In this document: one piece after another, positions 1-64,000 of the stretch | Numbering within the stretch: the first letter of the stretch is position 1 | Layout: the number at the start of each line of letters is the position of its first letter | Source of the DNA: a virus | Length of the DNA: 64,000 bases | IMG/VR virus record: IMGVR_UViG_3300046714_000544 | Location: 5,169 to 69,168 of that record | Direction: 5' to 3' (one strand) | Notes under the pieces: generated by a model | What the model was told of the DNA's origin: nothing | Seen by the model: only the letters and a program-made list of their open reading frames with translations | The model's database searches: none | Made by a program: the position numbers and the translations under genes

Positions 1-491
1 TGACTGGTCCGACGGCCTCTGTCTCTGGTGCCCTCTCCTACCCGATTCTGGAGAGCGCGTGGCAGTCGGTGGTCATTGGCCCCGAGAAGCCTGACCTGAT
101 GATCACGAGCAACCTCGGTTTCTCGTACATCAAGATGGTCTTCCAGCCGCAGCAGAGGTTTGAGGAAGTGGATCCGGATTACGGCTTCACTACGCAGAAG
201 TTGAATGGGACGAAGATTGTGGCGAGCAACTACACTCCTGGAACGCGAACGGCCACCACGGCGGATACGAAGGTTGGCTACACTGCGGTTTCCTCGGGTG
301 AGACGCTCTGGTTCTTGAACACGAAGAAGTTCAAGTTCTACATCTCCACGGATCCTCTCTTCTCCTTCGGCTTCACTGGCTTTAAGGTTGCGCAGGATAG
401 TTTGACTCTCGCGGGTCAGTATATGTTTGCGGGTACGTTTACCTGTCAGGCACCTCGCTACAGCCGATACCTGTTTGCGATCACTGGCTAA
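1..491 (+). CDS. Major capsid protein, C-terminal part (5' truncated by window)
   Basis: Frame is open from the window start. The C-terminus KPDLMIT..QPQQRF..NG..IVA..Y.PG..LWFLNT..FGFTGFK..AGQY..TCQAPR resembles HK97-fold capsid P-domains and is followed by decoration-like genes. Confidence 0.8.
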   Translation, partial: TGPTASVSGALSYPILESAWQSVVIGPEKPDLMITSNLGFSYIKMVFQPQQRFEEVDPDYGFTTQKLNGTKIVASNYTPGTRTATTADTKVGYTAVSSGETLWFLNTKKFKFYISTDPLFSFGFTGFKVAQDSLTLAGQYMFAGTFTCQAPRYSRYLFAITG

Positions 492-516
492 GTTTAGCTA
501 AGGAAAGGATTTAAAA

Positions 517-1110
517 ATGAGCGGAACTCTTAATCTTCAGGCCCAGTATATTCAGACTGGGGATCCGACTACGGTCAACACGGCAGCGGCGGATGTTTAC
601 GCCCTTGGTTCGTTGGGACACGTAGCGGCTATTCAGAATAGCACCTTGTTTAGCCCGGGGCTCTCCCCGCGTATTTATCAGTTCATTCAGCGGAGTGCGA
701 CTGATACTACGACCAAGGCGGTTGGACAGGTTGCTTATTGGAAGGACCTTGATAACTACGTTGTGACCTCGACGGCCGCGGATGCCTTCTCTGCAACGTT
801 GGGCATCTGTGCTGGCTTCTTCCCCTCTGCCTCGCTTGTGGCTGGTAACTATGGCTACATTCAGGTGGGCGGGCAGGGTCCGGTTCTGGTCGCCGGTTCG
901 CCGACTGCCGCACCCGCGATTGGCAGCTTGCTCTTCGTCCCGGCCACCTTGGTGGATTCGTCTGTGGACAGTGCTGACAACTTCGCTGACGTGGCTGCGG
1001 TGACAAATGCGGGTTATCCGGTGGCTCAGGCGCTCTCTGTGAAGAATGCCGGCTCTATCGGTACTAACGTGGTTGAGGCTCTTCTGTTTCCTCCTCGTCA
1101 CAGCTGGTAA
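517..1110 (+). CDS. Capsid decoration/cement-like structural protein
   Basis: Immediately after the MCP; AAGGA SD; Ala/Gly/Val/Thr-rich with a GNYGYIQVGG motif typical of capsid cement proteins. Confidence 0.6.
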   Translation: MSGTLNLQAQYIQTGDPTTVNTAAADVYALGSLGHVAAIQNSTLFSPGLSPRIYQFIQRSATDTTTKAVGQVAYWKDLDNYVVTSTAADAFSATLGICAGFFPSASLVAGNYGYIQVGGQGPVLVAGSPTAAPAIGSLLFVPATLVDSSVDSADNFADVAAVTNAGYPVAQALSVKNAGSIGTNVVEALLFPPRHSW

Positions 1111-1121
1111 GGGGGTCTTAG

Positions 1122-1655
1122 ATGACTGTCACTACTGCTCTCTCGGATTTGGACAGGGATGTGACGTCCCGGCGTATTCATAGGGGGAAGTTGACGCTGA
1201 CCTCCACCTACGTGACTGGTGGTATTCCAGTCACGCCTGAGTTGTTTGGTCTTCATCGGATGGACGGTCTCACACTGGATACAGTGGGCGGCATGCTTCT
1301 GGTGTATGATAAGACCAACGCGAAGGTGGTCGCCTACGTCGCGGCCGGTTCCGTAACAGCGCCGACCTTCACGGGCTCGGCTCTCGCGACTCACCGACAT
1401 GTGTTGCACTTCCAGACCTCAGCGGCTGCCAACGCGGTAACTGCTGCGGCCAACCAGTTGAGGACAGCTGCGGCGGCTTTCGACGTTGCCGGTGTTGCTA
1501 ACTCCGCTGGTGAAGGTGGTGTGGTGGATGTGACCGCGGGTACGCCTGCTGGTACGAACAGCGTGCCGGTCTTCTCCAGCACTGGTGCTGCTGAGTTGGC
1601 TGGTGGTACGTCTCTGACAACGACGGTTACTTACTTCACCGCTGTTGGTGTGTAG
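1122..1655 (+). CDS. Virion structural protein
   Basis: YVTGG motif and APTFTGSALATH / AGTPAGTN segments seen in virion proteins; lies in the head operon. Confidence 0.55.
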   Translation: MTVTTALSDLDRDVTSRRIHRGKLTLTSTYVTGGIPVTPELFGLHRMDGLTLDTVGGMLLVYDKTNAKVVAYVAAGSVTAPTFTGSALATHRHVLHFQTSAAANAVTAAANQLRTAAAAFDVAGVANSAGEGGVVDVTAGTPAGTNSVPVFSSTGAAELAGGTSLTTTVTYFTAVGV

Positions 1656-1660
1656 TTTTG

Positions 1661-1688
1661 TGGGGGAGAGCAATCTCCCCCATCTTTT
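1661..1688 (+). terminator. Putative intrinsic terminator after the capsid genes
   Basis: TGGGGGAGA-GCAA-TCTCCCCCA stem-loop followed by TCTTTT. Confidence 0.6.
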
Positions 1689-1699
1689 GAAGGAGTAGG

Positions 1700-2641
1700 A
1701 TGGCCAGCGATAGGACTTTCGAGTCGTGTTGGAAAGAGTTGCTGGTTTACTACCCGGAGTTGCCTCCTCCGCTAGCGCAGAGGTGGGTGAATACGTCTTA
1801 CCACGAGGCTCTGGATAACCTGGAGTGGAGTGGGAGTAGGGGGTATGGGGAGTTTAGGCTGCCGGCGCAGACCCTCACAGGTCTGGCATCAGCAACCCTC
1901 AATAGTGCATCGGTGGTTGGAAGTGGAACGGCGTGGACATCGGCCCTTGTTGGTCAGCAGTTTTACCAGAATGGCACCGCACCCTTCTACACCATCATCT
2001 CTGTGGAGAGCCCGACGGCGTTGACTCTTGATAGGGTGTGGGGTATGGCCTCCACGGTGAGTGCGGCGTATGTAATTCAGTTGATCTACGTGGTGTGCCC
2101 GGCGGATTTTACCCACTTCGACAGTGTGGTGGATATACAGAATCGGTGGCGGATTCATACATTCCTACCGCAGGAGTGGCTTGATAGGGTGGATGCGGCG
2201 AGGGTTTATGCTGGGGCGCCTGTTTGGGTCATGGCAGCTGCGACACCTTCACCAGTGACGGCGACACTCGACAGACCGCGGTTCGAGGTATGGCCTAGGG
2301 GGACAGGGGATGTGACATATCCATTCACCTACAGCAAGCAGCTACCGGCGATGAGTGCGGCGACGGACCGGCCGATTTACCCGATTAGGGGTGATATGGT
2401 CGTTGAGGGAGCGTTGGCACGACTGGCCCTGTACAAGGGTACGAAGGATGCGCCGAACCCGTACGCGGATGGGAATAACTATAAGATCCACCGAGCGCAG
2501 TTTATCGCCAGGGTGGAGCAGATGAAGAACATCGACGAGGGTGTGAGGCAGACGCGGATTTGGTACGAGGATGATAGGAATGGTTGGCCATGGGCGCCGA
2601 TCGATAGCAAGTTTATACAGACGCATCTGTTTCCCCTATAA
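1700..2641 (+). CDS. Head-tail adaptor-like protein with internal beta-rich insertion
   Basis: AGGAG SD; N-terminal helices (RWVNTSYHEAL), central VVGSGTAWTS module, C-terminal FEVWP..YPFTY..MVVEGALARL adaptor-like pattern. Confidence 0.55.
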   Translation: MASDRTFESCWKELLVYYPELPPPLAQRWVNTSYHEALDNLEWSGSRGYGEFRLPAQTLTGLASATLNSASVVGSGTAWTSALVGQQFYQNGTAPFYTIISVESPTALTLDRVWGMASTVSAAYVIQLIYVVCPADFTHFDSVVDIQNRWRIHTFLPQEWLDRVDAARVYAGAPVWVMAAATPSPVTATLDRPRFEVWPRGTGDVTYPFTYSKQLPAMSAATDRPIYPIRGDMVVEGALARLALYKGTKDAPNPYADGNNYKIHRAQFIARVEQMKNIDEGVRQTRIWYEDDRNGWPWAPIDSKFIQTHLFPL

Positions 2642-2650
2642 GGAGGGAAG

Positions 2651-2827
2651 ATGAGCAAGCCGATTGACACGAGCGTGCCGGATTTGGAAAAGATTGGGAA
2701 GGCCCTGAAGCCTGCTGAGGGTGGGAAGAGAGTCCAGGGCGATATGGGTGACCTGAGTGGGGTGAATGGATGGGATTTTGCGGATGTGGACTCTACTCTC
2801 CTGGATGCTGCGAAGGAGCTGAGCTAA
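2651..2827 (+). CDS. Small hypothetical protein (58 aa, MSKPIDTSVPDLEK...)
   Basis: AGGAGGG SD plus ATG; fills the gap between neighbours; below the ORF-track cutoff. Confidence 0.6.
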   Translation: MSKPIDTSVPDLEKIGKALKPAEGGKRVQGDMGDLSGVNGWDFADVDSTLLDAAKELS

Positions 2828-2828
2828 G

Positions 2829-3143
2829 GTGGCCGCCACCAAGTTTGGTCAGGCATCGGTGACGACAGCCACAAGTCTGTCCACTATCTTGGGGATTACG
2901 GCCCTGACGGCGGCGGAGAGACGGTGTAAGGCGGTGACGATTTCGATGGACCCAGCTTCGACGAATATTGTCTATGTTGGGCCCTCGACGGTTACGAGCG
3001 TTCCGGCAAATGCGGGTAATGTGGTGACTCAGTTTCAGGCGAAGGTGATCTCAGGGTATCAGGATAATTCTGTCTTCCTTGACGAGATCTACGTGGCGGC
3101 TACCGTTGGAGCGACTAACGTCTTCGTGACAGCGGTCTTCTAA
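2829..3143 (+). CDS. Small beta-rich virion protein
   Basis: In the structural operon; A.TNIVYVGPSTVT motif. Confidence 0.55.
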   Translation: MAATKFGQASVTTATSLSTILGITALTAAERRCKAVTISMDPASTNIVYVGPSTVTSVPANAGNVVTQFQAKVISGYQDNSVFLDEIYVAATVGATNVFVTAVF

Positions 3144-3145
3144 GA

Positions 3146-3829
3146 GTGGCAGCCTATCAACTCACGACGATCGCGTCCATCATCACCCGGCTAGGGCAGC
3201 GGACGGATGGGATGGATACAAACGTCTTCTGGGTTGAGCAGGAGAAGCTGGATGCCATCAATGAGGCGTTGAGGGTGTGGCAGTGTTTGGTGGGGCAGTT
3301 TGAACAGCTGTTCAAGCAGAGCGCCTCGCCTGCACAGACGAATAGTTTCTTTCCGGTCCCGCGGCAATTTGCATCCATTACCCGGGTGCTTTACAACGGA
3401 AATCAGTTGACGCTTCTGTCGTTGAATGAGCTTGATAATGGCTATCCGGATTGGGTGAATACGCAGGGGACGCCGCTTTATTGGGCGCCGGTTGGGGCAA
3501 GCAACATCGCCCTGTATCCGTATCCTGTTGGTGGGGAGTTGACCTTCTACGGTTATCGTGATCTGCTGAAGCTGGGGCCGATGGATTACATCATCATCGG
3601 TAATGAGGAGCTGACGCGGGTGTTGGAGTATGCGGAGCATTACCTATCCTTCAAGGAGGGGATGACGGAGATGCAGGCCTCCTCGGACGCGCTAGATAAG
3701 ATGGCAGCTGCGGCGGCTTACAAGAATGGGCGGATTAAACAGACAGAGTATTTCAAACACTACGCCGGACTTGATAGGGAGAATACGCAGAGACCTATGG
3801 CAGCAGAGCAGGGAGTGGGGATTCGGTGA
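3146..3829 (+). CDS. Head-tail adaptor / tail tubular A-like protein
   Basis: FW..QEKLDAINEALRVW, GTPLYW, ALYPYP, LEYAEHYLSFKEG pattern. Confidence 0.6.
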   Translation: MAAYQLTTIASIITRLGQRTDGMDTNVFWVEQEKLDAINEALRVWQCLVGQFEQLFKQSASPAQTNSFFPVPRQFASITRVLYNGNQLTLLSLNELDNGYPDWVNTQGTPLYWAPVGASNIALYPYPVGGELTFYGYRDLLKLGPMDYIIIGNEELTRVLEYAEHYLSFKEGMTEMQASSDALDKMAAAAAYKNGRIKQTEYFKHYAGLDRENTQRPMAAEQGVGIR

Positions 3830-4170
3830 GACTGAACTTCATCGAGCCGGATATCTATGTGTATACGATCACGGAGCTTGACCCGGCGACGGGGACACCG
3901 AAGACCCGCGAAATTCCCGCATTCACCTGCGGCCACTGCACGACGATTGTGGGAGTTAGGTTTGACAGGGTGCGCCCCCGGACGCGCTGTATGTACTGTA
4001 GGAAGTTGTTGTGTGAGGTGAACGAGTTGTGCATGGCTGGCTGTACCCCCCTTCATTCCATGGCGAAGGATCGGTTTGAAACGAAGGGGCCATGGACGCA
4101 GTTTTTGGATCCAATTATGAAAGGTGCCACGACCTTGGAAGAGGCGCAGGCAGGAGGTTTGAATGGCTAA
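3826..4170 (+). CDS. Cys-rich (zinc-binding) hypothetical protein
   Basis: CGHC, CMYC and CEVNELC motifs; GTGA overlap with the upstream stop. Confidence 0.55.
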   Translation: MRLNFIEPDIYVYTITELDPATGTPKTREIPAFTCGHCTTIVGVRFDRVRPRTRCMYCRKLLCEVNELCMAGCTPLHSMAKDRFETKGPWTQFLDPIMKGATTLEEAQAGGLNG

Positions 4171-4633
4171 CTATTCGTCCACGATCAACGGGCAGGCACT
4201 TTCGGTCACCCTTGACACTATGACTATTATCACCACGGCTACGGGTCAGGGCTCGGCGGTTGCGCTGAAGGAACTGTACCTGAGTGGTGAGTCGAGCGCC
4301 AGCGCTTATAACAGGGTGGTGCTGAACCGGCCCGGCTCGGTTGGAGTGACGCCTGTTGTGGTTGCGGTCACGAAGTTGCATCCCGCGTCGGTTACGCCGC
4401 TCTTCACGGTGGCGAGCAATGTGGGTGGTAACGCGTGGACCACGAACCCGGTTATCAGTGCGACCGACATTTTGATCCCTGGGTTGAACACCTTTGCGGG
4501 GCAGATGCATTGGTACGCCTTGCCGGGGTGTGAGGTCATTGTGGGTACTCAGGGTGCGGTTGCGAACCTCTCCCTCAGGAGCCGATCGGGCACGAGCACG
4601 ATCAGCGGGCACATGATCATCGAGGAATACTAA
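4163..4633 (+). CDS. Virion structural protein
   Basis: GGAGG SD; beta-rich Thr/Val/Ser protein. Confidence 0.55.
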   Translation: MANYSSTINGQALSVTLDTMTIITTATGQGSAVALKELYLSGESSASAYNRVVLNRPGSVGVTPVVVAVTKLHPASVTPLFTVASNVGGNAWTTNPVISATDILIPGLNTFAGQMHWYALPGCEVIVGTQGAVANLSLRSRSGTSTISGHMIIEEY

Positions 4634-4656
4634 CTCCTCTAAATAGAAGGAGTTAG

Positions 4657-5136
4657 ATGTCCACCTTCATCATCTCCGTAGAGAAGGTCTCCCCTCTCCA
4701 GATACAGATCGGCACGCCGTCAACGTGCGCTGTGGAGGTGAGGGGTTGGTCTGCCTGGGCGGAAGCTTCGGTGGGCTCGACGAGTCATCCTCACTTCTAT
4801 CGCCCGTCGATTCCGGGCACAGCGCGGTTGTCGGCTGAGTCGAATAGGGTGGGGTCGCTGAACCAGCCGGGCAGGTATAGTCAGTGCCAGGTGATCAGCT
4901 CCTTCTCTACCAACCCATCCTACCCCGATGTCATCCCGATGAGGACTAATCTGCCCTTTCGGCTCACGGTGGATTTCCCGCCCAAGCAGGGGATCATCAT
5001 CCTCCCGGATAGTTATGGGTGTTTGTATGCAAAGACGGACTTCATCGGGCAGAGTGCGACGAAGGCAGCTCAGACAGGGAGCGCGACGCCGGGTGGGTTT
5101 CTTTGGAATGCGTCTGTCATCTGGGAGGAGTTGTAA
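4657..5136 (+). CDS. Virion structural protein (possible paralog of 4163-4633)
   Basis: AAGGAG SD; similar size and C-terminus (IWEEL vs IIEEY). Confidence 0.5.
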   Translation: MSTFIISVEKVSPLQIQIGTPSTCAVEVRGWSAWAEASVGSTSHPHFYRPSIPGTARLSAESNRVGSLNQPGRYSQCQVISSFSTNPSYPDVIPMRTNLPFRLTVDFPPKQGIIILPDSYGCLYAKTDFIGQSATKAAQTGSATPGGFLWNASVIWEEL

Positions 5137-6294
5137 GTGATTAGGCCAATCCTCTCCCGTAACTTCGCCTTTATCAGTAAGCATACGATCAGCGGCACGT
5201 CGCCGGCTGCTGACGATATGAGCAAGTATCCACGCTTCTTCCGCTCCTCCTATGACATTGTTGATAACTGGAAAATCATGCCGCCAGTTGCGGCGATCTA
5301 TGTTGAGCCCCTCATCAGCATGCCGGCGGTTAGGCAGTATACGGAGGAGGGGTTTGTTGGGGTCAGCGTAAGGAAGAGGCAGAATGCGAAGGTGGGGCGG
5401 ATCCTCGCCTCCCTTGTGCCCCTGCCGAATGTGACTAGGTTGTTGACACCGGACCCGAACCTTGTGCCGACCTTCTACGCAAGATCCTCGCAGGCGTTCC
5501 CGTACGCTGCACTGCTGGCAAGAAGGCAGCAGGTGAAGAAGCAGCGGATGGCGGCTATGTATGTGGAAAGTCAGGCGCAGATTGGGCGAGTGCAGACACT
5601 ACCCTTCACTGTCTATAATGCCACGGTTGGGGAGATCCTTTCGGAGATCCAACGGCACCTGCTTGAGCCGATTGTGGATGGCGGGAAGACCTGGCAGCTT
5701 TGGAGTAAGGTGGAGGTTTGGAACTATCTCCGAGAGCGGTGTTCGAGGTTCTTGATCGACACGGGTGTGGTGACGGATATTGGGACCTTCCCCGTGGCGA
5801 ATGGGGTGAGTGATGTGGACCTGGATGCGACGCTTGCAGAACTTCGTTCAGTGTGGGTGAGTGGGAGTGGGGGGAATAGGGCGCTGACGTCGCAGGATTT
5901 CTGGATGCTTGACAATGGGCTGCCTGGGTGGGAGTCGCTGAATTCCCCACCGGCCTATTACATTGAGGATCCGGTGAGCCCGCTTTCGATCACCCTTGTG
6001 CCGACCCCGTCCATTGCGGAGACTGGGACGTACTCGTATGTGAAGAGCACGCCGCTTGATTCGCCCTCCGGGAGTGTGACGGATAGCAACGGCCTCTTCA
6101 CATTGGAGGGGTTCTTCCTACGTCTGCCGGCAATTTTCTCCTGGGCGGTGAAGTATGGGACGATGGCGGATATGTTGGCGAAGGAAGGGGAGGCTAATGA
6201 TCCACAGAGGGCGTCTTACTGCGAGCAGAGGTATCAGGAGGGGGTTGAATTGGCAAGGTTGATGGTGGGGACGGTTTCAGGGGGGCAACGATAA
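5137..6294 (+). CDS. Adaptor-like tail protein with N-terminal extension
   Basis: C-terminal half resembles 3146-3829 (WS..EVWNYL, LDNGLPGWE, LVPTP, VKYGTMADMLAKEGE). Confidence 0.55.
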   Translation: MIRPILSRNFAFISKHTISGTSPAADDMSKYPRFFRSSYDIVDNWKIMPPVAAIYVEPLISMPAVRQYTEEGFVGVSVRKRQNAKVGRILASLVPLPNVTRLLTPDPNLVPTFYARSSQAFPYAALLARRQQVKKQRMAAMYVESQAQIGRVQTLPFTVYNATVGEILSEIQRHLLEPIVDGGKTWQLWSKVEVWNYLRERCSRFLIDTGVVTDIGTFPVANGVSDVDLDATLAELRSVWVSGSGGNRALTSQDFWMLDNGLPGWESLNSPPAYYIEDPVSPLSITLVPTPSIAETGTYSYVKSTPLDSPSGSVTDSNGLFTLEGFFLRLPAIFSWAVKYGTMADMLAKEGEANDPQRASYCEQRYQEGVELARLMVGTVSGGQR

Positions 6295-6295
6295 A

Positions 6296-7204
6296 ATGGC
6301 TTCTAAGACTATCACACCGAATGATGTTTTTGCTGTGGCTATTCCTGTTGATTCTGTTGATCAAACTGGCTGGATCTCTGCTCTTACATTTGGCGGAAGC
6401 ACCAATGCTGAATGTGTTGTGGCCCCTGGAGATGGGAAGTATTTCTCTCTCCCTACTTGGGTTGTAGATGAAATAGCGGAATCTGGCACGCCAGTTACTC
6501 CTACTTTTGCAGCTGACCCCACAATCCCTAAGGATGCTGTCATTGTTGCTGGGCATGTTACATTCAGATACGCTAAAACCTATATTGACCCAGGCGACAC
6601 TCCTTTCAATGATGGTAGCTTTTATTGGGGTGAGGGCATTGATAGGATTCTATTTCCAGAGCCGCCCACTTATGTAACCAGGGGAGAGGAGCCTGTAGAG
6701 GCTAATTGGCAAGAGTATAACTTAGATCTGGTTAACTTTAGTGCTGCTCAACAGATTCAGATGGGGCGAGGGTTTCAGGCCCTTGACAGGGGGTATCTAG
6801 ATTGGATATCCTTCTTTATCAGCTTTCCTCTCACAGCCCCAACCATTGGCACTATAACCTTCCCAGATCGCTTTACCGATAGGGTGAATGTCAAGTGTCC
6901 GCTCACTGTGGGAGGAGTTACTAGCACCTACCCAGTCTCCTACTACTTTGAGTGGACGGAGCAGAATCCAACTGGGGGCGCCTTAGTGGTTACCCACTTG
7001 GGCTCGACAACTGTTCTAGCAGGGGATGGCTCTGGGGAGCCCCTTGGGCTAGTAAATGTCACTACGACTATCCCAGAAGATAGCACTACCCTTCCAGCTA
7101 GCAAAACAATCTGGGTACGTCTTATTGCCTACAATGCAGATGGGGCGATTACTGGAGCTTGGACGCAGACCTCTACCCTAGCAAATGATGAGATAACGAT
7201 CTGA
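6296..7204 (+). CDS. Putative tail appendage / receptor-binding protein
   Basis: Beta-rich with an FN3-like C-terminus (WVRLIAYNADG); visibly lower GC than the flanks. Confidence 0.45.
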   Translation: MASKTITPNDVFAVAIPVDSVDQTGWISALTFGGSTNAECVVAPGDGKYFSLPTWVVDEIAESGTPVTPTFAADPTIPKDAVIVAGHVTFRYAKTYIDPGDTPFNDGSFYWGEGIDRILFPEPPTYVTRGEEPVEANWQEYNLDLVNFSAAQQIQMGRGFQALDRGYLDWISFFISFPLTAPTIGTITFPDRFTDRVNVKCPLTVGGVTSTYPVSYYFEWTEQNPTGGALVVTHLGSTTVLAGDGSGEPLGLVNVTTTIPEDSTTLPASKTIWVRLIAYNADGAITGAWTQTSTLANDEITI

Positions 7205-7205
7205 G

Positions 7206-9539
7206 ATGAGCGACTACCAGAACAAGACCACCCAATTCGTTAACCTGGGGATGAACCTCAGGGACGCGCCTGATAAGCTCCAGCAGGGCCAGTGGCGGAG
7301 GCTTGTCAACATCAGGAGTAATGAGGAGGGGTCTATAACGGCCAGGCCGGGAAGGCAGCAGATCTTACCCGCCACCGGCACTCCTGTCAACACCCTCTTC
7401 AAACTCGATCAGCAGATTATCAGGAGCACAGGGACGTCCGTTGATCGTAATGGCACTGCTTACCCCTCCACCTGGTGGGCTGGGCCGAAGAGCTGGGTGA
7501 AGGCACGTTCCACGGAGGGCGAGGAGAAGTGGGCCTTCGTTGCCGACCCAACCAATCTCCGCATGGTCCACGCGGATGGGACGGACTTTAAGTGGGGGAT
7601 TACTGCGCCCTCCCTCGCGGCAACTTTTGGAAGCAGCGGAACCGGTCCTCTCGATAGCAGCGTTGCGGGCGCGACGGTTTATGACTGGAGATTCACATGG
7701 TACAACAGTCGGACAGGGGCTGAGAGTAATCCATCCCCTACGGCAGATGGTGTAGCTTGTGTGGCGACGAATGCCTCGATTACTGTGCAGAGTAGTTCCG
7801 ATCCCCAGGTCGATAAGATCGGCATCTATCGAAGGGGTGGGACACTGACGGCTGCGGCGAACAGTTGGCGGCGGGTGGGGCTGGTGCTCAATGGTGGGAT
7901 TGACCCTATCACCAATCGGCCGCGAGCAATCACCTTCATTGACAACAACTCCGACAGCAGCATCTCCCTCGCGCAGGAGATGAAGCTGGATAACGACGTC
8001 CCTTTCACCTCGGTGGATAGTGCGGGGGATATTTTGAGGGAAGCCCCGGTGCCGTACATCTGGGGGCCCTTCCTTGGCCTCTTCATCTTCGCAACGGGGG
8101 ATCCCAACAGACCGGGGTATGTTTACTGGACGAATCCCTCCCGGCCGACGTCGGCGAACCTGGAGAACAAAATCTCCGTCACCGCACCGGATGAGCCGCT
8201 GATGGGGGGTTTCATCTACAACGATCTCGCCTACTGCTTCAGCCGGGAGAACTTCTACGCCCTGGATTATAACGGCTCAGGTGCGGCGGTTGCCTTCTCT
8301 GCCCGGAAGCTGCCGATCGGCCGAGGGGCCTCGGGTCCCTGGTGTGTCGCCGGCAATGGCCCGACTGTCTTCTTCCTCTCGAAGGATAACATCTACGAGA
8401 GTGATATGCAGAGCTACGCAAAACCGATGACGGAGGATAATATCCGGCCACTCCTTAACCCTAATGCGACGACCGTGGCGGATGAGATTCAGGGGATTCC
8501 GCCCGTCAACTACGGCGACTTCACAGTCGTGCCCCCGTCGCTTCAGGATCCAACCAGTCCGATCAACAGCATCCGGCTGGTCTTCGGTGGGCAGTTCCTT
8601 CATCTGCACTACCTCGCCGCGGATGGGGTGACGAATGTGCACCTGGAGAATCATCTCCCTTACAACCGCTGGAGTGTTTGTGAAACCGGTCCGGTGGAGG
8701 AGACGCTGACATACTATGATGGCCAACAGCCAGGGGATACTCTCCTCATTGGTACGGATGATGGAAGGGTGGCGCTGGAGGCCAATAGTTATGGGCTCGT
8801 CAACACCCTTGACTATGGAGTGAATGAGATTCAGTGCAGGGCACGCACGGGAAGTGATGACTTTGGTGCACCACAAACGTTGAAGGAAGTCGGCAACATC
8901 ATTGTTGATGCGAATGTGAATGGTGCTCACATCCCTGTGGCTGATGGTGGGGGGAACGGCGTTGTGGTACAGATGTTCTACAACACAGAGAACTCGACTG
9001 GGACAGCTATGCAAATCAATGGGGTGGGGAGGCAGAAGTTCCCTCTCTCCCTCGCCCCCAGCAGCACTCTAGAGCAGTACTGCTACTCGGCGGCTTTTGA
9101 GTTCCGGTGGAATGGGAAGGCTACCATTTACCAGGCGGAGACACTCTGGAGGATGGATGAGGAGTTGTTGACGCACTGGGAGTTCCCGCCAACGACCCAT
9201 GGGCTGAAGGGATGGCAACACCTTCGGGATATGTACATCACCCTACGCTCGACTGGGAATACGTTTCTTAGGGTGGTGGTGGATGGGGTTAACTACTACC
9301 CACAGGTTCCGGGAGTTACGGGTATCAATGTGAACGGTCTGATTCTCTCCACAGGTGGGGAGAAGACTAAGATCCATCTCTACATGCCGCCCGTGAAGGG
9401 GAAGGTCTTCCAGTACTACCTAGACGGTGGGCCCTTCCGCCTCTACGGGGAGGACTGTGAGGTGTATGTGAAGGAGTTCAATACGGGGAATAGCTATCAC
9501 CCGGTCGCGCCATTTACCCAGCAAGGTGGGGGTAGTTAA
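7206..9539 (+). CDS. Tail nozzle / tubular protein B-like protein
   Basis: 777 aa; N-terminal GMNLRDAPD..NIR..GSITARPG is typical of podovirus nozzle (stabilization) proteins; TGAESNPSP insert. Confidence 0.65.
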   Translation: MSDYQNKTTQFVNLGMNLRDAPDKLQQGQWRRLVNIRSNEEGSITARPGRQQILPATGTPVNTLFKLDQQIIRSTGTSVDRNGTAYPSTWWAGPKSWVKARSTEGEEKWAFVADPTNLRMVHADGTDFKWGITAPSLAATFGSSGTGPLDSSVAGATVYDWRFTWYNSRTGAESNPSPTADGVACVATNASITVQSSSDPQVDKIGIYRRGGTLTAAANSWRRVGLVLNGGIDPITNRPRAITFIDNNSDSSISLAQEMKLDNDVPFTSVDSAGDILREAPVPYIWGPFLGLFIFATGDPNRPGYVYWTNPSRPTSANLENKISVTAPDEPLMGGFIYNDLAYCFSRENFYALDYNGSGAAVAFSARKLPIGRGASGPWCVAGNGPTVFFLSKDNIYESDMQSYAKPMTEDNIRPLLNPNATTVADEIQGIPPVNYGDFTVVPPSLQDPTSPINSIRLVFGGQFLHLHYLAADGVTNVHLENHLPYNRWSVCETGPVEETLTYYDGQQPGDTLLIGTDDGRVALEANSYGLVNTLDYGVNEIQCRARTGSDDFGAPQTLKEVGNIIVDANVNGAHIPVADGGGNGVVVQMFYNTENSTGTAMQINGVGRQKFPLSLAPSSTLEQYCYSAAFEFRWNGKATIYQAETLWRMDEELLTHWEFPPTTHGLKGWQHLRDMYITLRSTGNTFLRVVVDGVNYYPQVPGVTGINVNGLILSTGGEKTKIHLYMPPVKGKVFQYYLDGGPFRLYGEDCEVYVKEFNTGNSYHPVAPFTQQGGGS

Positions 9540-10204
9540 TGACAGGACGGGCAGATAACACAATTCGTCAGGTCAGCACTCTTCAAGCGGTTGACATCCC
9601 AGAACTGAATAGGATCCTTAGGAAGATTCAGGGAGATGTGTCTAAGTTGGAGGGAAGGCTGGGGCAGGCGCAGTTGCGGGATTCTCTCAACATCCTTCCT
9701 CCCCCTGTCGACCCAGCAGCAGCTACTCAAGACTCCTCCACCCTCTTCCACTCCATCACTGAGGGGAAGCTGCGGGCCTCGGAAAGTAGGAGTGGGTATG
9801 GGGATGTCCTAAATGTGGTGGGCGCTTGGTCCTCTAGCAATATCGTCACTCCTGCGCCAGCCACCATGACCTTTAGTTCGGAGATAGTGAGTGATGCCTC
9901 AACCTTCCTATGGAACGGCTCTACCCAGGTAGCTTTAATGCGCCCGGGAGTTTATGTCTTCTTCTACAGAGGAACGGTAACTCCTGACGCAGGGGCTATT
10001 AGGGTGCTGCTGCATATCGGAGCTAGCACTTTCAGAAATCAGTACACCGGAGCTGGGGGTAATGTTACCTTAGCTGAGAGCATAACCTATGTCAACACTT
10101 CCACTACTCCTGTTGCGGTTAGCCTGGAGTTGACTATCGGTACAAGTCTCGGGAGTGCTAACCTCGAATTACCTACAATGCTTACCATTGTAAAGGTGCG
10201 CTAG
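9539..10204 (+). CDS. Tail-associated protein (coiled coil plus C1q/beta-sandwich-like domain)
   Basis: N-terminal helix ELNRILRKIQ; C-terminal PGVYVFFYRG beta domain. Confidence 0.45.
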   Translation: MTGRADNTIRQVSTLQAVDIPELNRILRKIQGDVSKLEGRLGQAQLRDSLNILPPPVDPAAATQDSSTLFHSITEGKLRASESRSGYGDVLNVVGAWSSSNIVTPAPATMTFSSEIVSDASTFLWNGSTQVALMRPGVYVFFYRGTVTPDAGAIRVLLHIGASTFRNQYTGAGGNVTLAESITYVNTSTTPVAVSLELTIGTSLGSANLELPTMLTIVKVR

Positions 10205-10216
10205 ATGTGGTATAAT
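10188..10216 (+). promoter_or_regulatory. sigma70-type promoter (TTGTAA-17-TATAAT, extended -10)
   Basis: TTGTAA 10188-10193, 17-nt spacer, TGG-TATAAT ending at 10216, upstream of the ejection genes. Confidence 0.6.
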
Positions 10217-10247
10217 AGTAGTGGACTTTTTTTGAAGGAGACCCCTT

Positions 10248-11777
10248 ATGCCAGCTGACGCACGCGACCCTCTCTCTCGACAGAACCCTGCCGCTTCGGG
10301 CGGGAATCCTGCAATCAGGAACCCATACGGCGGCCTGCTGCAGATCCCAACTGGAAGCACGAATGCTTATGGGCTGTCGAATATGGACTACTCTGGGCAG
10401 GCGGCGCAGGCGATTGGGAGGGCGAGGGATACTCTGAGAGATGTGGAGCAGAAGAAGAATACGCGCTACCCGACTGGCTCCCTGATTCCTGGAATGTCGG
10501 GTTTTGGGGATATGAGGAGCACTCTCCCGGACCGGTCACCTGATGAGACCCTGGGGAATAACAATACAGGGGGTGGGGCGGAGGATCTTGGGAGGGCGGA
10601 TCGGCAGAATGCCGGGCAGCCTGAGGTGGATGGGTTTGGAAATCCGGTCCCCCCGCCTCCTACGGGTAACGTCTCTTCAATGCCTTCGACCACTGGGCAG
10701 GGGATGCCGCAGGGCGGGGAGAATGGCGGACCGGCGACGCTTTCTGGGATGAACACGGGTGCGCCCGCCACTGGTGGGGATATCTCCTACCAGCAGGACC
10801 CGGAGATGAAGGCGCAGTTTATGGAGGTCATCGACCTGTTGAAGCAGCAGGGTATGGGGGATCTTCAGGCACAGAAGGCCGCGCTTGATTGGTATCAGAA
10901 GCAGCATGGGCAGGCTGATGAGGACAGAACAAGGATGATGGATTGGGCGAACTCTGTGTTGGGCACGGGCTCTTATGCTGGCAAGTCCTTCGATCCCAAT
11001 AACCCCGCTGCCTTTGCAGGAATCGCTGCAGATGTAAATGGTCTTGGGCAAGATCTGGAAGAACGTAAGAGAATGATTGATGAAAGTTCTCTTGATCCTG
11101 CTACCAAGATGCGGCTTAAGGCGGAAGCTGAAGGAGAGACTTATTCTAAGAAAGCTAAGACTCGCCAAGATCAAATCGGCGCAGCACGACAATACATCGC
11201 CCATGATCAGGACGCAGCCAGGGCAGTCCAGCAAGCGCCCCAGACCGGCGGCGCAGGACAAGCTGCTGGCGCGGCTAATGCAAACCTTGGGATGCAGCTG
11301 AACGCGGATATTGCCGCGGGTGGGCAGACCCTACAACGAAATCAGTTCAACAGCGAGCTGGAGTATCGGAAGGCCCTCGATGCTTACAATCAGCAGCGTC
11401 AGGCTAGCAGGGATGCGGTCAGCGACAGTCAATGGGACAGGGACTATCAGCTTCGGGTGGATGCGGCGAAAAGGGCGGCGCAGGGAGGGAAGACCAATTT
11501 TTTGTCTACCCTGGGCGGCCTGCTTGGGAAGCTGGGTGGGGGTGGAGGTGGGGGTGGAAGCACCCTCGGCAACATGTTCTCCAACTCTGGCAGCAGCACC
11601 TCAGCCAGTTCCTCTCAGCTTGACCCCTCTAAGCCTGGACAGCAGGGAGATTTCCTCAATGAGGATGGCGGATATAATCCTGGAAACCGCAATGGGGATG
11701 AGAGTTACTACAATCCCAGCAGCCCCTTCAGTACGCCGAATGGTGGAACTGCTCGACCTGGCGATCCGTGGTGGTAG
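10248..11777 (+). CDS. Internal virion / DNA ejection protein
   Basis: Gly/Gln/Ala-rich low-complexity helical protein after the tail genes; AAGGAG SD. Confidence 0.55.
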   Translation: MPADARDPLSRQNPAASGGNPAIRNPYGGLLQIPTGSTNAYGLSNMDYSGQAAQAIGRARDTLRDVEQKKNTRYPTGSLIPGMSGFGDMRSTLPDRSPDETLGNNNTGGGAEDLGRADRQNAGQPEVDGFGNPVPPPPTGNVSSMPSTTGQGMPQGGENGGPATLSGMNTGAPATGGDISYQQDPEMKAQFMEVIDLLKQQGMGDLQAQKAALDWYQKQHGQADEDRTRMMDWANSVLGTGSYAGKSFDPNNPAAFAGIAADVNGLGQDLEERKRMIDESSLDPATKMRLKAEAEGETYSKKAKTRQDQIGAARQYIAHDQDAARAVQQAPQTGGAGQAAGAANANLGMQLNADIAAGGQTLQRNQFNSELEYRKALDAYNQQRQASRDAVSDSQWDRDYQLRVDAAKRAAQGGKTNFLSTLGGLLGKLGGGGGGGGSTLGNMFSNSGSSTSASSSQLDPSKPGQQGDFLNEDGGYNPGNRNGDESYYNPSSPFSTPNGGTARPGDPWW

Positions 11778-11784
11778 GAGGTAG

Positions 11785-12918
11785 ATGATGCATGGCTTTG
11801 GACTTCTCGCGCAGATTTTGAAGAGTGGTGGAACGCCTCCGCCGATGGGGGAGGCTCCTCCAGAGGGGACTCTCTCCACGCCGCCTCCTAATCCTGGAAG
11901 GGCAACGGGTGATACAGAACAGAGCGTCAGTGCGCCTCCGCCTGATACGGATCGGCCGGATGTGGGGGGTATTGGGGAACAGCCGTATGGGGGGCATGAT
12001 CGGGCAGGATGGGCCGACATACTGCCCACTGGGCTGGCCGGTATTGCTTCCATGATTGCGGAGAAGCATTCGAATCATGGCCAGGGTGGTAGTTTGTCCG
12101 AGGGCCTGGCTCAGTTGTCGAAGGGTTATGGGGATGAGCGGATGAACCAGATTACCTCTGCGACGAAGGAGAAGCATGACCAGGAGCTGGCTCTGATTCA
12201 GGATGCGCATAAGGCTTGGCAGGAGGTCCACGGGATGGACATCGCCGGCATGCCTGATGGGGTTAGGAAGAAGGTCGCGGAGCTGAACACGGTGTATAAT
12301 CAGGCGCTTCAGGATGGGAAGATTTCGCCCAAGGAGGCCCTTGAGATCTCCGCGTATGCTGGGATGGTGAAGAGGGCTGTGGGCGCTGGGAAGGAACAGC
12401 AGACGGCCGGCAGGGAAGCTGAGGCTTCGGTTAGCAAGGTGGGGGCGGATTTTGCCGGCAGGGCTGAGCAGCAGCGGCTGGCTGGGGCAGAAGACCCGCA
12501 GGCAGCTGCGGCGGGTGGCCTGAAGTATGACCTTGAGAAGCCCATCCGGGATCAGAAGTTGAAGGAGAAGGCCCTTAGCGATAAGGTGGATATTGCCAAC
12601 ATTCGCGCGAAGGCTTCCTTGGCGAGGATTAAGAAGGTGACGGATGGGATGGACCCGAAGAGGGGTGATCAGATCTTCCGCACCTACATGTCGGCGATTG
12701 GGAGGGCGATGAAGGATGATGATCCTGAGACCGCGGTGAGTAGGGTGGAGGATGCCTTCACGGCGCAGTATGGGGCTACGTCGCCCACTGGTCACGGGGC
12801 CGCGCCTTGGATGCGTCGGACAGAACCGCCTCCGGGTGGTGGGTATGATCCGAAGAGTGGCGTCCCCTTCGCCCCGCCAATTCAACTCGCCCCAGGGATT
12901 ACGGCCACTAGGAGATAG
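11785..12918 (+). CDS. Internal virion / DNA ejection protein
   Basis: AGGAGG SD; helical and Ala/Gly-rich; second of three large genes. Confidence 0.55.
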   Translation: MMHGFGLLAQILKSGGTPPPMGEAPPEGTLSTPPPNPGRATGDTEQSVSAPPPDTDRPDVGGIGEQPYGGHDRAGWADILPTGLAGIASMIAEKHSNHGQGGSLSEGLAQLSKGYGDERMNQITSATKEKHDQELALIQDAHKAWQEVHGMDIAGMPDGVRKKVAELNTVYNQALQDGKISPKEALEISAYAGMVKRAVGAGKEQQTAGREAEASVSKVGADFAGRAEQQRLAGAEDPQAAAAGGLKYDLEKPIRDQKLKEKALSDKVDIANIRAKASLARIKKVTDGMDPKRGDQIFRTYMSAIGRAMKDDDPETAVSRVEDAFTAQYGATSPTGHGAAPWMRRTEPPPGGGYDPKSGVPFAPPIQLAPGITATRR

Positions 12919-12920
12919 GA

Positions 12921-15900
12921 TTGCCAAAGTATTCGCTCAACGTCTTTGGCACTAACTACGACATCGACTCAGATAGGGATCTGAGTGATGATGAGTTGCG
13001 GACGCATGCTCAGTCGTTGATGGGCAAGCAGGACTCGATCAGTAAGCCTCCCACACCTTCCACGGATAATGGCTATGATGCCTCCACCGGACTGCTTCCT
13101 GGTTGGTTGAAGGAGGGGGCATCGAAGGTGATGGGGACTATCGGTCTGCCTGCACGCGCAGGATCGATGGCGGTTGATGTGGCTTCTGCGGAGGCACAGA
13201 GGGCGGCAGCACAAGAGCCGCGCGAAATTTCCTCCGATGAGAAGGATGCCCGGATGGTGCGGGCGCTTCGGTCGAATGCTGTTCCTGGAGCGGATATCAT
13301 GGACCAACCAGCGCAGGATCCCTCGCAGCCGGTGCGGATGGGAACTGAGACGGTGGTTGAGCCTGGCGCGAATCTGATCACGGGAGAGGGTGTTCATACT
13401 CCTGGGATGGGCGCGCAGAGCTTGAAGGGGCTGCAGGATATTGGGAATCTGCAGATCAATGGGCTCTCGGTTGAGCCAGATGCCTCGGCAGCGCAGACGG
13501 TTGGGGAGCGGAAGGCGGCTAATAAGAAGCTGTTCGAGGGTGCGGGAACTCTAGGTCGTGTGGGCAAGTTTGCAACCAGTGGCGCGGAGATTGCCACCGG
13601 AATGGCCCTTGATCCTGCGGTGGCTATGTTGGGGCCACTTGGAGAAGCCTCACAGAGTTCTCTCATGGCGAAGAGGGTGTTCACTGGGCTGCAGCGAACC
13701 ATGCAGGCAGGGATGGGTGTGGATTCGGTTGAGGGGCTCCATGACTACTGGGCCGCGGGGAATAAGTATGGGTGGAACAGTCCTCAGGCTGACGACGTTG
13801 GTGCCCAGGTGCTTACCAACATCGGCTCGATTTTGGGCCTTGAGGTTGCGGGGCATTTGGGGAAAAAGGCGGCGGAGGCTGGGAAAGCATCCGACACCAT
13901 CCAGCCCTTCGATCATGAGTTCCCGGAGCCGACAGCGCCTGCGATTGAGGAGCACTTCGGCAGTGGGGAAGCGGCGAAGCCGGAACTACTGGATTATACT
14001 GGCACAGCTCCAGAAGATCGTCAGCATGCCCCGAAGGACTTTGACACCGACTTCACCCCACCGCCGGTAAGGCCGGAGGGGCTTGAGGCGCAGCTCCAGG
14101 CGAAGAAGGAGGCGTTGAAGGGGAAGCCTATTGATGAGTTGCTTCCACCTATTGCCCCAGAGGCCGCACCTTCCTCCAACATCCGCTCGCCCAGGGAACA
14201 GTCTCTTGTTGATCAGGTCAACGAACGCCTTGACTATGAGGGCCTGGAGAAGGGGACGCCGGAGAGGCTTGCGCGGGGGAAGGAGATGCTGGCAGAGGGG
14301 GGCCTGCGAAAGGGGCCTAGGGCGGAGATGCTGGCGGAGAATGTGAGGGAGGAAGCTCCCAGGGAAGAGCCCATGGAGGTTGTCCATGAAGATGAACTGA
14401 CTCCTCCATCAGCAATCAGGGAGTATAGGGGAGAGATCAATGAGGGGGCTAATAATGCTCCCGAGGCATCCGTTGCCCATCTGAACCGCGTCCTCCAGAG
14501 TGATACTGGAAGGAAGGTTTACGATGCTCTAGAGGGGGCGGTGGGGATGCTGGATCCCGCTCTTGTCACTGGACCTGGGAAGGCGCAGGCTGGGGAGTTC
14601 GGCGGAATGGGCGCGGATTTTGCCGACACTAACAGCCGCATTCATGGCTTTAGCCAGAACGAACGCTCGCATGTTGACATAGCTTCCATCGCCGCCGAGG
14701 CAGTGCACAAGGGAGGTATTGAAGCTGAGGATAATGGGGCGGACCGAGGACAGGCGACTGTAGATTATTTTGTGAACAAGCTCTTGGATAACTATGTCCA
14801 TGAGTTTACCCATGGGCGTACTGGGGCACGGCATAATAATATGCCGTATGGTGAAAGTGGAATGACTCATAATGAGGCGTTCCATGAATTGTTTGACGCG
14901 ATGAAGGATAAGACATCGGAGCAGCGCCGGTTGCTTGAGACGCAGCTTAAGAAGCAGATTAACCTAGATGATGTGCTTCAGCTTAAGCGGATGGAGCAGG
15001 TGTTTCATTCAGAGGCATCAAGAGAACAGCGGGGTAATGGTGTTGATGCTAATGCTATGGTGGAAACGAATAAGGCTAGCGAGCCGCCAGAGTGGAAGCA
15101 GCTTGATCTGGATGAGCTGAGGGAGAAGAATAATAGGGAGGAAGGCTCCACACCTCTCTTCCACGCCCTGGCGCGGAACCTGATCGAGGGTGGCCGGGAG
15201 GTTGTGCGCAATCCTGGCGGCGCCCTAAAGCAAGTCGCGCGGACCAGTGAGCAGCTGTATCAGGCGGCCCTTGCGGGCGGCTTCCGGACGGCGGAGAGGA
15301 ACGTGGTCGCGGCCTCGGCGGAGGGTGGGTTGATGGCGATGGCCGACGGCCTTCAGGCGATCCGCCACACTCTCACAGGGAATAAGGAGATGGCCGGAGA
15401 ACATACGGCCAAGTTGCAGCAGAGGGTGAAGAATATTGCATCAGGGCATCTGTTGACATCATTGGCCGATACGATGGGGATGATGGTGGGGAAGGAGTTG
15501 CCTGGGAGGGTCGCGGGGGATAACCGCACCCTTGAAGCCATGGGCAGTGATCTTGTGCCCACCGACCTCCACGAACGTTTCCGCCACCTGATGGCATCGG
15601 ATGTGCAGACGGCGACGGGATCCCGACAGCTGACGAAGACGGAAGCAACGGGTCGGTTCATGATGATCTTCAATGAGCTTCAAGAGAGGTCTGCACGGCT
15701 GGGCGTTATGAAGGTGGAGCTGGCCCCGGTGATGAAGAAGTTTGCGGCGAAGGATTACAATGATCTGTGGCAGAAGGCGCAGGATGACCCGATCGCGAGG
15801 GTGGAGATTGGGGATGCCCTGGCAAAGGCGGAGACGGCCGCGCTTGAACGGACGAAGGGACTCGGCCCATCTGGGACGAAGTATGGTCAACAGCCTTACG

Positions 15901-17474
15901 GTTCCACAGCCCAGGGGGAGATTGCCAGGAAGGCAACAGCCTTCCTCAACAGCATCCCAGGCGTGAAGATCGTCACCCCCTTCACCAACTACACTATTAA
16001 CAACTTCATCGTGAACTTGTTGGAGAAGAACCCGATCACCGCCAACCTCACCGAGCGGGGGAATAAGGGGATTATGAATGCGTATGAGGGGGATATTCAG
16101 GGGTTGAAGGGTAGTATCGGTGACCTCCGTACCATTAGGAAGCAACGCCTGGATCTTGAAAAGCAAGCGCGGGATCAGTACAAGACCCTAGACGACTCCA
16201 TCCAGCTGAAGTTGCAGAATGCCGTACCGGGACAGAAGGGAAAAATCCGCTCCCAGGGGTTCAAGGATCTGCGCGATCTGAAGCAGCAGTGGGAGCAGAA
16301 GATTCAGCCCCTCCGGCAGAAGGAATACGCCAAGCAGTCGGATGTTGTCGGGCTTAGGAATAAGACGGAGAAGATGCAGTCGGGCGGGGTATACTCTGGC
16401 AGTTACAGGGCTGCCCTCACAACCACTGGGCCGTTGCTTATTGGCCTGGGGATGCTTGCTCGAATGCGCCGCGGGGAGGATGGCCTTGATGCTCTCCAAA
16501 CCCCTGGTGAGAAGGATGAGAAGGGGAATAAGCGGGTCAGGAACCTTAGCAGCCTGGTGGGGGGTGCGTCTCCCTACCTGATGGTCGGAGACTACCTGGC
16601 ACGGACGTACCTCCTGAAGAGTGACTACTACAACGGCCGTACCGGGAAGAAGGCCCTTGAGAGTGTGCAAGGTGGTGGGGCGGGACGGCCTGGGCCGGGG
16701 GACATCGTGGCCGCTGCTGGGGAGGGCGACCAGAAGTTTGCCGATGTGGTGAGGAAGTGGGCGAGTGGTGTGGGCGCCGGTTTTGGCAAGATGGCCTGGT
16801 TGGGGGACGTTCTTGATGCGGCTCGGGAGAGCCAGCTTGGGAAGAAGCAGACCGGCAAGCGGCCTGACCTGACGCGGACGCCCTCGAAGGAAGGTGTCCT
16901 ACTGCAACCGTTGAAGAGGGGCCTGGAGAGTAAGGTCGCGCCTGAGAAGGTTCAGGATGCTTACGACTCCAGCAGCGGGGAGAAGAGGGAGATCCCGGCC
17001 TTCTGGGATACCGTCCTTCATCTGGGTGCCTCGGAGCAGAAGTTGTCCCCCCTCAGTCAGTTCGTTCAGCGCCACCCTGATATCAGTCCCGCGGCGGTTT
17101 TCATGAAGCAGGCAGGCGTCCCGGAGTGGGATGATGCACGATACAAGGTGTTCCGGGAGCGGCTGGAGAAGGAAGTCGTCCCGGTTATCGAGGATGAGTC
17201 AATGCCGGATAACGTGAAGAAGCAGTTTGTTCAAACCCGCATCCGTAATATCATCACGAACGCTGGGGCAGAAGCCAAGAGATCTCTTCCGCCGACGCTG
17301 GTCCCTGAATCAGTTCGCGCGCAGACAGAGAAGAAGGTTCAGGGAGAACAAGTGCGCCGGGAGAATCGTAAGCTATTCCGCGCCCCCAAGCATAGTGGAG
17401 GGCTGAAGAAGAGGGAAGAGAAGAAGTTTGAGAAGGCACTTTCCGAAAGTACGACAGAAGGGGATCATTCTTAA
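12921..17474 (+). CDS. Large ejection/polyvalent virion protein with HExxH metallopeptidase motif
   Basis: 1517 aa; last structural gene; contains YVHEFTH...HNEAF. Confidence 0.6.
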   Translation: MPKYSLNVFGTNYDIDSDRDLSDDELRTHAQSLMGKQDSISKPPTPSTDNGYDASTGLLPGWLKEGASKVMGTIGLPARAGSMAVDVASAEAQRAAAQEPREISSDEKDARMVRALRSNAVPGADIMDQPAQDPSQPVRMGTETVVEPGANLITGEGVHTPGMGAQSLKGLQDIGNLQINGLSVEPDASAAQTVGERKAANKKLFEGAGTLGRVGKFATSGAEIATGMALDPAVAMLGPLGEASQSSLMAKRVFTGLQRTMQAGMGVDSVEGLHDYWAAGNKYGWNSPQADDVGAQVLTNIGSILGLEVAGHLGKKAAEAGKASDTIQPFDHEFPEPTAPAIEEHFGSGEAAKPELLDYTGTAPEDRQHAPKDFDTDFTPPPVRPEGLEAQLQAKKEALKGKPIDELLPPIAPEAAPSSNIRSPREQSLVDQVNERLDYEGLEKGTPERLARGKEMLAEGGLRKGPRAEMLAENVREEAPREEPMEVVHEDELTPPSAIREYRGEINEGANNAPEASVAHLNRVLQSDTGRKVYDALEGAVGMLDPALVTGPGKAQAGEFGGMGADFADTNSRIHGFSQNERSHVDIASIAAEAVHKGGIEAEDNGADRGQATVDYFVNKLLDNYVHEFTHGRTGARHNNMPYGESGMTHNEAFHELFDAMKDKTSEQRRLLETQLKKQINLDDVLQLKRMEQVFHSEASREQRGNGVDANAMVETNKASEPPEWKQLDLDELREKNNREEGSTPLFHALARNLIEGGREVVRNPGGALKQVARTSEQLYQAALAGGFRTAERNVVAASAEGGLMAMADGLQAIRHTLTGNKEMAGEHTAKLQQRVKNIASGHLLTSLADTMGMMVGKELPGRVAGDNRTLEAMGSDLVPTDLHERFRHLMASDVQTATGSRQLTKTEATGRFMMIFNELQERSARLGVMKVELAPVMKKFAAKDYNDLWQKAQDDPIARVEIGDALAKAETAALERTKGLGPSGTKYGQQPYGSTAQGEIARKATAFLNSIPGVKIVTPFTNYTINNFIVNLLEKNPITANLTERGNKGIMNAYEGDIQGLKGSIGDLRTIRKQRLDLEKQARDQYKTLDDSIQLKLQNAVPGQKGKIRSQGFKDLRDLKQQWEQKIQPLRQKEYAKQSDVVGLRNKTEKMQSGGVYSGSYRAALTTTGPLLIGLGMLARMRRGEDGLDALQTPGEKDEKGNKRVRNLSSLVGGASPYLMVGDYLARTYLLKSDYYNGRTGKKALESVQGGGAGRPGPGDIVAAAGEGDQKFADVVRKWASGVGAGFGKMAWLGDVLDAARESQLGKKQTGKRPDLTRTPSKEGVLLQPLKRGLESKVAPEKVQDAYDSSSGEKREIPAFWDTVLHLGASEQKLSPLSQFVQRHPDISPAAVFMKQAGVPEWDDARYKVFRERLEKEVVPVIEDESMPDNVKKQFVQTRIRNIITNAGAEAKRSLPPTLVPESVRAQTEKKVQGEQVRRENRKLFRAPKHSGGLKKREEKKFEKALSESTTEGDHS

Positions 17475-17859
17475 AGTAGTTGTCCCAGACGCCGGGCATG
17501 ATGTGCTTCCTGGCGACGGTGTTGACAGCATCTAGCCAGGAGTTGCGAACAACCGCGCCGTAGGTTCCTGGGACGTACTGATCAGCGGCGACAACAGGAA
17601 CACCGTTGAAAGTAACCGTATCCCAGCTTTCACTGGTGATACCTGAAAGATAGCGCTGAAAACGGGGCTGGCTGGTTGTGATGGTGGTGGAGAAGTCGTA
17701 ATGGCCTATGGGCTCATTAGCTGCCCCCATGTCCCATTCATCAGCCCAGTCACCGTTGTCCCCAAACCACCCCGCCGGCTTTTCTTCCCCACACTCGCAC
17801 CAGTTGTATTTGTCGTAGGCGTGGGTGTGGGGTTGCCAGGATTCTTCAGGTTCGCTCAT
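17254..17859 (-). CDS. Hypothetical protein containing major-capsid-like segments
   Basis: GGAGA SD plus ATG; QPRFQRY..WDTVTFNGVPVVAADQYVPGT aligns with this phage's MCP; 3' end overlaps the large virion gene antisense. Confidence 0.6.
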   Translation of the reverse strand: MSEPEESWQPHTHAYDKYNWCECGEEKPAGWFGDNGDWADEWDMGAANEPIGHYDFSTTITTSQPRFQRYLSGITSESWDTVTFNGVPVVAADQYVPGTYGAVVRNSWLDAVNTVARKHIMPGVWDNYFKNDPLLSYFRKVPSQTSSLPSSSALHYAWGRGIAYDSPGALVLPEPSSLSARELIQGPASAEEISWLLPQRS

Positions 17860-18006
17860 TCAACTTCTCTCCACAGAATGGGCAGTAGACAATCGGTACC
17901 TCGTTCTCCTCATCACAACTTCTGATGGTCCCATCCTCTAGAATGGTCGGCACACAGGCGTAGCTAACGGCTGCGTGAAACACTTCCAACCCCTCGCACG
18001 TGTGCC

Positions 18007-19158
18007 CTAGAACTTCCACTTCTCCAACCCTCCCATCGTAGGCCCTATCTTAGCCTCCACCTCAATCGACATCCCACCCAACTCCTCCCATCGTCGTTCC
18101 ATCGACTCCCGCATCATTTGAAGAATCCGCCGCTCCTCTCCAATACGCACCTGAGCAGTGATACTATCATGCGTGGGAATAAGCAGACTGAACGTCGTCC
18201 CTTCCTCAGGATGCCCACCGAGATCTACTAGGATCGTGCGCAACATTGCCGCCCCGGTTGACTGGGGCAAGAATGCCAGGCACTCCGATGCCTCCCTTGA
18301 CGGCGCCCCCTCCTTGTCGAGGACATTGAAAAAGCTGAGAGAGAAGCCGAAGGGTGTAGTAAGCCTCCCCTGGGTGTGCGCCTGCATCATTGTCGTGTTT
18401 TGCCATTGGACTATCTTCGGAAAGGCCCGTTCGATGACGGACCTGATTTCCTTTGTCTCCTTCACTGACTTGCCAAGGGTGCGCGCCATGTTGTATAACC
18501 CCTGGCGGTAGTTGAATGCGTTGTTGGCGATCTTTACTATTTTGTATTCGGTGGGGTAGCCGCCTTTAAGTCCATCGAGGTAAAGTCCCAGTGCTTTATC
18601 ATCCATTCCCAAGTCAGCGGGGCGGCCAAGGTAATGTGATAATACGAAGGCATGGGAACCCAACTTCGCGACTCGGATGTAGTCGGGGTCGTTGGCGAAG
18701 AATCCCACAAGCGTCGGCTCAATTGCTCTCCAGTCTAGTTCAACTAGGTGATATCCGGGATCAGGGAGGAAGGAGCTGCGGATGATTGCAGCTGCCTCTT
18801 CCATGATTTCGGAGCCGCGACCCTGCGGCAGGTTCATGAGGTTTGGCCGCTTGGCAGCAAGCCGGCCGGTTTTGACGGTCGTATAGAGGGGATGGATCTT
18901 TCCGTCCAGCCCTACCATCGCCTCCCCTAGGTAGCTCTTCGCCTGCTTGTAATGGCGGGCATCGAGGGTTAGGCCAAGGACTGCATCATCGAAGAACTTG
19001 CTGATGGACTCATTGTTGCTGGTCGGCTTCTTCGTGGTGCGATGGAGGGGGATCTTGTATCCCTTCCACTTCATGTAGTCGAGGACTTGCTTTGGGGAGA
19101 GGGGGCTGAAGGGCTCCGCGCGTGCCCACAACAGTTGTTCTTCTAGAGGGATCTCGAT
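18007..19158 (-). CDS. Family A DNA polymerase, polymerase (C-terminal) half
   Basis: TGRLAAKRPNLMNLP, motif A ELDWRAIE, motif B KIANNAFNY, motif C PTHDSI; probable ATC start 7 nt after GGAGG. Confidence 0.9.
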   Translation of the reverse strand: MEIPLEEQLLWARAEPFSPLSPKQVLDYMKWKGYKIPLHRTTKKPTSNNESISKFFDDAVLGLTLDARHYKQAKSYLGEAMVGLDGKIHPLYTTVKTGRLAAKRPNLMNLPQGRGSEIMEEAAAIIRSSFLPDPGYHLVELDWRAIEPTLVGFFANDPDYIRVAKLGSHAFVLSHYLGRPADLGMDDKALGLYLDGLKGGYPTEYKIVKIANNAFNYRQGLYNMARTLGKSVKETKEIRSVIERAFPKIVQWQNTTMMQAHTQGRLTTPFGFSLSFFNVLDKEGAPSREASECLAFLPQSTGAAMLRTILVDLGGHPEEGTTFSLLIPTHDSITAQVRIGEERRILQMMRESMERRWEELGGMSIEVEAKIGPTMGGLEKWKF

Positions 19159-19361
19159 CGATATTCCTCCATAACTTCCTGCGTAATATCGGTAGTGTCA
19201 AAGTCGTTGTCGGAGCTAGGCACATGATGAACTACATCCCAGATGGAGCCCTCATGATCCAGTATCTTCAGCCAACTCAGCACGTCTCGCCTAAGCCAGA
19301 TGCGCACCTGAACATCATCCCCAGAGACGCAGCTCATTGATAGGATCCAGCATTCTCTCAT
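19143..19361 (-). CDS. Hypothetical microprotein inside the split polymerase locus
   Basis: GGAGG SD plus ATG; 72 aa. Confidence 0.55.
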   Translation of the reverse strand: MRECWILSMSCVSGDDVQVRIWLRRDVLSWLKILDHEGSIWDVVHHVPSSDNDFDTTDITQEVMEEYRSRSL

Positions 19362-19532
19362 CTAGTCCTCCCAAAAATGATCATCCCAATGCTCCTTACA
19401 CCTAGCACACCAATCCCCACCCCAGCCGAAGAGCCACCTTAAACGGTCGCTCTTGAATTCTCCATCACCCTCTGGGCATATGCGGGCATCGGTAGGAGTG
19501 TACTCGTCGTAGTCATCGGACTCCAACATCAT
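19362..19532 (-). CDS. Hypothetical acidic Trp/Cys microprotein (56 aa)
   Basis: MMLESDDYDEYTPTDARICPEG...CARCKEHWDDHFWED; GAGG SD; ATGA overlap with the upstream ORF. Confidence 0.5.
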   Translation of the reverse strand: MMLESDDYDEYTPTDARICPEGDGEFKSDRLRWLFGWGGDWCARCKEHWDDHFWED

Positions 19533-19726
19533 TGCACCTCTCTAAGAATGTTAACCTCAACCTGCTCACCTAGGAACCGCTCCCAGCATCCGTCACACCC
19601 GAAGTGGAGTTCCCTGGCAAGGCGACTGACTTTCGTCTGGTCTTCCCACGGGAGGATGTAGAGGTAGGCCCGGGTTGCGGGTTCTCCACACCAGGCGCAT
19701 CCCTCTTCTTCCTCTTCTTGGGCGAT
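19529..19726 (-). CDS. Zinc-finger microprotein overlapping the polymerase N-half tail (start uncertain)
   Basis: CAWC...CDGC motif in an alternate frame. Confidence 0.4.
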   Translation of the reverse strand: MAQEEEEEGCAWCGEPATRAYLYILPWEDQTKVSRLARELHFGCDGCWERFLGEQVEVNILREVQ

Positions 19727-21306
19727 GCTGGCTTCTCTAAGCTGAGCCCGAAGCTCGATTGCTGGGTCAACTGCTGGAGGAGGAGATACGCCTGCGCCTG
19801 GCCCCTTGTCCTCACCTTTCCCAGCAACTGCCCCTCCGTGCCTATAGCGTACCACGTTTGGAGCGGCACGGGGACTAGCTGCCTCACCTGGACCATCTTC
19901 CCCTCCTCCCACTTCCCCTCTTTCCGCAACTTCTCCTCTGACGATTTGAACACCTTAACCTTTCTGCACCCCAGTGGGGCGATGTGTTGTAGTTCAGCGA
20001 TGCATCGTTCCATCTCTTGAAGGAAGTGGTCGAAGCCTTTCTTCCTGATGTCTCTGTCGGTCCGTACCCCGCGGTTGCTCATCCGGTCTAGGATGATCCG
20101 GAGTTGGATGTACTGCTTGTCGAAGGACTCCCAACGGCCCTGCTTCTCCAAACCCGCCCTACCGTAGTTGAAACAGCGCAGGAGGACATCGGAGTCCGCG
20201 GCGTTATACCAAGCCGGGTTCGTCCCACTCTCATCCTTCCAGTAGTGCATGTCTGGTGTGGCGAAGGTGGCGATGTACTTCAGGCCAGCCGGCCAGGACG
20301 GTTCGAAGTGATGCCAGACGTCCATGTTGTCAACGATCGGGCCGCCGAAGACGACTCCGGCATTCAACAGCCGGGGGCAGTCGAAGTGCTGGTTGTGAAC
20401 TAGCTTCCACCCCGGCAACCCCAGCAGCTGTTTGCACAGGGTGATGTAGGGCTCTGTCCACGGGACGCTGATGGCCTGGAAGGGCTTGAAGGAGAAGGAG
20501 ATCCGTAGGATGGTGTAGGAGGGATCATTCTCAACAACATCCTCCTCATCATCCATCCCGGCCTCGATGTCGCCATCCTTCTCATTGCGTGCGCTGTATG
20601 GCGTCTCGATATCGAAGGCGAGGGGTGGGTAGCCTGCGGCCGCGTACTCTGCAATGAACCGTGCCAGGGCCTGTGGTGGCGGGTCGCACTGGTAGAACTT
20701 TGCCGCTTGGATCTTGCCAAGTCGGGCCACCGCCAGGGCCTTCATCAGGTCATGCTGCCAGACCCGGGTCAGGTGCCAGTTGCCCCGCTGGATGTAGGAG
20801 GGATGGTAGGTGGGGAGGACCAGGCCGTAGGGGCTGTCATACACATACCCGCGGCGTTTTTCAATCCCCCAATGGCCGGTGAACCACCTCATCGGTGTGT
20901 TCCCGAGCGGCATGATGACGCGGGGCTTGACCTGATTAAGAAGCTCGGTCAGATAGGGAGAGCAATTCCTAATCGCGTCATGCTCGAATGGTTGCTTGGA
21001 GAGCTTGTTGTCTGGTGGCCGGCAGCGGAGGACGTTGCTGATCAGGAAGTCATCCCTCTTCAGGGGGAGGTTGTTAACCGGGTCCATTTGCCGGGTGATC
21101 ATGCGATCCAACGTCTGTCCCGCTTGGCCGACAAAGGGGCGACGGGTGGGGACAGGTCCTTGCTGTCTCGCCTCATCCTCCCCAAGGGCCTCGCCGACCA
21201 TCATCACGCCGTGCTTTAGGAGACCGCTAGAAACAACGTACCCGCTACCAATGTGGGCTAGCGGGCAAGGGGCGCAGCGGTCGGGTTTGTTGCTAGGTAG
21301 GGCTAC
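19570..21306 (-). CDS. DNA polymerase N-half: uracil-DNA glycosylase-like (family 4) plus 3'-5' exonuclease domains
   Basis: CAPCPL, VGEALG..E, PFVGQAG, NVLRCRPP, PTYHPS (UDG-4); FDIET, HNQHFD, YNAADS (Exo I-III); RMSNRGV thumb start. The conserved CxxC lies upstream of the ORF-track start, implying a GTA start at 21306. Confidence 0.85.
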   Translation of the reverse strand, partial: VALPSNKPDRCAPCPLAHIGSGYVVSSGLLKHGVMMVGEALGEDEARQQGPVPTRRPFVGQAGQTLDRMITRQMDPVNNLPLKRDDFLISNVLRCRPPDNKLSKQPFEHDAIRNCSPYLTELLNQVKPRVIMPLGNTPMRWFTGHWGIEKRRGYVYDSPYGLVLPTYHPSYIQRGNWHLTRVWQHDLMKALAVARLGKIQAAKFYQCDPPPQALARFIAEYAAAGYPPLAFDIETPYSARNEKDGDIEAGMDDEEDVVENDPSYTILRISFSFKPFQAISVPWTEPYITLCKQLLGLPGWKLVHNQHFDCPRLLNAGVVFGGPIVDNMDVWHHFEPSWPAGLKYIATFATPDMHYWKDESGTNPAWYNAADSDVLLRCFNYGRAGLEKQGRWESFDKQYIQLRIILDRMSNRGVRTDRDIRKKGFDHFLQEMERCIAELQHIAPLGCRKVKVFKSSEEKLRKEGKWEEGKMVQVRQLVPVPLQTWYAIGTEGQLLGKVRTRGQAQAYLLLQQLTQQSSFGLSLEKPASPKKRKKRDAPGVENPQPGPTSTSSRGKTRRKSVALPGNSTSGVTDAGSGS

Positions 21307-21655
21307 TGTCTGACCTTCCCTTCTGTGGAAAAATGCCGACGGCGAACTGGAAGTTGCAACGAGGACAGCGCATGTCTAGATGCTTCTCGCTGGTCCAAAG
21401 AGGACAAGGCCGATCTCCGTTCCTGGTGCTCTCCCAATGCCCCTCACAGAAGGGGGCCTGGTAACATGGGATATAGTCAATGTTCCAACCCAAGAAGCCG
21501 CGCAGTTTGTTTTCTTTGCAGGGGCGCCTGAAGCTATCGTAATGAGGGCGGGTGCCCGGGCAAACGCTCATAACTTGCAGGCTACTGTTCAACATCCTAC
21601 ATTGCGGACATTCACTACCGGCATAGTAGAGAGACTTCTCAGTCTCCATCATCAC
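21293..21655 (-). CDS. Cys-rich hypothetical protein
   Basis: CPQC...CPRC motifs; overlapping-gene context. Confidence 0.5.
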   Translation of the reverse strand: MMMETEKSLYYAGSECPQCRMLNSSLQVMSVCPGTRPHYDSFRRPCKENKLRGFLGWNIDYIPCYQAPFCEGHWESTRNGDRPCPLWTSEKHLDMRCPRCNFQFAVGIFPQKGRSDSSPT

Positions 21656-21873
21656 GAAGTCACCCTAAACAACTGCGGCTTATCGCGCCCCTGATAACGA
21701 ATGACGGCGACCTTGAGGTCAAAGTACTTGAAAGCCCCATCACGAATTAGCTTCGCTGTCCGCTCAGAGACGGCATCGCTATGGAAGAGAAAGTAGTACA
21801 TCCCTCCCTCCTCCACGTGAGCAATGTCGCCCTGCTTAAAGAGGTCCGCAACTTCAGTCGCCGTCAGTGACAA
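21652..21873 (-). CDS. Hypothetical protein
   Basis: Tightly packed minus-strand operon. Confidence 0.5.
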   Translation of the reverse strand: MSLTATEVADLFKQGDIAHVEEGGMYYFLFHSDAVSERTAKLIRDGAFKYFDLKVAVIRYQGRDKPQLFRVTS

Positions 21874-22105
21874 TTACACTCTCCTCCTCTTTTTCTTCGA
21901 TGATCTTCACCGCCGCCAGATTCCCCGGCAAAACCACCGTCCCATCCGGTAGCCGAGCACCGAGCAACCGCCAACCATTAACCACCTTGTCCACCTCATC
22001 GAACTTCACTCCCTCCGCGACGATTGTATCGATGCCGTTGACATGGGCGCAGAAGTGGAGGTGGCATGTGAAGGTGGGCTGACCGACGATGGGGATCTCA
22101 CTCAT
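21854..22105 (-). CDS. Hypothetical protein
   Basis: SD plus ATGA overlap. Confidence 0.55.
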   Translation of the reverse strand: MSEIPIVGQPTFTCHLHFCAHVNGIDTIVAEGVKFDEVDKVVNGWRLLGARLPDGTVVLPGNLAAVKIIEEKEEESVIVTDGD

Positions 22106-22317
22106 CCCTTCCCCTCCAACACCTTCAACCGCTCCTCATGATCCTTCCAAACGCGGTTCCAGTTGGACGCCTGGAGCTTTATATCTTGGGAGACTACCGC
22201 CATGGCGACATCAACCATCTCCTGAAAGGTCGGAGTCTTGACGACGACAGGTGCGCAGTTGTACTTACAGGTCTGCCCATCGGGGACCTGCTCACCGCAG
22301 TATTTGCACTCGGTCAC
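22102..22317 (-). CDS. Hypothetical protein
   Basis: GTGA overlap; CKYC motif. Confidence 0.5.
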   Translation of the reverse strand: MTECKYCGEQVPDGQTCKYNCAPVVVKTPTFQEMVDVAMAVVSQDIKLQASNWNRVWKDHEERLKVLEGKG

Positions 22318-22718
22318 AGGAGGCCCTCCTCAGCGAGCAGGTAGTTAAGCTCCCCCAGAGTCGCTCTAGCAACCCGCACTGCTTTCTCTTCTATCTCTGG
22401 GTCATCTCTGTCTTGACCACTCAGATACTCTTGCCCTTCCCGCGTAGAGATATCGAACTGCTCTCCGGTTTGAAACTCATACACACCTCCGGGGCAAGAG
22501 GCCATGAACTGCCTTCCCGAGGCTTTATCCTGATAGACCCATTGAAACACAAAGGCATAAGTCTCTACGCCGACCTTTAGCCCAGTATACCAAGGAACAT
22601 TTGTCACGAACCCATTACTAGCTTCCGGTACATTCTTCATGATGACATCATCAAGGTGATCCTTGAAGTTGGGGTAATGCCCACAAGTAGGGCACACTTC
22701 TCCATTCTGATAACTCAT
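22314..22718 (-). CDS. Hypothetical protein
   Basis: ATGA overlap; CPTC motif. Confidence 0.5.
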   Translation of the reverse strand: MSYQNGEVCPTCGHYPNFKDHLDDVIMKNVPEASNGFVTNVPWYTGLKVGVETYAFVFQWVYQDKASGRQFMASCPGGVYEFQTGEQFDISTREGQEYLSGQDRDDPEIEEKAVRVARATLGELNYLLAEEGLL

Positions 22719-23452
22719 CCCTTAAACGCCTTCCTTTCCCGGTCCCACTTGCCGCAACTTGTACAGAAGATCCTCCTATACTTCAACTCGCCCACAATGG
22801 ACGTGCCTCGGTATTGAATATGCCCGCCACAAACGCGGCAGGTTGCCTTGTCATATGCCCTGGGGTGGGCATTATCAAACGGCCGCAGGCGTAGGTATAG
22901 CTGCTCCAGGGTCTGCACGTCCTGTTCGCAATACTTCGCCATCGCTCGAAGGGAAGCAACATCGCCCGCGAGCACCCGCATCCACCAACCCGGCCACTCG
23001 TCCCGAGTCTTCATATGCTTCTGCTCGGTCAGCCCAAGCGTCAGTGCCAGGTTCTGCAGTCTGTTGCTGGTGAAGTTCGCCACGCTGCTGGCAATGAACT
23101 TCGTATCCCGCATCTTCGTCATGGGGATAGGTGGGAGGTTGTTGATGAGAAGGCGCCCTTGAAAGAACCGGCGATCGAACACGGACCCGTAATGGGCAAC
23201 CGTGATATCCGCCTCGTTAAGAAGCTTGGATGCCGCCTTCAGGAGCTGCTTATCATCGACAACATACTTACGACGTTGACCCGGCAGGCCGCCGAAATCT
23301 TCGAGGGTCATGGAGTGGGCCTTCTTTTCCCCCAGCCACTTCCAACCGAAAACCGCCAGCGACCCCAGGTCACTCCTCAGGGCGTTGACCCCGATGGTCT
23401 CCACGTCCCAGATCAGGACCTTGGGTGCTGTTTCCACACTATCAATCTTCAG
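22715..23452 (-). CDS. RNase H-like (DEDD) exonuclease with C-terminal zinc ribbon
   Basis: LIWDVET, AHYGSVFD, YCEQDV; CRVC..CTSC; probable CTG start 7 nt after GGAGG. Confidence 0.8.
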   Translation of the reverse strand: MKIDSVETAPKVLIWDVETIGVNALRSDLGSLAVFGWKWLGEKKAHSMTLEDFGGLPGQRRKYVVDDKQLLKAASKLLNEADITVAHYGSVFDRRFFQGRLLINNLPPIPMTKMRDTKFIASSVANFTSNRLQNLALTLGLTEQKHMKTRDEWPGWWMRVLAGDVASLRAMAKYCEQDVQTLEQLYLRLRPFDNAHPRAYDKATCRVCGGHIQYRGTSIVGELKYRRIFCTSCGKWDRERKAFKG

Positions 23453-23766
23453 GCGTCCACCTCCAGAAGCGACGATGTTTAGCCATCGCTATGTCAACAG
23501 GAATAGGATCATCCCTATCCTGGTCACTCAGGAAACAACTTGGGCAGAGGCGCCCTCGGCCTTCCTCTGACTCAAAGTCGTCCCCGCACTCGCGGCATCT
23601 CTTAGTAGGCATGCCAGGTCCGCTGAAGAATAAACTCCACGATGTAGGGCAGAAAGGTGATTAGAATCCCGGCCATTGAGATCCACGCCCACCAATCTTC
23701 CAGCCACGGCTTGCCGTTTACAACATGATAGAATCTCAAGGGTTGTTATCCCTCCTCTCACCTCTC

Positions 23767-23794
23767 ATCATACTCCTTTTGGTGAGGGAGTCAA
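23767..23794 (-). promoter_or_regulatory. sigma70-type promoter (TTGACT-16-TATGAT)
   Basis: Consensus-like hexamers in an intergenic gap. Confidence 0.5.
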
Positions 23795-24432
23795 GCGATT
23801 TCCTTCTGGGCGAAGTTCTTCTCCAGGAAGGCCTTAGCAGACAGGCCGCTCTTTTCCCAATCACTCACCGCACCCAGAAACCCCTCCATTGACTGCACCA
23901 CAAGGACATTCTCCAACTCTGTCTCGTAGGAGAAGTTCCAGGAGCGTTCCTGGAGGCAGACAAGGGCCTCTGGATTCATCGCCGCGATCTCCTCGATGTT
24001 CTCATCGAAGTCATCCAGGTAGGCGTCCATCTTAATCTTCCCCTTCGACTCGTCGGCGGAGAGGATGTGGATGTTGTGGGCGGGGATGGCGGGGAGCCAT
24101 TGATGTAGCCACAGCTTTCGATCATTGATACAACTCTCCGGCACCTTGGTGATGATGTGGATCTCAGGGGCGCTTGGGATGTCTAGGAGATTTTGGAGCG
24201 GCTCCATGTTCTCCGGATAGCAGGCCATGTCCTGGAAGACGCCGTACTTGACAACAAGCTCATCCCAGAACTCCTTCCACCTTTCCTCCCCCACCATGTG
24301 TTCAACGTAGGTCCAGGAAGGCGGATTGGCGGGGACGTTGATGCCGTAGTGGTCGAGAAAGACCCTGCGGACCTTGGTGCCGTAGTTGCTTAGGACGCCA
24401 TCGCAGTCGATGCCCAGACGAAGCTTACTCAT
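23791..24432 (-). CDS. HAD-family 5'(3')-deoxyribonucleotidase
   Basis: GIDCDGVL motif I, IIT, K..I..DAYLDD motif IV. Confidence 0.8.
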   Translation of the reverse strand: MSKLRLGIDCDGVLSNYGTKVRRVFLDHYGINVPANPPSWTYVEHMVGEERWKEFWDELVVKYGVFQDMACYPENMEPLQNLLDIPSAPEIHIITKVPESCINDRKLWLHQWLPAIPAHNIHILSADESKGKIKMDAYLDDFDENIEEIAAMNPEALVCLQERSWNFSYETELENVLVVQSMEGFLGAVSDWEKSGLSAKAFLEKNFAQKEIA

Positions 24433-24779
24433 CCCTTCATCCTATCGTCAGTTCCCAAACCGAGTCTCTCGAATTCCATGAGGGTGTTGAGGTGGAAGAC
24501 GGCGTGTGCCAGATGGTGGTAGGAACTTTCAGCGTCCACTGAAGTACCTCCCTCGAAGGCAGATAGATGTCGATGGAGGGCATCCAGACTGAGCCGCCAA
24601 GGATAACCCTTGCGCCAGTTGTCGGCCGCGTACTTCTGTGCGCCATACCCATACACCTTGGCCACTTCGAGGCGTGGCCACCAAGGAACCAAGGAAAAGC
24701 GCGCGATCTTAACACCCTTCTCTCCACCTGTAACGGGGTCAACAAACCTAACTTCTTCTAAATGTGCCGCTGTTGTCAG
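24429..24779 (-). CDS. dATP/dGTP diphosphohydrolase-like protein (DUF5664-type)
   Basis: TGGEKGVKIARFSLVP, YGAQKYAADNWRKG, ALHRHL, D.ES..HHLAHA; the conserved N-terminus requires a CTG start at 24779. Confidence 0.8.
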   Translation of the reverse strand: MTTAAHLEEVRFVDPVTGGEKGVKIARFSLVPWWPRLEVAKVYGYGAQKYAADNWRKGYPWRLSLDALHRHLSAFEGGTSVDAESSYHHLAHAVFHLNTLMEFERLGLGTDDRMKG

Positions 24780-25120
24780 TGTGTAGCCTCCCTCTTCTGC
24801 GCCTTGATAAGGTCATATTCAACATGGCCGTGTGGAGGTGCGCCCTCCAGCAGCACGTCATAGCCCAGAAATCCAAGCCGCGCCTGAAGTGCAGCAACCA
24901 CCTTGCCCGGATTCGAAAGGCTGACAGTGCGGAAGTCGAACGCATATCCAGCCGCATGGTAGCCATTCTCCTCAAAGGTCCCCAGGCGAGTGATGGAGGT
25001 GATGATGCAATCCTTCCCCTCCTGCTCGGCGATGACTTCGGAGGCGACTGTCATGGCAAGCAATGTCTCCGCCTTCAGGAGGCGGGCGGTCTTAATCTGC
25101 TCATCAAATCGTAGACTCAT
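24776..25120 (-). CDS. M15-like zinc peptidase (putative endolysin)
   Basis: ITS...YHAAGYAFDFR...HGHVEYD zinc-ligand pattern. Confidence 0.65.
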   Translation of the reverse strand: MSLRFDEQIKTARLLKAETLLAMTVASEVIAEQEGKDCIITSITRLGTFEENGYHAAGYAFDFRTVSLSNPGKVVAALQARLGFLGYDVLLEGAPPHGHVEYDLIKAQKREATH

Positions 25121-25222
25121 TCCCCCTTCTCCACTTCGATGAAGTCGCAGAATTCGCAAATCCAGGCGCTCTCCTCCGGGCACCAGGAGAAGACGGGCTC
25201 GGCACAGGCGGGGCAGAGACGA

Positions 25223-25423
25223 CTATACTGCTTCGACATAACCAATCCCCAACTTATCCGCCAGCTTTCTCAACAGCTCTCCATCTTCCGTAGCCCGCAA
25301 CTCGTCCGGCCCAATGAGGGAGCCTAGGAGCAACCGTTGCTGCTCCGCTGTTGCATCTCCTCGGGCGAGGATATCGAACATCTCTAGGGGGGTATCCGCG
25401 GCGGCAATTTCAGCCCATTCCAT
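25223..25423 (-). CDS. Hypothetical protein
   Basis: ORF in a packed operon. Confidence 0.45.
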   Translation of the reverse strand: MEWAEIAAADTPLEMFDILARGDATAEQQRLLLGSLIGPDELRATEDGELLRKLADKLGIGYVEAV

Positions 25424-25525
25424 TAGGATGCCCTCTGCGCTCTCTCAACCGCCGCCTGCTTCAACCCCTCGCGCACGACCTTCTGGAGCCGCTGAAGCTC
25501 CACTTCACGATCCTTCTCACTCTTC

Positions 25526-25738
25526 TTACTCATCCTTCTCTCCCTTCCTCTCTGGCAACTTGATGCCAAGACCTACCGCGATTGCTGTCTGTGTGGAGAC
25601 CATCTCCTCAAGCATCTTCTCATACTGTCGGGTGAGGCGCTTGTTGTCGAAGTACAGGGTGACGGCGGCGATGACGGAAAGGATCTCAACCGCCGTGAGC
25701 CCAAGGGACCTAAGTAGTTGAACTGTTGATGGATCCAC
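25526..25738 (-). CDS. Putative holin-like membrane protein
   Basis: One hydrophobic segment (LGLTAVEILSVIAAVTLYF) plus a charged tail; near the peptidase. Confidence 0.45.
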   Translation of the reverse strand: MDPSTVQLLRSLGLTAVEILSVIAAVTLYFDNKRLTRQYEKMLEEMVSTQTAIAVGLGIKLPERKGEKDE

Positions 25739-26003
25739 GCTTTCTCCTCTTTCTCTTCTCAATTTTGATGGCCACGATGCAGCCTAAGGGATAGATGCAG
25801 AAGCCACTCTGGCTGCTGTCATCATCGATAGTTGTGGTGGTGACAATCACTGGGACGCCCTTATCCTCCTTCTGCTCCCAGAAAAGTCCATAGGAGGTGC
25901 GGCGGGCGAGGGTTGCTGTGTTAGGATCGGCGACGCTGTTTTCATAGATGTCCACCCAATCGATAGAGATGAGATCACCTCTCATCAACTCCGGTAGGCT
26001 CAA
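25710..26003 (-). CDS. Hypothetical protein
   Basis: LISIDWVD...SYG...IYPLGCIVAI is a recurring phage family pattern. Confidence 0.55.
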   Translation of the reverse strand: MSLPELMRGDLISIDWVDIYENSVADPNTATLARRTSYGLFWEQKEDKGVPVIVTTTTIDDDSSQSGFCIYPLGCIVAIKIEKRKRRKRGSINSSTT

Positions 26004-26515
26004 TCCCCCACCATCACAATCTCTGCCTCGGCCCTAAGCATCTTCTTCCCCTGCCTCAATTCAGCAACCACTAGCCAATTCGCCCCGGGAACAACGCGGC
26101 GGTTGGGGTTATGGGTCCAGACGATATCCCTCGGCGGCGCCTTTCCATCCAGCCACTCATCCCACGGTGCACAGTCACTCTCCTCCTTCGCGTAGTAGGC
26201 CCGCTCGCCTAGATTGAATCCGACCTTGGGGTAGATAGCCCACTCGATGGAGGGGCAGTACATCTCCGCGGATGGGTTGAGGAGGCGGAGGGTTATGTGA
26301 ACTGGTGTCGGCATCGCCGCCATCCGAGGGCTGACAATGAGGACCGCCTCGGGTTGCTTGACCTTGTCCATCTTCACCTCCCAACACTCATCGCAGACGT
26401 CGTAGAGGTGAGGTTCCCCTTTCTCCTCCGGCCAAATCATCGGTTCCCCCTTCGGCCAGATCATCATCATAAGCATGACGACAACCATCCGCCCTAGGAA
26501 GTCAAGGAGCCACAT
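26000..26515 (-). CDS. Hypothetical membrane-anchored/exported protein
   Basis: Hydrophobic N-terminus and Ig-like C-terminal region. Confidence 0.45.
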   Translation of the reverse strand: MWLLDFLGRMVVVMLMMMIWPKGEPMIWPEEKGEPHLYDVCDECWEVKMDKVKQPEAVLIVSPRMAAMPTPVHITLRLLNPSAEMYCPSIEWAIYPKVGFNLGERAYYAKEESDCAPWDEWLDGKAPPRDIVWTHNPNRRVVPGANWLVVAELRQGKKMLRAEAEIVMVGD

Positions 26516-27479
26516 GAACGATCTCCCCCAGGAGCTTCAGTGCTCGCTGGTTGTCGGCCTCAGACCAATTCCCCGAGCGCCACATGTGGAAGGGGCGACC
26601 TGTTGCCCAACCTTCCCTCGCTAGGGCTGCCCACGTATCCACCGACATATCCTCAAACTCGTTAACTTGACAAGGGCGGCCAACTGAAGCACAGGGCTCA
26701 CGCTGATGGTAGCTGTCAAAAGAACAAGAAGGACATAGTCCGGGATCCCCACTATTGGTGCCAATAAGCTGGCCACCGCCAGAAGCGCGAACAATCCGCA
26801 CAATACCCTCTTCCCATGCTTGGGAGGAACCGCATACGCCCGTCTCATTACCTACCTGCCAGATGACGTTGGGATAGCGCCCGAGCGTGGAAACCGCTTT
26901 GTATACCCATTCCTCCACAACATTGGTAGGCTGGGACCGAAAGAGGTCACAATCGTAGTCAACTCCGTTGGGATTGTTGGCACCGGCCCACGGAGAGAAC
27001 TGCTCACGGTAGTCATTCTTGAGGCTCCATCCATCGACGAGGTCGACTTCGACATAGACACCTTTCTCCTGTGCATAGGAGATGAGGGAGGAAACGCGGT
27101 TCCAATATTCTTCATCCCATTCGGCGAGGTTGTACCTGCCGCCCCTCTTGATATATGGGTGAGTGTGATCATGGTAGATGTCCGGGCCGAGGCGGAGGTG
27201 AGTCCAATTAGCCCCCGCGGCTGCCAATTCGTCCACCGTGCCGGTGTCGAAAAGGGGCCAGCCGTGCTCATCCACGCCGTCCGAACAGCAGATGATGCTG
27301 CCTAGGATGGGCGGGACGAAGCGGTCTCCGGAGGTACGGAGGGGAGTGGTGATCCTAGCTGAGGGGGGTGGGGGGCTAGGACTAGGGCCTGGATCAACAG
27401 GTCCCGTGGGCAGGTGCGGTAAGCCCTTACAGGCCAACCAGATAGCGACAACGACGAGGGGCCACAGCTTCTTCAGCAT
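26502..27479 (-). CDS. Lipoprotein with glycoside-hydrolase-like TIM barrel (GH5-clan-like)
   Basis: Signal peptide with WLAC lipobox, Pro-rich linker, GANWTHLR, AQEKGVYVEVDL, NVIWQVGNE, SYH, VNE. Confidence 0.65.
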   Translation of the reverse strand: MLKKLWPLVVVAIWLACKGLPHLPTGPVDPGPSPSPPPPSARITTPLRTSGDRFVPPILGSIICCSDGVDEHGWPLFDTGTVDELAAAGANWTHLRLGPDIYHDHTHPYIKRGGRYNLAEWDEEYWNRVSSLISYAQEKGVYVEVDLVDGWSLKNDYREQFSPWAGANNPNGVDYDCDLFRSQPTNVVEEWVYKAVSTLGRYPNVIWQVGNETGVCGSSQAWEEGIVRIVRASGGGQLIGTNSGDPGLCPSCSFDSYHQREPCASVGRPCQVNEFEDMSVDTWAALAREGWATGRPFHMWRSGNWSEADNQRALKLLGEIVHVAP

Positions 27480-27509
27480 AATAGGCGGGACCTCCAAGGC
27501 CCGTCACCC

Positions 27510-27538
27510 ATTATACCATTTAGACGGGAATTATGCCA
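27510..27538 (-). promoter_or_regulatory. Extended -10 promoter (TGGTATAAT) upstream of the lipoprotein
   Basis: TGG-TATAAT directly upstream of a GGAGG SD. Confidence 0.55.
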
Positions 27539-27780
27539 TCCCTAATATCAATGGTGATGGCTACCAGGAGTTCCCGGAGGAACTGAATCTCCGGATCGCT
27601 CACAGTGCCAATCACCTCCTGTGCCTCGATGTCTTTCAAGAAGCCCCTGATTAGTCCCTTGATCGCTGCCTCCTGCCCCCGCCAGAATGCCGGATGCGCC
27701 GCATCCGTCCCATCCCAGAAGAGGTTGTCTACAGCGGTGTAATCAAGATCCGCATCATACCCCTGTTTATCCTCAGCCAC
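27520..27780 (-). CDS. Hypothetical protein (DGTDAAHPAFWRG motif)
   Basis: Recurrent small phage-protein motif. Confidence 0.55.
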   Translation of the reverse strand: MAEDKQGYDADLDYTAVDNLFWDGTDAAHPAFWRGQEAAIKGLIRGFLKDIEAQEVIGTVSDPEIQFLRELLVAITIDIRDGIIPV

Positions 27781-28012
27781 AGAACTCCTCGCACTTCTGG
27801 TTGCTGCAATGGCGGCGCATCAGGGAGAAGCACTTGGAGCAGTTGATTGATTCACCAACCGCTGCTCGAAGATCTGCAATCATAAGGAGAAGCATCTCCT
27901 CTGCCTCCACGAATAGTGCGGCGCTGGGGTCGGTTCCAAGAATCAACGCAACTCTTTGGGCATAGGTCAACGGTGCGCCTTTTGCCATCTGTTCAAAACC
28001 CTCCCAACTCAC
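27773..28012 (-). CDS. Hypothetical protein
   Basis: GTGA overlap. Confidence 0.45.
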   Translation of the reverse strand: MSWEGFEQMAKGAPLTYAQRVALILGTDPSAALFVEAEEMLLLMIADLRAAVGESINCSKCFSLMRRHCSNQKCEEFCG

Positions 28013-28593
28013 AACCGGAACCCCAGCTTCTGCGCCTCAAGGACGCTCTCCGCAAGCCCCATTGCATCATCGAGGGCATTGTGTGTATGCGGCGTTGTCG
28101 CCATCTTACTCAGGTGTGGGAAGGACTTCGCCTTCCGGTAAACGGTGCCCACATCCGTCAGTTCATGAGCCATCGACGCGCCGTCAATGCACCCCTGTCG
28201 CCACGCCGTGTAACGTTCCTGGACGTTGATCCCCTGGAAACCGAATGGGTTGTTCCCACAGAAGCGCGAGAGGTAGTAGGCAATGTGCATCCAATCGAAG
28301 CCGGATGTGTCACTCACTAGGCGGAGGTCGTGGGGGGCGATTCCCTTCAGCCATGCATGGAAAGCAGGGAGGGCTTCCTCAGGAGGGGGGTGCCCCGCTG
28401 CCATCTCAGGAGTGAACCCGTGAATCTTGATCGTCTCCTTCTCCCAGCTGCCTTCAGGGAGCGGCTTTACCGTGGTGTAGAAGGTCCGCCCCAAGCCGGG
28501 CTCAATAACAACCGCGCCGATTGAGAGGAGGGAGTGGAAGGGTGGGGAGAGAAAGCCGCCGGTTGCTTCCACATCGACGGAGATGAGGGTCAT
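28009..28593 (-). CDS. DEDD 3'-5' exoribonuclease (Rv2179c-like)
   Basis: ISVDVEATG, LLSIGAV, GFDW, NPFGF, HNALDDA. Confidence 0.85.
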   Translation of the reverse strand: MTLISVDVEATGGFLSPPFHSLLSIGAVVIEPGLGRTFYTTVKPLPEGSWEKETIKIHGFTPEMAAGHPPPEEALPAFHAWLKGIAPHDLRLVSDTSGFDWMHIAYYLSRFCGNNPFGFQGINVQERYTAWRQGCIDGASMAHELTDVGTVYRKAKSFPHLSKMATTPHTHNALDDAMGLAESVLEAQKLGFRL

Positions 28594-28907
28594 CGCCGAA
28601 CGCTCTGATCCTTCCTCACCGTCGCCAGGTTTCCCATCGCGAGGCAGACCTCACCGACGGCATCATCGAGGTTATCGAAGGCCATCTCCTTCCCACCGAA
28701 GGATTCAAAGGCCGTCCAGCTCTTCGAGAGGCGTAGAATGCTAGAGAGCATCCGTTCCTTCGCCTGACTGTATGTACTATCCGCCTTCTCTGTTACGACG
28801 AACTCAAAAATCTCCGGCCGCATCGGCAACAACCTCTCTCTTTCAATAACCATGCTGAATTGATCTTCGATGCTTAGCGTAGCAACTCCCGAACCTTTAA
28901 CAAACAT
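28590..28907 (-). CDS. Hypothetical protein
   Basis: ORF in a packed operon. Confidence 0.5.
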   Translation of the reverse strand: MFVKGSGVATLSIEDQFSMVIERERLLPMRPEIFEFVVTEKADSTYSQAKERMLSSILRLSKSWTAFESFGGKEMAFDNLDDAVGEVCLAMGNLATVRKDQSVRR

Positions 28908-29302
28908 TCCTCCAGCCGGAGACCGGCCTCGCGCATTTTGAAGTTGACGGCATACTGATCTCCCGCCTTATGCGCATCATTCGCCTCCCGAAGGAGGTTG
29001 GCGCCGTTGACAGCGTCTCCCCACAAGGAGGCCAGTAGCAAGGTCCGCTCGTCAATTACTGCTGTACCCACTCATCCTCACTGTTCAGGGTCCAGTCGGT
29101 AAGGCACCAGCGGCAACGCTTGTTCCACTTGACAATCGTGCGCTTCCAATGGATGTTGTGGACGCAGAGCCAGTCTTTGATCTTGGGACAGATGTTCTCA
29201 AGGAAGACTATAACCAAGGTAATGTTTCCAAGAGCACTGGTTAGGATGACCCAGGCTGCTAGTAAGCCTATGAGAAAGTTGTGCACGAAACTCCCTTCTG
29301 TT

Positions 29303-29332
29303 GAAAAGAAAAGGGGACCCGAAGGCCCCCTC
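29303..29332 (-). terminator. Intrinsic terminator
   Basis: Minus strand GGGGGCC-TTCG-GGTCCCC-TTTTCTTTT downstream of the SSB-like gene. Confidence 0.75.
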
Positions 29333-29384
29333 TTCCACGACATCGCCTAACCTGAGGCCGCCCTTGAGCGGCTTCCCTTAGCTG

Positions 29385-30032
29385 TTAGGCAGACTTCTTG
29401 AAATACGAGACAACCGCCTTCGCCTCGTACAGGACGCCATTCTTCTCCACCGTCTCGCTGTACAGCGGCGTGCCATCCTCCGCCGTGCCCACCTGGAAGT
29501 CGGCCTTCTTCAAACCGCCATTCGCCCACTTACCAGTCGACGCGTCCTTGCGGCTCTTGTCGTTCCAGTTGATGACCACCACAACCGGCGTGGAAAGGGA
29601 CTCCTGCACCCACTGGATCGCCTTCTGGAGATCCATGTTCTTGGTGTCGAAGCCGAACGCCGAGAGGTAGGAGGCCACCGAGGTGGACTGCTTCGGCTGG
29701 CCCGTTGCCGGGTTGATGAGCGGTTGACCCGTCTCATAGTCGGTGAGGGTGAAGGGGATCGTGGTGACCTTCTTATCCAGGAAGCGGGTCTGGAGGGTCT
29801 TCTGACTCTCCTGATCCACAAGCCCCGAGGCGAACGAGATGACGAACTCGTAGTGTCCCGCCGCGGCGCCTTCCTTGATCTGCTTCGCCTTCACAGTGCG
29901 GTTGAGGGACAAGTACTCACCCGGAGGGGTGACGCGGAAGCCGGACGTTTCTGCAGCGACCATGCCTCCCGGAATCTCTTCGCCCTGTCCGCCAATCCCA
30001 CTGATGTCCGTATAATCGTCGTAGTTAGCTAT
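29385..30032 (-). CDS. Putative ssDNA-binding protein (DUF669-like OB fold)
   Basis: PPGEY motif; strong codon bias; own terminator; AAGGAG SD with an in-frame ATA start at 30032. Confidence 0.55.
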   Translation of the reverse strand: MANYDDYTDISGIGGQGEEIPGGMVAAETSGFRVTPPGEYLSLNRTVKAKQIKEGAAAGHYEFVISFASGLVDQESQKTLQTRFLDKKVTTIPFTLTDYETGQPLINPATGQPKQSTSVASYLSAFGFDTKNMDLQKAIQWVQESLSTPVVVVINWNDKSRKDASTGKWANGGLKKADFQVGTAEDGTPLYSETVEKNGVLYEAKAVVSYFKKSA

Positions 30033-30271
30033 TTTAAGGCTCCTTTTGTTTTTGGTTTAGTTGTTTACTGGTTTACTTACTGATCTTGATCGGACCCTTG
30101 GGGGCAAGCACCTTGACCCTAGGGGGGAGCGACTTTGCGGTCTTCTTCATCACTTTCCTTTCTTCGAATCCTTGATATACTTCTCCAACCTTGTCGACTG
30201 CTTCCCGACGTTCACCTTATTCCCGCCCACTGTTTTCAGCTTGGGCAGGAGGGGCTTTTCTTTTCCGAAGG

Positions 30272-30577
30272 TCACGCGGCCACCTTCTTTCTAAGAGTGA
30301 AAGGCCGCAGGAGAATACCGGGCGCCGGAAACTCCACACCCTTCTTCTTCAAGAAGCTGATCTGCTTCCTCTCCGCATAGTTAGGCTTACCTACTGTGAG
30401 CAGATAAGTTTCGCCGCGTGCATTCTTTCGCTCCGGCTTGCCAGCGTAACTCTTCCTGGTAAACTTTACAGTCAGGTTGTCCGCCAAATACTTGGTACCC
30501 TGACGAGAATCCGTACTGAGAACTCTCTCATACAAGTCCACGATCGCCTTCCGTACACCTGCATTGATTGCGTTCAC
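30272..30577 (-). CDS. Basic hypothetical protein
   Basis: TVGKPNYAER motif; GTGA overlap. Confidence 0.5.
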   Translation of the reverse strand: MNAINAGVRKAIVDLYERVLSTDSRQGTKYLADNLTVKFTRKSYAGKPERKNARGETYLLTVGKPNYAERKQISFLKKKGVEFPAPGILLRPFTLRKKVAA

Positions 30578-30653
30578 TTCGCCCTCAACCTTCGCTTCGG
30601 ATCCTTCGAAAGCGCCTGCTTTCGATAGCCAGGATTGTCATTCTTCGTTTGCT

Positions 30654-30896
30654 TCAATCAACCTCCTCAATCCAGGTCGCCAGACTTCTCAGGCTCTCTG
30701 GAGTAAATGTCATCGCCCCATTGGGAATCCCCTCAGGTACATACATGCGGGCGAATTTCATGTTACCCAAGTGCATCCTCTCGAAGGAGATTCCAGTGAT
30801 CAGTTCAGTGTCAGGCCCAAGCTTCATCGCCTCACCTACGCCAACTGGCCCATTGTAGGTGCTGTAGATGAATGGGATCTCCTGGGTGTCAGTCAC
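30654..30896 (-). CDS. Hypothetical protein
   Basis: ORF in a packed operon. Confidence 0.45.
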   Translation of the reverse strand: MTDTQEIPFIYSTYNGPVGVGEAMKLGPDTELITGISFERMHLGNMKFARMYVPEGIPNGAMTFTPESLRSLATWIEEVD

Positions 30897-31203
30897 TCTT
30901 CCCAGTCACCGGTTTCGACCCAGGCTTCCGGGTCGCGTTAAAAATCTTCGCGGCTGATGTCTTGGCCTCTTTCAACGACTCGCCCTTCTTCACCAGGCTG
31001 TCCCTGATGCCTTCATACCTCTTAGGCAGCTTCCTGATCCTCCTCTTCAAAAGGCCCGTTCACCCACACCCGAGCGTGAAGGACTCTGTTCCTGTCATAA
31101 TGCGCCTTCTTCGTTCCCATGTCAAGTAGAAACATCTTGCTGAATGGTTTTTCCTCGATCTCCACATTGAGGTGCAGGGGGTAGGGGATGGGCCAGGGGT
31201 TGC

Positions 31204-31470
31204 TCACTTCGCACTCTTCAACTGCACAACCAGACCGTAGTTAAGTGTATGTGGTTTAGTCCAACTAGGAGGATAAATCCTAGGATGAGCTTCCTTAGTG
31301 AAATAGTCTCCATCGCACACCCCCACACAATTCCCTTTTGGATCTACTTGAGTAGGGCCGCAGCCTTCGCACAAAACCTCAGCAGCGAGGCCCTTGTTCC
31401 ATTCTTCAACAGTTGTTAATCCCACGAAATCGTCAAACTCCGGGATACATTGCTTGCAATGGTCGCTCAA
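31204..31470 (-). CDS. Cys-rich hypothetical protein
   Basis: CKQC..CEGCGPTQVD..GNC motif. Confidence 0.55.
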   Translation of the reverse strand: MSDHCKQCIPEFDDFVGLTTVEEWNKGLAAEVLCEGCGPTQVDPKGNCVGVCDGDYFTKEAHPRIYPPSWTKPHTLNYGLVVQLKSAK

Positions 31471-32642
31471 CCCTTCACACTCAGCAGCGGCCGCAGCTTC
31501 GCCACCACAGACACCAAATCCATCTGCTGCCTCATGACCACATCAATCGACTTAAAGGCCATAGGATGCTCACCCAGCATTCTCTCATCCTTCCTACAAT
31601 CAACCCCATCTGTTGCCTTCCTGAAGTCGTCGAGGGAGTAAAACTTCGCCGCCCCCTCCCTACTGATCCGCCGTCCAACTCCTGCCGCCGCACTGTGAAA
31701 CGCCCCCGTTGCCCCCTTACCACAAACAATATAAGTGGGCTTCCCCAAACCGCCGGGGATGACTCCAAGATCTCCCTTCCCTGCACGAATGGCCCCCCTT
31801 CGGAGAACGAAGACATGCTCGTTAAAGTGCCGCTCCCAGGAGACGAAGTTGTGAGGACTGTCCACAACCGTCCGCCACTTCGGCTGGAAAGGGAAGAAGG
31901 ACTCGACGATGTCCTTCACAACCTCCATGATGTTCTCCCGGTTCCAGGCTGCGTAGTCCTGGGTCCACTGGACGGCATCACGGCACGCCTGCATCTCACT
32001 GCTCCCCGAGAGGAAGGAGGCAAATTCGGGCGGGATGTGCTCGTTGTGTGGGAGCAACCGCGCCGCTGCAGTGTGGAAGGTGGAAAGAGTCTTGCCGATG
32101 TCCCGGCTCCCTGCCTGGACAACCACCCAGAGGTTCTGTCCCTCATCCTCGCATAGTTCGATGAAGTGGCCGCCGGCACCGAGGGTGCCAACCTGCCGCT
32201 GGGCACTGGCCAGGACCCGGATATCCGCCCCCTTGAGGTTGACAAAGAGGCCCCACTTCGGCCATCGACCGAGGCGGTCGATTGGCTCCGTGAATTGGAG
32301 CGTCCCCACCGGGATGCTGCTCTCGATGGCCGTCCTTAGTTCACTCACCAGGGCACTGGTGAGATCGGTGCTCTTCATCCCCAGGGTCGCGGCACGGACC
32401 CCGCACCCGATGTCATGCCCTAGGAGAGAGGGGATCAACGTCCGCCTCGTCGCCACCACCGTCCCGACCGGGCACCCAATCCCCTCCGTCGCATTTGGGA
32501 GGACGACGAGATGTTGGTAGATGTCAGGGGCGACGGAGAGTTCCTTCAGCCGCCCCCAAACTGCCTTCCCCACCTCAATCTGCGTCGCCCAATGGTGGAT
32601 CGGTACTTCCCGTCCTGTCCCGTAAGTCACCGCACTCATCAT
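31467..32642 (-). CDS. rtcB: RtcB-family RNA ligase homolog, catalytically degenerate
   Basis: DIGCG, GTLGAGGHFIE, GSR, HNF, RRGA, IPGGLG, GRRISR, P.AFK, LRPLLSVKG; the SHGAGR motif is replaced by AAGVGR. Confidence 0.9.
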   Translation of the reverse strand: MMSAVTYGTGREVPIHHWATQIEVGKAVWGRLKELSVAPDIYQHLVVLPNATEGIGCPVGTVVATRRTLIPSLLGHDIGCGVRAATLGMKSTDLTSALVSELRTAIESSIPVGTLQFTEPIDRLGRWPKWGLFVNLKGADIRVLASAQRQVGTLGAGGHFIELCEDEGQNLWVVVQAGSRDIGKTLSTFHTAAARLLPHNEHIPPEFASFLSGSSEMQACRDAVQWTQDYAAWNRENIMEVVKDIVESFFPFQPKWRTVVDSPHNFVSWERHFNEHVFVLRRGAIRAGKGDLGVIPGGLGKPTYIVCGKGATGAFHSAAAGVGRRISREGAAKFYSLDDFRKATDGVDCRKDERMLGEHPMAFKSIDVVMRQQMDLVSVVAKLRPLLSVKG

Positions 32643-32799
32643 CCGACTCCCTTTTAGGGTTGTTCTTTTAACTCTTTCAACAAAACCACAAGGTGGCGCT
32701 TGCATAGAAACAATGCGTCATTCAACGACACCACACACCAGTTGTAACAACTGTCGCATCTCTGCATTCCGCGTTCCATAGGGAACGCTACTGAGTACC

Positions 32800-33843
32800 T
32801 CATGCGAGTAGAGCTGCCTTCGCCTTCACCCGTGCTTCGTCCATCTTCTGGAAAAACGTCGTCGCCACTCCGCCTACTTCTGGGAAGTCAAGGACCTTTG
32901 GAAACTCTCCTCCCCTTGGAGCGGAACACTTCGCGAAGAACCCGTACGGCTTGCAGTCTGCCGGGAAGTGCGGCGCGACATACAACTTCCTGTCAACAAT
33001 CTCTATCCCCTGCCCATCCTTCACGGACTGCTTATTGGCATCCAGTCGAGGGACAAGGTCAGTGTGTATGACATCTGTGAACCAGGGCAGGCATCGCTCA
33101 AGCAAAGCTTTCCCAGGAAACGCCGGCCCATATGCGGGCTTTCCGTCGTCATCGACTCCGCGAAGTTCCAGAGCGGTCCAGAGCACAATGGGCACCGGAA
33201 TTGTATGTGTATTAGCGACCTGGATCGCGGCGTAGTTCTGAGCATCCCCATAATGTTGCTTGCCCAGACCAGCAATCGTGAAATCGCCATCCTTAACCTG
33301 CCTGCCCCCACCGGAGTCGATAAGACGTAGCCGGTTGAGCATAAGCTGTCCGAAAGATGTGGCTCCCTCGAAAACATAAGCTCCTACCTCATCAAACCCA
33401 TTAGCCGCCTCCGTCACCTTCTCCAACCGGACCCCCTGTGCGAAGGGAATCCCACACGCCTGACACTTCACTACCTGCGCTTGGCCGATGGAACCACTAT
33501 CCCCCTTACAGGAGGGGCAGGGTTTCCAAACCTTCGTCGGCGCGAGTAGTGGACTATCCGGCTCCGCAACATTGGCGGGCCAGTGGCCCTTCGTTGCCAT
33601 GTTGAGGTTGTGGAAGATGGATGCCTCGGGGAAGGAGTCGATGGCCCAGACGCTGACGATCCCCTCGTCCATTAGCGGTTGGTACGCCTTCTCTCCTCCC
33701 CCGTCGGCGGTTACCACCCGGGTCTTTTTCCCGTACTTCTTCCAAACGTAGGCGGCAACGTCGGCCGCGAACGAGGACTTACCGACTCCCCCCTTCCCGT
33801 AGTTCAGGATTTTGTGGATCGGCTTCAGACACAATAGGGCTAT
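32800..33843 (-). CDS. AAA_24/Sak4-like P-loop ATPase with zinc-finger insert
   Basis: YGKGGVGKSS Walker A; YVFEGATS; YGP..PGK; CPSC..CQAC insert; possible ATA start at 33843. Confidence 0.75.
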   Translation of the reverse strand: MALLCLKPIHKILNYGKGGVGKSSFAADVAAYVWKKYGKKTRVVTADGGGEKAYQPLMDEGIVSVWAIDSFPEASIFHNLNMATKGHWPANVAEPDSPLLAPTKVWKPCPSCKGDSGSIGQAQVVKCQACGIPFAQGVRLEKVTEAANGFDEVGAYVFEGATSFGQLMLNRLRLIDSGGGRQVKDGDFTIAGLGKQHYGDAQNYAAIQVANTHTIPVPIVLWTALELRGVDDDGKPAYGPAFPGKALLERCLPWFTDVIHTDLVPRLDANKQSVKDGQGIEIVDRKLYVAPHFPADCKPYGFFAKCSAPRGGEFPKVLDFPEVGGVATTFFQKMDEARVKAKAALLA

Positions 33844-33960
33844 TAGGCACCTTCCTCTCTTTTAGGTATATTGTTGCTAGCTCCCAAGTACATATTGAAC
33901 AGTCTTCTACATCCAGCCACGGACACGGATTGGCGTCACAAGCGGCACATCCGGGGCACT

Positions 33961-34341
33961 TCATTGGCTGTCCGTGGTCATGTTTGGCAACCAGCCCGCG
34001 AATGGAATGTGGGTTGCAGGAACCCCTGCCGCCTTGATTTCCTCCACCATCTTCTTCGCTGCCGGCCCATTGTATGAGTGTACTACGACACAGTGTTTGA
34101 TGCAAGAAGGATTTGCGGCGATGTACCGGGCAACTGCGCCGCCGTGGTTTTCCAACTCGTAAGCAACGTAGTGCTCCCCACCGAGGTCGTGATCGAGGGA
34201 GGCGATGTCGAAGGGGCCGTGGACCTTCAGTGCGTTGATGGCCAGTGTGGCGGTGTCTACACAGAAAACATCCGCGCCTCCTGTGTTCTTCAGGAAGTGT
34301 TCGGTGCGATTGTTATCATCGTCGAGGAAGAGGATCTTCAC
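33961..34341 (-). CDS. Cyclic-phosphate-processing receiver-domain protein
   Basis: KILFLDDD..R, ASLDHDLG, G..VA, VVHSYN. Confidence 0.75.
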   Translation of the reverse strand: MKILFLDDDNNRTEHFLKNTGGADVFCVDTATLAINALKVHGPFDIASLDHDLGGEHYVAYELENHGGAVARYIAANPSCIKHCVVVHSYNGPAAKKMVEEIKAAGVPATHIPFAGWLPNMTTDSQ

Positions 34342-35366
34342 GCTGCCACCAGTTCCGGAAAATTGGCCGCCGTCAACCACTTCATCGGGCGGATCCAGGG
34401 ATCGAAGGGCGAGGCATTCTCGCACGTCTTCACGATATCGATCTCATAGGGAGTGTAGTTGGAGGAGGAGGAGTAATGACGGTTGCCTGATCCCCCCATC
34501 CCATTGCTATGAACCCCCCACATCGCCTCATACTGCGCCGCCTCATCGTCATCTGCCTGCATGGCGTCCGCGACCTTGTCGAGGATCGAGGCGACCATCT
34601 CCTTGTCCATCTTGATCATCGAGGTATCATCATACCGCGACCCGAAGATGAAGCACTTCATGCAATTAACGACCGTTGGATCTTCATCATCGATGATCAG
34701 CCGCGTGCCACAGTGCGAGGGGCAAGTCTTCCCCGCCCGATCGTTCGGATTGTACACGCTGACCTTGCTCGACTGTTTCACCTCGGGGGTGCTGTAGAGG
34801 ACCTTCCCATCCGAATCCCGATAGAGGAACCTCGCCACCTTCGAATCACACCCCACACACCAAAGCTGCGCCTCGGGGTCGTCGATGGATTGGATGAGGG
34901 ACGCGCCCTTACACCCCCCACAAGTCTCCCCGATTCGGTCAACCTTCTCCACCTTCTTCGAGGCATAGAAGCTACCTAGGGGCTTCCCTGTGTATGGGTT
35001 CAACTTACAAGCAGCACACTCAAGGACAAGAGAATCGCGGCCCTTCAACAAGACCCCAGCATCCCCGACGCAATGCGGGCACATCTCCCCTTCTTGATAC
35101 AAAGCCTTCTTCTCCTTCTTCCTCATCACCGGCTCAGACGTCACAGGATCCCTGAAACACTTGTAGCACATCAACTGCCCGTTGACCTTCGTCAGAGAGC
35201 CGTGGATGCACAGGGGGCAGTGCTCTCCTAGCTCATAGGCCGGTTTGCCGAGTTGAAAAACATCCCCGCACTCCTCACAACAAAGCTCCTCGACCCCATC
35301 CGCATTCTTCCAACTGACCAGGGTCCGGTAACGGGAACAGCTAGGACAATCCGACCCCACTGTCAA
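34338..35366 (-). CDS. Multi-zinc-ribbon repeat protein
   Basis: At least five G.xCPxC...L.CxxC repeats. Confidence 0.6.
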   Translation of the reverse strand: MTVGSDCPSCSRYRTLVSWKNADGVEELCCEECGDVFQLGKPAYELGEHCPLCIHGSLTKVNGQLMCYKCFRDPVTSEPVMRKKEKKALYQEGEMCPHCVGDAGVLLKGRDSLVLECAACKLNPYTGKPLGSFYASKKVEKVDRIGETCGGCKGASLIQSIDDPEAQLWCVGCDSKVARFLYRDSDGKVLYSTPEVKQSSKVSVYNPNDRAGKTCPSHCGTRLIIDDEDPTVVNCMKCFIFGSRYDDTSMIKMDKEMVASILDKVADAMQADDDEAAQYEAMWGVHSNGMGGSGNRHYSSSSNYTPYEIDIVKTCENASPFDPWIRPMKWLTAANFPELVAA

Positions 35367-36405
35367 CCGCTCCTCGCGTCCGCCTTTCTTTGCGCTCACT
35401 TAGTTTCCCATCCTTTAACATCTCCTCAACCGTCGTTCGTTCGAAACAGATGTCCTCGAAGGGACACCAGGGGCAGGTCTTCTTGGTTATGCGTTGGGTG
35501 AAAAAATCGAGGCGGTCCTCTTCCGGGACGTCGGGGGAGAGGATGTTCTCAATCTCCGTCTCCCTTCTGACGAGCGTCTTCAACCACTTCTCAACCATCG
35601 CCTCGCTGATGGTGATGGGGGAGGAACGGCGGAAGGGGACGTCGATGACGGCTAGGAAGGCAGGATTAGCAAGCCATTCGCTGATCGACATGACGTCGGG
35701 GATGAAGAGCTTCTCCCACCCCGCCGTGTATCCGGCCTTGAGAACGCCGGCCTTGGAACGGTAGGCATAAAGGAGGGGCGTTGTAAAAAAGCCATTCCTC
35801 CGCTCCCCCTTATAGAAGCCCTCAACAACAATGCCCGCAACATCTTCCCGCACATCATCCTGAACCGCGACCCCTTCCGTGATCATCTGGATATCGTAGA
35901 ACCAGTCCCGCTGATCCCACTCCTTGCACGTCTTGTGGTTGAACACCCAGATCGCGCCATTGCTCCTCTCCCTTACAACGACATCCGCACGGGCGTAGAG
36001 GATGACGTTGGAGGAGAGGGGAACCTTGATCTCCCGCTCGACTGTTAGGACTTCATAGGTGGAGAGGAATAGGGGGAGCCGGTGCATTCCCCATCCCATG
36101 ACAAAGGCCTCGACAAGGAAGCCGCCCTCTCGTACCTGAGAAGAGAGGAGAGGATTTGTGCCGAGGTCAAGGGAGGAGGTGGATTGTTCCCACTCCTTCT
36201 GTGCCTCTCTAACAGCCTCATCCACAGTTGACCCAAGGAGAAGACTCTCGATCCCCTTATGGACACCGATGCCGATCGCGGCCTCAATCCAGTACGGCCC
36301 CTTCTGTGTCCCCTCAAGCCCCATCCCTCCCCACTCCGAGGTGTAGTAGAACTGCCTCGGGCAACTGTTGTACGTCTCGTAACCGCTTCTGCTGATTACC
36401 CTTAT
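35341..36405 (-). CDS. PD-(D/E)XK (Cas4/RecB-like) exonuclease
   Basis: ISRSGYETYNSCPRQFYY, GIGVHKGIE, E.E, ADVVV, NHKT, CPWCPFEDIC; the N-terminal motif needs an ATA start at 36405. Confidence 0.85.
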   Translation of the reverse strand: MRVISRSGYETYNSCPRQFYYTSEWGGMGLEGTQKGPYWIEAAIGIGVHKGIESLLLGSTVDEAVREAQKEWEQSTSSLDLGTNPLLSSQVREGGFLVEAFVMGWGMHRLPLFLSTYEVLTVEREIKVPLSSNVILYARADVVVRERSNGAIWVFNHKTCKEWDQRDWFYDIQMITEGVAVQDDVREDVAGIVVEGFYKGERRNGFFTTPLLYAYRSKAGVLKAGYTAGWEKLFIPDVMSISEWLANPAFLAVIDVPFRRSSPITISEAMVEKWLKTLVRRETEIENILSPDVPEEDRLDFFTQRITKKTCPWCPFEDICFERTTVEEMLKDGKLSERKERRTRGAVDSGVGLS

Positions 36406-36641
36406 TCCAGGACCTCCTTCTTAAAGAAGGCAACCGCCTCCTCGAAAGTGTGAAATGGGAAGATGCCGGGGATCTCCCCCGCCATGACCTTATCCCAAAA
36501 CTCATGGCACTCCGTATCCCCCAGCCATGGTTCAACGTACTCGTGGCCAATCTGGACAATCCAAAGACCGCCAGAGTAGGCTCCAGTGTAGCGATCCAGG
36601 CTGATCGAGGCTGGATAGTGCCTAGGCCGATCCCTCTTCAC
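36402..36641 (-). CDS. Hypothetical protein
   Basis: DRYTGAYSGG motif; AAGGAGG SD. Confidence 0.55.
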   Translation of the reverse strand: MKRDRPRHYPASISLDRYTGAYSGGLWIVQIGHEYVEPWLGDTECHEFWDKVMAGEIPGIFPFHTFEEAVAFFKKEVLE

Positions 36642-37082
36642 TTCGCCTCCTTCTTAACATCCGTTAGGTTGACCGGGATGACGATATTCCCCGAATCCGG
36701 GTCACTGTAGACAGCCTGGAGGATGAACTGCTGACGGAGGTAGAGGAACTTATCATCCTTCCCCTTCACCTCCAGCAACTCACTCAACGTCTCATCCGCC
36801 TCATTGATATTCCGGAAGATGTGCATGTAGTTCCCATCATCACTGAAGGGATACCACTGATCGGACTTGCTGTCATACTTCACATACAACACCCAACCCT
36901 CGCAGATCAATTCGTCCTCATCTCCCTCATCACTGTCAAGCGGCTCCGTAATCACGTTCACCTTCTTCTCCTCCTTCAGGCGCGGATGCTGGTAGCTGTG
37001 CACGCACCTATCATCCCCTGTCATGTTACTGTGATGGTTGATCCAACCACTACACCCGGGCACACCGCACGGGTCGCCCCAC

Positions 37083-38057
37083 TCACTCTTCCCCACCAGC
37101 CACCTCATCAGTCGGCATATCACTTTTCCCATCGTCTCTCCCCAACCAATGGGAGGTGCCGGGGAAGAAGCCGCTTTCGATTGCGAGACGCCTCCGCTTG
37201 GCGGTGCTTTCGGAGACCCCCAACTTTTTTCCCACTTCCGCGTCAATCTCCTTCTTCGTTGCGCCATCAAGGGAACCCATCATTAGGTACGTCGTTAGGA
37301 ACTCGTCGTACAGGGGACTGGTTAGGGTGTAGCCATCGCGTCGATCCAATAGGAGAGGCAGTGGGCGGTAAAGGGCGCTGGCCTGGCTCTTGGTGTGGTA
37401 CAGCCGAATTGACTGATACGTTTGGGGGTTCCACGCGGCATCCCGAAACCGCTCCAACTTAAGCCCAACCTGCGCGTCATTGACCCAGGCTTGGGATCCG
37501 GAATGCCCCTCTGTTCTAGGGTTCGACATCCCCTTCTGTGTCGGCGCCTTCCTAGGGTGATGGATGACCACAAGCGCCGTATCCGGAAACATCTGCTGCA
37601 GCCGCCCGTAAACAATCTTCGGCGCCTTCGAGTCCTTGTCATCAAGGTCATGGATCTTCCTAAGGGTGTTGATGAAGACAACATCCGGGCGGGTGACCTC
37701 CCGCAACGACAGGAGTTCTTGTGCGTCCGTCCCCGAGAGGCTGTCGAGTGAGAGGGGAGAGGAAAAGTTGAAGAAGACATCCTCCGGCGGATTTGGCTCA
37801 ACCCGGAGCCTTTCAGCCGCCACCCTCTCCGGACTGTCCACGTCAAGGTAGAGCACCCTCCCCTTCTCCGTGGGAAGGCCGAAAAAGGAGGTCCCGGTCG
37901 CGATAGCCTTCGCCATGCACCAGGTTGCGGGCGACTTGCCGGTCGAGGTGGAGCCGTAGAGGAAGACAATCCCGGCCCTGGGGATGTATGGTTCGATGAG
38001 GAATGGCTGCTTCTCATATACCTTCTCCCTGATGTCGCTCCATTTAATTAGGGTCAT
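37083..38057 (-). CDS. RepA/AAA_25-type replicative helicase with C-terminal HTH
   Basis: GSTSTGKS, VLYLDVD, DVVFINT, IHHPRK, HSGSQAW; AEVGKKLGVSESTAKR HTH. Confidence 0.8.
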   Translation of the reverse strand: MTLIKWSDIREKVYEKQPFLIEPYIPRAGIVFLYGSTSTGKSPATWCMAKAIATGTSFFGLPTEKGRVLYLDVDSPERVAAERLRVEPNPPEDVFFNFSSPLSLDSLSGTDAQELLSLREVTRPDVVFINTLRKIHDLDDKDSKAPKIVYGRLQQMFPDTALVVIHHPRKAPTQKGMSNPRTEGHSGSQAWVNDAQVGLKLERFRDAAWNPQTYQSIRLYHTKSQASALYRPLPLLLDRRDGYTLTSPLYDEFLTTYLMMGSLDGATKKEIDAEVGKKLGVSESTAKRRRLAIESGFFPGTSHWLGRDDGKSDMPTDEVAGGEE

Positions 38058-38418
38058 CTTCCTCCAGGACAGACGGCGAAAATGGAGCTGGCATAGTGGA
38101 AGTGTACCATGGATTCTCTGTTTCAGGAGGAGTGAAGACAGGCTCGCCCTCCCCAACGGTTGAGTAGCCGAGGAAGGTATACTTCCTCGCCTTCTTCTCC
38201 ATCAGGTGGAGTTGATCCTTGGTTAGGATCCCATACTGTGGGGAGTAGACGTAACCCAAACTCTCCAGCTGCGCCAGGCACTTCTTCAACGTGCCGCAGA
38301 GGATGATGACGATGTCGAACAAGCCGGTTCCGAAGGGGATGTTAAAGGCGCTCCAGTAGTTCCCCATAGCCGCCTGCATCTTCTGCCGGAGACGGATCTT
38401 GTCATTTGTCGTAATCAC
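38044..38418 (-). CDS. Hypothetical protein
   Basis: ORF in a packed operon. Confidence 0.5.
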   Translation of the reverse strand: MITTNDKIRLRQKMQAAMGNYWSAFNIPFGTGLFDIVIILCGTLKKCLAQLESLGYVYSPQYGILTKDQLHLMEKKARKYTFLGYSTVGEGEPVFTPPETENPWYTSTMPAPFSPSVLEEDDPN

Positions 38419-38621
38419 AACCACACCACCTTGGTTCGGCCCTCATGGCCGTGGATCTCATCCACCTGTTTGATGTTGTCGTAGATGTTTGTTGATGGGG
38501 TGGAGGTGAGCCATTCAATGGCGACACGGCCGTTGGAAAACTCGACCCCCTCCGCGACCGTCCCTGTTCCGCTCACACCATGGACATCCTCCGCCCGGTG
38601 GAGTTCAAACAACCTCATCAT
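38415..38621 (-). CDS. Conserved small phage protein (DVHGVSGTGTVAEGVEF..G...HGHEG)
   Basis: Recognisable recurring phage motif. Confidence 0.7.
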   Translation of the reverse strand: MMRLFELHRAEDVHGVSGTGTVAEGVEFSNGRVAIEWLTSTPSTNIYDNIKQVDEIHGHEGRTKVVWL

Positions 38622-38647
38622 CGATGGACCGCCCCGCAGGAACAGCA

Positions 38648-38676
38648 ACGATACTCCGTCGGGGCCTTTTTGTCAA
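38648..38676 (-). promoter_or_regulatory. sigma70-type promoter (TTGACA-17-TATCGT)
   Basis: Perfect -35 and 17-nt spacer, upstream of the replication operon. Confidence 0.65.
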
Positions 38677-38754
38677 GGGGCTTTGTGAGGTTGCCCCAGG
38701 ACTGGGCGAGGAAGGTGGGGCAAAACCCCACGCGCATCTTCGGCGCTTTCTCGT

Positions 38755-39102
38755 TCATCCCGCCATCTCCAATTGATCCGTCGCTATCACCGAATCCCAG
38801 GCTTGCTGGTAGGCTGTCTGTTCCTCGGGGGTCAACTGCTGCCCGGCATTAATCGTTGCCCAAGCCGGCACCTCTGTCGTCACCACATCCCCCTCCCCCT
38901 CCTGTGAATCATCGAAGTTGATGTAATACTTCCCCTCCTGAAGTCCAAGGATCGCGGCCTTTTCGGCCGGGAGGAAGATCGGCTCGATGACCGTCTCCCT
39001 CTCATCACAGGAATCGAGGAGGTTTTGAATAGCCTTCCTCATCTCCTTCGACTGCCGGTGGTAGTCAATAACAAACGCCTCCTCCACACGGAGGTCAATC
39101 AC
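38755..39102 (-). CDS. Hypothetical protein
   Basis: SD plus GTG. Confidence 0.5.
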   Translation of the reverse strand: MIDLRVEEAFVIDYHRQSKEMRKAIQNLLDSCDERETVIEPIFLPAEKAAILGLQEGKYYINFDDSQEGEGDVVTTEVPAWATINAGQQLTPEEQTAYQQAWDSVIATDQLEMAG

Positions 39103-39231
39103 TCTCGTTCTCCTCTCTCAACAACTGGGCAATGGACTTGCGTCCGCCCTTTTCTTCTTTCACAGGTGGTCGAGGTTCGTGCTTGGTTTTCCAAGGCGGC
39201 CGATCTCGGGCCTCCTTCTCTGTCCGACCCA

Positions 39232-39552
39232 TCAAGCGACCTTCGGTTCCTCAAACAACTTCACCCTCCGCTCCACCGGCTGACCCTGGCACCCATTACA
39301 CTTACACCGGATGAACTGAGAGACAACGAACTTCTGCTTCTCCCAGATCTTCCAGAGGTTGAACGAGAGCGCCTTCGAGCAGCCCTTGCAGTTGAGGGTC
39401 CAGGGGTCGGCGGTCTGAATGGCGGCCGTCTTTGCTAGCGCCTGCGTCTTCTCCTCATTCAGCCCACTGAGGTGATCCTTGATCGTGAAGAGTTCCCTCT
39501 TCATCGAAATCTTGCACTCGGGGCAGGTGACCTTGACGGATGCGTTGATCAC
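39232..39552 (-). CDS. Zinc-binding hypothetical protein
   Basis: CPEC, CKGC and CNGC motifs. Confidence 0.5.
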   Translation of the reverse strand: MINASVKVTCPECKISMKRELFTIKDHLSGLNEEKTQALAKTAAIQTADPWTLNCKGCSKALSFNLWKIWEKQKFVVSQFIRCKCNGCQGQPVERRVKLFEEPKVA

Positions 39553-40271
39553 GCAGCGACCGCCTGAGGACTGCTGAGGCCCAGCAAAATCCTCAACTGT
39601 TCCCCATACTTCTTCAACACACCACTGTCTTCGGGGAGTGCCGGACGGCGGTTAACCTCACCGACAACCCACTTCCCATCCTCAAGCAACCAGAGATCAA
39701 CGGCACAAGCGGTCAACCCGAGAACCTCCGCCGCTTTCTTGGCCATCTCGCGGCCCTTCTTACTGAAACCAACCGTCGCCCCAGCGTCGTAGTAGATCCC
39801 CCAGCCCGCATCCCACGACCTGATCCACGGATGCGGCTTGTCATTCCTGGGCTTCTTATGCCCCACCTTGACCGACATGCCGTTGATCACGTGAACCCGG
39901 AATTCACGGACGACATTGAGCTTCTTCGTCCAGAAGGCCGGGTTCTTGGTACCGTGCAGGAGGTCCTTCCCCTCCTGATGGTTCGCCGTCCGCCCCAACC
40001 AACCGGTCACCGCCGTGTTGTTGAAGGGAGGTACCACTATACCCTTTTCCGCGAGAAGAGTCAACTCCTGAATCTTGCTGCCGACGAGGGAGCTGTTCAC
40101 AACGACGACACCGGCCGGGGCCTTGAAGTAGGAACCCCAGCAGAGCACCGTATCCCCCTTCTTCCACCCACTGAGGGGAGCTGCTTTCCTGAGGCGGCGC
40201 GCCCCCAACTCCTTTACCAACTGCCGGGCGCTGTCACTCGCTGCCGGGCAATGAACAAAAAGTCTAGCCAT
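39549..40271 (-). CDS. ATP-grasp peptide ligase (phiEco32-like)
   Basis: REFRVHV, WIRSWDAGW, AVD, EVNRRPAL. Confidence 0.75.
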   Translation of the reverse strand: MARLFVHCPAASDSARQLVKELGARRLRKAAPLSGWKKGDTVLCWGSYFKAPAGVVVVNSSLVGSKIQELTLLAEKGIVVPPFNNTAVTGWLGRTANHQEGKDLLHGTKNPAFWTKKLNVVREFRVHVINGMSVKVGHKKPRNDKPHPWIRSWDAGWGIYYDAGATVGFSKKGREMAKKAAEVLGLTACAVDLWLLEDGKWVVGEVNRRPALPEDSGVLKKYGEQLRILLGLSSPQAVAA

Positions 40272-40752
40272 TTGTCGGTCCTCCTCCTGTCGTCATCGTG
40301 GTCCACAAATCGTTCAAACCCTGGGTGGAGAATTGTTGAAGGCCGTTGGCGGCAATGCTGCTGCCGAAACCGGCAGCTGTCCCCATTCCGTACAAGGCCG
40401 CCTTCTTCAACTTCTTCTTCGCCATCTCGTCGTACATGAGATCCCCCTTCGTCTTCAGCGGAGCCACCTCCACCTCATACCGCACCTCATGGATGTCGGC
40501 GAAAAGGAGCGCGGCGAGGTAGAGGTGAAGCGGGTAGGCCATCCCCTCCACAGTCACCGTGGGCGGACCGAGCGGTGTCACTGCCCCACCCCTGGGCACC
40601 CCGGGGATCTTCACCGCTGGCAGATCCCTGATCCCGATCCCCTCCACCTTCTCGGCGAGGGCTTCCATGGCCGGCTCACCCACGGTGTAGATATGGAGAG
40701 CCTGCTCCATCGCCTTACCGGCCAACCGCCCCAACTTCACAAGGTCAAGCAA
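40264..40752 (-). CDS. Hypothetical protein
   Basis: ORF in a packed operon. Confidence 0.45.
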   Translation of the reverse strand: MLDLVKLGRLAGKAMEQALHIYTVGEPAMEALAEKVEGIGIRDLPAVKIPGVPRGGAVTPLGPPTVTVEGMAYPLHLYLAALLFADIHEVRYEVEVAPLKTKGDLMYDEMAKKKLKKAALYGMGTAAGFGSSIAANGLQQFSTQGLNDLWTTMTTGGGPTNG

Positions 40753-41033
40753 ACCAACACCCCCCTTCCTGCTCTCTGTTCATGACCTAAACTTCCAGCC
40801 ATACTGCGTGCCACTATGTACATCAGCCTCTTGTTGCGTTGCAAGTCCCAAGACTGTACTAAGATGAGCAACTAACTCTGGCAGCCAATGAGAAGAAAAA
40901 CGCGCCTTCTCGAACCAATTCTCGTCATCCTCGGACTCGATAACAACCATGATATGAGGATCCCCCTTACCTCGTGGGCACAGGGATACTCTAAACTGTT
41001 GGCCACCGACAGTGGTGATCTCAGTGATCTCGG

Positions 41034-41855
41034 TCACGACTGCACCCTCACCCCGCTCAGCTGCAACCGGTTGTTCATATGCGACACAAGGTTGGCAATC
41101 TCAACCTCCGACATCATCCCCTCCTCAGTCCCAGCAGTCTGAGGGCCACTGGTCCCTTGGGTCGATGAAGAGATGACCTTCACTTGTGGCGACGTCGGTG
41201 CTTTTGGGCCCGGCAAAAAGCCCACCGGCTCCTTCTTCGAAGCCGCCTCCACTATCCTGTAGCTGGTGTTGGAAGCGATGAAGCCCTTGTCGGTAATCCA
41301 GTCACCCCAGTAGGCCGTGCCGTCCATGTTCAACACCACGACCCTCTTGATATCCCCGATGCAGGTCAGGTAGCCCAGGCCGAAATTTCCGGCGAGGAAG
41401 GCCAGGAACCGCGTGTCCGACCAATGGCTGTTGGGCATCTTCAATGCCCCCTTCGCCGCGCGGGCCACCTCGATCGCCTCCTGTCGCCATGACGTGAAGG
41501 TCCCATTATGCATCAAGACCCCATCCTTGCACACCCCGGACAGATCCAGGGACGCCTTACCGTCCAGGGGGAAGGGGTGGGTGAGGGCAGCATTCGCGGC
41601 TCCCACCGAAGCGGCGCGGAAGTGGATCAAGAGGGGGAAACAGCTCCTCCCCTCCTTCGTCCGGAGCTTCAAGTCCTCAATCCAATCGAGGAGGCCCTTC
41701 CTCCCATCCTTCCCCTCAAGAGCGAGCCCCTTCTCCCACCGGATGCCCTCCTTCGTCGTCCAGGCAATCCCGGCGCCGTCATCATGAATCCGCTCACTCT
41801 CCCGCAGTTCGGCCAGGGAGGGGAGGGCGTAGTAGCACGCGAATGCGACGCACAT
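41034..41855 (-). CDS. Class II glutamine amidotransferase
   Basis: N-terminal MC, DGAG, HFRAASVG, HPF, MHNG, SDT. Confidence 0.85.
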   Translation of the reverse strand: MCVAFACYYALPSLAELRESERIHDDGAGIAWTTKEGIRWEKGLALEGKDGRKGLLDWIEDLKLRTKEGRSCFPLLIHFRAASVGAANAALTHPFPLDGKASLDLSGVCKDGVLMHNGTFTSWRQEAIEVARAAKGALKMPNSHWSDTRFLAFLAGNFGLGYLTCIGDIKRVVVLNMDGTAYWGDWITDKGFIASNTSYRIVEAASKKEPVGFLPGPKAPTSPQVKVISSSTQGTSGPQTAGTEEGMMSEVEIANLVSHMNNRLQLSGVRVQS

Positions 41856-42565
41856 TACCTGCTCACCTCTCCCACAGTCACAACCCTCTCCATCACCTTC
41901 TCCTTCCCCGTACTGTACAGGGAGATGTAGTCATTGAACGTCTTCTTCGTCTCCACGAGGGCACTCAGGGCCTTCGCCTTCTCCGTGAACGTCGGGAACA
42001 ACCGCACCTCCACCGTGCTATGGAGGCCATGAGGATAATTAATGACAGTCCTCCTTGGCGCCCCCGCATTGCTGTTCTTCTTCTTCACCCCCACCTGCTG
42101 ACGGGGGGTAAACTTCCGCAGGGCAAACCTGTTCTTCCCCTCCAGCCGATATCTGAAGAGGCTGTTCTCCGGCACCTCCTTCGCCCCCCAGAGATGCATC
42201 CTTCTGAGGAAGAAGTTGAAAAACTTCGCGCTCATCACATCCTCATAGAAGAGGGCGGATGGGAAGGAGAGGTGGAAGTGAATCCCGGCGCTCTTCTCCT
42301 GATTAGTCCCCACCTGCGTCGGCGCGGGAACGTCGAGGGGGTAGTGGGCAAGCAGCCACTTCTCATCCTCCCCCTCTGCGCTCAACGGAGGGGAAACAAC
42401 CTCCCCCCAGTGCTGCTTCTGGGGATGGTACCCCTCAGGCGCGGGAACGCTGACGTCCTCACTGTACAGGACATCCTCGAAGAGGGTATCCCTCCACCCG
42501 CCCTCCAGCTCGATGCCGATCTGGGAGAGGTTGGGGTAGGTTGCTTTACCTTGGGTTGCTTCCAT
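41855..42565 (-). CDS. Amidoligase (COOH-NH2 ligase) family protein
   Basis: IGIELEG, D.SV, EVVSPP, AGIHFHLS, TVEVRLF. Confidence 0.8.
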   Translation of the reverse strand: MEATQGKATYPNLSQIGIELEGGWRDTLFEDVLYSEDVSVPAPEGYHPQKQHWGEVVSPPLSAEGEDEKWLLAHYPLDVPAPTQVGTNQEKSAGIHFHLSFPSALFYEDVMSAKFFNFFLRRMHLWGAKEVPENSLFRYRLEGKNRFALRKFTPRQQVGVKKKNSNAGAPRRTVINYPHGLHSTVEVRLFPTFTEKAKALSALVETKKTFNDYISLYSTGKEKVMERVVTVGEVSR

Positions 42566-42566
42566 A

Positions 42567-43064
42567 TCAGGCCGCGTCCCACTTCTTCACCCGGATCTCC
42601 ATGTTCTTTGAGGGCGGGTGGATCACGTTGTTGAAGAGGCAACAAACCGCCCTCTCAGCCGCGTGCATGTAGGCATCCCGCATGGTGTTGTTCGAGGGGC
42701 CGAAGAGCATCTCCACGCCGGCCGCGCTACCGATCCCAACAAGCGTCAGGGGCGCGATGTTGAAAGACCCGCCCTGCTCCAGATATCCCTCATCATAATC
42801 GATGAAGAACCTTTCCTCCTCCCCACCGTATTCGAGGATGGACGGGAGGGGGACGGGGTAGTGCAACTTCCCAGTGACGGTCTTCATCGTAGAATGCCCC
42901 GCGCGCTCCATGGAACTGATCAGGAACGGTTCAATGACCTCGCTCCGCATCCAGACCAAGGTCCCCTTCCCATTCGACGTCAGGCGCACATGGATCAGCT
43001 TGCTCGTCGCGTCCGGCATTCCTTCCCTCCCCTCACTTCTCACAACTTCAATGTCCAACATCAC
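42567..43064 (-). CDS. Hypothetical protein in the amidoligase cluster
   Basis: ORF between ligase genes. Confidence 0.5.
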   Translation of the reverse strand: MMLDIEVVRSEGREGMPDATSKLIHVRLTSNGKGTLVWMRSEVIEPFLISSMERAGHSTMKTVTGKLHYPVPLPSILEYGGEEERFFIDYDEGYLEQGGSFNIAPLTLVGIGSAAGVEMLFGPSNNTMRDAYMHAAERAVCCLFNNVIHPPSKNMEIRVKKWDAA

Positions 43065-43455
43065 TCACTCCAATCGACTTGTTGAATGTCCGGATTTTTC
43101 AGCAACTGTTCCGCCACTTCCACCGGAACCATCCCGGTGGACATCTTATGCTTCCCAGCCCGGATCCGCAACCAGAGCCTGTTCCCCAGTTCCAGGAACT
43201 TGTTCCAGCAGGTCTGGCAGAGGTCGAGGGTTTTGCGGTTGGTGAGGCTGACGGGTTTCCCCGGCCCCTCACCGAAGGCGAAGATGTACTCTCCCGTTGA
43301 CCCCCCGCAGATCAGGCACTTCGCTCCCGGGATGTTGCAGGAGACGACAATCTCATACTCCCTGGTGATGATGGAGTCGTTCATGTCCAGATATTCCCCG
43401 TCGTGGACGGGTTCCCTGGCTACCCGGAAGACCTTCTTATGTCGATGCTTTCCCA

Positions 43456-44574
43456 TCATGCCGCCTTCCTTAGGGGGACCTTCTTCTGCGCGCCCTCGAA
43501 CATGGCCTCTCGATCCATCGAGACGTTGAAGTTGGCCCATCCGTAGTAGAAGGGGGTGATGCCGTTGAAGTTACCCGGGATCTGCCGGTGCCCCTGATAC
43601 AGCACCTCATCACCCCTCTTATCCAGCCAGGTGCGGAGGCGGGACAGCTTGGCGAGATCAACGCCCATATTCCTGTATGGGCTACTGGTGATTAGGCAGG
43701 CCTCGATGAACTTCTCGGCCGCCACCCGATCCCCCTCCTGGATGGCGTTCGCCGCACTCTCAGCCCTGGCTTCCCAGGACTTGAGGACAGCGGGTTCCCA
43801 GCTGGCCGGAAGATCCATGACCGCACGCCCGAGACCGTACAGGAGGGAGACAACCGGTTCCGCAACAAAGGCCCTCGCGGACGGTGTCCGGTATTCCAGG
43901 CCCCAGAAGCCAGTCCCGTAGTTCTGGAGGCGGAACTCCCCGGCCTTCCCATAATGGAGGCGCCGCTGCTTCTCCAGCAGATCCCCATGGAGGTACGTAT
44001 GCGTCACCCCCACGAAGCAGTCCATCAACTTCGTCAGTTGGCAGACCTCGGCGCGCACCTTGTACAACTCGTCCCCAGACTCCAGGCGGGCGAAGACCGC
44101 CTTACCAACAGGACCGAATGGGTAGTTCTTATTCCCGATGCAGAAGTGCATATGCCCACCCACATGACGGAAGGGGTAGGTCCGTGCATCGACATGGATG
44201 TCGATCGGGGCGCCGCCATGGTAGGCGGAAAAGGCGGGCTCACAGCCGAAGGACTGAAGGTCCATAGGACCCTCGGTGATATCCTTCAGATCAATGAGAA
44301 CAGTGGGGGTTGCGATGAGCTTAGCGACCTGACCCCTTGCCTTCAGGGCCAGCATCGCCTCGTTCATGTATCCAACGAGACGCTCGCGGCAATCCTGCGG
44401 GCGGGGCGCGAACTCAACCGCATACCCATCCCGATAGATATGCCAGTTGGGGGGCTCGGAAGCCTTATCCCTGAGCGGGGAGGTCTTGTGAGGAACGTCT
44501 AGGGCGTGCGCCGGACGTACACGCCCATCTTTGTCAGCGGTGAAAAATTCCGGATCGGCACCAATGAGGATCAT
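43456..44574 (-). CDS. phiEco32-like COOH-NH2 ligase type 2
   Basis: IGADPEFF, DGYAVEF, FGCEP, GGHMHF, RRLHYGKAGEFR, EYRTPS. Confidence 0.85.
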   Translation of the reverse strand: MILIGADPEFFTADKDGRVRPAHALDVPHKTSPLRDKASEPPNWHIYRDGYAVEFAPRPQDCRERLVGYMNEAMLALKARGQVAKLIATPTVLIDLKDITEGPMDLQSFGCEPAFSAYHGGAPIDIHVDARTYPFRHVGGHMHFCIGNKNYPFGPVGKAVFARLESGDELYKVRAEVCQLTKLMDCFVGVTHTYLHGDLLEKQRRLHYGKAGEFRLQNYGTGFWGLEYRTPSARAFVAEPVVSLLYGLGRAVMDLPASWEPAVLKSWEARAESAANAIQEGDRVAAEKFIEACLITSSPYRNMGVDLAKLSRLRTWLDKRGDEVLYQGHRQIPGNFNGITPFYYGWANFNVSMDREAMFEGAQKKVPLRKAA

Positions 44575-44577
44575 CCT

Positions 44578-44916
44578 CTAGGAAATCGGCCTCCCCACAT
44601 CACAGTTAGAGAGGAAGCAGTTCGCGATGTGGGTTCGGAACTCCTTCATATCAGCACCAGGGAACGTTTCAAGCAGCCTTTGGAAGGCTACCTTTCTGCC
44701 TACCTTCTTGTCAAAGTTGTCGTTCAGGGAGCACACACTCGATGCCTCGCCTAGGGTCTCCCATTGCGCGCCGGGTCCTTTTGGAGAGGAAGGAATGCGA
44801 CGTGCCAAGGTCGCGGTCACCGTTCTCCTCTTTGCGGGGAACCCGAACGGCTCCTCCGTTGCAGGGCTGTAGAAGAACCGGAGTCCATACTCGTATCCGT
44901 TCAGTTCGAAACGCAT
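44578..44916 (-). CDS. Conserved hypothetical phage protein
   Basis: CSLNDNFDKKVGRKVAFQR motif. Confidence 0.6.
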   Translation of the reverse strand: MRFELNGYEYGLRFFYSPATEEPFGFPAKRRTVTATLARRIPSSPKGPGAQWETLGEASSVCSLNDNFDKKVGRKVAFQRLLETFPGADMKEFRTHIANCFLSNCDVGRPIS

Positions 44917-45348
44917 GTTGCTTCCTTTTCTTGACGGAGGCCGTAGCCTCCATTACCTTCCGTGCGAGCCAAAACGACCTCTTTCCTGCCTGCCTGGTAC
45001 GATCACTAAGGCGCTGCCATTTCCCTGCGTGGGAACGGATTAGCTGTTTCAACTAGGTGAACACGATATCCCATGCTTCGGCGGCGTAGACCAACTCTCG
45101 GGCCATATTGCGCATTGCGCGACTTTCCCCCCAATAATGGGTGCGGGCAGCTTCCTCCCTTGCTTTTCTGGCCAGGCGACGTAGATGAACGCTAGCGTCC
45201 TTCCAAATTTCCTCTACATCTGGTTCTGACATGTCAGACCTCATCCTTGCTGACCCGGATGAACTTCCCGCAATCGGGGCAGGAGACCTTCCGATAGAAG
45301 GTCACGCCCTTCGACAACCACCGCACCTCGACGATGGTCGAAGCCTCC

Positions 45349-45693
45349 CTATGTGGAAGGAGGCCGAGTGAACAGCTCAGTGACCTCAACCACTTCACGG
45401 CGCTGTCTCCCCCATTTGACCGCCTCCTGGTGCGTTTCGAAGAAGATGTCGATATGCCCCTTGACCTTCGACCCCGTGTCTTCACACTTGACAACGCCCC
45501 TTCCCCTGATCCAGAACACCTTGCCGAGCCAACCGACCGGACACGCGGCCGTCCAGCTTGGCGCCGCGTACAATCCTGACGTCGTAAGGCCATTCAGGTG
45601 CGCCCATTTGCCGCAGCAGATAGCGCATGGGCAGTAGCCAGTAGTCCATAGGAGGAGGCTGAGGGTCAGCAGATGTTTCCACGCCTGCCTCAC
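45349..45693 (-). CDS. 3D-domain (cell-wall lytic transglycosylase-like) protein
   Basis: Signal peptide; TGYCPCAICCGKW, TTSG, EDTGSKVKGHIDIF, A.KWGR. Confidence 0.8.
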   Translation of the reverse strand: MRQAWKHLLTLSLLLWTTGYCPCAICCGKWAHLNGLTTSGLYAAPSWTAACPVGWLGKVFWIRGRGVVKCEDTGSKVKGHIDIFFETHQEAVKWGRQRREVVEVTELFTRPPST

Positions 45694-46022
45694 CAGCTAT
45701 CCTCATCCGCCGCCTTCTTGTTCGCAGGGACATTCTTCCACCAGATGATCGCGTGGGTGCAGTCCGGGGATTGCAGGGACGCTCGGCGGCGGCGGCGTCC
45801 GACCCGCTTAAACCCCAGCTTCTCCAACTTCGCGGCCAGCGCATCGTCCTGCGTGCGGTCAAGGGTGACTGCTTGGATGGTGGTGATATCGTCACGGATG
45901 TCGTACTTGGTGGTTGAAGAGGGACGGGCCTTGATTGCGGCCTTCAAGGACTCCAGGGTGTCGTTGGGGGAGCACCTCAGATCAGCCATGAAACACGCCC
46001 GCATCCCGTCAAGACTAGGCAT
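45690..46022 (-). CDS. Hypothetical protein (GNAT-like C-terminal motif)
   Basis: LEKLGFKRV motif; resembles its neighbour. Confidence 0.45.
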   Translation of the reverse strand: MPSLDGMRACFMADLRCSPNDTLESLKAAIKARPSSTTKYDIRDDITTIQAVTLDRTQDDALAAKLEKLGFKRVGRRRRRASLQSPDCTHAIIWWKNVPANKKAADEDSW

Positions 46023-46356
46023 GGCCCTTTCCCTTCTTGAACCAGAGGGACAACGTCCCCTTCTCCATCGTGCGGGGGAAGGTGGTGAGCTTCTTGAACC
46101 CTGCCTTCTTCACCAACGGGATCAACGAGCGTTCCTCGGGGGTGAGGATGATGATGCTGCTTTGTTTGGCGCTGGACGCGGCCAGCAACCGTGTGATGCT
46201 CTCTTTGAGGGTGTATTGACCACTATCCCTCCAACTCTCATCAACGATCACGTCAGTGGAAGCCTCTACCCCTATCTGCTGCAGGGCGCAGCACTCGATG
46301 GTACGCTCCACACTGATGTAAACACTTCTCACCCTCTTCACTTCTTCTCCTTCCAA
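46015..46356 (-). CDS. Hypothetical protein (GNAT-like C-terminal motif)
   Basis: VKKAGFKKL..LSLWFK. Confidence 0.45.
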   Translation of the reverse strand: MEGEEVKRVRSVYISVERTIECCALQQIGVEASTDVIVDESWRDSGQYTLKESITRLLAASSAKQSSIIILTPEERSLIPLVKKAGFKKLTTFPRTMEKGTLSLWFKKGKGHA

Positions 46357-46697
46357 TCCCCGGAGGGGATTAACTCCTCATGCGCCAGATTGAGGGCGGC
46401 TTGTTGGAGGCGGTAAACCCAAGCGGTTGTTTCATCCTCTAGGGTGACAACCACCCGTTCATTGAGGCCCCTCGCCGTGCCCTCATAGGCATCCAGGTGG
46501 GGGAAATAGTCGCTCGCGACCTCCATCAACCACCCCTTGACAACACCCTTTCCTGGGACGATTCCGGGGAACCACCCGAGGGAGAAGAGATCATGACCAG
46601 GAAGCAGCGCCGGGCGCACTTCCTTGAGGCCAAACCTCCCCGCCTGAGAGCTGGCCACATCGGGCCGGAGTGTGCCGAAGACGAATAGGCGTTCCAT
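46338..46697 (-). CDS. Gamma-glutamylcyclotransferase (AIG2-like)
   Basis: LFVFGTLR, FPG, VKG, LDAYEG, AWVY, IPSGDW. Confidence 0.85.
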   Translation of the reverse strand: MERLFVFGTLRPDVASSQAGRFGLKEVRPALLPGHDLFSLGWFPGIVPGKGVVKGWLMEVASDYFPHLDAYEGTARGLNERVVVTLEDETTAWVYRLQQAALNLAHEELIPSGDWKEKK

Positions 46698-47102
46698 CAG
46701 CATCCTCCCCGGCACTTGTGCGCCAGATGCCCACCCGGGCACATGACCGGGAGGATGGTTGGGGTCTTGGTCGCAGGGGGTTCACAGCGCCCCCGCACCT
46801 GTCCCTGCCCTGGGCCATTGACGTCATGGCTGTACTTCCTCTGACGGCCGCAGTGGCAACGGACGTTCTTCTTCACCTTGACTCCATATCCACACAGACA
46901 TTTCCCTTGTCGTCCGTGTACACAGAAAGAACCTCCAGGTCCGTCGTCGGCCCCGTGCAGAAAGTGATGGTTGGATTCTTCCTCAATTTCCGCATATCGT
47001 GATTGTCGGGGTGGAGCCAGCTTAGGAATTCTTTCAACTTCAACTTCTTCATCTCACTCTCCCAGACCAGGCACCTGCGAGGGGTGTTGGTCTACTTTTT
47101 CG

Positions 47103-47205
47103 CCAAAACAGCTTGATCCACGGATGTCGTTGACTGCTTAGGGTTTGCGGCTCTTGGATGGGGCGGATCAACCCCTCTTAAGATAAGAAGGTGCTGAGCT
47201 GCGCT
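47103..47205 (+). repeat. Copy of a ~100-bp dispersed element (also at 59339-59445 and inverted at 59625-59725)
   Basis: CCAAAACAGCTTGATC is identical to 59339-59354; GGGCGGATCAACCCCT is identical to the reverse complement of 59656-59671. Confidence 0.75.
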
Positions 47206-47981
47206 CTAGGGAGCGCGCTAGCACTCAGAACCGCGCTTTTTTACTGAATGATTACAACTACGCGGCTGAATAGCTTTGGTCGACACAGGCTACAGAACTC
47301 GACATGGGAAAACCCATCCGCAGCTAGCCACCCTTGTTTCCACTGATGGCCTAGGATGTCGTGGGCAATCCTGTTGAGCCGTTCGAGGGGGCTTAACACG
47401 GGCGCGGGCCTGGAAGTAATGTGTCAGCCAGGGCTCTACTAGCAGTAGAAATCTGCCCAGCTTCCAACTCTGTTTCTCTCCCAGGACCAATCACCCAACC
47501 GCCGGGAACCTGAGAGGCGACCTTCTTATACGCCTCCACCTCATCCTCTCCGGAAGCCGTTGCCCACCCCTTTTGCCCTGTCTGTCCCCAACCAAAGTCG
47601 CCGCTTTTGCAATCGAGACGGAAGATGTAGGTGTTCATTTGCTCTCCTTTTAGGCCGCCCCCACCTCAGGCAACCGTTCATCAGTCCGCTGCCCGAAACC
47701 CGGGAGGAACAACTTATCCACCGCCTTCCGACAGAAGGGGCAGTCGATGGTCCTTTGCTGGAGGAGGGAACCGCAGGAGGGGCAGTCCTTGAAACCGCGG
47801 CGATGGAGGGAACCAACCGTCGTCTCTCTAAGCATACTCCAAACCTCCTCGGAGAAACCATGCCTCGAAGATTAGGCTGAGGTGGCCGAGATCCAACGCT
47901 CGGCGGCCAGGCCCTAGGTTCCGCCATCCCCAAAGCGGCTCGTGATAGCGGACAAAGGTGAGGGTGAAGAGGTCTGTGCGC

Positions 47982-48614
47982 TCAGTCATCGTCGTCATCC
48001 TCATCATCCTCCTCCCACTCCTCCGGGTTGATCAACTTGTCGATCCCACAGATGGTGTCCTCAGCCTCCAAGGCGCGCTTCTTGAAGTAGGTGTGGAGCT
48101 TCTTCTCATTCTTGAGTTCATCTTCCAACCGGCCAGAGGTAGTAGTTCGGTAAAACCGATTCTGCTTCTGCAACTCTTCCATATCCGCTAGATAGAGGAC
48201 AGTTCTGGCCTCGACATGCTCCAGATCGGCCTTCAACCGCGCGACCTCTTTCTCCGCCTTCTCCAGCTTGAGGCCTTGGGCGGCGACGAAGTCGGTGTGC
48301 CCCTGGCAGTTCTTGACGGCATCCTTCTTGAACTGTTCGAACTCGGCCTCCAGCTGCTTGCACCGGGAGCGGAAGCGTTCCCTCTCAGCAACGATGGCGA
48401 CCTTCGCATCCACCACTTGACAGAGGGCGGTCCTCATGCTCTCCACCTGAGCCCGCTCGACCGCCAACAGCTCCTTCCACTCATGCTCCGAGGTGATCTT
48501 GTATTGGGCAAAGGCCAGGTCATGCTTGAGGAACATGTCTCGCCAAGTAGGAGCATTTCCATCCAGGAGCAGTGCCCGCTTCCTAGCCCTCTCGAAGGCG
48601 AAAGAGGCGCTCAT
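47982..48614 (-). CDS. Coiled-coil protein with acidic tail
   Basis: Heptad-rich; ends EEDDEDDDD. Confidence 0.55.
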   Translation of the reverse strand: MSASFAFERARKRALLLDGNAPTWRDMFLKHDLAFAQYKITSEHEWKELLAVERAQVESMRTALCQVVDAKVAIVAERERFRSRCKQLEAEFEQFKKDAVKNCQGHTDFVAAQGLKLEKAEKEVARLKADLEHVEARTVLYLADMEELQKQNRFYRTTTSGRLEDELKNEKKLHTYFKKRALEAEDTICGIDKLINPEEWEEDDEDDDDD

Positions 48615-48813
48615 GGCACAACCTCGCCACCTGAGAGGACAAATTCTACCACCGCCTTCACATCTACCCCCGCAGCGAATTGGAGGGGCTCGGCGCTCAA
48701 AGCCGCGGCGATCGGGTTCCACCCACTTGTCCTGCCTCCACCAAAGCAGGGGAAATGTTGACCTACCTCGGCGACAATGAAGTCAAGGGCTCCTTTGTCA
48801 AGTCCTTTGATGG

Positions 48814-49077
48814 TCATGACGTCGCCCCGTAGCCCTCAGCCTTGGCGCGACGTGCCTTCGCTGCCTCCAACCTCTTACCCTCCAACCTTCCAACTCCGAC
48901 GGCGAGGGAGAAGGGTATTAGGGCGATGATTGAAAGAGGCCAGAATATGATGCCCACGACTAGGAAGGGATCAGGGCCAGAGTAATCCTTAAACCCCCAC
49001 CAGTCGTGCGCCCAACTGAGACCGAAGCTGAGGGAAAGGACTAGGATGTAGGTTAGGGTGATTGTTAGGGTCAGCAA
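48814..49077 (-). CDS. Small membrane protein
   Basis: Two hydrophobic segments; IIFWPL motif. Confidence 0.55.
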   Translation of the reverse strand: MLTLTITLTYILVLSLSFGLSWAHDWWGFKDYSGPDPFLVVGIIFWPLSIIALIPFSLAVGVGRLEGKRLEAAKARRAKAEGYGATS

Positions 49078-49224
49078 TTAATCTTCCTCCTCCTCAAACG
49101 GATCAGGGTCGACGGTGTACAGGTCATCCACGTCGTCAACCAGGAGGAGATCATCATCCCCATCGTCATTCCCCTCGTAGAAGTCCTCGCACATCGAACA
49201 ATCACAGTTGAGACACGGCATCAT
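49078..49224 (-). CDS. Highly acidic microprotein (48 aa)
   Basis: MMPCLNCDCSMCEDFYEGNDDGDDDLLLVDDVDDLYTVDPDPFEEEED; GAGGGGG SD. Confidence 0.55.
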   Translation of the reverse strand: MMPCLNCDCSMCEDFYEGNDDGDDDLLLVDDVDDLYTVDPDPFEEEED

Positions 49225-49381
49225 TCACCCCCCTCTTCGGAAAGTAACTCCAGGCCCCAAAGCAGCGCCGCCACTGCAACCCCAATCCCCAGGACCGTGA
49301 CCCAAAGGACATCCGCCCCCATCCCGAAGAAGATGAGGAGAACGGCGATGTAGGCCAGGCCATCGGCCTTCTTTGTCGATT

Positions 49382-49636
49382 TCATATCAACTCCCACACA
49401 GACAACTTCGCGTCGATCTCGCGGATATCGGAGGCGGCGTCCTGAACACCGTGCCAGTCGCCCACGGACAGCTTGGACTTGAGGTACTCGACCAAGATGT
49501 GCTTCTCCGCGAGTAACTCTGCCGACTTATCAGACTTCCGCACCTTGTGGCGGTGCTGGAGGTCTAGTTGTTTGTAGTCTTCTTCATCCATCAGACTGGC
49601 AGTCTCCAAAGCGTCGTCCCGGGGAGCTGCTTCCAC
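49382..49636 (-). CDS. Hypothetical protein (DWHGVQDAASDIREI motif)
   Basis: Recurrent small phage-protein motif. Confidence 0.55.
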   Translation of the reverse strand: MEAAPRDDALETASLMDEEDYKQLDLQHRHKVRKSDKSAELLAEKHILVEYLKSKLSVGDWHGVQDAASDIREIDAKLSVWELI

Positions 49637-50034
49637 CCCACCTTCTCCAGGATGTGGTGCTGCTTGACGTTCGAGGGGGCGACGCGACAGATGACCTCAG
49701 GAGTGTATTCCTTCGGATACTCATCCAGACGTCGGTATTCCTGAAACCCTTGCGCCCTGAGGTCAGCCAGGCACTTTCCTACCCCCTTGTCGATACAGTC
49801 CCAGTTAACATAGGCACCGGAGACCACGAAAAGGGCCGCAGTGTAGCCAATCTCCCAACCAGCGAACGAGAGGCCGTGTTTGTATTTGGGAGAGCGGACC
49901 TGGAACTGCCAAACCTGCTGCTGCTCGTACTTATGAACGATGTCGAGTTCGGCGTCCTTCAGAAGATCCGGGCACCGTTCCTTCTTCCGCCTCTCCCACA
50001 GCCCAAGGATTACGTTACCGATGTCGAGACTCAT
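49591..50034 (-). CDS. GNAT-fold-like protein
   Basis: KGVGK..L, RVAPSN...ILEKVGW resemble GNAT motifs A/B. Confidence 0.5.
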   Translation of the reverse strand: MSLDIGNVILGLWERRKKERCPDLLKDAELDIVHKYEQQQVWQFQVRSPKYKHGLSFAGWEIGYTAALFVVSGAYVNWDCIDKGVGKCLADLRAQGFQEYRRLDEYPKEYTPEVICRVAPSNVKQHHILEKVGWKQLPGTTLWRLPV

Positions 50035-50533
50035 GACTTCTCCCCCCTGGTCAACAACACCGACGTTGACGACAACAACCGCCGGCCCCTCGCGCGGACT
50101 GCTTCCACATGACGGTCCATCGCGGTCTTGGAAGAGGGGAAGATCAGCAGTTTCCCCCTCTTCACCGCATCCTCCTTCGCAGGAGGGCAATCGGGCACAT
50201 GCATCCCCACGCTGATCTCCTCCAGGGTGCGGAGAGGGAGTCGGCAGGCGGCGGCTAGGCAGTATTCCATTTCCTCCATCTCCATCCCTTGAACTCGATG
50301 TTCATGAAGGGAAGATGAATGCGCAGTCCCCCCAGATAAGCCAGCCCGATTGTGCAGTCGCCCAGGTCGATGGTGAAGTTGACCCGCCGGCCGATCCAGC
50401 ACCAGTAAGGTAGCATGATCTTCTCCTCCCCACCTCTTATGGGTGTAGCAAAAGTCCGGCATCTCCCAAGGTGTGAAGTCTCCGTAGATGCACTTACACC
50501 TTGGGTTGGGCTGTTTACCGCAGCACCAGCAGA

Positions 50534-50917
50534 CTATGGAAGCAACTTCACAAGAGGAATCCCATTCGCGCCCGATGGGATGTAGATCTGGGTGTGATTC
50601 GGGCTCCCCGCCATCTTCTCCTGCGCGATGATCGCCTCGTGCTGGAGGTACTGATCCGTCAGGGTTGCGTTGATGATGTGCTGGGCGGCACTGATTCCCT
50701 CCGCCTCCTGCACCCTGATGGCGGCCTTCTGCTTCTCCACCTGGATCAGCTGCTCGGATTGCTTGATCTTGATCTCGTTGATCAGGACCTGATTGTTGGC
50801 GTTCTCCCGATCCTGGTAGCGGCTGTAGGAGGGGATGCCGAATGCAAGGCCACCGACGAGGACAATGATGGCCAGGACGATGAGAGTGATTGCCGGAGCG
50901 GCGCTCTCGTCCCTCAT
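50534..50917 (-). CDS. SPFH/band-7-related membrane protein
   Basis: N-terminal TM; RVQEAEGI..AQHII..TLT..YLQ..IYIPSGANGIPL. Confidence 0.65.
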   Translation of the reverse strand: MRDESAAPAITLIVLAIIVLVGGLAFGIPSYSRYQDRENANNQVLINEIKIKQSEQLIQVEKQKAAIRVQEAEGISAAQHIINATLTDQYLQHEAIIAQEKMAGSPNHTQIYIPSGANGIPLVKLLP

Positions 50918-51411
50918 GCCGCGAGCGCTTCTTTCACCAGGACCTCATACTTCGCATCCTCGGGATCGGATGGGTCGAAGGCCGAGGGCATATTCACCGT
51001 CTGGCCTGCACGAGCAAAACGGCGGAAGCCCTTCGTCTCCGGGAAGGGGTACTTCTCCAGGAACTTGACCGCCTGGTCCCACACCCGATCATTCGCCGTA
51101 TCGATCATGATGCTCCGGAGTTCCTTGAGGTAGAAGATTGGGGAGCCGGCCACGTCCGGGCAGCAGTAGCCCACGACCTTCCCGCTCGCCTTCATCTCCG
51201 CGAGCAGCTTGAGGGGGTCGACGTTGAGGACGCCGGCGAGGCCGTGCAGGGTCCAACGACGAGGCCGGCCTTTCTTGCCCGGCAACCCTCCACCGCTCGC
51301 GTAGGCGGCGGGGTTGAAGCAGCGCATCAGCTTCTCCCAACCGGGGATGGAGGACTTCTTCGACTTGGTGATGGTTCCGGCGACCGGCTTCTTCTTCTTC
51401 AACAGCGACAT
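50914..51411 (-). CDS. Hypothetical protein (possible HTH)
   Basis: WTLHGLAGVLNVDP; strong codon bias. Confidence 0.5.
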   Translation of the reverse strand: MSLLKKKKPVAGTITKSKKSSIPGWEKLMRCFNPAAYASGGGLPGKKGRPRRWTLHGLAGVLNVDPLKLLAEMKASGKVVGYCCPDVAGSPIFYLKELRSIMIDTANDRVWDQAVKFLEKYPFPETKGFRRFARAGQTVNMPSAFDPSDPEDAKYEVLVKEALAA

Positions 51412-52165
51412 TACTTGATCTCCCGATAGGTGGGCACGAGTGGAGGCAACTCGGGGCGTTGTGCCGAAACAACCCCGACGAGGGCGTAGATATAGATGGG
51501 TGTGGGATCTGTGTACACAGTGTTCTTGAGCTGTCTGCTGAGGGTATCCTTAGCAAGATTAACTGTTGTCGGTACATCCACGGCATGGCCGACAACCTGG
51601 CCATATTGGATCGCCACCCCGGTGTTGGTCACAGCGTCACCACCTCCACCCGGAAGCGGCTCTCGTGCTGCTGTTTGTGTTGGAGCACAAACTCCGAAAC
51701 TGTGCTGCATGCCGTGGTAGGTGATTTTACCGTCTCCCCTGAGTTCGGGGTGTTTCCCACAGGCGCAACCCTGCAATACCGATGACACCCGATCTCCACC
51801 TTTCTCTCCCCCTCGCTCAACGATTGCCAACGATCGGCGTCGGGGAGTTCACCCCTAAACCGCACCTGGTCATGCTCCCACTTCTTACACAGCGAACAGT
51901 AGGCGAAGTGGGACAACCCGCCGACGAGGTGATGGAAAAGGGTCACGATCGCCCTTCTCGGTGCTTTCTGATGTGACTGACTCAATTGGACTTCCCCTCT
52001 GGGGGAGTAGAAAGGGGCAGAAGGGTTGCTCTCCCTCTGCCCCATGAAATACAGTCCGATATGGGGTCCATCAGGGAAACTAAGGCCGCATCCTCTGAAA
52101 TCCTACTGATCGAAACGACTGTTTCCAGGGAGCGCCCCTGGTGGCGTTGCGGCAAAGCCGCGGGT

Positions 52166-52576
52166 TTACTTAAGCTGCTTGATCCACTCGCTGTAGGAGT
52201 CGGCCACCTTCTCCCAGTCCTGGCACGCCTCGGGCCAGCTGCCGGTGCCCTTCGGTTGGAGGGTGAAGTACCCTCCTGGACCACCGAAGTTCAGCCAAGC
52301 CCTCTGAAAGATGTCCACTGCATGCAGGGCAAGGGAGCAGACACCGGTCGGCTTGTGCCGCCAGACCTCGCCGTACTTGGGCAGGTCGGTGATCTTCTCG
52401 ACCACAAAGCAGGGGTAGGGAGCGTCCCAGCCGTACTCAACAACCTTCACCTCAGTTGGTTCGGCGATTTTCGGGTACTCCCAGCGTAGTGTGTTCTCCC
52501 CTCGTTTTGGGTACCGGTAGGCGACCAACCTCCATCCCTCCGGCACCTCGATCTCGACGGTCAGGGATTGCTTCAC
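52166..52576 (-). CDS. Hypothetical protein
   Basis: IEVPEGWRLVAYR.P..GE motif. Confidence 0.55.
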   Translation of the reverse strand: MKQSLTVEIEVPEGWRLVAYRYPKRGENTLRWEYPKIAEPTEVKVVEYGWDAPYPCFVVEKITDLPKYGEVWRHKPTGVCSLALHAVDIFQRAWLNFGGPGGYFTLQPKGTGSWPEACQDWEKVADSYSEWIKQLK

Positions 52577-53538
52577 TTCTTCATCTCCAATTTTGCGAGG
52601 ATGCCGAACAGAAGGCCCCAGGCGACAAAATCGCGCGGGGCCTTGGGATCGAGTGAGGCGATGAGGCAGAGGATGCTAATGACGTAGTAGGCGATCCCCA
52701 TCATGCCGCCACCCTCTGCTCTTCCCCGCTCTTGATGTAGGCGAAGAAGATGGACACCAGGCGGCCACCGTCCTTCTGCCTCTTCACCCTCTCGTACATC
52801 GTGGCCGTGAGGGGCTTGTCGTCCCCATCCTCCGTGTTGCTGACGACGGGTATGGCCTTTGGTTGCTTCATCTCAATCCTCCTTGTAGAGGAGAAGGAGG
52901 TCCGCCCTCACCTTCTCCTGAATTCCCGCGATCATCCTCACCGTTTCCGGCCCGTGGTGTTGGCTGTCGTGCCCGCAAAACTTCACCCGCATCAGCTGCT
53001 TGATGGCCTGGTCGGCGTTTCTCACCAGCAGTTCTCCGAGGGTGGCTCGTCTGCGCCGCCAGATGAGAAACATAGCTACGCGTCCATCCAGGCCAAGAGG
53101 TAGCCAATGATGCAGATGATCAGGGCAATGGTGCTTACAACAAGGAAGAGGGCGGCGAAGAATACAAGCATGCTCATGCCATCCTCCTGCCCTCGTACCG
53201 TGGCCGAGGTGTGGTAGTACCAGGGGACCCAGAGCCACCAGAGGAACAGAAGGATGGCTCCTAAGGACGGGAACACCACCAATCTCTTAGACTGTCGTGT
53301 CATCGAAAGTCTCCTATCATGGACGTCAAGTTGACATTGAGGGGGAAGTGTGCTAGCAGGAACAGCTAAAAAGGAGTAGCGATGGCCCCACTGCGACACT
53401 TGCAATCAGCCCTTGACCTTCTCCCAATGCCCCGACATCTCTCCCCAGACAGGCTTGATGAAGCGTTGACGAGGGCGGTTCTGCTTCCTCTCCAACCAGT
53501 GGAGCCGTGCCAGGGCGATGTTGGCCGCTCTCTGGCTC

Positions 53539-53925
53539 TCAGTCTTCGCGTTCATGATCTCTCCCCCTCAAAGATGCAGCTTGCTTTCTCAGGTGAAAGA
53601 TGCTGCATGGGTTACAACCAAGCACACCCCTGAGGCGTCCCCAAAGGCGGCAGTGTTCGTACAACCCCCCGAAATCGCCAGTGAGTCGTGTGAAGTCGGC
53701 AATCCCCGCCATCCTCCCCGCGATCCACAGGCAGATGAGTGTCCTCTCCCTTGTACCTATAAGGCTCTTATCATCCAGGAACCTGTTGAACGCTGGTGCG
53801 TAGATGCGGAGAAGGCGGAGCTGCCATTCGTAGCGAGAGGGGAAGGGCTTCTCTCCCTCACCTCTAGCGACGGCCTGGAATTCATGATACGCATTCCCGA
53901 GGTGGCGGAGGACAAGGTTTTTCAG
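53539..53925 (-). CDS. Hypothetical protein (128 aa) with CTG start, missed by the ORF track
   Basis: GAGGGGG SD; CTGA overlap with the upstream stop; the open frame MKNLVLRHLGNAYHEF... fills the gap exactly. Confidence 0.5.
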   Translation of the reverse strand: MKNLVLRHLGNAYHEFQAVARGEGEKPFPSRYEWQLRLLRIYAPAFNRFLDDKSLIGTRERTLICLWIAGRMAGIADFTRLTGDFGGLYEHCRLWGRLRGVLGCNPCSIFHLRKQAASLRGRDHERED

Positions 53926-54630
53926 CGTTCCCCCTCAATAGGCCGTCCCCGTGCGTCCTCATACGCCTTCCTCGCCGCCCGGGTTAGCGGGCTGGACATC
54001 CCATACTTCTTCCCAAGACGAATATACTCATCCCGTAACCTGTCGGTCTCCGTGGAGGCGAGCTTGAAATCGCGCGGGCTCATTGAGAGCCAGGCTGGGG
54101 GCTTGTGAGCGAAACCGCCTGAGGGCATCTCAACCTCCTATCGAACCAATGTAGAAGACCGGCGGGTAGACTTCCTTGAGCGCAAAGAGGAGGGTGCCGA
54201 CCTTCTCGCCAGGTCGTATTAGGCCAAAAGAGGCGCGGCCATTCCCGAACTCATCATAGAGTCTCTCCTCAGTCCACTCTGGATGCCCTATGAGGATGGC
54301 CATGATTTGCCAGCTGACTTTCTGCTCTATCACCTGCACTCCCAGCAAGGCTTCGACTTCAGGCAACAGGGTTGCAACTCCGGGCCGGAGAGGGTCATGT
54401 AGTTGATGGAGGATTCTTCCTTGAACTTCCTCACAGCTTCCCACCCGGCGGATAGCTGTCTATTGAGGGCGGATAGCTTTATCCGTTCCTGAAGCGAGAG
54501 CTTCGGAAGGTGGATGACGTCTGGCGCCATAATGTGTACCCCCTAAGACAACCTGTGTGGAACCGTCTCCGGTAGCGGACGGAGAAAACAATCGCCCACG
54601 GCTTGTGGCACCTGTGACAAAAACGCGGCG

Positions 54631-54885
54631 CTAGATCTCGTCGAACGGGTAGACATCCTTCACCCTCTCGTTGAAGAAGGCGGACGGGTCCTCCGTACTG
54701 GCCAGACCAATCGCAACATCCTCCGGCACATCGTAGTAGCAATACGACCTCCCGGAACGGAAGTCGATGTGAAGGTTGCCCTTCACCCAACCACTGGCGT
54801 CGTCACCCTCGGCGATGAAGAAGACCGTGTGCAGGTTGCTACTGTTGAGGGTGACTGGCCCTAGTTCGAAAATCTCCGCGGTCAT
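54631..54885 (-). CDS. KTSC-domain protein
   Basis: SSNL...LHIDFRSGRSYCYYDVP......L.S...S.FFNERVKDVY. Confidence 0.75.
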   Translation of the reverse strand: MTAEIFELGPVTLNSSNLHTVFFIAEGDDASGWVKGNLHIDFRSGRSYCYYDVPEDVAIGLASTEDPSAFFNERVKDVYPFDEI

Positions 54886-55320
54886 CGTCCACTCACTAGA
54901 TCGCCGATCAGGCCGCCGAAGTTGTTATCCAGGACCGCGATCGCGAGATAGAGAAGTCCGGCGGCGGTGAGGACTGCTAGGGTGAACCTTACGAATCTTT
55001 TCATCACTTCACCTCATCAACGCACAGAGTTGTGTTCTGGTCTGGTCTCAGGGACTGCTTGGCATCGTCCAATTCCCAAAGCGGCTGGTTACGACACGTA
55101 TAGCAGAGCGCGTTTGATGTTGCAGCCGTATCCTTGCCCGCGCAACCCTTGCACGATACTCGCCCATCCTTCAGCCTCTCCACCTCCGCCTGTAGTTCGG
55201 CGTTCTTGGCCAGCAACTCCGGGATGACGACAGAGGGGCAGGTGCTACCACAGGTAGCGTGCGGGTGACGTTGCTTGCATCCCTCCGCCGCCTCCCTCGC
55301 CCTCTCCGCTAGCGGCCTCA

Positions 55321-55698
55321 TCACTCAATGCTCCCGAAGATGGCGATCCTCCACGCCTCCTCGACGGTCAACCGCACCTGGGCCTCAGTGTCGCCGATGA
55401 TGACGGTGGCATCTTGGCCGGGGATGAGGAATTCCTCTCCGAGTCTGCGGGCGAGGAAGGCTTGGATCTCCCAAAAAGCGATTGGTTCGATGGTGAAGAG
55501 GTGGAGGGCGCTGGCGAGGGCCTCCTCAGCATCACATAATCGACATTTCTGCCCAGGTAGGGTGATCGGATCGCACCACAGGGGCCTGTTGTTCTCCGAG
55601 AGCCAGGAGGGCGGGAGGATCCGCGCGGCTTCCAGCAACATCTCCAACCCACCGCCTATGCGGCTGTCGTTGGCTGGTCCGACGAAATGTCGCGCCAT
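55321..55698 (-). CDS. Hypothetical protein
   Basis: AGGAG SD plus ATG directly after the ncRNA region. Confidence 0.5.
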   Translation of the reverse strand: MARHFVGPANDSRIGGGLEMLLEAARILPPSWLSENNRPLWCDPITLPGQKCRLCDAEEALASALHLFTIEPIAFWEIQAFLARRLGEEFLIPGQDATVIIGDTEAQVRLTVEEAWRIAIFGSIE

Positions 55699-55714
55699 CT
55701 GTTTCTCCTAGAGA

Positions 55715-56670
55715 AAGGCGTGCGGCCACCTGGCTGCCACCCCAGGATCACAGGCTCCCATAGCCTGGGTAATCGGCGCTTATACTATGGCCACGTTGGT
55801 TTGAAAGCAAGGAACAGGGTTACCCTCTTCGCTGCTTTCATATGAGAGGAGAGGGGAAGGCCGGTTCGCAAGGCCGGCATCCGAGCAGAGGGCTAAATGG
55901 GGTTTGCCCATGGCCATCCTCGTGCATTGAGGCAAATATGCTACTTCCCCCCGGACGACCCTAACGAACGTCGGAAAGAGGGCTGAGAGGATGATCCTCA
56001 GCGTTTAACACCTGGAGCATGCATCCAGTCGGGGCTATCTCCCCAACCTCTTCCCTTTACTACCTTAATCCACTATTGTGCACCACGCGACACCTCCGGG
56101 ACAGAAATCGGCCAATCGTCGGGCTTCGTTTAACCCACACCGAGTGGGCCTATACAGCCGCACGAGTTATAAGCTCGTCGCTGTTAGCTGGAGTCTTTAC
56201 ACCCGCGGCTCCCGGTGCCAGTGTGGGTACGCGCCTGGCTCGCGGTTAGCTTCTCGACACCCACTGTGAGCTAACAGACCTCCTGTTTCGCTTAGGTAGA
56301 ACGCGCTAACGACCCCAGACAGACTAGGGAGGTTTAACAAGCCTTCCCCTTCTTCACACGAAGATCACTCCGTGTTACGCTAGCACTTCGAAGATCACCT
56401 GCGGGCGATCCGTGCCCCATCCGCCGGTCTGTCAGCGGCGTAGAGTTGTTTTACCTCGGAAGAACGAGACAGCCGCAGTCACGACCTACGCGGCGCGCGC
56501 CTGATCAGCGTAGTGGGCTAAGCACCATGCCAATCCGGGACCTCCCCGCCTCGCGGTTAGGGGATGTCTCTCAAAATGGGGGCACGCCTGAAGGCAGTCC
56601 GGGCTCATCCTTGCAGATGAAGCAATCGGCCTCTCGCCTTCTATCGTAGGACGTGCGGCTGCGCTATAGC
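55715..56670 (-). ncRNA. Putative large structured non-coding RNA (~950 nt)
   Basis: No convincing minus-strand ORF in an otherwise packed arm; many hairpins and a long-range helix; G-U pairs mostly favour the minus strand. Confidence 0.55.
55721..55794 (-). ncRNA. tRNA-like cloverleaf (degenerate, TGG at the anticodon position)
   Basis: GTGGCCA/TGGCCGC acceptor, GTA/TAC D-stem, CAGGC-TATGGGA-GCCTG arm, CCTGG-GGTGGCAG-CCAGG T-arm; 74 nt; non-canonical loops. Confidence 0.6.
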
Positions 56671-57345
56671 TTCAGCCCCGTAGGCCGATGAGTTCGTTGT
56701 GCTCCTTGACCAAAAGGCGCGCAACATCTTCGGAGAGTCCCCCTACAACGATGCCGTGGGATTTCTGGCCATAGATCCAGTAGCCGTAGCCCAAAGCCTC
56801 ACAGTACCACATTTCCCGGGCCAAGGATTCACTCATGGCTTCTCCATAGCTGGTTAAAAAATGCGGCAGTTGGTGTAGACGAAACCCGAGTACACCGTTT
56901 GCCAACGCCAGAACGCTTGAAAGCCAGGTGCCCCATCGAAGACAATGATGTCTCCGTTATCGAAGACGTGAGCCATGGCTTCTCCTTGTAAGTTGTTGAT
57001 GGGGAAGGACTTAGACGGCTTCCTTACGCGCAATCTTCTCCGCGTCGTAAGCCCTATTGAACTGCCATTCCGCCCACTCCTGCAGAGAGAGGTAGAAGGA
57101 TGAGGGCAAGCGCTCGCCGCTGAGAGTCCAGTTGAAAAACTCATCCAGACACTTTCTGAAATCGTCCTTCGTAATCCTTGGATCGGGCATGAGCGGATAC
57201 CTCCGAGCGCCGTCCGTTTGGCGCGGAAATGGCAAAAGATCCGACAGCCTTGCGGCTTCGGATCCTTGAACGTCGGTAGACTGTTCGTGTCAGTCTATCT
57301 CAACCTATCCAGTCCCCTAAGTACTCTCACGCTTGACCGGCCGTC

Positions 57346-58347
57346 CTAGGCCGCTTGCTCCGTTGCTTCCGGCATGCCATCGTCCGTTGCCTGCGCCGCC
57401 GCCGCTGCTTCGTCGCCCGGAACGGGAGTGCTGTCCGTCTTGGGCGCGTCTTCCGTCTTCTTCTTGGCCGTCTTCTTCATCTCCGCGATCACGACAAGGG
57501 CCGTTGCGACGCCTTGCTTGGCACATTGCGGGCAAATCGGCCGTCCCATGAGGATGTTGCCCTCGGGGTCCGTCACGGCCATGATGCTGTCGGCTGAGGT
57601 AAGGCCGGTCGCCGTCTCGCTACTTGTGAGGATCTTGAGGTGCTTCTTGTAGGCGTCGTTCTCAGGGTCCGTCACGTGACCTGCGCAACCAACTGTGACT
57701 CGCTGATTGCCCTTGCCGTGGAAACCCACGCGCAAGGCGTTCATGTCAAAGTCCGGCGCTCCGATGCCGGCCATCGCGTTCCACAAGTCGGCGTATATCG
57801 TGCGTCCAGAATCGGCGGAGTAGACGTTGCTCGCGTTTTCGACCTTGGACAATCCGTGCTCTTTGGCCGATTCGGGCAACGCCTTGATCGCGTCCTTGCT
57901 CTCGCCGGCCGCGATGCGGAGTGCGGCGTGCGCCAAGGTTGCGAACCATCGCATCGGATCATTCCCGAGTACGACGGGGTTGACCTTGATGACGCGAGCG
58001 CCGTTGAACGTGAGGCCAAGCCCTTTCGCGTCGGGGCTTTCGGACGCGGTGCCGTTCGGTGGAATGAAGTAACCGCGCGGCTTGAACGTAACCTCTTTCG
58101 TCGTCGCGTCGGCCACCTTGGTTCCGTCCTGATACGCATACTTGACCGACGTTGCGCTCAGGTCAGGCGCCAGGATGACGGCTACCTTGCCGATGTTAAC
58201 GCCCAGTGTTGCGATGACGGCTTTCAGGGTGTCTTCGGCGTACAACTGAACGTCCGCGATGGTTTGCACCGCATACGTTCCCATCTTCTTGAGTTTGGCC
58301 GGGAGCGTCTTCGTCGGCCTCTCGACCGTCGTTGTTTGGTTCGTCAT
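57346..58347 (-). CDS. First early gene; degenerate SprT-like protein with zinc ribbon
   Basis: IKVNP..L...WFATLAHAALR (HExxH position degenerate); C-terminal VGC...ICPQC; strongly biased codons. Confidence 0.5.
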   Translation of the reverse strand: MTNQTTTVERPTKTLPAKLKKMGTYAVQTIADVQLYAEDTLKAVIATLGVNIGKVAVILAPDLSATSVKYAYQDGTKVADATTKEVTFKPRGYFIPPNGTASESPDAKGLGLTFNGARVIKVNPVVLGNDPMRWFATLAHAALRIAAGESKDAIKALPESAKEHGLSKVENASNVYSADSGRTIYADLWNAMAGIGAPDFDMNALRVGFHGKGNQRVTVGCAGHVTDPENDAYKKHLKILTSSETATGLTSADSIMAVTDPEGNILMGRPICPQCAKQGVATALVVIAEMKKTAKKKTEDAPKTDSTPVPGDEAAAAAQATDDGMPEATEQAA

Positions 58348-58742
58348 GTCTCTCTCGCTTCTGCCCCGTAGGGCCGTCTGTACAGAAAACCCCGTAACTT
58401 GTTGACAATCCCGGAATTGGGAAAGTCAATCAGTTACAGCCGTTCGTCCGTAAGTCGTTGAATCGAGAGTACTTAGGGGATGACGGACACTCCGTTGGCC
58501 GGCGCGAAACCGGTGCGCGAGTGGACGTCTGGATAGGTTGAGAAAGAGCGACACCTTTCCACGCGCTAGGCTTAAAACCGGTGGACCCCCGGCGGGCGCT
58601 AGACACGTGCGGCCGGTATACTGGCCAGAGCACGGGAGCGATGCTACATCTAGGTAGAAGATACGCCCCGAGGGCCGTCCTGTCCAGTCCCGATAGGCAA
58701 CATAGTGCACAATCGAACATGAAACGTTTTCATGGATAGGGC

Positions 58743-59210
58743 TGGCATGATTATTGCAGGTGATGTAAAAAGATGTGAAAGGGTTCGCCTTTCATTCGCC
58801 CCACTTGGCATGACAATTGATATGCCAACCATTGGCACATTCCTTGCTACCCTGCAATCGGCGTGCCACGGGAAAAAATGCCGGCACTCAAAGGGCGTGC
58901 CAGGGAAATTTGCCCGATTTGCTGGCACGAGAAAGTGAGAGCAAGAACCGTGCCAGAAATGGTGCAGGATGTTGCACTTCGTTAACAAACTTTTACAACC
59001 GTTGGCTGGCACGATTGTTGCTAGGATGTAAAAAGATGTTAACTGATCAGCACTTACAGCCCATGGGCAAGAAGCGTGCCAACTGCTGGCATGAAGATTG
59101 CTAGCATGCAAAAGAGGTGCCACCCCGCGCCTGCAATAGGTGTGCCAGCGGTAAGTCCTTTAGAATGAGTAGCTTACCTCGTTGGTTGGTTGTCTGCAAG
59201 GGTCGTGCCA
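58743..59210. promoter_or_regulatory. Array of sigma54 (RpoN) -24/-12 consensus sites in both orientations
   Basis: Ten TGGCAY-N5-TTGC matches (4 on +, 6 on -) plus 3-4 near matches. Confidence 0.85.
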
Positions 59211-59338
59211 ACTTTGTAGGGGGTTAGGGGGTGAGTGAAGGCAATTTTATTTTTCAAATTCTGGGGAATGGCCCCAAAAACCAATCCCTGTAAGTTGTTG
59301 AAAACCGCGAAATTTCGACTTTCAAAAAGGCCAAAATC

Positions 59339-59725
59339 CCAAAACAGCTTGATCTGTGGAAGTTGTTGAAAACAAAGGAGTTGCGGCGGCCAAAGGCCGC
59401 GGGTCAACCCTATATAGTATATATTGCTCTGACCTGACCTGAGGTAGAACAGCCAAGGGGGACTAAGCGCGGGGCGGTTTTTCTGCCCCAGAGACGTTGA
59501 GAGGTTCCCCCTAGAGCAGCTTAGGTGGTCGTTCGGGTGCGCTACCTCGGGCTGCTCCCAATGCAGCCGTGTAGGCCTATAACAGATAGGTCATATGTTG
59601 TTGTCCCAGAGGTTTTAGGCCTCTGTTAGATCAGGTCAGCTTAAATGATATTAATAGGGGTTGATCCGCCCGGTTTTCGGGTGGTAGCAACCCATGGAAT
59701 CAACAACTTAGACAGATCAAGGGGG
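59339..59725. repeat. Imperfect ~100-bp inverted repeat with AT-rich cores and IHF-like sites (possible origin or packaging site)
   Basis: CTTGATCTGT..AAGTTGTTGA..GG(G/A)TCAACCC.TAT..CTGACCTGA at 59348-59438 and inverted at 59630-59721; AATCAACAACTTA at 59698-59710. Confidence 0.7.
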
Positions 59726-59762
59726 GTGCGGCTTTTTGATGGGAACAAAATCCACCAGCAAC

Positions 59763-59792
59763 TTGATTAGAATCAGTGAAATGTGCTATAAT
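59763..59792 (+). promoter_or_regulatory. sigma70-type promoter for the terminase operon (TTGATT-18-TATAAT, TGn extension)
   Basis: TGC-TATAAT upstream of the first rightward gene. Confidence 0.55.
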
Positions 59793-59835
59793 ATGTGCAG
59801 TAAGTGGCCCCGATGGGGGCGGAAAGGTGGCTTGA

Positions 59836-60087
59836 TTGCTCGGTTTTGGTGATGGGACGGCGTTGGACAGGATCGCAGATGCTCTAGAAGACCTCGTAAA
59901 GCTCCAAATTGCCTCTCAGGGCGGTTCTGCGAGGGTAGGACGGCTGAAGACCCTACAGATGGATGAAAACAGCCCTGAGGAGCCCTCAGTGAGCTACACA
60001 GACGACGCTGCGGACGTCAAAAGGGAGGCACTTGAGGACGAACAGCGCCTTTTGAAGCTCTATGGAGGCCGCCGTGGGGGTCGTTGA
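59836..60087 (+). CDS. Hypothetical protein
   Basis: LDRIADALE motif; AAGGTGG SD. Confidence 0.55.
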   Translation: MLGFGDGTALDRIADALEDLVKLQIASQGGSARVGRLKTLQMDENSPEEPSVSYTDDAADVKREALEDEQRLLKLYGGRRGGR

Positions 60088-60913
60088 ACGAGGTTCGATC
60101 GTGACGAAGGACGTGGTTAAGAGGAAATTGGCGATCAAGGCCCTGAAAGAGGCCGGGGTACCCATCCCAGATGAGCTAAAGGAGAGGATTATACATAGGG
60201 TGAAAAGTCCGATAGGGACGTTGACGGTCAGGGAGGGTGCTGGGGTGGTCAGGTCACCCGCTCTGTCCATCTTGAAGCAGTTCGAGAAGAACATCGAGGG
60301 GCAGACCCCGGTGGCGGATGCGATGGCGGTGTCCGAGGTTGCGGGAGAGCGTCTATCCGGTCCAGAGAAGGCCCTTATCCACGCCCTGACCCAAACAAGG
60401 CGGGGGAAGTCAGTCCAGCTAGCGCGCCATATCGCCGAGCAGGGGGTCAACCCGGTCCGGGTCTTCGACCTGTACAGCAAGGGGGTGCTTTATATGAAGA
60501 AGGCCGAGGCTCTTCAAGCCGCCGCGGAGCAGATGCCCCAGGTTATGAAGAATCTCCTCGGTCATGCCGCCTCGGAGGCGGGGGATGTGTGCTCCCTTTG
60601 CGTAGGGACGGGGGAGGTGGCCCGTTCCGCGACCTGTGAGACCGCCCCGGCGAAGCAAGTCCCCTGTCCATCCTGCGAGGGGGCTGGGAAGCGCCTAGAG
60701 CCGTCCAAGCTGAAGCAATTCGCCATCGACAAGCTCCTGGAGGTTACCGATCTGTCGAAGAAGGGCGGAGGGGTGACGGTCAACCAGCAAACCAACGTCG
60801 TCAACACCCCAGCCAACGGTGCGGGTATCCTGGAGAAGATGCGGAAGGCTGCGGATGAGGTGTTGTATCAGAAGAAAGAAGACGTCGTCGAGGCGGAAGT
60901 TGTATCATCCTAA
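60062..60913 (+). CDS. Putative terminase small subunit with CxxCxGxG zinc finger
   Basis: Directly upstream of and overlapping TerL; CSLCVGTG..CPSCEGAG; C-terminal VNQQTNV...VEAEVV. Confidence 0.55.
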   Translation: MEAAVGVVERGSIVTKDVVKRKLAIKALKEAGVPIPDELKERIIHRVKSPIGTLTVREGAGVVRSPALSILKQFEKNIEGQTPVADAMAVSEVAGERLSGPEKALIHALTQTRRGKSVQLARHIAEQGVNPVRVFDLYSKGVLYMKKAEALQAAAEQMPQVMKNLLGHAASEAGDVCSLCVGTGEVARSATCETAPAKQVPCPSCEGAGKRLEPSKLKQFAIDKLLEVTDLSKKGGGVTVNQQTNVVNTPANGAGILEKMRKAADEVLYQKKEDVVEAEVVSS

Positions 60914-62978
60914 GGTTATTGCCGATTCGGTCACAAAGATGGAGCGCGCCCTGGGCCTTGACCTGAGGAGCTACTCCTTCAGCGAGGTGGAGGGGTTCGA
61001 GCATCGGCTCCGGGAGGTTACTTGGGAGCCGGGGCTGGATACCGTCCTAGCGACCCAGCCGGAGGATGTGCAGGCCTACATCCTCAACGAACTCGCCCTC
61101 TCTCAGTGCGACTGGAGATACTGGAGTGAGCGTTACTGTAAGATCAGCAACGATGCCGGCGTGATTGTGCCGGTCCGGCTCTGGCCCAGCCAGGAGAAGG
61201 TCTTTGAGCTTGTCCAGCAACAGGAACTCAAGGCTTTCATCGACTGGCAGGATGGGGCGAAGTTGTCCATGCAGGCAAAGATTTGGATCATCATTGCAAA
61301 GGCGCGGCAGCTGGGGTTGACGGTTATTGGGGAGGATCTTGTTGCCCACCTCACCCTTCTCTTCAGCAACACCCGCTCCATTATCGCCTCGGATGACATC
61401 CGGACCAACAGCCCCAAGCTATACCGGGTCTTCAACATGATGTACAACAACATGCCCAAGTGGATGCAGCCACCCTGCACGGCGAATGTGAAAGCCGTCA
61501 ACATGCACTTCGGGGCGATTGAGAGTGACCTGGTCGTCAGTGGTGGGAATCAGAAGAACACCATGGGCCAGGGCATGACCATCGATGCGGTTCACTTGAC
61601 GGAGATGTCAACGTGGCGGGATGACGTTGCCCGGGGTATTGAGGAGGACCTCAAACCGGCCTTCAAAAGTAGCAAGAAACACCACTCCATCTTCATCATT
61701 GAGAGCACTGGTAAGGGGGGTAAGGGGAACTACTTCTATGATCAGTGGGACGCATGTGTGAAGGGGGTGGGACATCTCGCGCCCATCTTCATAGGCTGGC
61801 ACTCCTGCCCGGAGAAGTATGAACGGCGGGATGATGGGATTGTTATCGGGGATGATGTGCTGTCCCTCGCGCGGAGGTTGAAGGAGGAGCAGAACGTCAC
61901 CCTGACGAAGGAGCAGCTCTGCTGGTACCAGTTTGAGAAGCGGGCGGCTGAAGCTACGGGGGATCTGCAGATCTTCCTCCAGGAGTACCCCAGCAGCGCG
62001 GAGGAGGCATTCCAGTTCGGCCTGCGGAGTGTCTTCCCAATTGAGGTCCGCAATAAGATTCGCAATGAGGTTAGACGCCCGCTGGCGGTCTATGACATCA
62101 ACTGGGCAGCGCGGAGGTTGAAGGTTGAGCCGATGGGCGACCGATCCCCTATAGAGTATCAGCAACAGGGCCGCGGGTTGGATGTAGATGAATGGCTCAA
62201 TAGCGCGGACGATTCGAAGGCGGATAACCGGTTGATCATCTGGGAGATGCCGAAGAGGGGATATGTCTACACGGTAGGCATGGACGTCTCCTATGGGCAT
62301 GATGGGATGGACAATAGTGCGATCCAGGTTGTCAGGGTGGGGAATAGGTGGGCAGAGGATGAGCAGGTGGCGGAATGGAGTGGGAACCGGAACCCGGCGG
62401 AGTTGGACATCCCTGCCTGGATTATGGGCAACCTCTACGTCGATGCCTACGAGGGCGTGCCGGCGAAGATGGCGATTGAGACTAACGAGGGAAGTCCGGG
62501 GATCCTGGTACAGACGAAGTTGCTGGAGCGGGGGTACGGGAACTTCTATGTCACCCGTCGGCGGGACCGGATTGGCGGGGGGTACACGAAGTCGATTGGC
62601 TGGCACACGAACGTTTCCACCCGAGAGCCCCTCATCCATATGGGCGTGGATGCGGTTAAGAAGGGGATCCTCACCCTCAACAGCACCGGGACGTTGAAGG
62701 AGATGGACACCTTCGTCGTAACTATGACGACAGAGGGGAAGAGGAAGATTGAGCACGCACCTCGTTACCATGATGACCGCCTGATCGCCCTCTTCATCGC
62801 CTATAGTGCGGCCCATGATGGAGATACGTCGGTGGTGGCGGATGAGCGGGCGCGGTTTTACGAGAGGATGAAGCAGCCGACTGAGAAGAAGGTGCGGCAG
62901 TATCAGCTCCTCCCCGTCAGCGCGGAGCAGGTGAACGAGATGTGGGAGCAGAGTATGGACAATTATGGTGGACTTTAA
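60900..62978 (+). CDS. terL: Terminase large subunit
   Basis: LWPSQ, KARQLGLT Walker A, VHLTE Walker B, IIESTGKG, QEYPSS.EEAF, GMDVSYG..DNS, HDDRLIA; likely TTG start at 60900. Confidence 0.92.
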   Translation: MYHPKVIADSVTKMERALGLDLRSYSFSEVEGFEHRLREVTWEPGLDTVLATQPEDVQAYILNELALSQCDWRYWSERYCKISNDAGVIVPVRLWPSQEKVFELVQQQELKAFIDWQDGAKLSMQAKIWIIIAKARQLGLTVIGEDLVAHLTLLFSNTRSIIASDDIRTNSPKLYRVFNMMYNNMPKWMQPPCTANVKAVNMHFGAIESDLVVSGGNQKNTMGQGMTIDAVHLTEMSTWRDDVARGIEEDLKPAFKSSKKHHSIFIIESTGKGGKGNYFYDQWDACVKGVGHLAPIFIGWHSCPEKYERRDDGIVIGDDVLSLARRLKEEQNVTLTKEQLCWYQFEKRAAEATGDLQIFLQEYPSSAEEAFQFGLRSVFPIEVRNKIRNEVRRPLAVYDINWAARRLKVEPMGDRSPIEYQQQGRGLDVDEWLNSADDSKADNRLIIWEMPKRGYVYTVGMDVSYGHDGMDNSAIQVVRVGNRWAEDEQVAEWSGNRNPAELDIPAWIMGNLYVDAYEGVPAKMAIETNEGSPGILVQTKLLERGYGNFYVTRRRDRIGGGYTKSIGWHTNVSTREPLIHMGVDAVKKGILTLNSTGTLKEMDTFVVTMTTEGKRKIEHAPRYHDDRLIALFIAYSAAHDGDTSVVADERARFYERMKQPTEKKVRQYQLLPVSAEQVNEMWEQSMDNYGGL

Positions 62979-62997
62979 CAAACAGTTGTGGTATAAT
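62969..62997 (+). promoter_or_regulatory. sigma70-type promoter (TGGACT-17-TATAAT, extended -10)
   Basis: TGG-TATAAT, the same form as the promoter at 10208-10216. Confidence 0.55.
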
Positions 62998-63017
62998 AGA
63001 AGGGCAAAGGAGGTACG

Positions 63018-63395
63018 GTGATCATCAATCAGCAGATGTCGGATGAGTTGTACGCGGCTTGTGTGGAGGACAATCCACAGAACTGGTGGAAGGGGATCCT
63101 GAATAAGCTGACGAGGTTTAAGGGGATCAGGCATGGGGAACGGATTGTGCTCTTCCGGGGGGAAGATATGCAGACCCTGGAGAAGCTGTATGGTAAGCCG
63201 ATTGAAGACCTCCCGGCCTTTAACAAGTGGCTGGAGCATCTGAAGAGTGTGCCGGTGGGGGAGATTCCGATTGTCCTTAAAGAGGGGCAGAGGAAGATCA
63301 TCCAAGGCGAGGCGAATCACTACAAAATCCCCTTCGATGTTGTTGCTAAGCGGAAGACGGAGATGGCGCTGGATCAGTTCTTGGGGAACTACTAA
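63018..63395 (+). CDS. Hypothetical protein
   Basis: AAGGAGG SD plus GTG. Confidence 0.6.
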   Translation: MIINQQMSDELYAACVEDNPQNWWKGILNKLTRFKGIRHGERIVLFRGEDMQTLEKLYGKPIEDLPAFNKWLEHLKSVPVGEIPIVLKEGQRKIIQGEANHYKIPFDVVAKRKTEMALDQFLGNY

Positions 63396-63397
63396 GG

Positions 63398-63778
63398 GTG
63401 CCCATCTATCAGTACAGCTGCACGAAGGGGGCGCATGAGTTTGAGGGATACGCCGCCTTGACAACCAGCCCTAACCCGCCTTGCCTTGAATGCGGGGAGG
63501 AGACTGAGAAGGTTTGGAAGCTGGGCACTGGGCATCATGGATCAATGATCTACCCCTACGTCACCTATCACATCAACGGTAAGCGGATCGAGATTCAAAA
63601 CAGCCGCCACCTTTCGCAAATCGAGAAGCGTTACAACGTCCGTCTTCGGGATGATAAGAGTTATGCCGACGAGGCGCCGGTTTCAGGTAAGGGCGTCGCG
63701 CCATCCAAGGAAGCCGTTGAACGGGGTAGGCAGATGATGCGAGACATCATGGCCTCTGTCCCCAGGGAGAGAAGGTAA
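63398..63778 (+). CDS. FmdB-like zinc-ribbon protein
   Basis: MPIYQYSC...HEFE...CLECG. Confidence 0.7.
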   Translation: MPIYQYSCTKGAHEFEGYAALTTSPNPPCLECGEETEKVWKLGTGHHGSMIYPYVTYHINGKRIEIQNSRHLSQIEKRYNVRLRDDKSYADEAPVSGKGVAPSKEAVERGRQMMRDIMASVPRERR

Positions 63779-63885
63779 TGGGTTTTCTTAAGGGTCTTCT
63801 GAAGGTGCTTGGGAAGTTGACCGATGTGCTGATCAAGGGTCGCCAGGCTGGGCTCTTCAATGAGAAGCAAGGGCCGCCTAAGTAA
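63778..63885 (+). CDS. Cationic amphipathic micropeptide (35 aa)
   Basis: MGFLKGLLKVLGKLTDVLIKGRQAGLFNEKQGPPK; TAATG overlap with the upstream stop. Confidence 0.55.
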   Translation: MGFLKGLLKVLGKLTDVLIKGRQAGLFNEKQGPPK

Positions 63886-64000
63886 GTGACTGATTTGAGA
63901 AAGCTAGCCGGGAGCCACGGAAAGAGCGCTAGGGAGTTGATCGATCTGGGGGAGAAGAGTGGCTGGATTTCCACTGTCCTCCTCCTCTCCATATACACCC

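Follow-up and report, generated by a model that had tools for sequence, protein, structure and literature searches.

An open reading frame in a phage replication arm carries rearranged segments resembling its major capsid protein

The window analysed here, a 64,000-nucleotide stretch of the whole phage genome (G000, 69,168 bp), encodes on its minus strand a protein of 201 residues (P0002; 17254-17859, including the stop codon), three segments of which, as judged by pairwise and profile comparison, are homologous to a podovirus-type major capsid protein (MCP) with the HK97 fold. The segments follow one another as MCP C-terminus, mid hairpin and N-terminal arm (N-arm), the reverse of their order in the MCP, and are encoded on one strand and in one frame with joints of 3-4 residues.

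Capsid-protein segments behind an acidic leader

The MCP of this phage is a 343-aa protein encoded at G000 4628-5656. Its C-terminal ~162 residues (about 181-343) are found at 3-491 (plus strand) of the window and the preceding part (G000 4628-5170) lies upstream of it, so that the real MCP N-terminus falls outside the window, as originally supposed. The protein matches the NCBIfam model NF033394 (capsid_maj_Podo) with 110.7 bits (cut-off 80) as well as PHROG 9953, and its AF2 model (pLDDT 80) has HK97-fold matches in the PDB. The cultured relatives of this soil phage group in INPHARED comprise only two Tunturiibacter phages, at 25% MCP identity.

Residues 1-50 of P0002 (17710-17859) form a leader that is indeed acidic and Trp-rich (13 Asp/Glu, two Lys, no Arg and five Trp; net charge about -11), contains an HxH...CxC stretch and scores at chance against the MCP profile, its score being reached by 363 of 2000 shuffles. 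Piece 1 (residues 51-75; 17635-17709) corresponds to a copy of the C-terminal strand pair of the MCP (MCP 319-342). It is followed by piece 2 (residues 80-103; 17551-17622), a copy of the conserved hairpin and loop FNG...ADQYxPGT (MCP about 244-266) with one residue more than its MCP counterpart, and by piece 3 (residues 107-140; 17440-17541), a copy of the N-arm including the helix DPLLxYFRK (MCP 2-35). The Ser/Pro/Leu-rich run-on tail (residues 141-201; 17257-17439), in which the MCP profile finds no domain, and the final 12 codons of piece 3 are antisense to a convergent 1517-aa virion-arm gene (12921-17474, plus strand; stop at 17472-17474). This antisense overlap, part of which had been recognized before, extends over P0002 residues 129-201 and the last 73 codons of the virion-arm gene.

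In BLASTP comparisons, P0002 107-140 and MCP 2-35 share 21 of 34 residues (48.5 bits, E 2e-11), and P0002 52-75 and MCP 319-342 share 12 of 24 (E 1e-4). Using a profile of 34 MCP family sequences, hhalign assigns the N-arm piece a probability of 97.6% (E 2.8e-12), and hmmsearch recovers three domains in P0002 (59.6 bits summed): residues 51-75 on profile positions 320-344 (13.6 bits), residues 80-103 on 246-268 (7.8 bits) and residues 107-140 on 2-35 (35.1 bits). For each piece, none of 2000 shuffles reaches the real score; tested alone, pieces 1, 2 and 3 score 19.1, 13.1 and 40.1, compared with shuffle maxima of 6.7, 3.2 and 4.1, respectively. When all six frames of the 69,168-bp genome are searched with the MCP profile, the MCP and the three P0002 pieces are returned and nothing else, the pieces having genome-wide E-values of 2.1e-10 for piece 3 (G000 22608-22709), 8.8e-4 for piece 1 (G000 22803-22877) and 0.066 for piece 2 (G000 22719-22790).

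BLASTP, hhalign, hmmsearch and the shuffles thus uphold the original prediction of MCP-derived segments joined in non-native order behind an acidic leader. The N-arm resemblance, also part of that prediction, is true homology by these same measures (identity, hhalign probability and shuffle control). The first alignment offered for the mosaic stood in part: the pairing of TFNGVPVVAADQYVPGT with KLNGTKIVASNYTPGT holds, whereas that of QPRFQRYLSGIT with QPQQRFEE does not, since QPRFQRYLSGIT aligns with the MCP C-terminus APRYSRYLFAIT.

The MCP-derived part amounts to 83 residues, about one quarter of the fold, and 111 of the 201 residues are unrelated to the MCP. P0002 is not a complete colinear HK97 fold, covering only positions 2-35, 246-268 and 320-344 of the 345 in the profile. 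It is not a circular permutation either, since its three pieces run 320-344, 246-268, 2-35 and roughly three quarters of the fold are missing. Searches of P0002 with the NF033394 (E <= 0.1) and PHROG 9953 (E <= 0.01) models gave no match. The phage's own MCP gene was considered as the source of P0002, through recent duplication, and rejected: nucleotide identity is 58% and 44%, with third codon positions at or below chance, and the own MCP is not the family member nearest to the pieces, matching 43 of 81 residues where other members match up to 47 of 81.

Coding signal and genomic setting

The minus-strand replication arm ends with the P0002 gene, whose ATG lies immediately 3' of an in-frame TGA, in a 14-nt overlap with the end of an upstream 57-aa Cys-rich (CPFC) ORF (17846-18019, minus strand), and a GGAG Shine-Dalgarno site is placed 9 nt 5' of it (at -13), which is also seen for many of the phage's confident genes. 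Neither a sigma-70-like promoter nor an intrinsic terminator was found in 16800-18300. Further small acidic, Trp/Cys-rich ORFs are present in the replication arm (e.g., 19362-19532); the possibility that the P0002 leader is a paralog of the small acidic ORFs was rejected, the best E-value within the genome being 0.03.

Over residues 1-140, codon log-odds are positive in the ORF frame only, at +0.20 to +0.25 per codon (mean of the reference genes, +0.32), and GC3 is 0.63-0.66 compared with 0.68 in the reference genes. Within the leader alone, the log-odds hardly distinguish the frames (+0.18 vs +0.15). In the tail they are -0.32 per codon in the P0002 frame and +0.33 in the opposite-strand frame, that of the 1517-aa gene, and the tail is probably not selected as coding in the P0002 frame. 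Third codon positions are saturated relative to the MCP gene (29% and 4% identity), while first and second positions retain 63-74%. Contigs from four other DNA runs are identical to the window and span the piece junctions, so the arrangement is not an assembly artefact; the same four runs contain zero polymorphism at P0002 and therefore yield no pN/pS.

Both P0002 and the 57-aa ORF are located in a G000-specific insertion of ~530 bp that lies between the stop codons of the DNA polymerase and virion genes. This insertion is missing from G001, the closest of the sizeable relatives. The two convergent G001 stops at the same junction are 13 nt apart, and the 1448-aa G001 protein, which is matched by the C-terminal 399 aa of the 1517-aa gene product, ends at the equivalent place. 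With the DNA polymerase as bait, IMG/VR yielded no close relative and JGI metagenomes only relatives at 36% and 22%; since these are distant, the junction was compared in one relative, G001. No P0002 ortholog was found among 1.84 billion representatives, in a 5.8-billion word search or by a pattern scan of IMG/VR, and tblastn against INPHARED gave no match. P0002 matches no family in Pfam, PHROGs or NCBIfam, its leader has no detectable relative or family in these collections or in the phage's own genome, the ESM Atlas returned no usable match, and the best matches among PDB sequences were unrelated enzymes (E 0.1). The original prediction had named conservation in relatives as a test, and on this point it failed: no ortholog appeared anywhere searched, and G001 is without the gene.

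The coding statistics, the Shine-Dalgarno site, the single frame shared by all pieces and the saturated third positions favour a real gene, and we lean towards regarding P0002 as a functional, lineage-specific accessory gene; it has more the look of a gene than of debris. The alternative that survives best, which we hold to be less likely, is a recombination scar, in which MCP-gene fragments of a related phage were pasted by illegitimate recombination at the convergent junction and happen to be open behind a usable start. A singleton in an insertion absent from G001, with a scrambled piece order that resembles messy recombination and a 61-aa tail plainly unselected in its frame, would fit such an origin, and in this GC-rich genome it is common for antisense frames to stay open over long stretches. 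In their divergence, too, the pieces fall inside the range of real MCP lineages: over 81 columns, the median identity is 0.48 between pieces and MCPs and 0.57 among MCPs, and the 10 of 81 residues private to P0002 are equalled by 3% of MCPs, as judged without close kin. Recent capture from an unsampled MCP lineage, left unbroken by chance, would fit these values. However, the shared strand and frame of the three closely joined fragments would arise by random joining in about 1 in 36 cases by our own reckoning, and the 128 P0002 codons outside any other gene are free of stops, for which we estimate ~1% per frame at this base composition. The confinement of positive log-odds to the P0002 frame, together with its Shine-Dalgarno site, likewise argues against a scar, as does residue retention: within the pieces, each of the 10 columns that are invariant in the MCP family is kept, and P0002 carries the consensus in 17 of the 19 columns with conservation of 90% or more. 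Moreover, other small proteins, described below, also contain N-arm copies from this MCP family.

Candidate roles of the product

Our preferred reading, put forward tentatively from the identity of the pieces and their counterparts in studied capsids, is that the P0002 product may be a look-alike of an MCP contact surface that acts as a capsid-assembly modulator. It would display, from its N-terminus, the acidic Trp-rich leader, the C-terminal strand pair, the conserved A-domain hairpin and the N-arm with its helix, followed by the unselected tail. In 80alpha, the helix-and-hook of the scaffold is described as contacting the N-arm helix of the capsid protein and the A/P cleft (PMC5644958), and in phi29, the MCP N-arm is reported to be bound by the scaffold and later to join a neighbour's E-loop in a beta-sheet (PMC11922011). 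Since the N-arm pairs with a neighbouring subunit in mature shells, the mosaic would be expected to compete with the genuine MCP for the N-arm partner. The likeliest partner would be a scaffolding protein. This could be the phage's own, with P0002 serving as a timing brake, or one made by a relative or satellite that co-infects the cell, and capsid assembly would be modulated or poisoned as a result. As a counterpoint, the phage would seem to pay a high price for titrating its own scaffold. AF2 modelling of P0002 without an alignment gave a mean pLDDT of 33.9, too low for the model to be used, and a complex prediction of the MCP (34-row alignment) with P0002 44-145, run without controls, returned no answer (score 0.00) and so weighs neither for nor against this reading.

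A wider form of the contact-surface proposal, which we consider possible if doubtful, treats P0002 as an interface mini-protein in which scaffold- and neighbour-docking elements of the MCP (the N-arm helix, the last P-to-A strand pair and the A-domain hairpin) have been cut out and rejoined in a new order. Such a protein could act as a soluble competitor that titrates scaffolds, or other factors that bind capsids, belonging to rival phages, satellites or host sensors. Its gene would then fall into a broad class of N-arm-copy genes, as yet unpublished, that includes Tat-like fusions, Zn-ribbon fusions and the mosaic. If P0002 is functional, it would show that phages turn short interface peptides from their shell protein into small proteins for regulation or warfare, even scrambling several in one chain, and the gene would offer a handle on the MCP N-arm partner during assembly in an uncultured soil phage group.

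An immune decoy or antagonist, the function favoured by part of the original prediction alongside a possible dominant-negative effect on capsid assembly, appears improbable to us. Here, P0002 would show MCP epitopes and bind a host capsid sensor before or instead of the MCP without triggering it. CapRelSJ46 is described as being activated by direct binding of newly made MCP (PMC9712102), the location of the gene in the replication arm could allow it to precede MCP production, P0002 is optional and lineage-specific in the way that counter-defence genes often are, and conserved MCP surface motifs are kept. However, a faithful copy of the trigger would set off an abortive-infection sensor ahead of time instead of blocking it, and the N-arm is disordered in the AF2 model of the free MCP (pLDDT 33-34 for residues 1-20), with nothing marking it as a sensed epitope. 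Capsid-sensor decoys were not found in the literature searched. Least probable is that the activity resides in the leader, for instance as a nucleic-acid mimic or binder of a basic host protein with the MCP part as a spacer or degradable tail: the charge and Trp content of the leader and the other small acidic ORFs of the same arm would suit this role, but the leader has no detectable relatives, its frames are barely separated by log-odds, and it is the MCP-derived part that shows the strongest coding signal and retains its residues best.

Other N-arm copies and comparison with known systems

The relative G004 encodes an 84-aa protein (L064:1540-1794, minus strand) consisting of a Zn-ribbon-like part and an N-arm copy, which matches an MCP profile built without it at 9.1 bits (E 3.6e-5), a score reached by none of 2000 shuffles. 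Like P0002, it is a small protein carrying an N-arm copy, here at its C-terminal end, and its gene comes last in a block of minus-strand genes, where it runs into the 3' end of a convergent gene. Unlike P0002, it has an N-terminal CxxC...C...HC domain and a single, more weakly supported MCP piece. The gene is absent from the other 27 records scanned (of 56 related loci), and the gene flanking it has a G002 counterpart that is only 29% identical and sited elsewhere.

Two further small non-structural proteins, P0127 and P0128, likewise carry an N-arm copy from the same MCP family, in their case behind a Tat-like (twin-arginine-like) leader. P0128 40-96 aligns with NF033394 positions 1-56 (E 1.1e-5, below the cut-off), and both proteins match TIGR01409 weakly at 14.8 bits (cut-off 16.7). 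P0002 differs from them in its acidic N-terminus without RR or a hydrophobic stretch, in having no NCBIfam match, and in its greater length with two additional MCP pieces. In the N-arm, P0002 and P0127 share 18 of 34 residues by hand count, not above the value for P0002 and its own MCP. An alignment of P0127 and P0128 used as bait found nothing in IMG/VR. No paper describing capsid-arm-copy genes was found in the literature, as searched mainly at the level of titles and abstracts.

Compared with the phage's own MCP, P0002 has neither E-loop nor spine helix, and the A and P domains are largely missing from it; its scrambled pieces are joined to an unrelated leader, and its gene belongs to the replication arm. 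T4 gp24 and T7 gp10B are additional products derived from MCP genes, as P0002 would be; they are full-length and colinear, form part of the virion and are encoded by the late region, whereas P0002 is a short scrambled mosaic. When 349 query frames were compared with 28 plus-strand structural ORFs, P0002 resembled none of these except the MCP, and the only other match was an unrelated ORF pair at a marginal E-value of 0.009. Nor does P0002 resemble in sequence the phage's own scaffold-like protein (277 aa, G000 3742-4575).

The SaPI1 protein CpmB is described as a mimic of the helix-and-hook found at the C-terminal end of 80alpha's scaffolding protein (PMC5644958). In the structural-ORF comparison above, P0002 shows no sign of sharing a scaffold's C-terminal capsid-binding motif. 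A mobile-element protein, CpmB copies a short peptide of the assembly interface and competes for the N-arm/A-P-cleft site, and the role proposed for P0002 would work on the same principle. On this account of CpmB, the satellite protein represents the scaffold side of the interface and P0002 the capsid side; if functional, P0002 would be a capsid-side counterpart to the scaffold-side mimicry of satellites.

Capsid-derived pieces of the minus-strand ORF

The 201-residue ORF at 17254-17859(-) was compared with the phage's own major capsid protein (MCP; P0003, 343 aa), whose gene lies at 4628-5656 of the whole virus record (G000) and starts 541 bases ahead of the window. The MCP matches NCBIfam NF033394 capsid_maj_Podo (110.7 bits, cut-off 80) and also PHROG 9953; its predicted model, based on an alignment of 34 rows chosen among the 120 homologs listed, has a mean pLDDT of 80.4, and the PDB matches of this model are HK97-fold capsid proteins. 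INPHARED contains only two cultured relatives, both of them Tunturiibacter phages with an MCP identity of 25%.

BLASTP against the full MCP aligns ORF residues 107-140 with MCP 2-35 in the N-terminal arm (N-arm; 21/34 identical, E 2e-11) and residues 52-75 with MCP 319-342 (12/24 identical, E 1e-4), and hhalign places the N-arm piece on the MCP family profile with 97.6% probability. Using hmmsearch, the MCP profile resolves three domains summing to 59.6 bits, with residues 51-75 matching profile positions 320-344 (C-terminus), 80-103 matching 246-268 (middle hairpin) and 107-140 matching 2-35 (N-arm). When the pieces were scored separately, the real score of each was reached by 0 of 2000 residue shuffles. 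The leader (1-50) scores at chance level, and the tail (141-201) does not align with the profile. The protein is therefore a mosaic of the MCP C-terminus, then the middle hairpin, then the N-arm, and only 3-4 residues separate one piece from the next. The original prediction of MCP-like segments is thereby borne out and refined: its proposed resemblance to the MCP N-terminus was right, and of its first alignment the FNG...DQYVPGT half stands, whereas the QPRFQRYLSGIT half corresponds to the C-terminus of the MCP.

Searched in all six frames with the MCP profile, the complete genome yielded nothing beyond the MCP and these three stretches, and when 349 minus-strand frames were compared by BLASTP with 28 structural ORFs, no further fragment copy emerged. 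Two distant relatives have an interrupted MCP gene, with ~200-270 bp inserted near codon 23-24, inside the stretch that encodes the N-arm. In G018 (58884-58958 and 59164-59229), the insert matches the Rfam group I intron RF00028 (L089:1565-1739 of the related locus, equal to G018 58948-59122) at 41.6 bits (E 3.1e-8), under the gathering score of 50; in G024 (14811-14888 and 15162-15215), no Rfam match was found.

Genomic setting and integrity of the arrangement

The 69,168-bp record, of which the window covers bases 5169-69168, carries direct terminal repeats. Virion genes, among them those for the portal, a scaffold-like coiled-coil protein and the MCP, occupy the plus-strand arm up to 17474. 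The minus-strand arm, from 17254 onward, carries the genes for replication, one of which, for a family A DNA polymerase, is split over two ORFs (18007-19131 and 19570-21207, both minus strand). The upstream polymerase ORF has an N-terminal UDG-superfamily domain, the ~440 bp between the two contain small acidic Trp/Cys-rich ORFs (19143-19361 and 19362-19532), and the relative G001 likewise has a separate C-terminal polymerase ORF, of 394 aa.

The junction is comparable in one relative only, G001, where just 13 nt separate the polymerase stop from that of the virion gene; the ORF and an upstream 57-aa ORF are thus an insertion of ~530 bp. The co-inserted 57-aa ORF (17846-18019(-)), Cys-rich with a CPFC motif, is absent from G001 and matches PHROGs only weakly (phrog_1494, E 2e-4). 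The virion-arm gene at 12921-17474(+) encodes a 1517-aa protein with a HEFTH (HExxH-like) motif and no Pfam or PHROG family. Its last ~10 residues, whose codons lie antisense to those for the ORF's N-arm helix, are not conserved in the 1448-aa G001 homolog, and the insertion may therefore have given the gene a new end.

Contigs of four further soil or rhizosphere runs equal the window sequence without differences and together span the virion-gene end, every piece junction, the leader and the start; therefore, the arrangement is not an assembly chimera. In another soil run (X3, record 2), a contig of 151 bases matches 35 N-arm-coding bases (17487-17521) with 5 differences before continuing into unlike sequence; it may derive from another phage's MCP gene or another N-arm copy.

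Coding signals and history

Over residues 1-140, codon log-odds are +0.20 to +0.25 per codon and positive in the ORF frame only (mean of 15 reference genes, +0.32), and GC3 is gene-like. The ATG directly follows an in-frame TGA, overlaps the stop of the 57-aa ORF and is preceded 9 nt upstream by GGAG, as in many confident genes of this phage. All three pieces share strand and frame. Relative to the MCP gene, third codon positions have reached saturation (identity 29% and 4%) and first and second positions are 63-74% kept; all 10 family-invariant MCP columns within the pieces are retained, as is the consensus at 17 of the 19 columns at least 90% conserved. The tail, with log-odds of -0.32 in the ORF frame vs +0.33 in that of the opposite-strand virion gene, is unselected in the ORF frame. 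Frames antisense to the structural genes of this GC-rich genome can stay open over great lengths, up to 399 aa (11728-12927(-), 15459-16166(-) and others), and ORF length alone is therefore weak evidence for a gene.

No ortholog was found in IMG/VR, in INPHARED, by word-index search (where the one match among 163 candidates was the ORF itself) or among 1.84 billion representatives, whose six matches were the ORF, one repetitive protein, the small protein P0127 described below, and three MCPs that were truncated or short. Compared with 114 MCPs at 81 aligned columns, the ORF shows 40-58% identity: 43/81 residues agree with the MCP of this phage, and as many as 47/81 with other MCPs. Identity among the MCPs themselves spans 36-100% (median 57%). 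In the tree, the ORF's branch is long (0.72), and this phage's MCP is not its sister (support 0.61). Ten of its 81 residues are absent from every MCP, a count that 3% of MCPs reach when judged without close kin. Together, the gene-like signals and this divergence fit either an old copy under selection or one captured recently from an MCP lineage outside the sample. The ORF is probably a genuine accessory gene, though a singleton, and we lean towards its being functional.

Proposed function and other N-arm copies

Mapped onto the MCP model, the N-arm piece takes in helix 28-36, the middle piece corresponds to the hairpin E244-248/E251-255, and the C-terminal piece to the last strand pair (E316-329/E336-342). 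In canonical HK97 topology, this strand pair runs from the P domain across into the A domain. These positions, and scaffold contacts of the N-arm elsewhere, make a mimic of an MCP contact face plausible. In phi29, the scaffold binds the N-arm, which afterwards pairs with a neighbour's E-loop (PMC11922011). By imitating this face, the mosaic would compete for an N-arm partner, likeliest a scaffolding protein. The less likely alternative of an immune decoy would draw on the precedent of CapRel-type sensing of MCP (PMC9712102) rather than on any feature specific to this gene. No publication describing phage genes assembled from pieces of the MCP turned up in our literature search.

Relatives searched with the ORF and an N-arm profile (5, then 28 of 56 loci, in records over 25 kb) yielded one further extra N-arm copy, in an 84-aa protein of G004. 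Against an MCP profile lacking that protein it scores 9.1 bits (E 3.6e-5; reached by 0 of 2000 shuffles); its 69 bits against the N-arm profile are circular because that profile included it. Here, a Zn-ribbon-like N-terminus precedes an N-arm-like C-terminus, and the gene is the last of a minus-strand block, overlapping a convergent gene. P0128, from a 61.6-kb contig, matches NF033394 positions 1-56 with residues 40-96, and P0127 and P0128 match TIGR01409 slightly below cut-off. In both proteins (91 and 123 aa, respectively), a twin-arginine-like leader is joined to an N-arm copy.

What the first reader, a model, noticed from the sequence alone, without database searches (positions are those of the whole stretch)
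19158..53925. Systematic non-canonical start codons (ATA, GTA, ATC, CTG) on DNA-metabolism genes
Seen (minus strand, SD then 4-7 nt then an in-frame codon): PD-(D/E)XK nuclease AAGGAGGT-cctgga-ATA (36405, ATAA overlap; restores the SxxETYxxCPRxxYY motif); SSB-like AAGGAG-ccttaaa-ATA GCT (30032); AAA ATPase AGGAAGG-tgccta-ATA GCC CTA (33843); polymerase N-half GGAAGGT-cagaca-GTA GCC CTA (21306; restores the UDG CxxC, and no ATG/GTG/TTG lies between it and the upstream in-frame stop); polymerase C-half GGAGG-aatatcg-ATC (19158); dNTP diphosphohydrolase GGGAGG-ctacaca-CTG (24779; restores TGGEKGVK); DEDD exonuclease GGAGG-tggacgc-CTG (23452); and a hidden ORF with CTG at 53925. Two share the context GGAAGGT-N5/6-RTAGCCCTA. 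The structural genes use ATG/GTG/TTG. Known: IF3 discriminates against non-canonical starts (infC AUU autoregulation). Inference: this may be a translational gate that keeps replication genes low until initiation fidelity is relaxed (IF3 inhibition, altered initiator tRNA), or A-to-I editing could convert AUA/GUA to AUG/GUG-like codons. It may also be simple down-tuning of toxic genes.
Basis: partly seen in the sequence, partly recalled or inferred. Interest (0 to 1): 0.82.

Follow-up and report, generated by a model that had tools for sequence, protein, structure and literature searches.

The report
Phage genes starting at non-standard codons
An uncultured soil phage starts six or seven of its genes, mostly DNA-replication genes, at weak non-standard start codons where its relatives use normal ones, so public gene calls cut these proteins short and their output is probably set at the translation-start step.

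Summary
Each follows a Shine-Dalgarno site, and no ATG/GTG/TTG lies between the upstream in-frame stop and the codon.

**Support per site**
- Homology supports seven of the eight as real starts: the nuclease ATA, the SSB-like ATA, the P-loop ATPase ATA, the polymerase N-half GTA, the polymerase C-half ATC, the dNTPase CTG and the hidden-ORF CTG.
- In those seven, conserved residues or homolog N-termini lie upstream of the first canonical codon.
- The exonuclease CTG is doubtful. Its homologs line up with the canonical GTG five codons downstream.

**Relatives and sequence quality**
- By my recount, related phages carry a canonical codon at 63 of 64 aligned starts.
- Contigs from four other soil runs show no difference at any of the seven start codons laid.

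**Reading**
- This is genuine near-cognate initiation, and three of the sites sit in 4-nt stop/start overlaps.
- Its purpose is inferred, not shown. Down-tuning or translation sensitive to IF3 or ppGpp are the candidates.
- A-to-I editing is not supported.

This scan has noted single-gene cases before (an ATT-started flap nuclease in E. coli phages) and, unchecked, multi-gene cases in two other phage genomes. I class it as a new variant of a known kind.

The parts
35341..36405 (-). PD-(D/E)XK (Cas4/AddB-like) nuclease gene read from ATA 36405
   Evidence: The Pfam PDDEXK_1 profile, position 2, aligns at residue 4. Homolog P0004 starts with M exactly at our ATA. All 13 relatives with a complete 5' end have ATG, GTG or TTG at or next to the aligned codon. 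The first canonical ATG (36324) would remove the conserved N-terminal Cys.
36402..36419 (-). Start region of the nuclease gene: AAGGAGGT, a 6-nt spacer, then ATA. The ATA overlaps the upstream gene's TAA stop (ATAA).
   Evidence: letters and coordinates. SD duplex -13.8 kcal/mol.
29385..30032 (-). SSB-like (weak OB-fold) gene read from ATA 30032
   Evidence: The M of P0007 aligns to our ATA. The 23-residue acidic N-terminus is conserved in P0006 and P0007, and our internal ATG position is V in both. All 14 relatives start at ATG upstream of the conserved block. AlphaFold model pLDDT 83.9. The best PDB matches are PrgE, RPA and SSB, but none reaches E <= 0.001.
30030..30045 (-). Start region of the SSB-like gene: AAGGAG, a 7-nt spacer, then ATA GCT. 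It follows an A-rich intergenic stretch.
   Evidence: The -30..+30 fold is only -0.8 kcal/mol.
32800..33843 (-). P-loop ATPase gene read from ATA 33843 (the canonical TTG at 33834 is the alternative)
   Evidence: The family N-terminus is M-[A/P]-[I/L]. L008 reads ATG GCA CTA where ours reads ATA GCC CTA. L011 keeps the same internal TTG and starts further upstream. The SD lies 5 nt from ATA but 14 nt from TTG.
33835..33855 (-). Start context GGAAGGT-N5-ATAGCCCTA, shared with the polymerase N-half
19570..21306 (-). UDG-fused family A polymerase, N-half, read from GTA 21306
   Evidence: There is no canonical codon in the 24 codons above GTA or the 33 below it. The CxxCPL motif lies 10 codons after GTA. 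Homologs start 4-9 residues before that motif.
21298..21319 (-). Start context GGAAGGT-N6-GTAGCCCTA
   Evidence: SD duplex -13.5 kcal/mol.
18007..19158 (-). Family A polymerase, C-half, read from ATC 19158 (the canonical TTG at 19131 is the alternative)
   Evidence: Three of 3 relatives with a split polymerase start the C-half 5-12 residues before the conserved Trp. Our TTG directly abuts that Trp, and L034 shares I-E-I right after its GTG start. GGAGG lies 7 nt before ATC. Support is moderate.
24429..24779 (-). dATP/dGTP diphosphohydrolase-like gene read from CTG 24779
   Evidence: The Pfam domain starts at residue 17 and PHROG matches start at residues 7-17, while the first canonical codon is 29 codons downstream of CTG (residue 30). 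L005 conserves the motif that lies in the extension. CTG is the only near-cognate codon in the permitted stretch.
24776..24792 (-). Start region of the dNTPase gene: GGGAGG, a 7-nt spacer, then CTG. The CTG overlaps the upstream gene's TGA stop (CTGA).
53539..53925 (-). 128-codon 'hidden' gene of unknown function read from CTG 53925
   Evidence: Two homologs of 114 and 115 aa (E 1.9e-7 and 9.1e-5) align from query residues 21 and 32. The first canonical codon is 71 codons downstream of CTG (residue 72).
53922..53936 (-). Start region of the hidden gene: GAGGGGG, a 4-nt spacer, then CTG. The CTG overlaps the upstream gene's TGA stop (CTGA).
22715..23452 (-). DEDD exonuclease gene. The start is undecided between CTG 23452 and the canonical GTG 23437.
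   Evidence: The SD GGAGGTG is 5 nt from CTG and 20 nt from GTG. However, the M of 3 of 4 relatives lies 9-11 residues before the catalytic Asp, which matches our GTG; in L009 it lies further upstream.

Best explanation
Six or seven genes of this 69-kb soil phage are translated from near-cognate start codons: ATA three times, CTG twice, ATC once and GTA once. The ordinary initiator tRNA reads each one, positioned by a good Shine-Dalgarno site 4-7 nt upstream.

Three of the sites (ATAA, and CTGA twice) have the same 4-nt stop/start overlap that at least 14 canonical gene pairs in this genome use. Ribosomes finishing the upstream gene probably restart there. The other four sites stand alone or behind short ORFs.

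The likely consequence is inferred, not shown. These proteins would be made at lower rates than ATG-started neighbours, and their rates would depend more on IF3 and on the host's nutritional state. That would set the dose of the replication and recombination enzymes. The trait is derived in this lineage, because relatives carry ATG, GTG or TTG at the same positions.
For: **Shown**
1. The codons and SD sites are as described.
2. Coding sequence extends upstream of the first canonical codon:
   - Nuclease.
   - SSB-like.
   - UDG-polymerase.
   - dNTPase.
   - Hidden ORF.
   - ATPase and polymerase C-half: N-terminal consensus.
3. The upstream in-frame stops are a mix of TAA, TAG and TGA, so no single stop reassignment opens a longer frame.
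4. By my recount, relatives have a canonical codon at 63 of 64 aligned starts. This phage has 6 near-cognate starts out of 7 genes (Fisher p about 3e-7; one search was run with 64 canonical rows).
5. One relative, L028, independently has TAA-CTG behind GGAGG at the ATPase start.
6. Contigs from 4 further soil or rhizosphere runs are identical across 18000-37999 except for one base in the exonuclease SD.
7. The genes are intact and their conserved residues are kept, so they are under selection.

**From papers**
[quoted passage not shown] Annotated starts are 81.8% ATG, 13.8% GTG and 4.35% TTG (bioRxiv 10.1101/063800, passages read).
- Within an optimised start region in vitro, AUA behaved like AUG. 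Non-AUG starts were preferentially hit by ppGpp and nutrient limitation (PMC5499595, abstract).
- A GTC start repressed by IF3 controls sigR in Streptomyces (PMC5472188, abstract).
Against: - There are no expression data. No RNA run holds this DNA, and the host is unknown (searches found nothing).
- GTA mismatches the initiator anticodon at two positions and falls in the weakest class in E. coli. A replicative polymerase started this way is surprising.
- An SSB-like protein is usually needed in bulk, which fits 'down-tuning' poorly.
- SD sites at the 7 near-cognate starts are not significantly stronger than at 69 canonical starts (mean -12.0 against -10.2 kcal/mol, one-sided p = 0.06). The start regions are not less folded either (p = 0.21).
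- The contrast between arms is not significant: 7 of 75 minus-arm against 0 of 28 plus-arm genes, p = 0.19.
- The enrichment in DNA-metabolism genes (5 of 9 against 2 of 66, p = 1.4e-4) is inflated. Only genes with homologs can be diagnosed this way.
- The exonuclease site goes against the pattern.
Confidence: 0.72

Rival explanations
1. Permissive host with neutral drift. The unknown host discriminates weakly against near-cognate codons, so ATG-to-ATA or GTG-to-GTA changes cost little and have simply accumulated. They carry no regulatory meaning.
For: Only 38 of 69 confidently placed canonical starts are ATG, with 22 GTG and 9 TTG. That is far more non-ATG than in the model bacteria of 10.1101/063800. 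Four of the 7 codons differ from a canonical codon by a third-position G-to-A change. The arm contrast is not significant (p = 0.19). AUA performed like AUG in an optimised context in vitro (PMC5499595, abstract).
Against: Relatives of the same clade, presumably on related hosts, keep canonical codons at 63 of 64 aligned starts. The near-cognate starts are concentrated in the distal replication module. The nearest relative seems to lack canonical starts in the same three genes at 50-75% protein identity (truncated calls P0002, P0008 and P0010). That would mean the trait has been retained for a long time, but this was not verified at the DNA level.
Confidence: 0.17
2. Translation starts at the first downstream ATG/GTG/TTG, and the shorter products are the functional proteins.
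For: This is possible for the ATPase (TTG 3 codons downstream) and the polymerase C-half (TTG 9 codons downstream), and it is favoured for the DEDD exonuclease. Public gene calls of this genome do exactly this (P0001, P0005, P0009).
Against: The shorter products would lose several conserved features: the conserved N-terminal Cys of the nuclease, the CxxC of the UDG domain, the first part of the dNTPase domain, 23 conserved residues of the SSB-like protein, and about 50 aligned residues of the hidden ORF. The downstream canonical codons have weak, misplaced or no SD: -8.1 at ATG 36324, otherwise -2.1 to -6.3 kcal/mol, and for the hidden ORF no canonical codon was scored in the stretch examined.
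Confidence: 0.05
3. Recoding. The extensions are reached by a programmed frameshift from, or read-through of, the upstream ORF, which would give fusion proteins.
For: Four sites overlap an upstream ORF, by 4 nt three times and by 14 nt at the polymerase N-half. SD-like sequences can also stimulate frameshifting (recalled: prfB, dnaX).
Against: Homologs start as independent genes with canonical codons at the same aligned positions. The SSB-like and ATPase genes follow intergenic stretches of about 115 nt. I saw no slippery-site pattern shared by the sites, but I ran no formal search for one.
Confidence: 0.03
4. Artefact or editing. Either assembly or sequencing errors created the codons, or A-to-I RNA editing converts AUA and GUA into AUG-like and GUG-like codons.
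For: None was found. The editing idea would fit only the four NTA codons.
Against: Contigs of 4 other runs list no difference at the 7 sites laid. Listed contigs span 24779 (3 runs), 33843 (2 runs) and 36405 (1 run) directly. Three different kinds of base change would be needed. None of the 4 NTA sites has the TACG context that I recall for TadA targets. CTG and ATC cannot be mended by A-to-I editing.
Confidence: 0.02

Closest known systems
E. coli infC (IF3) and pcnB AUU start codons (recalled; IF3 discrimination is also described in the abstract of PMC9723500, seen in the listing)
   Same: An SD-led near-cognate start on an otherwise ordinary gene. Output is limited by IF3 proofreading.
   Different: Those are single host genes, and infC is autoregulatory. 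Here 6-7 genes of one phage are involved, with four different codons including GTA, and there is no evidence of feedback.
Streptomyces sigR GTC start codon repressed by IF3 (PMC5472188, abstract read)
   Same: A GTN codon that is not GTG serves as a natural start, in a translationally coupled operon. The weak codon sets protein stoichiometry.
   Different: It is one regulator gene, conserved across a genus, with IF3 dependence shown experimentally. Here nothing has been tested, and relatives mostly use canonical codons.
ATT/ATC/ATA/CTG-started flap endonuclease of phAPEC8-like E. coli phages
   Same: A phage replication nuclease gene with a weak start, which public gene calls truncate.
   Different: That is one gene, with the weak start conserved clade-wide. 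Here several genes in one lineage are affected and relatives are canonical. The ATPase family is a partial parallel: one relative, L028, shows a near-cognate start in its DNA, and 8 of 116 database proteins begin at the Met inside the Walker A loop.
Translational coupling by termination-reinitiation at 4-nt ATGA overlaps (PMC6728339 and PMC2268962; abstracts seen)
   Same: Three sites have the same -4 stop/start overlap plus an SD. At least 14 canonical pairs in this genome share that design.
   Different: The overlap words are ATAA and CTGA, so the restart codon is near-cognate. I did not find this case in the abstracts I read.

Membership tests
SD-led initiation at a near-cognate start codon (infC / pcnB / sigR type) | No ATG/GTG/TTG between the upstream in-frame stop and residues that homologs show to be part of the protein | tested here: met
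   Met for the nuclease, SSB-like gene, polymerase N-half, dNTPase and hidden ORF. Weaker for the ATPase and polymerase C-half. Not met for the DEDD exonuclease.
SD-led initiation at a near-cognate start codon (infC / pcnB / sigR type) | A Shine-Dalgarno site at working distance from the codon | tested here: met
   Spacers are 4-7 nt at all 8 sites. Duplex energies run from -8.5 to -16.3 kcal/mol against a mean of -10.2 for 69 canonical starts.
SD-led initiation at a near-cognate start codon (infC / pcnB / sigR type) | Homologs start at the aligned position | tested here: met
   Nuclease 13 of 13, SSB-like 14 of 14, ATPase 26 of 27 (the 27th has CTG), polymerase N-half 3 of 3 and C-half 2 of 2. 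All have a canonical codon at or within a few codons of the aligned start. Positions were judged by eye.
SD-led initiation at a near-cognate start codon (infC / pcnB / sigR type) | The product carries (f)Met at that position, and output rises when IF3 proofreading is weakened | not testable with these tools
   The host is unknown, and no RNA or proteome data are held.
Termination-reinitiation coupling at a 4-nt overlap | The start codon overlaps the upstream gene's stop by 4 nt, with an SD inside the upstream gene | tested here: met
   Met at 3 of 7 sites: ATAA 36402-36405, CTGA 24776-24779 and CTGA 53922-53925. Not met at the other 4.
Termination-reinitiation coupling at a 4-nt overlap | Downstream translation depends on translation of the upstream gene | not testable with these tools
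   This needs reporter constructs.
A-to-I mRNA editing by a TadA-type deaminase | The target A lies in a tRNA-Arg-like TACG loop context (motif recalled, not from a call) | tested here: not met
   None of the 4 NTA codons has it. The contexts are TAAG, TAGC, TAGC and TAGC.
Alternative genetic code (stop reassignment) hiding a longer frame | One stop codon type consistently interrupts the frames upstream | tested here: not met
   The upstream stops are TAA three times, TAG twice and TGA three times.

The most novel reading that the evidence does not exclude
The near-cognate starts form a 'start-codon regulon'. The replication and recombination module would be gated as a block by the stringency of initiation. 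That stringency could be set by the host's state (IF3 level, ppGpp) or by the phage itself changing the 30S subunit. One candidate is its early-arm amidoligase set: a weak RimK-like R2K ATP-grasp hit, a phiEco32-like COOH-NH2 ligase and GGACT. RimK is known to glutamylate ribosomal protein S6 (recalled). The 21-22-nt start context shared by the ATPase and the polymerase N-half could be an operator for a common translational regulator.
Probability: 0.15. Interest if true: 0.85.

Novelty: new variant of a known kind. Interest (0 to 1): 0.6.

Why it matters
- **Annotation.** Standard gene callers allow only ATG, GTG and TTG. The public protein calls for this very genome therefore lose the Fe-S ligand of the nuclease, a third of the SSB-like protein and the whole hidden gene (P0001, P0005). 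In the ATPase family, 8 of 116 database entries begin inside the Walker A loop. Function prediction and structure modelling of phage proteins inherit such errors.
- **Biology.** About 7 of roughly 103 genes here have near-cognate starts, against about 0.05% of annotated bacterial starts (10.1101/063800). They are concentrated in one functional module and absent from relatives. This is a natural test case for how far start-codon choice is used to set protein dose or to couple phage replication to host physiology. It also offers a candidate natural GTA start.

Tried and rejected
**Searches for relatives and host**
- Close relatives were not found by megablast against GenBank phages.
- Relatives were not found through the nuclease in IMG/VR or in GTDB genomes.
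- Relatives were not found through the SSB-like alignment in JGI metagenomes, the polymerase N-half in IMG/VR, the ATPase alignment in GTDB genomes, or P0039 in IMG/VR.
- The host therefore stays unknown.

**Data that could not be obtained**
- No RNA holder was listed for this DNA, so nothing can be said about expression or editing from reads.
- I could not read the DNA of the nearest relative, the 8586-nt contig behind P0002, P0008 and P0010.

**Scans that gave nothing usable**
- The promoter/terminator scan of 18000-37000 gave no more sites than shuffles.
- Rfam found no family in the window, and ARAGORN found no tRNA in the window or the genome. The tRNA-like stretch at 55721-55794 noted by another reader is not called by either tool.

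**Extra candidates rejected**
- ATA 38180: the true start is ATG 38057, and PHROG matches begin at residues 44-54.
- ATA 50265 and CTG 48749: the extensions translate to R/G/P-rich sequence with no coding signal and no homologs.

**The all-against-all screen**
- The screen covered 990 ORFs from the window plus 33 non-duplicate loci. Eight of the 41 loci were dropped as duplicates.
- It flagged apparent extensions in L038 and L042. Inspection showed these are ordinary ATG starts.
- L041 is a probable frameshift in a 1030-nt contig.
- Single-partner flags were not followed up.

**Literature**
- Searches listed no paper on a phage with many near-cognate starts. This covers only what those searches listed.
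- Supplementary tables of 10.1101/063800, which may give a value for GUA, were not seen.
- PMC4648390 (outline read) concerns eukaryotic oocytes and was not used.

Full report
**What the window is.** The window is bases 5169-69168 of a 69,168-bp virus record with direct terminal repeats. No close relative exists among GenBank phages. About 28 plus-strand genes, mostly structural, flank a roughly 40-kb minus-strand arm of about 75 genes.

- None has an ATG, GTG or TTG between the upstream in-frame stop and itself. The first canonical codon lies 3 to 71 codons further down.
- The Shine-Dalgarno motifs and their 4-7-nt spacers were confirmed letter by letter.
- The shared context GGAAGGT-N5/6-RTAGCCCTA occurs exactly twice in 64 kb, at the ATPase and polymerase N-half starts, against none in 100 shuffles.

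**The sequence is reliable.**
- Contigs assembled independently from four other soil or rhizosphere runs were laid on 18000-37999.
- They show a single difference: 23459 A>T in one run, which lies inside the exonuclease SD and preserves it. No difference is listed at any of the seven start codons in that stretch.
- Listed contigs directly span 24779 (three runs), 33843 (two runs) and 36405 (one run, 11 nt from its end).
- For the other sites I have only bin-level depth. These are contigs, not raw reads.

**SD plus near-cognate codon alone is weak evidence.**
- Among 13,518 internal in-frame codons, 1.2% are ATA, ATC, ATT, CTG or GTA behind an SD-like duplex of -8.5 kcal/mol or better. For -13.5 or better the figure is 0.1%.
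- My own SD-only scan produced three further candidates, and all failed on inspection.
- ATA 38180 lies inside the upstream gene. The helicase-like protein starts at ATG 38057, where PHROG and Pfam matches begin.
- ATA 50265 and CTG 48749 open extensions that translate to R/G/P-rich sequence with no coding signal and no homologs.

**Homology decides the matter, gene by gene.**
- *Nuclease.* The Pfam profile starts at residue 4 of the ATA-started protein. Homolog P0004 starts with M exactly on our ATA. All 13 related loci with a complete 5' end have ATG, GTG or TTG at or next to that codon. The extension holds a Cys kept in every full-length relative. From memory, this is the fourth ligand of the Cas4/AddB-type iron-sulfur cluster, whose other three Cys are invariant at the C-terminus.
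- *SSB-like protein.* The M of P0007 sits on our ATA. The 23-residue acidic N-terminus is conserved, and our internal ATG position is Val in the homologs. All 14 relatives start at ATG upstream of that block. The fold is only weakly OB/SSB-like: the best PDB matches are PrgE, RPA and SSB, and none reaches E <= 0.001.
- *Polymerase N-half.* The CxxCPL motif of the UDG domain lies 10 codons after GTA and 23 codons before the first canonical codon. Homologs start 4-9 residues before that motif. GTA is the only codon at working distance from the SD.
- *dNTPase.* Pfam and PHROG matches begin at residues 7-17, and the first canonical codon is 29 codons downstream of CTG (residue 30). A 62%-identical relative conserves the motif that lies inside the extension. 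CTG is the only near-cognate codon in the permitted stretch.
- *Hidden ORF.* Two homologs of 114-115 residues align from residues 21 and 32. The first canonical codon is 71 codons downstream of CTG (residue 72).
- *ATPase.* The family N-terminus is M-[A/P]-[I/L]. L008 reads ATG GCA CTA where ours reads ATA GCC CTA. The closest relative at DNA level, L011, keeps our TTG as an internal Leu codon and starts upstream.
- *Polymerase C-half.* Three of three relatives with a split polymerase start 5-12 residues before the conserved Trp, whereas our TTG abuts it.
- *DEDD exonuclease.* This is the exception. In three of four relatives the M lies 9-11 residues before the catalytic Asp, which is where our canonical GTG 23437 lies; in L009 it lies further upstream. 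The strong SD, however, is placed for the CTG. I leave it undecided.

**This phage is the outlier in its clade.**
- The ATPase has 116 database homologs, many on contigs of 63-70 kb. Through it I fetched 41 related loci, of which 33 are non-duplicate.
- By my recount, 63 of 64 aligned starts across seven gene families are canonical.
- This phage has six near-cognate starts out of seven genes, counting the exonuclease as canonical. Fisher p is about 3e-7; one search was run with 64 canonical rows.
- The one exception, L028, has TAA-CTG behind GGAGG at the ATPase start.
- Eight of 116 database ATPases begin at the Met inside the Walker A loop, which can only be truncated gene calls.
- The nearest relative is probably one 8586-nt contig, at 75%, 54% and 50% identity for the ATPase, nuclease and SSB-like protein. 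It has truncated calls for all three.

**Anatomy of the sites.**
- Three sites (ATAA, and CTGA twice) have the -4 stop/start overlap that at least 14 canonical pairs in this genome use.
- The polymerase N-half start overlaps an upstream ORF by 14 nt.
- The SSB-like and ATPase genes follow intergenic stretches of about 115 nt.
- Near-cognate SDs are slightly but not significantly stronger than canonical ones (p = 0.06), and the start regions are not less folded (p = 0.21).
- The SSB-like start region is almost structure-free at -0.8 kcal/mol.

**Mechanism.**
- Shown: the proteins must begin at or very near these codons, and no canonical codon, single stop reassignment or assembly error explains that.
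- Inferred: the initiator tRNA reads the near-cognate codon on an SD-bound 30S subunit, and at the overlap sites a terminating ribosome does so.
- In E. coli such codons give about 1-2% of AUG output and other codons 0.1-1% (10.1101/063800, passages).
- In an optimised context in vitro, AUA matched AUG, and non-AUG starts were selectively depressed by ppGpp and nutrient limitation (PMC5499595, abstract).
- IF3 represses a natural GTC start in Streptomyces (PMC5472188, abstract). IF3 overproduction also lowers re-initiation (PMC2268962, abstract).
- The likeliest role is therefore dose-setting of replication and recombination proteins, possibly in a way that tracks host physiology.
- I found nothing that would let the phage relax fidelity itself. 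There is no tRNA. No initiation-factor, kinase or ADP-ribosyltransferase domain appeared in 73 minus-arm proteins.

**Rivals.**
- A permissive host with neutral drift is the main rival. Only 55% of canonical starts here are ATG, and the arm contrast is not significant (p = 0.19).
- Downstream canonical starts, frameshift fusions, artefact and A-to-I editing are each contradicted as set out under the rival explanations.

**Limits.**
- There are no expression data and no host.
- Start positions in relatives were judged by eye.
- The enrichment in DNA-metabolism genes suffers from ascertainment bias, because only genes with homologs can be diagnosed.
- The ATPase may belong to an RtcB RNA-repair module rather than to DNA metabolism.

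**Standing.**
- Near-cognate initiation is well known. This scan has already confirmed single phage genes of this kind and has unchecked first-reader notes of 4-5 such genes in two other phage genomes.
- What is unusual here is the number of genes, their concentration in one module, the GTA codon, and the contrast with relatives.

Noticed in passing
L009:4707-9783; L012, L014, L025, L026, L033: Relatives of this phage carry tRNA genes beside the ATPase and SSB-like genes. L009 has 26 in a row, and five other loci have a tRNA-Met (CAT). This phage has none.
   Followed up: partly
window 31467-34425, minus strand: The order is a cyclic-phosphate receiver (cREC_REC) ORF, then the P-loop ATPase with a four-Cys insert, then an RtcB homolog. 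This looks like an RNA-repair module, so the ATPase may not be a DNA-metabolism gene.
   Followed up: partly
window 39549-44574, minus strand: The early arm holds an amidoligase set: an R2K-type ATP-grasp (weak, below the Pfam cutoff) and a phiEco32-like COOH-NH2 ligase in this range, and a GGACT cyclotransferase somewhere on the minus arm (not located; one search lists families only). Its target is unknown.
   Followed up: no
window 50255-50944, minus strand: Gene 50534-50944 and ORF 50255-50533 are in the same frame, separated by a single TAG. This could be read-through or mere adjacency.
   Followed up: no
window 18007-21306; L002 (MW202554); L017/L021; L034: The family A polymerase is split into N and C halves in relatives too. 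In MW202554 a small zinc-ribbon ORF lies between the halves, as it does here.
   Followed up: partly
window 23459: This is the only variant found in four other runs across 20 kb. A>T turns the exonuclease SD from GGAGGTGGA into GGAGGAGGA on the coding strand.
   Followed up: no
window 55721-55794, minus strand: The tRNA-like stretch noted by another reader is called neither by ARAGORN nor by any Rfam family at gathering score.
   Followed up: partly
window 26502-27497, minus strand: A glycosyl hydrolase family 5 (cellulase-like) domain sits in the middle of the replication arm.
   Followed up: no

What the first reader, a model, noticed from the sequence alone, without database searches (positions are those of the whole stretch)
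55715..56670. ~950-nt structured non-coding region in the early arm: candidate new large ncRNA
Seen: the surrounding minus arm is tightly packed with genes, yet this stretch has no credible minus-strand ORF and is dense in stems. Minus-strand examples: CAGCCGCAC...GACTGCGGCTG long-range helix (56661-56653 with 56480-56470); GATCGCC-CGCA-GGTGATC; CACGGAG-TGAT-CTTCGTG; GGGAAGG..CCTCCC; GTTAGCTC..AGCTAAC; ACGAG..CTCGT; GGGAAGAGG...CCTCTTTCC enclosing three hairpins; GAAAGCA..GGGTAACCC..TGCTTTC. It ends in a tRNA-like domain. Known: phages encode giant structured RNAs such as GOLLD and ROOL, often near tRNAs. I see no group I/II intron, RNase P or tmRNA hallmarks.
Basis: partly seen in the sequence, partly recalled or inferred. 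Interest (0 to 1): 0.75.

Follow-up and report, generated by a model that had tools for sequence, protein, structure and literature searches.

The report
Orphan gene-free kilobase in soil phage
A stretch of nearly 1,000 bases in the early genes of an uncultured soil phage encodes no protein and may make a non-coding RNA with a tRNA-shaped end, but its folding is no better than that of neighbouring genes and no relative could be found to test it.

Summary
The gap is real. Window 55699-56671 (973 nt, minus-strand early arm) is non-coding: stops in all six frames, 8 of 8 internal ORFs score negative, and there is no three-base periodicity. It lies in the largest low-coding stretch of this 69-kb phage.

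The listed stems exist, but they are not denser or more stable than background. The region's MFE z is -2.4 and -2.2, against -0.9 to -2.0 for three coding controls. Hairpin counts and 200-nt window z-scores are unremarkable.

The tRNA-like end (55720-55794) has 20 of 21 cloverleaf pairs, the only such site in the genome. However, 7 of 40 shuffled genomes also have one. It lies 5.2 kcal/mol above the MFE and matches neither ARAGORN at default settings nor Rfam tRNA.

No Rfam family matches. No homologue was found in any collection I could reach, and no RNA data were available. Covariation and expression are therefore untested.

My best reading, at 0.35, is an untranslated, modular RNA segment of the early operon whose 3' hairpin and tRNA-shaped module act as processing or stability signals. 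Functionless spacer DNA remains a serious rival at 0.3.

Earlier follow-ups in this scan described similar gene-free blocks with tRNA look-alikes in other phages. I did not check those notes.

The parts
55699..56671 (-). ORF-free intergenic stretch (973 nt) in the minus-strand early arm
   Evidence: Stops in all six frames. 8 of 8 internal ORFs have negative coding scores. No period-3 signal. It lies in the largest low-coding gap of the genome.
56672..56836 (-). Upstream 54-aa ORF with GGAG Shine-Dalgarno at 5-nt spacing; it sets the 5' boundary
   Evidence: GC1/2/3 of 0.61/0.39/0.62 on the longer TTG form. Only itself was found among 5.8 bn proteins, so coding status rests on the SD and composition alone.
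56469..56662 (-).
   Evidence: Pair probabilities of at least 0.86. Folded alone: -89.8 kcal/mol, z -3.19, 0 of 200 shuffles as stable. The boundaries were chosen after the fold, so z is inflated.
56356..56411 (-). Two adjacent 8-bp hairpins with loops CGCA and UGAU
55973..56055 (-). Four-way junction: a 9-bp closing helix around three hairpins. Relaxed ARAGORN calls it 'tRNA-Met cat'.
   Evidence: Folded alone: z -3.07, 1 of 200 shuffles as stable. ARAGORN at -ps90. A single-sequence covariance model R1 found no second copy in 785 kb of related phage loci.
55790..55904 (-). C-rich, G-poor patch on the sense RNA (C/G 1.8-1.9). The preceding ~730 nt have C/G of about 1 or less.
   Evidence: Its reading as a Rho-loading (rut-like) site is inference.
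55802..55840 (-).
   Evidence: -20.1 kcal/mol, z -5.31, 0 of 200 shuffles as stable. The terminator scan found none on the minus strand.
55720..55794 (-). tRNA-shaped cloverleaf. It has a 7-bp acceptor, 3-bp D stem, 5-bp anticodon stem with a 7-nt loop (UGG in the centre, A where U33 should be), 5-bp T stem with an 8-nt loop, and no encoded CCA.
   Evidence: Found by ARAGORN only at -ps90 or lower. 20 of 21 geometric pairs, unique in the genome, but 7 of 40 shuffled genomes have such a site. No RF00005 match at E<=10. The cloverleaf is 5.2 kcal/mol above the MFE; z -1.14.
55321..55711 (-). Downstream 125-aa gene with its AGGAG Shine-Dalgarno (55707-55711) and ATG at 55698; it sets the 3' boundary
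   Evidence: One relative, P0061 (55% identity), aligns from residue 1, so the start is conserved.
55659..56661 (.). Four copies of the word CAGCCGCA or its complement: 56654-56661 (-), 56470-56477 (+), 56155-56162 (+), 55659-55666 (-). On the sense RNA the order is word, complement, complement, word. The last copy lies in codons 8-11 of the downstream gene.
   Evidence: 4 of the window's 7 copies lie here. 10-bp perfect complementarity between copies (I12 and I14). 9 of 1000 shuffles and 14 of 273 genome tiles reach four copies of any 8-mer class.

Best explanation
The stretch is non-coding sequence that is read through as an untranslated part of the leftward early operon. It most likely acts at the RNA level as a string of local modules, not as one giant ornate fold.

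Shown:
- It encodes no protein.
- It carries no trace of a recently decayed gene.
- It lies in sense orientation between genes of one arm.
- No sigma-70-like promoter or intrinsic terminator is predicted on that strand.
- It sits about 2.2-3.5 kb downstream of a cluster of sigma-54 sites.

Inferred mechanism:
- About 730 nt in which G is at least as common as C keep Rho from loading on the unprotected RNA.
- A C-rich patch (55790-55904), a very stable hairpin (55802-55840) and a tRNA-shaped module (55720-55794) sit directly before the ribosome-binding site of the next gene.
- There they act as a gate and processing point. A host enzyme that measures tRNA shape, with RNase P the obvious candidate, cuts at the module.
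- The cut separates the first five early cistrons and the long leader from the downstream message and leaves a structured, protected end.

I cannot say whether the released 0.9-kb piece has a job of its own.
For: - Non-coding status.
- No residual codon periodicity (0.52 against 0.73 +/- 0.15 in shuffles and 1.35-3.36 in coding sequence), which argues against a fresh pseudogene.
- No paralogue or protein trace by tblastx against the phage's own genome and 89 loci.
- Seven sigma-54 matches (0-2 mismatches) on the minus strand at 58853-59210, and none with 0-1 mismatch inside the stretch.
- In 54500-58500, 0 minus-strand terminators and 0 minus-strand sigma-70-like promoters.
- Sense-strand composition, with G at least equal to C and then a C/G 1.8-1.9 patch.
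- Hairpin z -5.31 and four-way junction z -3.07; 5' domain z -3.19.
- The cloverleaf geometry is unique in the genome.
- Relaxed ARAGORN finds 3 sense-strand and 0 antisense cloverleaf candidates at -ps85. 0 of 500 shuffles reach 3, and at -ps90 1 of 500 reaches the observed 2.
- Bacterial RNase P cuts phage RNAs that lack a T loop, such as P4 CI, P1/P7 C4 and phi80 M3 (passage read in PMC5499578).
- The downstream gene has its own SD and a conserved N-terminus, so the stretch is a leader or spacer and not part of that gene.
Against: - Whole-stretch folding is no better than that of coding controls. Local z-scores and hairpin counts are at background.
- The module z-scores used boundaries chosen after folding. 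Coding flanks contain windows just as extreme: z -3.3, -3.9 and -4.7.
- The cloverleaf is not the predicted fold (T arm probability at most 0.08, D arm 0.0). It has z -1.14, matches no tRNA model, and a site of equal quality appears in 7 of 40 shuffled genomes.
- One of the three ARAGORN candidates (56465-56552) has z +0.40 and conflicts with the 5' domain fold.
- No homologue was found, so there is no covariation. No RNA data were available.
- Transcription through the stretch is inferred from gene order and consensus scans only.
Confidence: 0.35

Rival explanations
1. Functionless spacer: old non-coding DNA, or a piece acquired by illegitimate recombination, that selection has not yet removed. 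The stems and the cloverleaf are what a 58% G+C sequence gives by chance.
For: - Every global and local folding measure is at background.
- A cloverleaf of equal quality appears in 7 of 40 shuffled genomes.
- The whole early arm is made of orphan genes: 0 Pfam or PHROG hits in 11 distinct neighbour proteins.
- Relatives with 38-47% TerL identity share none of it apart from one ligase-like gene, so turnover here is fast.
- Weak direct repeats flank the stretch (22 nt, 73% identical, at 55705-55726 and 56638-56659), as a recombination scar might leave.
Against: - Phage genomes are compact, and this is the largest non-coding stretch of the genome.
- No codon periodicity is left, so it is not a fresh gene wreck.
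- Base composition equals that of the arm.
- The clustering of cloverleaf-like folds on the sense strand only is rare in shuffles (0 of 500 and 1 of 500).
- Identical sequence is held in fragments from several soil and rhizosphere runs. This shows only one strain and says nothing on selection.
Confidence: 0.3
2. One large, ornate, trans-acting non-coding RNA, comparable in kind to GOLLD, ROOL or the T5-type large RNA. It would be released from the early transcript, with the tRNA-shaped module as its 3' end.
For: - Its length, about 0.95 kb, is in the range of such RNAs.
- Long-range helices are predicted: 8 bp closing 194 nt and 10 bp closing 497 nt.
- 195 pairs with probability above 0.8, against 133 +/- 52 in shuffles.
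- MFE z is -2.2 to -2.4.
- The sense strand folds better than the antisense strand.
- GOLLD and ROOL lie near tRNAs and in phages (passage read in PMC5737381).
- Earlier follow-ups in this scan report large phage RNAs with tRNA look-alikes. These are leads only.
Against: - No Rfam match at any threshold tried.
- Folding statistics are not separable from coding controls.
- 3 of 18 shuffles have as many well-defined pairs.
- A 13-of-15 complementary arm pair within 1 kb is roughly what chance gives (my estimate, about 0.5 expected).
- No own promoter or terminator was found.
- No homologue was found in any collection.
- The genome has no true tRNA gene.
Confidence: 0.12
3. A DNA-level site: a replication origin, a recombination or partition site, or an array of protein-binding sites, with the repeated CAGCCGCA word as the binding motif.
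For: - 4 of the window's 7 copies of CAGCCGCA lie within 1 kb, in both orientations. Only 9 of 1000 shuffles reach this for any 8-mer.
- Non-coding DNA in an early region is a usual place for origins.
Against: - No iterons or tandem repeats: only short two- or three-copy families.
- No A+T-rich unwinding stretch; G+C is 0.55-0.61 throughout.
- No integrase and no reverse transcriptase in the genome.
- 14 of 273 natural genome tiles also reach four copies of some 8-mer class.
- One of the four copies lies inside a gene.
Confidence: 0.1
4. A decayed cluster of true tRNA genes.
For: Three cloverleaf-like candidates lie on one strand within 1 kb at relaxed ARAGORN thresholds. Phages often carry tRNA clusters in non-coding blocks (general knowledge).
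Against: - Stems are intact (20 of 21 pairs) while every universally conserved loop feature is missing: no U33, no G18G19, no T-loop consensus (read directly; the consensus itself is recalled). Random decay would give the opposite pattern.
- RF00005 finds nothing at E<=10 in the whole genome or in the 96-nt piece.
- Spacings of 180 and 400 nt are unlike tRNA clusters.
- Of 13 related loci, 12 carry no tRNA. One has a tRNA-Met just upstream of TerL, not at this place.
Confidence: 0.05

Closest known systems
GOLLD (RF01998) and ROOL (RF03087) large ornate RNAs of phages and prophages
   Same: A long (0.6-0.8 kb class) ORF-free block in a phage, with a tRNA-related neighbourhood and unknown function. 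ROOL averages 581 nt, and both lie near tRNAs and in prophages (PMC5737381, passages read). The abstract listing of PMC12286853 was seen.
   Different: No covariance-model match at gathering score or at E<=10. No true tRNA in this genome. No demonstrated multistem-junction or pseudoknot architecture. No relatives. The host and habitat (soil, 58% G+C) differ.
RNase P-processed phage RNAs that mimic tRNA shape: P4 CI RNA, P1/P7 C4 RNA, phi80 M3 RNA
   Same: A phage early or immunity leader carries a small tRNA-shaped or hairpin module that lacks a T-loop equivalent and is cut out by host RNase P (PMC5499578, passage read). Here a T-loop-less cloverleaf sits at the 3' end of a long leader, directly before a gene. 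Repeated complementary words recall the seqA/B/C pairing of P4, which I cite from memory.
   Different: No Rfam C4 match. The leader here is about 10 times longer. Cleavage is untested. No lysogeny functions were found (no integrase).
Transfer RNA (RF00005)
   Same: 7/3-4/5/5 stem geometry with a 7-nt anticodon loop and a 4-5-nt variable region.
   Different: No model match. ARAGORN finds it only at -ps90 or lower. A stands at position 33, the T loop has 8 nt without the consensus, the D loop lacks GG, and no CCA is encoded (read). The cloverleaf is not the MFE.
Large structured RNA of T5-like phages ('RNAX') and other gene-free blocks with tRNA look-alikes, as reported by earlier follow-ups of this scan
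   Same: Blocks of 0.4-1.3 kb without ORFs in phage early or tRNA regions that carry a non-decoding tRNA look-alike (notes e1-156130, e1-4037443, e1-3488234, e1-3438341).
   Different: Those are AI notes that I did not check. blastn of this stretch against 50,697 GenBank phage records, which should include T5-like phages, found no match. The look-up of look-alike stretches in the scan's other windows found none.

Membership tests
GOLLD / ROOL (Rfam RF01998, RF03087) | Match to the family covariance model | tested here: not met
   0 matches at gathering score in the whole window. Neither family appears at E<=10 in five sub-searches.
GOLLD / ROOL (Rfam RF01998, RF03087) | Conserved multistem junctions and pseudoknots supported by covariation | not testable with these tools
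   No homologue could be obtained.
GOLLD / ROOL (Rfam RF01998, RF03087) | Frequent location next to tRNA genes | tested here: not met
   0 tRNA genes in the window and genome at default ARAGORN and with RF00005 at E<=10.
tRNA (RF00005) | Covariance-model or ARAGORN default detection | tested here: not met
tRNA (RF00005) | Cloverleaf stem geometry | tested here: met
   20 of 21 pairs at 55722-55794. A site of this quality occurs in 7 of 40 shuffled genomes.
tRNA (RF00005) | Conserved U33, D-loop GG, T-loop consensus (features recalled) | tested here: not met
   Read from the ARAGORN drawing and the sequence.
Group I / group II intron | Model match; an interrupted host gene; for group II, a reverse-transcriptase ORF or domain V | tested here: not met
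   No Rfam match. No RVT_1 in the genome. The downstream gene has its own SD and a conserved N-terminus. The upstream ORF ends in a stop.
RNase P-processed phage regulatory RNAs (C4 / CI) | Match to the Rfam C4 model | tested here: not met
RNase P-processed phage regulatory RNAs (C4 / CI) | Cleavage by RNase P at the 5' side of the acceptor-like stem | not testable with these tools
   Needs an enzyme assay or end mapping. No RNA run was listed (this blank is not evidence).
Protein-coding gene or recent pseudogene | Open frame, codon bias, three-base periodicity, or protein-level similarity | tested here: not met
Phage attachment site / integration module | Adjacent integrase or recombinase | tested here: not met
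   No Phage_integrase match in the genome at E<=1. Serine recombinases were not searched.
Replication origin | Iterons and an A+T-rich unwinding element | tested here: not met

The most novel reading that the evidence does not exclude
The stretch is the gene of an orphan, roughly 0.9-kb early phage RNA that host RNase P releases at its tRNA-shaped 3' module. It then works in trans as a decoy or scaffold for tRNA-handling proteins. Candidates are host tRNA-cutting defence nucleases, or the phage's own full-length RtcB-like protein, which has lost its nucleophilic histidine and so could hold RNA ends without joining them. That would be a new kind of RNA-based host takeover in soil phages.
Probability: 0.1. 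Interest if true: 0.7.

Novelty: new variant of a known kind. Interest (0 to 1): 0.3.

Why it matters
If the stretch is a working RNA, it would add a soil-phage lineage, possibly with an acidobacterial host, to the handful of phage groups known to invest about a kilobase in non-coding RNA. It would also give a second example, after the small P4 and P1 RNAs, of a T-loop-less tRNA shape used as a processing mark in a phage early transcript.

As things stand the value is modest. The phage is uncultured, and the stretch has no relatives that I could reach. Its predicted folding cannot be told apart from that of neighbouring genes.

The useful outcome is the negative one. A list of stems read by eye in 58% G+C DNA is not evidence of structure. 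The only features that stand out statistically are the absence of coding signal and the clustering of cloverleaf-like folds on the sense strand.

Tried and rejected
HOMOLOGUE HUNTS (all empty for the stretch itself)
- blastn 'distant' against phages and plasmids.
- The scan's own look-alike index.
- The stretch as DNA against five related virus records.
- nhmmer and sensitive blastn against 80 loci; tblastx against the phage's own genome and 89 loci.
- Single-sequence covariance model R1 of the four-way junction over 785 kb.
- Exact 21-mer and 19-mer scans of viral contigs.

FLANK-PROTEIN ROUTES
- Three flank proteins in viral contigs: nothing.
- The 333-aa neighbour and the 54-aa neighbour each found only themselves among 5.8 bn proteins.
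- Exhaustive phmmer with the 125-aa protein found one relative, P0061, on a 3.9-kb Logan contig.
- The P0060+P0061 alignment found nothing in metagenome contigs or viral contigs.
- A back-translated 10-residue block gave 17 loci, none a relative by tblastn.

TerL ROUTE
- 58 homologues, best 65% identity.
- 80 IMG/VR loci with at most 47% identity and 9 GTDB loci with at most 26%.
- These share structural genes only.

SEQUENCING RUNS
- No RNA holder was listed.
- The four DNA runs laid gave only identical low-depth fragments and no variants.

IDEAS REJECTED
- Recoded stop codon.
- Micro-ORF tiling.
- Fresh pseudogene.
- Intron.
- Retron or DGR.
- attP.
- Ro/Y-RNA module: no TROVE domain.
- CCA-adding enzyme.
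- MITE: no terminal inverted repeats at the ends (read).
- Sigma-54 promoter inside the stretch.
- Internal tandem modules.

FLAWED STEP
- The first ARAGORN shuffle test used the -ss option, which changed the calls (shown). It was replaced.

SUPPLEMENTS
- Supplements of the papers cited were not opened.
Full report
WHERE IT LIES. The window is bases 5169-69168 of a 69,168-bp IMG/VR virus record with a 127-bp terminal repeat. DNA identical to the stretch is held by nine soil and rhizosphere runs. None is on record as RNA. The four runs I laid gave only identical low-depth fragments. The large terminase (window 60819-62978) has its nearest cultured relatives in two Tunturiibacter phages at 24% identity. 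Its nearest uncultured relatives reach 65%. The phage is therefore isolated. Genes on the minus strand run leftward from a gene-free control region. The finding lies 2.2-3.5 kb downstream of those sites, after five small or orphan genes.

THE GAP IS NON-CODING. The 54-aa ORF upstream ends at 56672-56674 and the 125-aa gene downstream starts at 55698. The 973 nt between them have no credible ORF.
- Over 55650-56760 each minus frame has 15-16 stops and each plus frame 11-13. All three stop codons occur in every frame, so recoding is excluded.
- All 8 ORFs of 40 aa or more inside the stretch score negative in a codon model trained on 24 long ORFs of the same phage, and their GC1/2/3 is flat. The flanking genes show the phage's pattern of high GC3 and low GC2.
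- In a crude gene call, 55699-57010 is the largest of 27 low-coding gaps.
- Three-base periodicity is absent: 0.52 over 27 windows, all below 1. Shuffles give 0.73 +/- 0.15 and coding controls 1.35-3.36. The stretch is therefore not a recently broken gene.
- tblastx finds no paralogue or protein trace.
- Only two or three weak SD-led micro-ORFs exist.
- The downstream gene is real and its start is right. Its single relative among 1.84 bn representatives, P0061, aligns from residue 1.

THE STEMS EXIST BUT DO NOT STAND OUT. The comparisons with background are as follows.
- Whole-stretch MFE z is -2.41 and -2.2. Three coding pieces of the same length and arm give -1.51, -0.91 and -2.00.
- Well-definedness measures are about 1.2-1.3 sd from shuffles. 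3 of 18 shuffles have as many high-probability pairs.
- 200-nt windows average z -0.88 inside and -0.45 outside, p = 0.16. Five flank windows are as extreme as the best inside window.
- Hairpins with stems of 7 bp or more number 10, against 5.8 +/- 2.4 in shuffles. 22 of 300 shuffles and 17 of 78 coding tiles reach 10.
- Individual modules score well when cut at their helix ends: the 5' domain z -3.19, the four-way junction -3.07 and the 39-nt hairpin -5.31. Those boundaries were chosen after folding.

THE tRNA-LIKE END.
- ARAGORN at default settings finds no tRNA in the window or genome. RF00005 finds nothing at E<=10 in the genome or in the 96-nt piece.
- At relaxed thresholds ARAGORN reports three sense-strand candidates in the stretch and none antisense at -ps85 or -ps90. 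They are 55720-55794, 55973-56053 and 56465-56552.
- That clustering is rare. 0 of 500 shuffles reach three at -ps85 and 1 of 500 reaches two at -ps90. Among 558 strand-tiles of the genome, one has three and three have two at -ps85.
- Looked at singly the picture is weaker. The 56465-56552 candidate has z +0.40 and conflicts with the 5' domain. The 55973-56053 candidate is a four-way junction with a 9-bp closing helix, which is not tRNA geometry.
- The 55720-55794 candidate has 20 of 21 pairs in strict tRNA geometry and is unique in the genome. Such a site also arises in 7 of 40 shuffled genomes.
- Its cloverleaf (-26.3 kcal/mol) lies 5.2 kcal/mol above the MFE (-31.5). T-arm pair probabilities are at most 0.08 and D-arm probabilities are 0.
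- It lacks U33, the D-loop GG, the T-loop consensus and an encoded CCA (read; the consensus features are recalled). Intact stems with non-canonical loops argue against a decayed tRNA gene. They fit either a shape mimic or chance.

KNOWN FAMILIES. No Rfam family reaches its gathering score in the window. At E<=10, five sub-searches give only scattered low-bit matches (snoRNA, lncRNA, CRISPR repeat, sRNA and leader models) with no sensible family. The genome has no integrase, reverse transcriptase, TROVE (Ro) protein or CCA-adding enzyme. It has no iterons or A+T-rich stretch.

RELATIVES. Nothing resembling the stretch turned up. Flank proteins are orphans, except for P0061 on a 3.9-kb Logan contig. 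Searches with P0060 and P0061 in JGI and IMG/VR were empty. Phages with 38-47% TerL identity share only structural genes and one ligase-like gene. Covariation is therefore untestable here.

CONTEXT THAT BEARS ON MECHANISM.
- No minus-strand terminator or sigma-70-like promoter is predicted between 58500 and 54500. The stretch is presumably read through from the early promoters; this is inference.
- An untranslated kilobase inside an operon invites Rho. The sense RNA has C/G of about 1 or less for about 730 nt, then a C-rich patch (C/G 1.8-1.9) at 55790-55904. That patch overlaps the very stable hairpin and precedes the cloverleaf and the SD of the next gene.
- Four of the window's seven copies of CAGCCGCA or its complement lie in 55659-56661. 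On the RNA the order is word, complement, complement, word. This allows alternative 8-10-bp pairings, one of them with codons 8-11 of the downstream gene. The clustering is only mildly unusual: 9 of 1000 shuffles and 14 of 273 genome tiles.

READING. By exclusion, an RNA-level role is the most likely single class. My specific model is a modular leader with a 3' gate and processing point at the hairpin and the tRNA-shaped module, cut by RNase P. RNase P is known to cut T-loop-less phage RNAs (PMC5499578, passage read). I hold this model at 0.35. The rivals are:
- functionless spacer DNA, 0.3;
- a DNA-level site, 0.1;
- a decayed tRNA cluster, 0.05.

COMPARISON AND NOVELTY. The stretch works like, at most, the leaders of P4 and P1 that carry RNase P-cut tRNA-shaped RNAs. 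In size it resembles GOLLD and ROOL (PMC5737381, passages read). It fails every membership test I could run for these and for tRNA. Earlier follow-ups of this scan describe gene-free blocks with non-decoding tRNA look-alikes in other phages. I did not test those notes, and they share no sequence with this stretch. If the stretch is real, it is a new variant of a known kind. Interest is 0.3.

Noticed in passing
window 31467-32705 (-): Full-length RtcB-like protein (Pfam RtcB, 2e-75). In the alignment to Pyrococcus RtcB (PDB 1uc2) it has Ala where the CHGAGR histidine stands, Gln for the His of the HtGSR block, and Gly for the Asn of GNHF. It is probably a non-ligating RtcB.
   Followed up: partly
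window 58743-59210: Thirteen matches to the sigma-54 -24/-12 consensus with 0-2 mismatches on both strands within 470 bp, seven of them perfect. The rest of the 64-kb window has only one 1-mismatch match and otherwise scattered 2-mismatch matches.
   Followed up: partly
window 55659-56661: Four of the window's seven copies of CAGCCGCA or its complement cluster here, ordered word, complement, complement, word on the sense RNA. They offer alternative 8-10-bp pairings, and one copy lies inside the downstream gene.
   Followed up: partly
window 54559-54651 (-): A fourth relaxed-threshold ARAGORN candidate ('tRNA-Asp gtc' with a long extra arm, -ps90). It lies at a second small low-coding gap (about 54445-54630) of the same arm.
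   Followed up: no
window 56834-56845 and 56974-56985: Two tiny neighbouring ORFs (54 aa and 40 aa) start with the identical 12-nt block GGAGAAGCCATG, read on the minus strand (family D4).
   Followed up: no
window 55705-55726 and 56638-56659: A 22-nt direct repeat (73% identical, with an exact 8-mer) brackets the ORF-free stretch. One copy lies just after the upstream stop codon and the other covers the downstream Shine-Dalgarno. It could be a recombination scar or chance (family D1).
   Followed up: no
protein P0061 (Logan contig, 3901 bp): This is the only relative of the downstream 125-aa protein among 1.84 bn representatives (55% identity, 114 aa; it lacks an 11-residue segment that holds a C-x-x-C in this phage). 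Its contig would be the first place to look for a homologous leader.
   Followed up: partly
L005 264-338 (+): A related uncultured phage (TerL 41% identical) carries a bona fide tRNA-Met just upstream of its terminase gene. The phage studied here has no true tRNA.
   Followed up: no

Follow-up and report, generated by a model that had tools for sequence, protein, structure and literature searches.

The window analysed here is a 64,000-nucleotide stretch of phage DNA that corresponds to bases 5169-69168 of a 69,168-bp virus record, which carries direct terminal repeats and is rated complete. Near-identical DNA is contained in ten sequencing runs from soil or rhizosphere. The structural genes and the terminase, which shares 24% identity with that of the closest cultured phage, are read rightward, and a long block of genes is read leftward. 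At the locus under study the following features are found, in window coordinates:

55321..55698, minus strand: orphan gene of 125 aa with a positive codon score, directly downstream of the element
55696..55711, minus strand: ribosome-binding site AGGAGA (55706-55711) and ATG (55696-55698), 22 nt after the element
55721..55794, minus strand: cloverleaf-shaped element of 74 nt, seen in the sequence, in a cloverleaf scan and with ARAGORN at -ps90
55788-55794 with 55722-55728, minus strand: acceptor-like helix of the element, 7 bp including one G-U
55769-55785, minus strand: 'D arm', 3-bp stem with the 11-nt loop UAAGCGCCGAU
55751-55767, minus strand: 'anticodon arm', 5-bp stem with the 7-nt loop UAUGGGA, TGG at 55758-55760
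55729-55746, minus strand: 'T arm', 5-bp stem with the 8-nt loop GGUGGCAG
55721, minus strand: unpaired A after the closing helix, read from the sequence
55722..56671, minus strand: stretch of about 950 nt without coding signal, judged by stops in all frames and by codon usage
55802..55840, minus strand: 39-nt hairpin of 16 pairs with three 1x1 mismatches and a 3-nt loop (inverted repeat I1)
55855..55882, minus strand: smaller GC hairpin followed by the CU-rich tract CCUUCCCCUCUCCUCUC, dG -10.9 kcal/mol, z = -1.6, not significant
56672..56836, minus strand: gene of 54 aa with its ATG at 56834-56836 after GGAGAA, from the sequence and the ORF list, with a weakly positive codon score
57232..57267, minus strand: terminator-like hairpin followed by UUUUGCC, dG -20.8 kcal/mol, z = -4.5, matched in stability by 0 of 200 shuffles (inverted repeat I23)

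The element lies on the strand of all neighbouring genes and marks, on the 3' side, the limit of the longest segment of the window that lacks coding signal, a segment that starts where the 54-aa gene, for which no family was found, comes to its end. Upstream lie a 333-aa orphan gene, which is the first of the leftward block and is followed by the terminator-like hairpin at 57232..57267, and three tiny genes with good ribosome-binding sites. Across the stretch of about 950 nt, TAA, TAG and TGA occur in each of the six frames, and the codon-usage score is positive in none of them but positive in the flanking genes. A recoded gene was rejected because all three stop codons are present in all six frames. 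When 981 nt were folded, a z of -2.4 was obtained for the minus strand and of -1.85 for the plus strand, with 20 shuffles each, and no Rfam family matches the stretch at E<=10. It is conceivable that the element is simply the end of a small gene, since a frame of 43 codons opens with the ATG at 55911, 6 nt after a GAGG that resembles a ribosome-binding site, and closes with the stop TAA at 55780-55782 inside the 'D arm'. However, the codon-usage score is negative over 55725-55950, the frame passes through the 39-nt hairpin and it covers just 15 nt of the element, and we regard such a gene as highly improbable.

The single local structure that is significant beyond doubt is the 39-nt hairpin, whose predicted dG of -20.9 kcal/mol (z = -6.0) was reached by none of 200 shuffles. 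It is placed 7 nt 5' of the element, with the smaller GC hairpin upstream of it, and no U-tract follows it. On the minus strand, z-scores of windows moved across 55720-55919 range from -2.6 to -3.9, the value of -3.9 belonging to 55800-55919. A small hairpin that spans the AGGAGA binding site is no more stable than chance would make it (z = -0.09). An intrinsic terminator was rejected as an explanation, as the terminator scan does not report one and the helix is followed by ACGCCUUUCUCU and not by a U-tract.

The minus-strand letters from 55794 to 55721 that had been quoted in an earlier note on this DNA match the sequence exactly, and the tRNA geometry described there is borne out: the 74 nt hold stems of 7, 3, 5 and 5 bp with zero mismatches and a variable region of 4 nt. 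The unpaired linkers amount to 2 nt before the D arm, 1 nt before the anticodon arm and 4 nt before the T arm. The same note had pointed to an A at position 33 and to the lack of an encoded CCA, both of which we also see, the 3' end reading A-CGCC. Compared with a canonical tRNA (RF00005), the element shares stem lengths and spacing, the unpaired A after the helix (A73) and several semi-invariant positions that can be read off the sequence, namely U8, G10, A14, A15 with U48, Y32, R37 and the G53-C61 pair. In contrast, its D stem is one pair short (3 instead of 4 bp), its T loop is one nucleotide too long (8 instead of 7 nt), and the letters on which a tRNA elbow depends for its consensus are gone. 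T54, psi55, C56 and A58 of the T loop are absent, with G standing at the positions of T54, psi55 and A58 in GGUGGCAG, and so are G18 and G19 of the D loop, position 19 in UAAGCGCCGAU being C. An attP core that shares the 3' half of a host tRNA was likewise considered and rejected, because the T loop is not canonical.

How unusual this geometry is can be gauged from a cloverleaf scan of our own, run over both strands of the 69,168-bp genome, in which the element is the only mismatch-free cloverleaf with tRNA spacing. The same single cloverleaf is returned from the whole genome when a wider range of loop lengths is allowed. Among dinucleotide-shuffled genomes, a mismatch-free cloverleaf arose in 2 of 120 and, with the wider geometry, in 1 of 60 (3 of 180 altogether). 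With one mismatch allowed, shuffled genomes contain about two cloverleaves each, and the real genome has the candidate alone, in two registers. The clean cloverleaf geometry is real and uncommon, arising by chance in about 2% of genomes, a rate that refers to scan criteria chosen after the candidate had been seen. Over a large scan, a chance rate of about 2% per genome would still imply many accidental cases. A repeat search found neither a second copy of the element nor a template/variable repeat pair.

Programs that recognize tRNAs do not accept the element. With default settings, ARAGORN reports neither a tRNA nor a tmRNA in the window or in the genome, and a tmRNA was rejected on this ground. 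Only at lowered thresholds (-ps90) does ARAGORN return the element, with a score of 94.5, in keeping with the low or pseudogene-like score that had been anticipated for it. Shuffled genomes contain on average 0.27 matches that score 94.5 or more, and at least one such match is present in 7 of 30. Rfam gave no match at gathering scores and, at E<=10, nothing tRNA-like in 5.5 kb, in 1.1 kb or in 116 nt alone; RF00005 by itself has no match at E<=10 on the whole genome, and as a control it matched in 14 of 14 genomes. We also trained a covariance model of our own (R2) on 27 genuine tRNAs taken from other phage contigs, and it scores 40 matches to real phage tRNAs at 23-75.6 bits. When the full window was scanned with R2 and all filters were switched off, the best that the element received was 7.9 bits (E = 7) at 55731-55809, in a shifted register, and this match ranks 11th of 16 among the background-level matches in the window. 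The element is not a tRNA gene, nor a recognizably decayed one, and its resemblance to tRNA is confined to how long its stems are and how they are spaced.

Weak ARAGORN matches (score of at least 89) number seven in the genome, and three of these (94.5, 90.1 and 89.0) are on the minus strand of the 1 kb around the element. When this 1 kb was shuffled 600 times, 586 shuffles had no match, 13 had one, one had two and none had three, and none reached 94.5. Such clustering would fit a decayed tRNA island, in which the element is what remains of a tRNA gene of the phage, such as tRNA-Pro(UGG), after the loss of its T loop, its D loop and U33. Phages with related terminases do carry a real tRNA-Met, which ARAGORN finds 6 times in 49 close loci, or in 4 distinct contigs once it is considered that two of the pairs look like the same contig in two collections. 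Moreover, the loop UAUGGGA is close to what we take to be the tRNA-Pro-type pattern, from which position 33 would be the sole departure. However, all 20 pairs are intact and every one of the most conserved loop letters is gone, whereas decay should cost stems at least as fast as loops. The weak R2 score and the silence of RF00005 also speak against a relic, as do the other two ARAGORN sites in the 1 kb, which have mismatched acceptor stems and are not seen by R2 at E<=10. For this reason we read the cluster not as a tRNA island; rather, as far as such predictions go, it suggests that RNA from the minus strand of this 1 kb is branched, and descent from a tRNA gene appears very unlikely.

The earlier note had proposed that the D loop and the T loop have apparently exchanged their elbow motifs and remain complementary with reversed polarity. 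The consensus letters of both loops are indeed gone. The complementarity is not confirmed, as the two loops form 3 Watson-Crick pairs, or 4 with one G-U, and an equal or greater amount of pairing is obtained in 57% and 55% of shuffled loops and in 53% and 43% of random loops drawn at genome composition. Loop-loop complementarity is no evidence of design. Since the swapped elbow was the sole argument given for the element being maintained, that argument falls to chance level with it.

Folding energies tell little about whether the cloverleaf forms. The 74 nt alone have a fold z of -1.0, with 29 of 200 shuffles as stable, and z is -1.06 in 241 nt of context. In the base-pairing ensemble of the 74 nt alone, the closing helix has a probability of about 1.0 and the anticodon-like hairpin one of 0.36-0.70, and the T-like hairpin is at 0.01-0.08 and the 3-bp D stem at 0. 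The favoured fold is a rod in which the middle hairpin is lengthened by pairing of GAUUAC with GUGAUC. The strict cloverleaf lies 5.2 kcal/mol above the minimum-energy fold, and the best fold that keeps the three main cloverleaf helices lies 3.3 kcal/mol above it. For 35 real phage tRNAs the corresponding gap between cloverleaf and minimum has a median of 1.9 kcal/mol and is at least 5 kcal/mol in 12 of the 35; the gap of the element is within this range, so energy neither favours nor excludes the cloverleaf. In the minimum-energy folds of 241 nt and 981 nt, the closing helix is lost to other pairings.

Relatives of the locus were sought by several routes. A blastn search with 54800-57400 against phage records gave no match, and neither did locus searches in viral contigs seeded with the 125-aa protein, the 333-aa protein and the terminase, a search of metagenome and viral contigs with a two-sequence alignment of the 125-aa protein, or tblastn of the 333-aa protein against phages. 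Neither the 125-aa nor the 333-aa protein belongs to a Pfam or PHROG family. A search of 5.8 billion clusters and 1.84 billion representatives gave a single other relative of the 125-aa protein, P0002, at 49-55% identity. For the 333-aa protein no relative was found. P0002 is encoded on an assembly contig of 3.9 kb, and the Atlas look-alikes of the 125-aa protein are uninformative. A terminase alignment of 33 sequences was used to gather 159 distant loci, where the 283-aa gene adjoining the terminase is the sole one shared. The non-coding stretch and the region 50000-60060, compared with these 159 loci by blastn, nhmmer and tblastx, returned nothing but one 70-nt match elsewhere. A single-sequence structure model of the element (R1), run over 44 of the sources of these loci, matched only itself. 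A pattern made of the anticodon loop, the variable region and the T loop had 1 viral and 4 genome matches, all devoid of the stems and about as many as chance would give, while a pattern of the D and T loops had 0 matches in a scan of the collections and an exact search with a 27-mer also 0. In four of the soil runs (X5-X8), all pieces that fit the element region are identical to it in every letter, with 0 differences, so these runs offer no variants from which covariation could be read. As no homologue turned up in the collections searched, there is neither covariation nor a sign of maintenance. The element is an orphan: one clean, possibly accidental cloverleaf in a distant phage lineage, and at most an unproven RNA structure.

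It is possible, if somewhat less likely than the scenario favoured below, that the cloverleaf is accidental, which is to say that an ordinary GC-rich spacer or leader contains coincidental stems that were picked out by eye and have no function of their own. The rate at which shuffled genomes reach the ARAGORN score of the element, the shifted and low-ranking R2 match, the fold z of about -1.0, loop complementarity at chance level, the want of homologues and the two or so cloverleaves per shuffled genome once a mismatch is tolerated are all what such a coincidence would produce. Set against this are the mismatch-free cloverleaf in merely 3 of 180 shuffled genomes and the fact that none of the 600 local shuffles attains 94.5. 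Furthermore, the element is situated in non-coding sequence, which makes up a few percent of the genome, on the sense strand and beside the z = -6 hairpin.

A more appealing scenario, which we favour tentatively, is that the element is a real cis-acting structured RNA junction that serves processing or stability ahead of the 125-aa gene. In this scenario a closing helix of 7-8 bp would enclose two or three hairpins, and the element together with the 39-nt hairpin would make up a structured junction between a non-coding RNA and the downstream message. We infer that the leftward transcript runs through the locus and folds in this manner in the cell, where a host endonuclease may cut it within these helices or next to them. 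The 39-nt hairpin, long and nearly perfect, resembles an RNase III-type substrate and could be the site of such a cut, whereupon the closed helix would protect from decay either the new 5' end of the message for the 125-aa gene or the RNA upstream at its 3' end, with a possible effect on expression of the downstream gene. Phage early transcripts of the T7 type carry intercistronic RNase III processing hairpins, which are stable and irregular and separate genes that are transcribed as one unit. In shape the hairpin of 39 nt (55802-55840) fits this pattern and the element directly adjoins it, but the element itself is branched and not a single long hairpin.

Several observations argue for such a junction: the element is the sole mismatch-free cloverleaf in its genome, a result seen in so few shuffled genomes; its closing helix forms with a probability near 1.0 in the 74 nt alone; the gap of 3.3 kcal/mol is inside the range of the 35 real phage tRNAs; it shares the strand of its neighbours and borders the longest stretch without coding signal; the hairpin of z = -6.0 is only 7 nt upstream, in windows of z = -2.6 to -3.9; and the three clustered ARAGORN matches have no equal in 600 shuffles. 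However, the junction is disfavoured by the lack of a homologue and by z-scores of -1.0 alone and -1.06 in 241 nt, by the replacement of the closing helix in longer folds, by the diffuse ensemble of the 74 nt, and by criteria that were set post hoc and carry a chance rate of 2% per genome.

The phage also encodes proteins that could be thought to act on such an RNA. An RtcB-family protein is encoded at 31467-32705 of the window (PF01139, E = 2e-75), 24 kb from the element, and near this gene are those for a protein with a cREC_REC domain and for an RNase T-like exonuclease. In an alignment to Pyrococcus horikoshii RtcB, the residues D95, C98, H203 and H329 are retained, while H234 is replaced by Gln, N202 by Gly and the nucleophile His404 by Ala, the roles of these residues as metal ligands and nucleophile being those given in PMC9745838. 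The premise of the earlier note, a dead RtcB, holds in the alignment as far as an altered catalytic site goes, and it is plausible that the protein does not function as an ordinary RtcB ligase. The same note suggested that the element could be a decoy for an anticodon nuclease, here one of the host, or an RNA ligand of the altered RtcB-like protein. The presence of the three proteins and the retention of four metal ligands beside the changes at H234 and His404 are compatible with such a role. However, nothing ties the RtcB-like gene to the element, the phage has neither a Ro60/TROVE gene (PF05731, none at E<=1, with the control matched in 2 genomes) nor a CCA-adding enzyme gene that we could find, and with A33 and without a T loop the element would be a poor copy of a real tRNA substrate. 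A decoy or ligand therefore seems very improbable, and even when it is taken together with a tRNA relic and a small gene, the three remain an improbable group.

A bacterial precedent for a tRNA-like RNA in such company exists in YrlA, a Y-RNA-like RNA with a tRNA-like domain that is encoded with Ro60 (Rsr) and RtcB and that retains canonical T and D loops. What the phage shares with YrlA is the presence, in one genome, of an RtcB-family gene and a non-coding module shaped like a tRNA. It differs in that a TROVE/Ro60 gene and an Rfam match are missing, in that the loops of the element are non-canonical and in the distance of 24 kb to the RtcB-like gene.

It is also possible that the element is a true tRNA mimic, L-shaped, which would be cut by host RNase P at the 5' side and at the 3' side by RNase Z or a different enzyme, freeing an RNA of about 950 nt and the message downstream. 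This idea stays alive because clean geometry is rare and because the element occupies the 3' end of a non-coding stretch on the strand that would be transcribed. The spacing is exactly that of a tRNA, with a stack of 7 bp and 5 bp, an anticodon-like loop of 7 nt and a variable region of 4 nt, and several semi-invariant positions are kept. However, the loop GGUGGCAG has no T-loop consensus, C stands at position 19 and U33 is absent, the substitute elbow pairing is at chance, the T-like hairpin has a probability of 0.08 at best, every tRNA model fails, and the 950 nt upstream have no Rfam family and a z of only -2.4 on 20 shuffles. We consider a mimic of this kind unlikely.

The arrangement it would imply is known from eukaryotes, where the 3' end of MALAT1 is a tRNA-like module (mascRNA) that releases the long RNA; modules of the mascRNA type are conserved and are cut by RNase P and RNase Z. 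The likeness is one of position only, in that a cloverleaf shape closes off a long non-coding stretch on its 3' side, and in such a role a deviant anticodon loop would be tolerated. Unlike these modules, the element lacks the T loop that RNase P reads. Should the cloverleaf be real and processed, it would indicate that phages can use modules of tRNA shape to punctuate long non-coding transcripts and that a tRNA shape is recognizable without the canonical elbow, which would bear on how RNase P reads its substrates and on what large phage RNAs do. As they stand, neither the tRNA mimic nor the swapped elbow should be carried forward, and in this respect the practical value of the present report is negative.

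A broader version of the idea takes in the whole non-coding stretch. According to the literature on GOLLD and ROOL, these large phage RNAs are often near tRNA islands, and tRNAs sometimes lie in the linker region of GOLLD. The locus resembles them in its phage context, in a non-coding stretch of several hundred nucleotides and in a tRNA-shaped sequence that adjoins it, but the neighbouring 'tRNA' is not a real tRNA. No Rfam family matches over the stretch at gathering score or at E<=10, and the ROOL model RF03087, which is without a match here, is silent in all control genomes in the same search. The stretch of about 950 nt might be a new large non-coding RNA of phages, its 3' end set by a module that has the shape of a tRNA but is non-canonical, and that is read by host RNase P/Z or by the phage's altered RNA-repair set of the RtcB type despite the missing standard elbow. 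We hold this to be quite unlikely; if it were true, the locus would represent the MALAT1-mascRNA arrangement in a phage and would show a tRNA fold with a different elbow. As a minor observation, a direct repeat, GCCGCACG (D1), is present at both edges of the non-coding stretch, which is within chance for 8-mers.

No other stretch lacking coding signal in the window is as long as the roughly 950 nt at 55722-56671 (minus strand). This stretch matches none of the Rfam families and may be an unknown large RNA. Three weak ARAGORN matches lie on one strand of this stretch, and three such matches were obtained in none of 600 shuffled sequences. A 10-bp long-range helix is predicted within it, pairing CAGCCGCACG (56652-56661) with its complement at 56155-56164 (minus strand). 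The stretch also holds a pronounced local structure close to the cloverleaf:

55802-55840, minus strand: near-perfect 39-nt hairpin, z = -6.0

This hairpin has no U-tract. Ahead of it lies a CU-rich tract (55841-55859, minus strand), which could pair either with the purine-rich arm of the hairpin or with the AGGAGA ribosome-binding site of the next gene downstream.

No tRNA was detectable in the studied phage. In phages whose terminases are related, a real tRNA-Met is located immediately upstream of the small-terminase-like gene. In tRNA islands of distant phage contigs (L numbers denote loci gathered by terminase alignment), our tRNA covariance model R2, built from 27 real tRNAs of other phage contigs, gave five further tRNA-like matches of 23-40 bits that ARAGORN at default settings did not call.

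tRNA-Met: L008 1225-1300; L009 264-338; L016 668-742; L098 342-416
Further R2 tRNA-like matches: L081 5358-5424, 5529-5606, 5697-5768 and 7235-7308; L050 5170-5243

Elsewhere in the window, an RtcB-family gene lies near genes for a protein with a cREC_REC domain, the cyclic-phosphate processing receiver domain, and for an exonuclease:

31467-32705, minus strand: RtcB-family protein
33961-34425, minus strand: cREC_REC domain protein
28009-28593, minus strand: RNase T-like exonuclease

The RtcB-family protein retains the metal ligands D95, C98, H203 and H329 (P. horikoshii numbering), with H234 replaced by Gln and N202 by Gly. The position of the nucleophile, His404, is occupied by Ala, and one His is found four residues before it. 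Taken together, these three proteins resemble an RNA-repair-type module whose ligase is altered.

Directly after the orphan 333-aa gene, the first of the leftward block, lies another hairpin:

57232-57267, minus strand: strong terminator-like hairpin followed by UUUUGCC, z = -4.5

Promoter-like sites are located upstream, also on the minus strand (58750-58779 and 59014-59042). The sole nucleotide similarity between the 50-60 kb region of the phage and the 159 related loci (70 nt, 76% identity) joins 59143-59210 to L004 1495-1563, in both phages within an ORF-poor stretch upstream of the terminase-adjacent 283-aa gene, and may mark a packaging or regulatory site. Apart from 55722-56671, two further stretches without coding signal are connected by two repeats: a direct repeat of 49 nt with 76% identity (47103-47151 and 59339-59387) and an inverted one of 24 nt that is 92% complementary (47161-47184 and 59648-59671). 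It is possible that these repeats represent shared promoters or operators.
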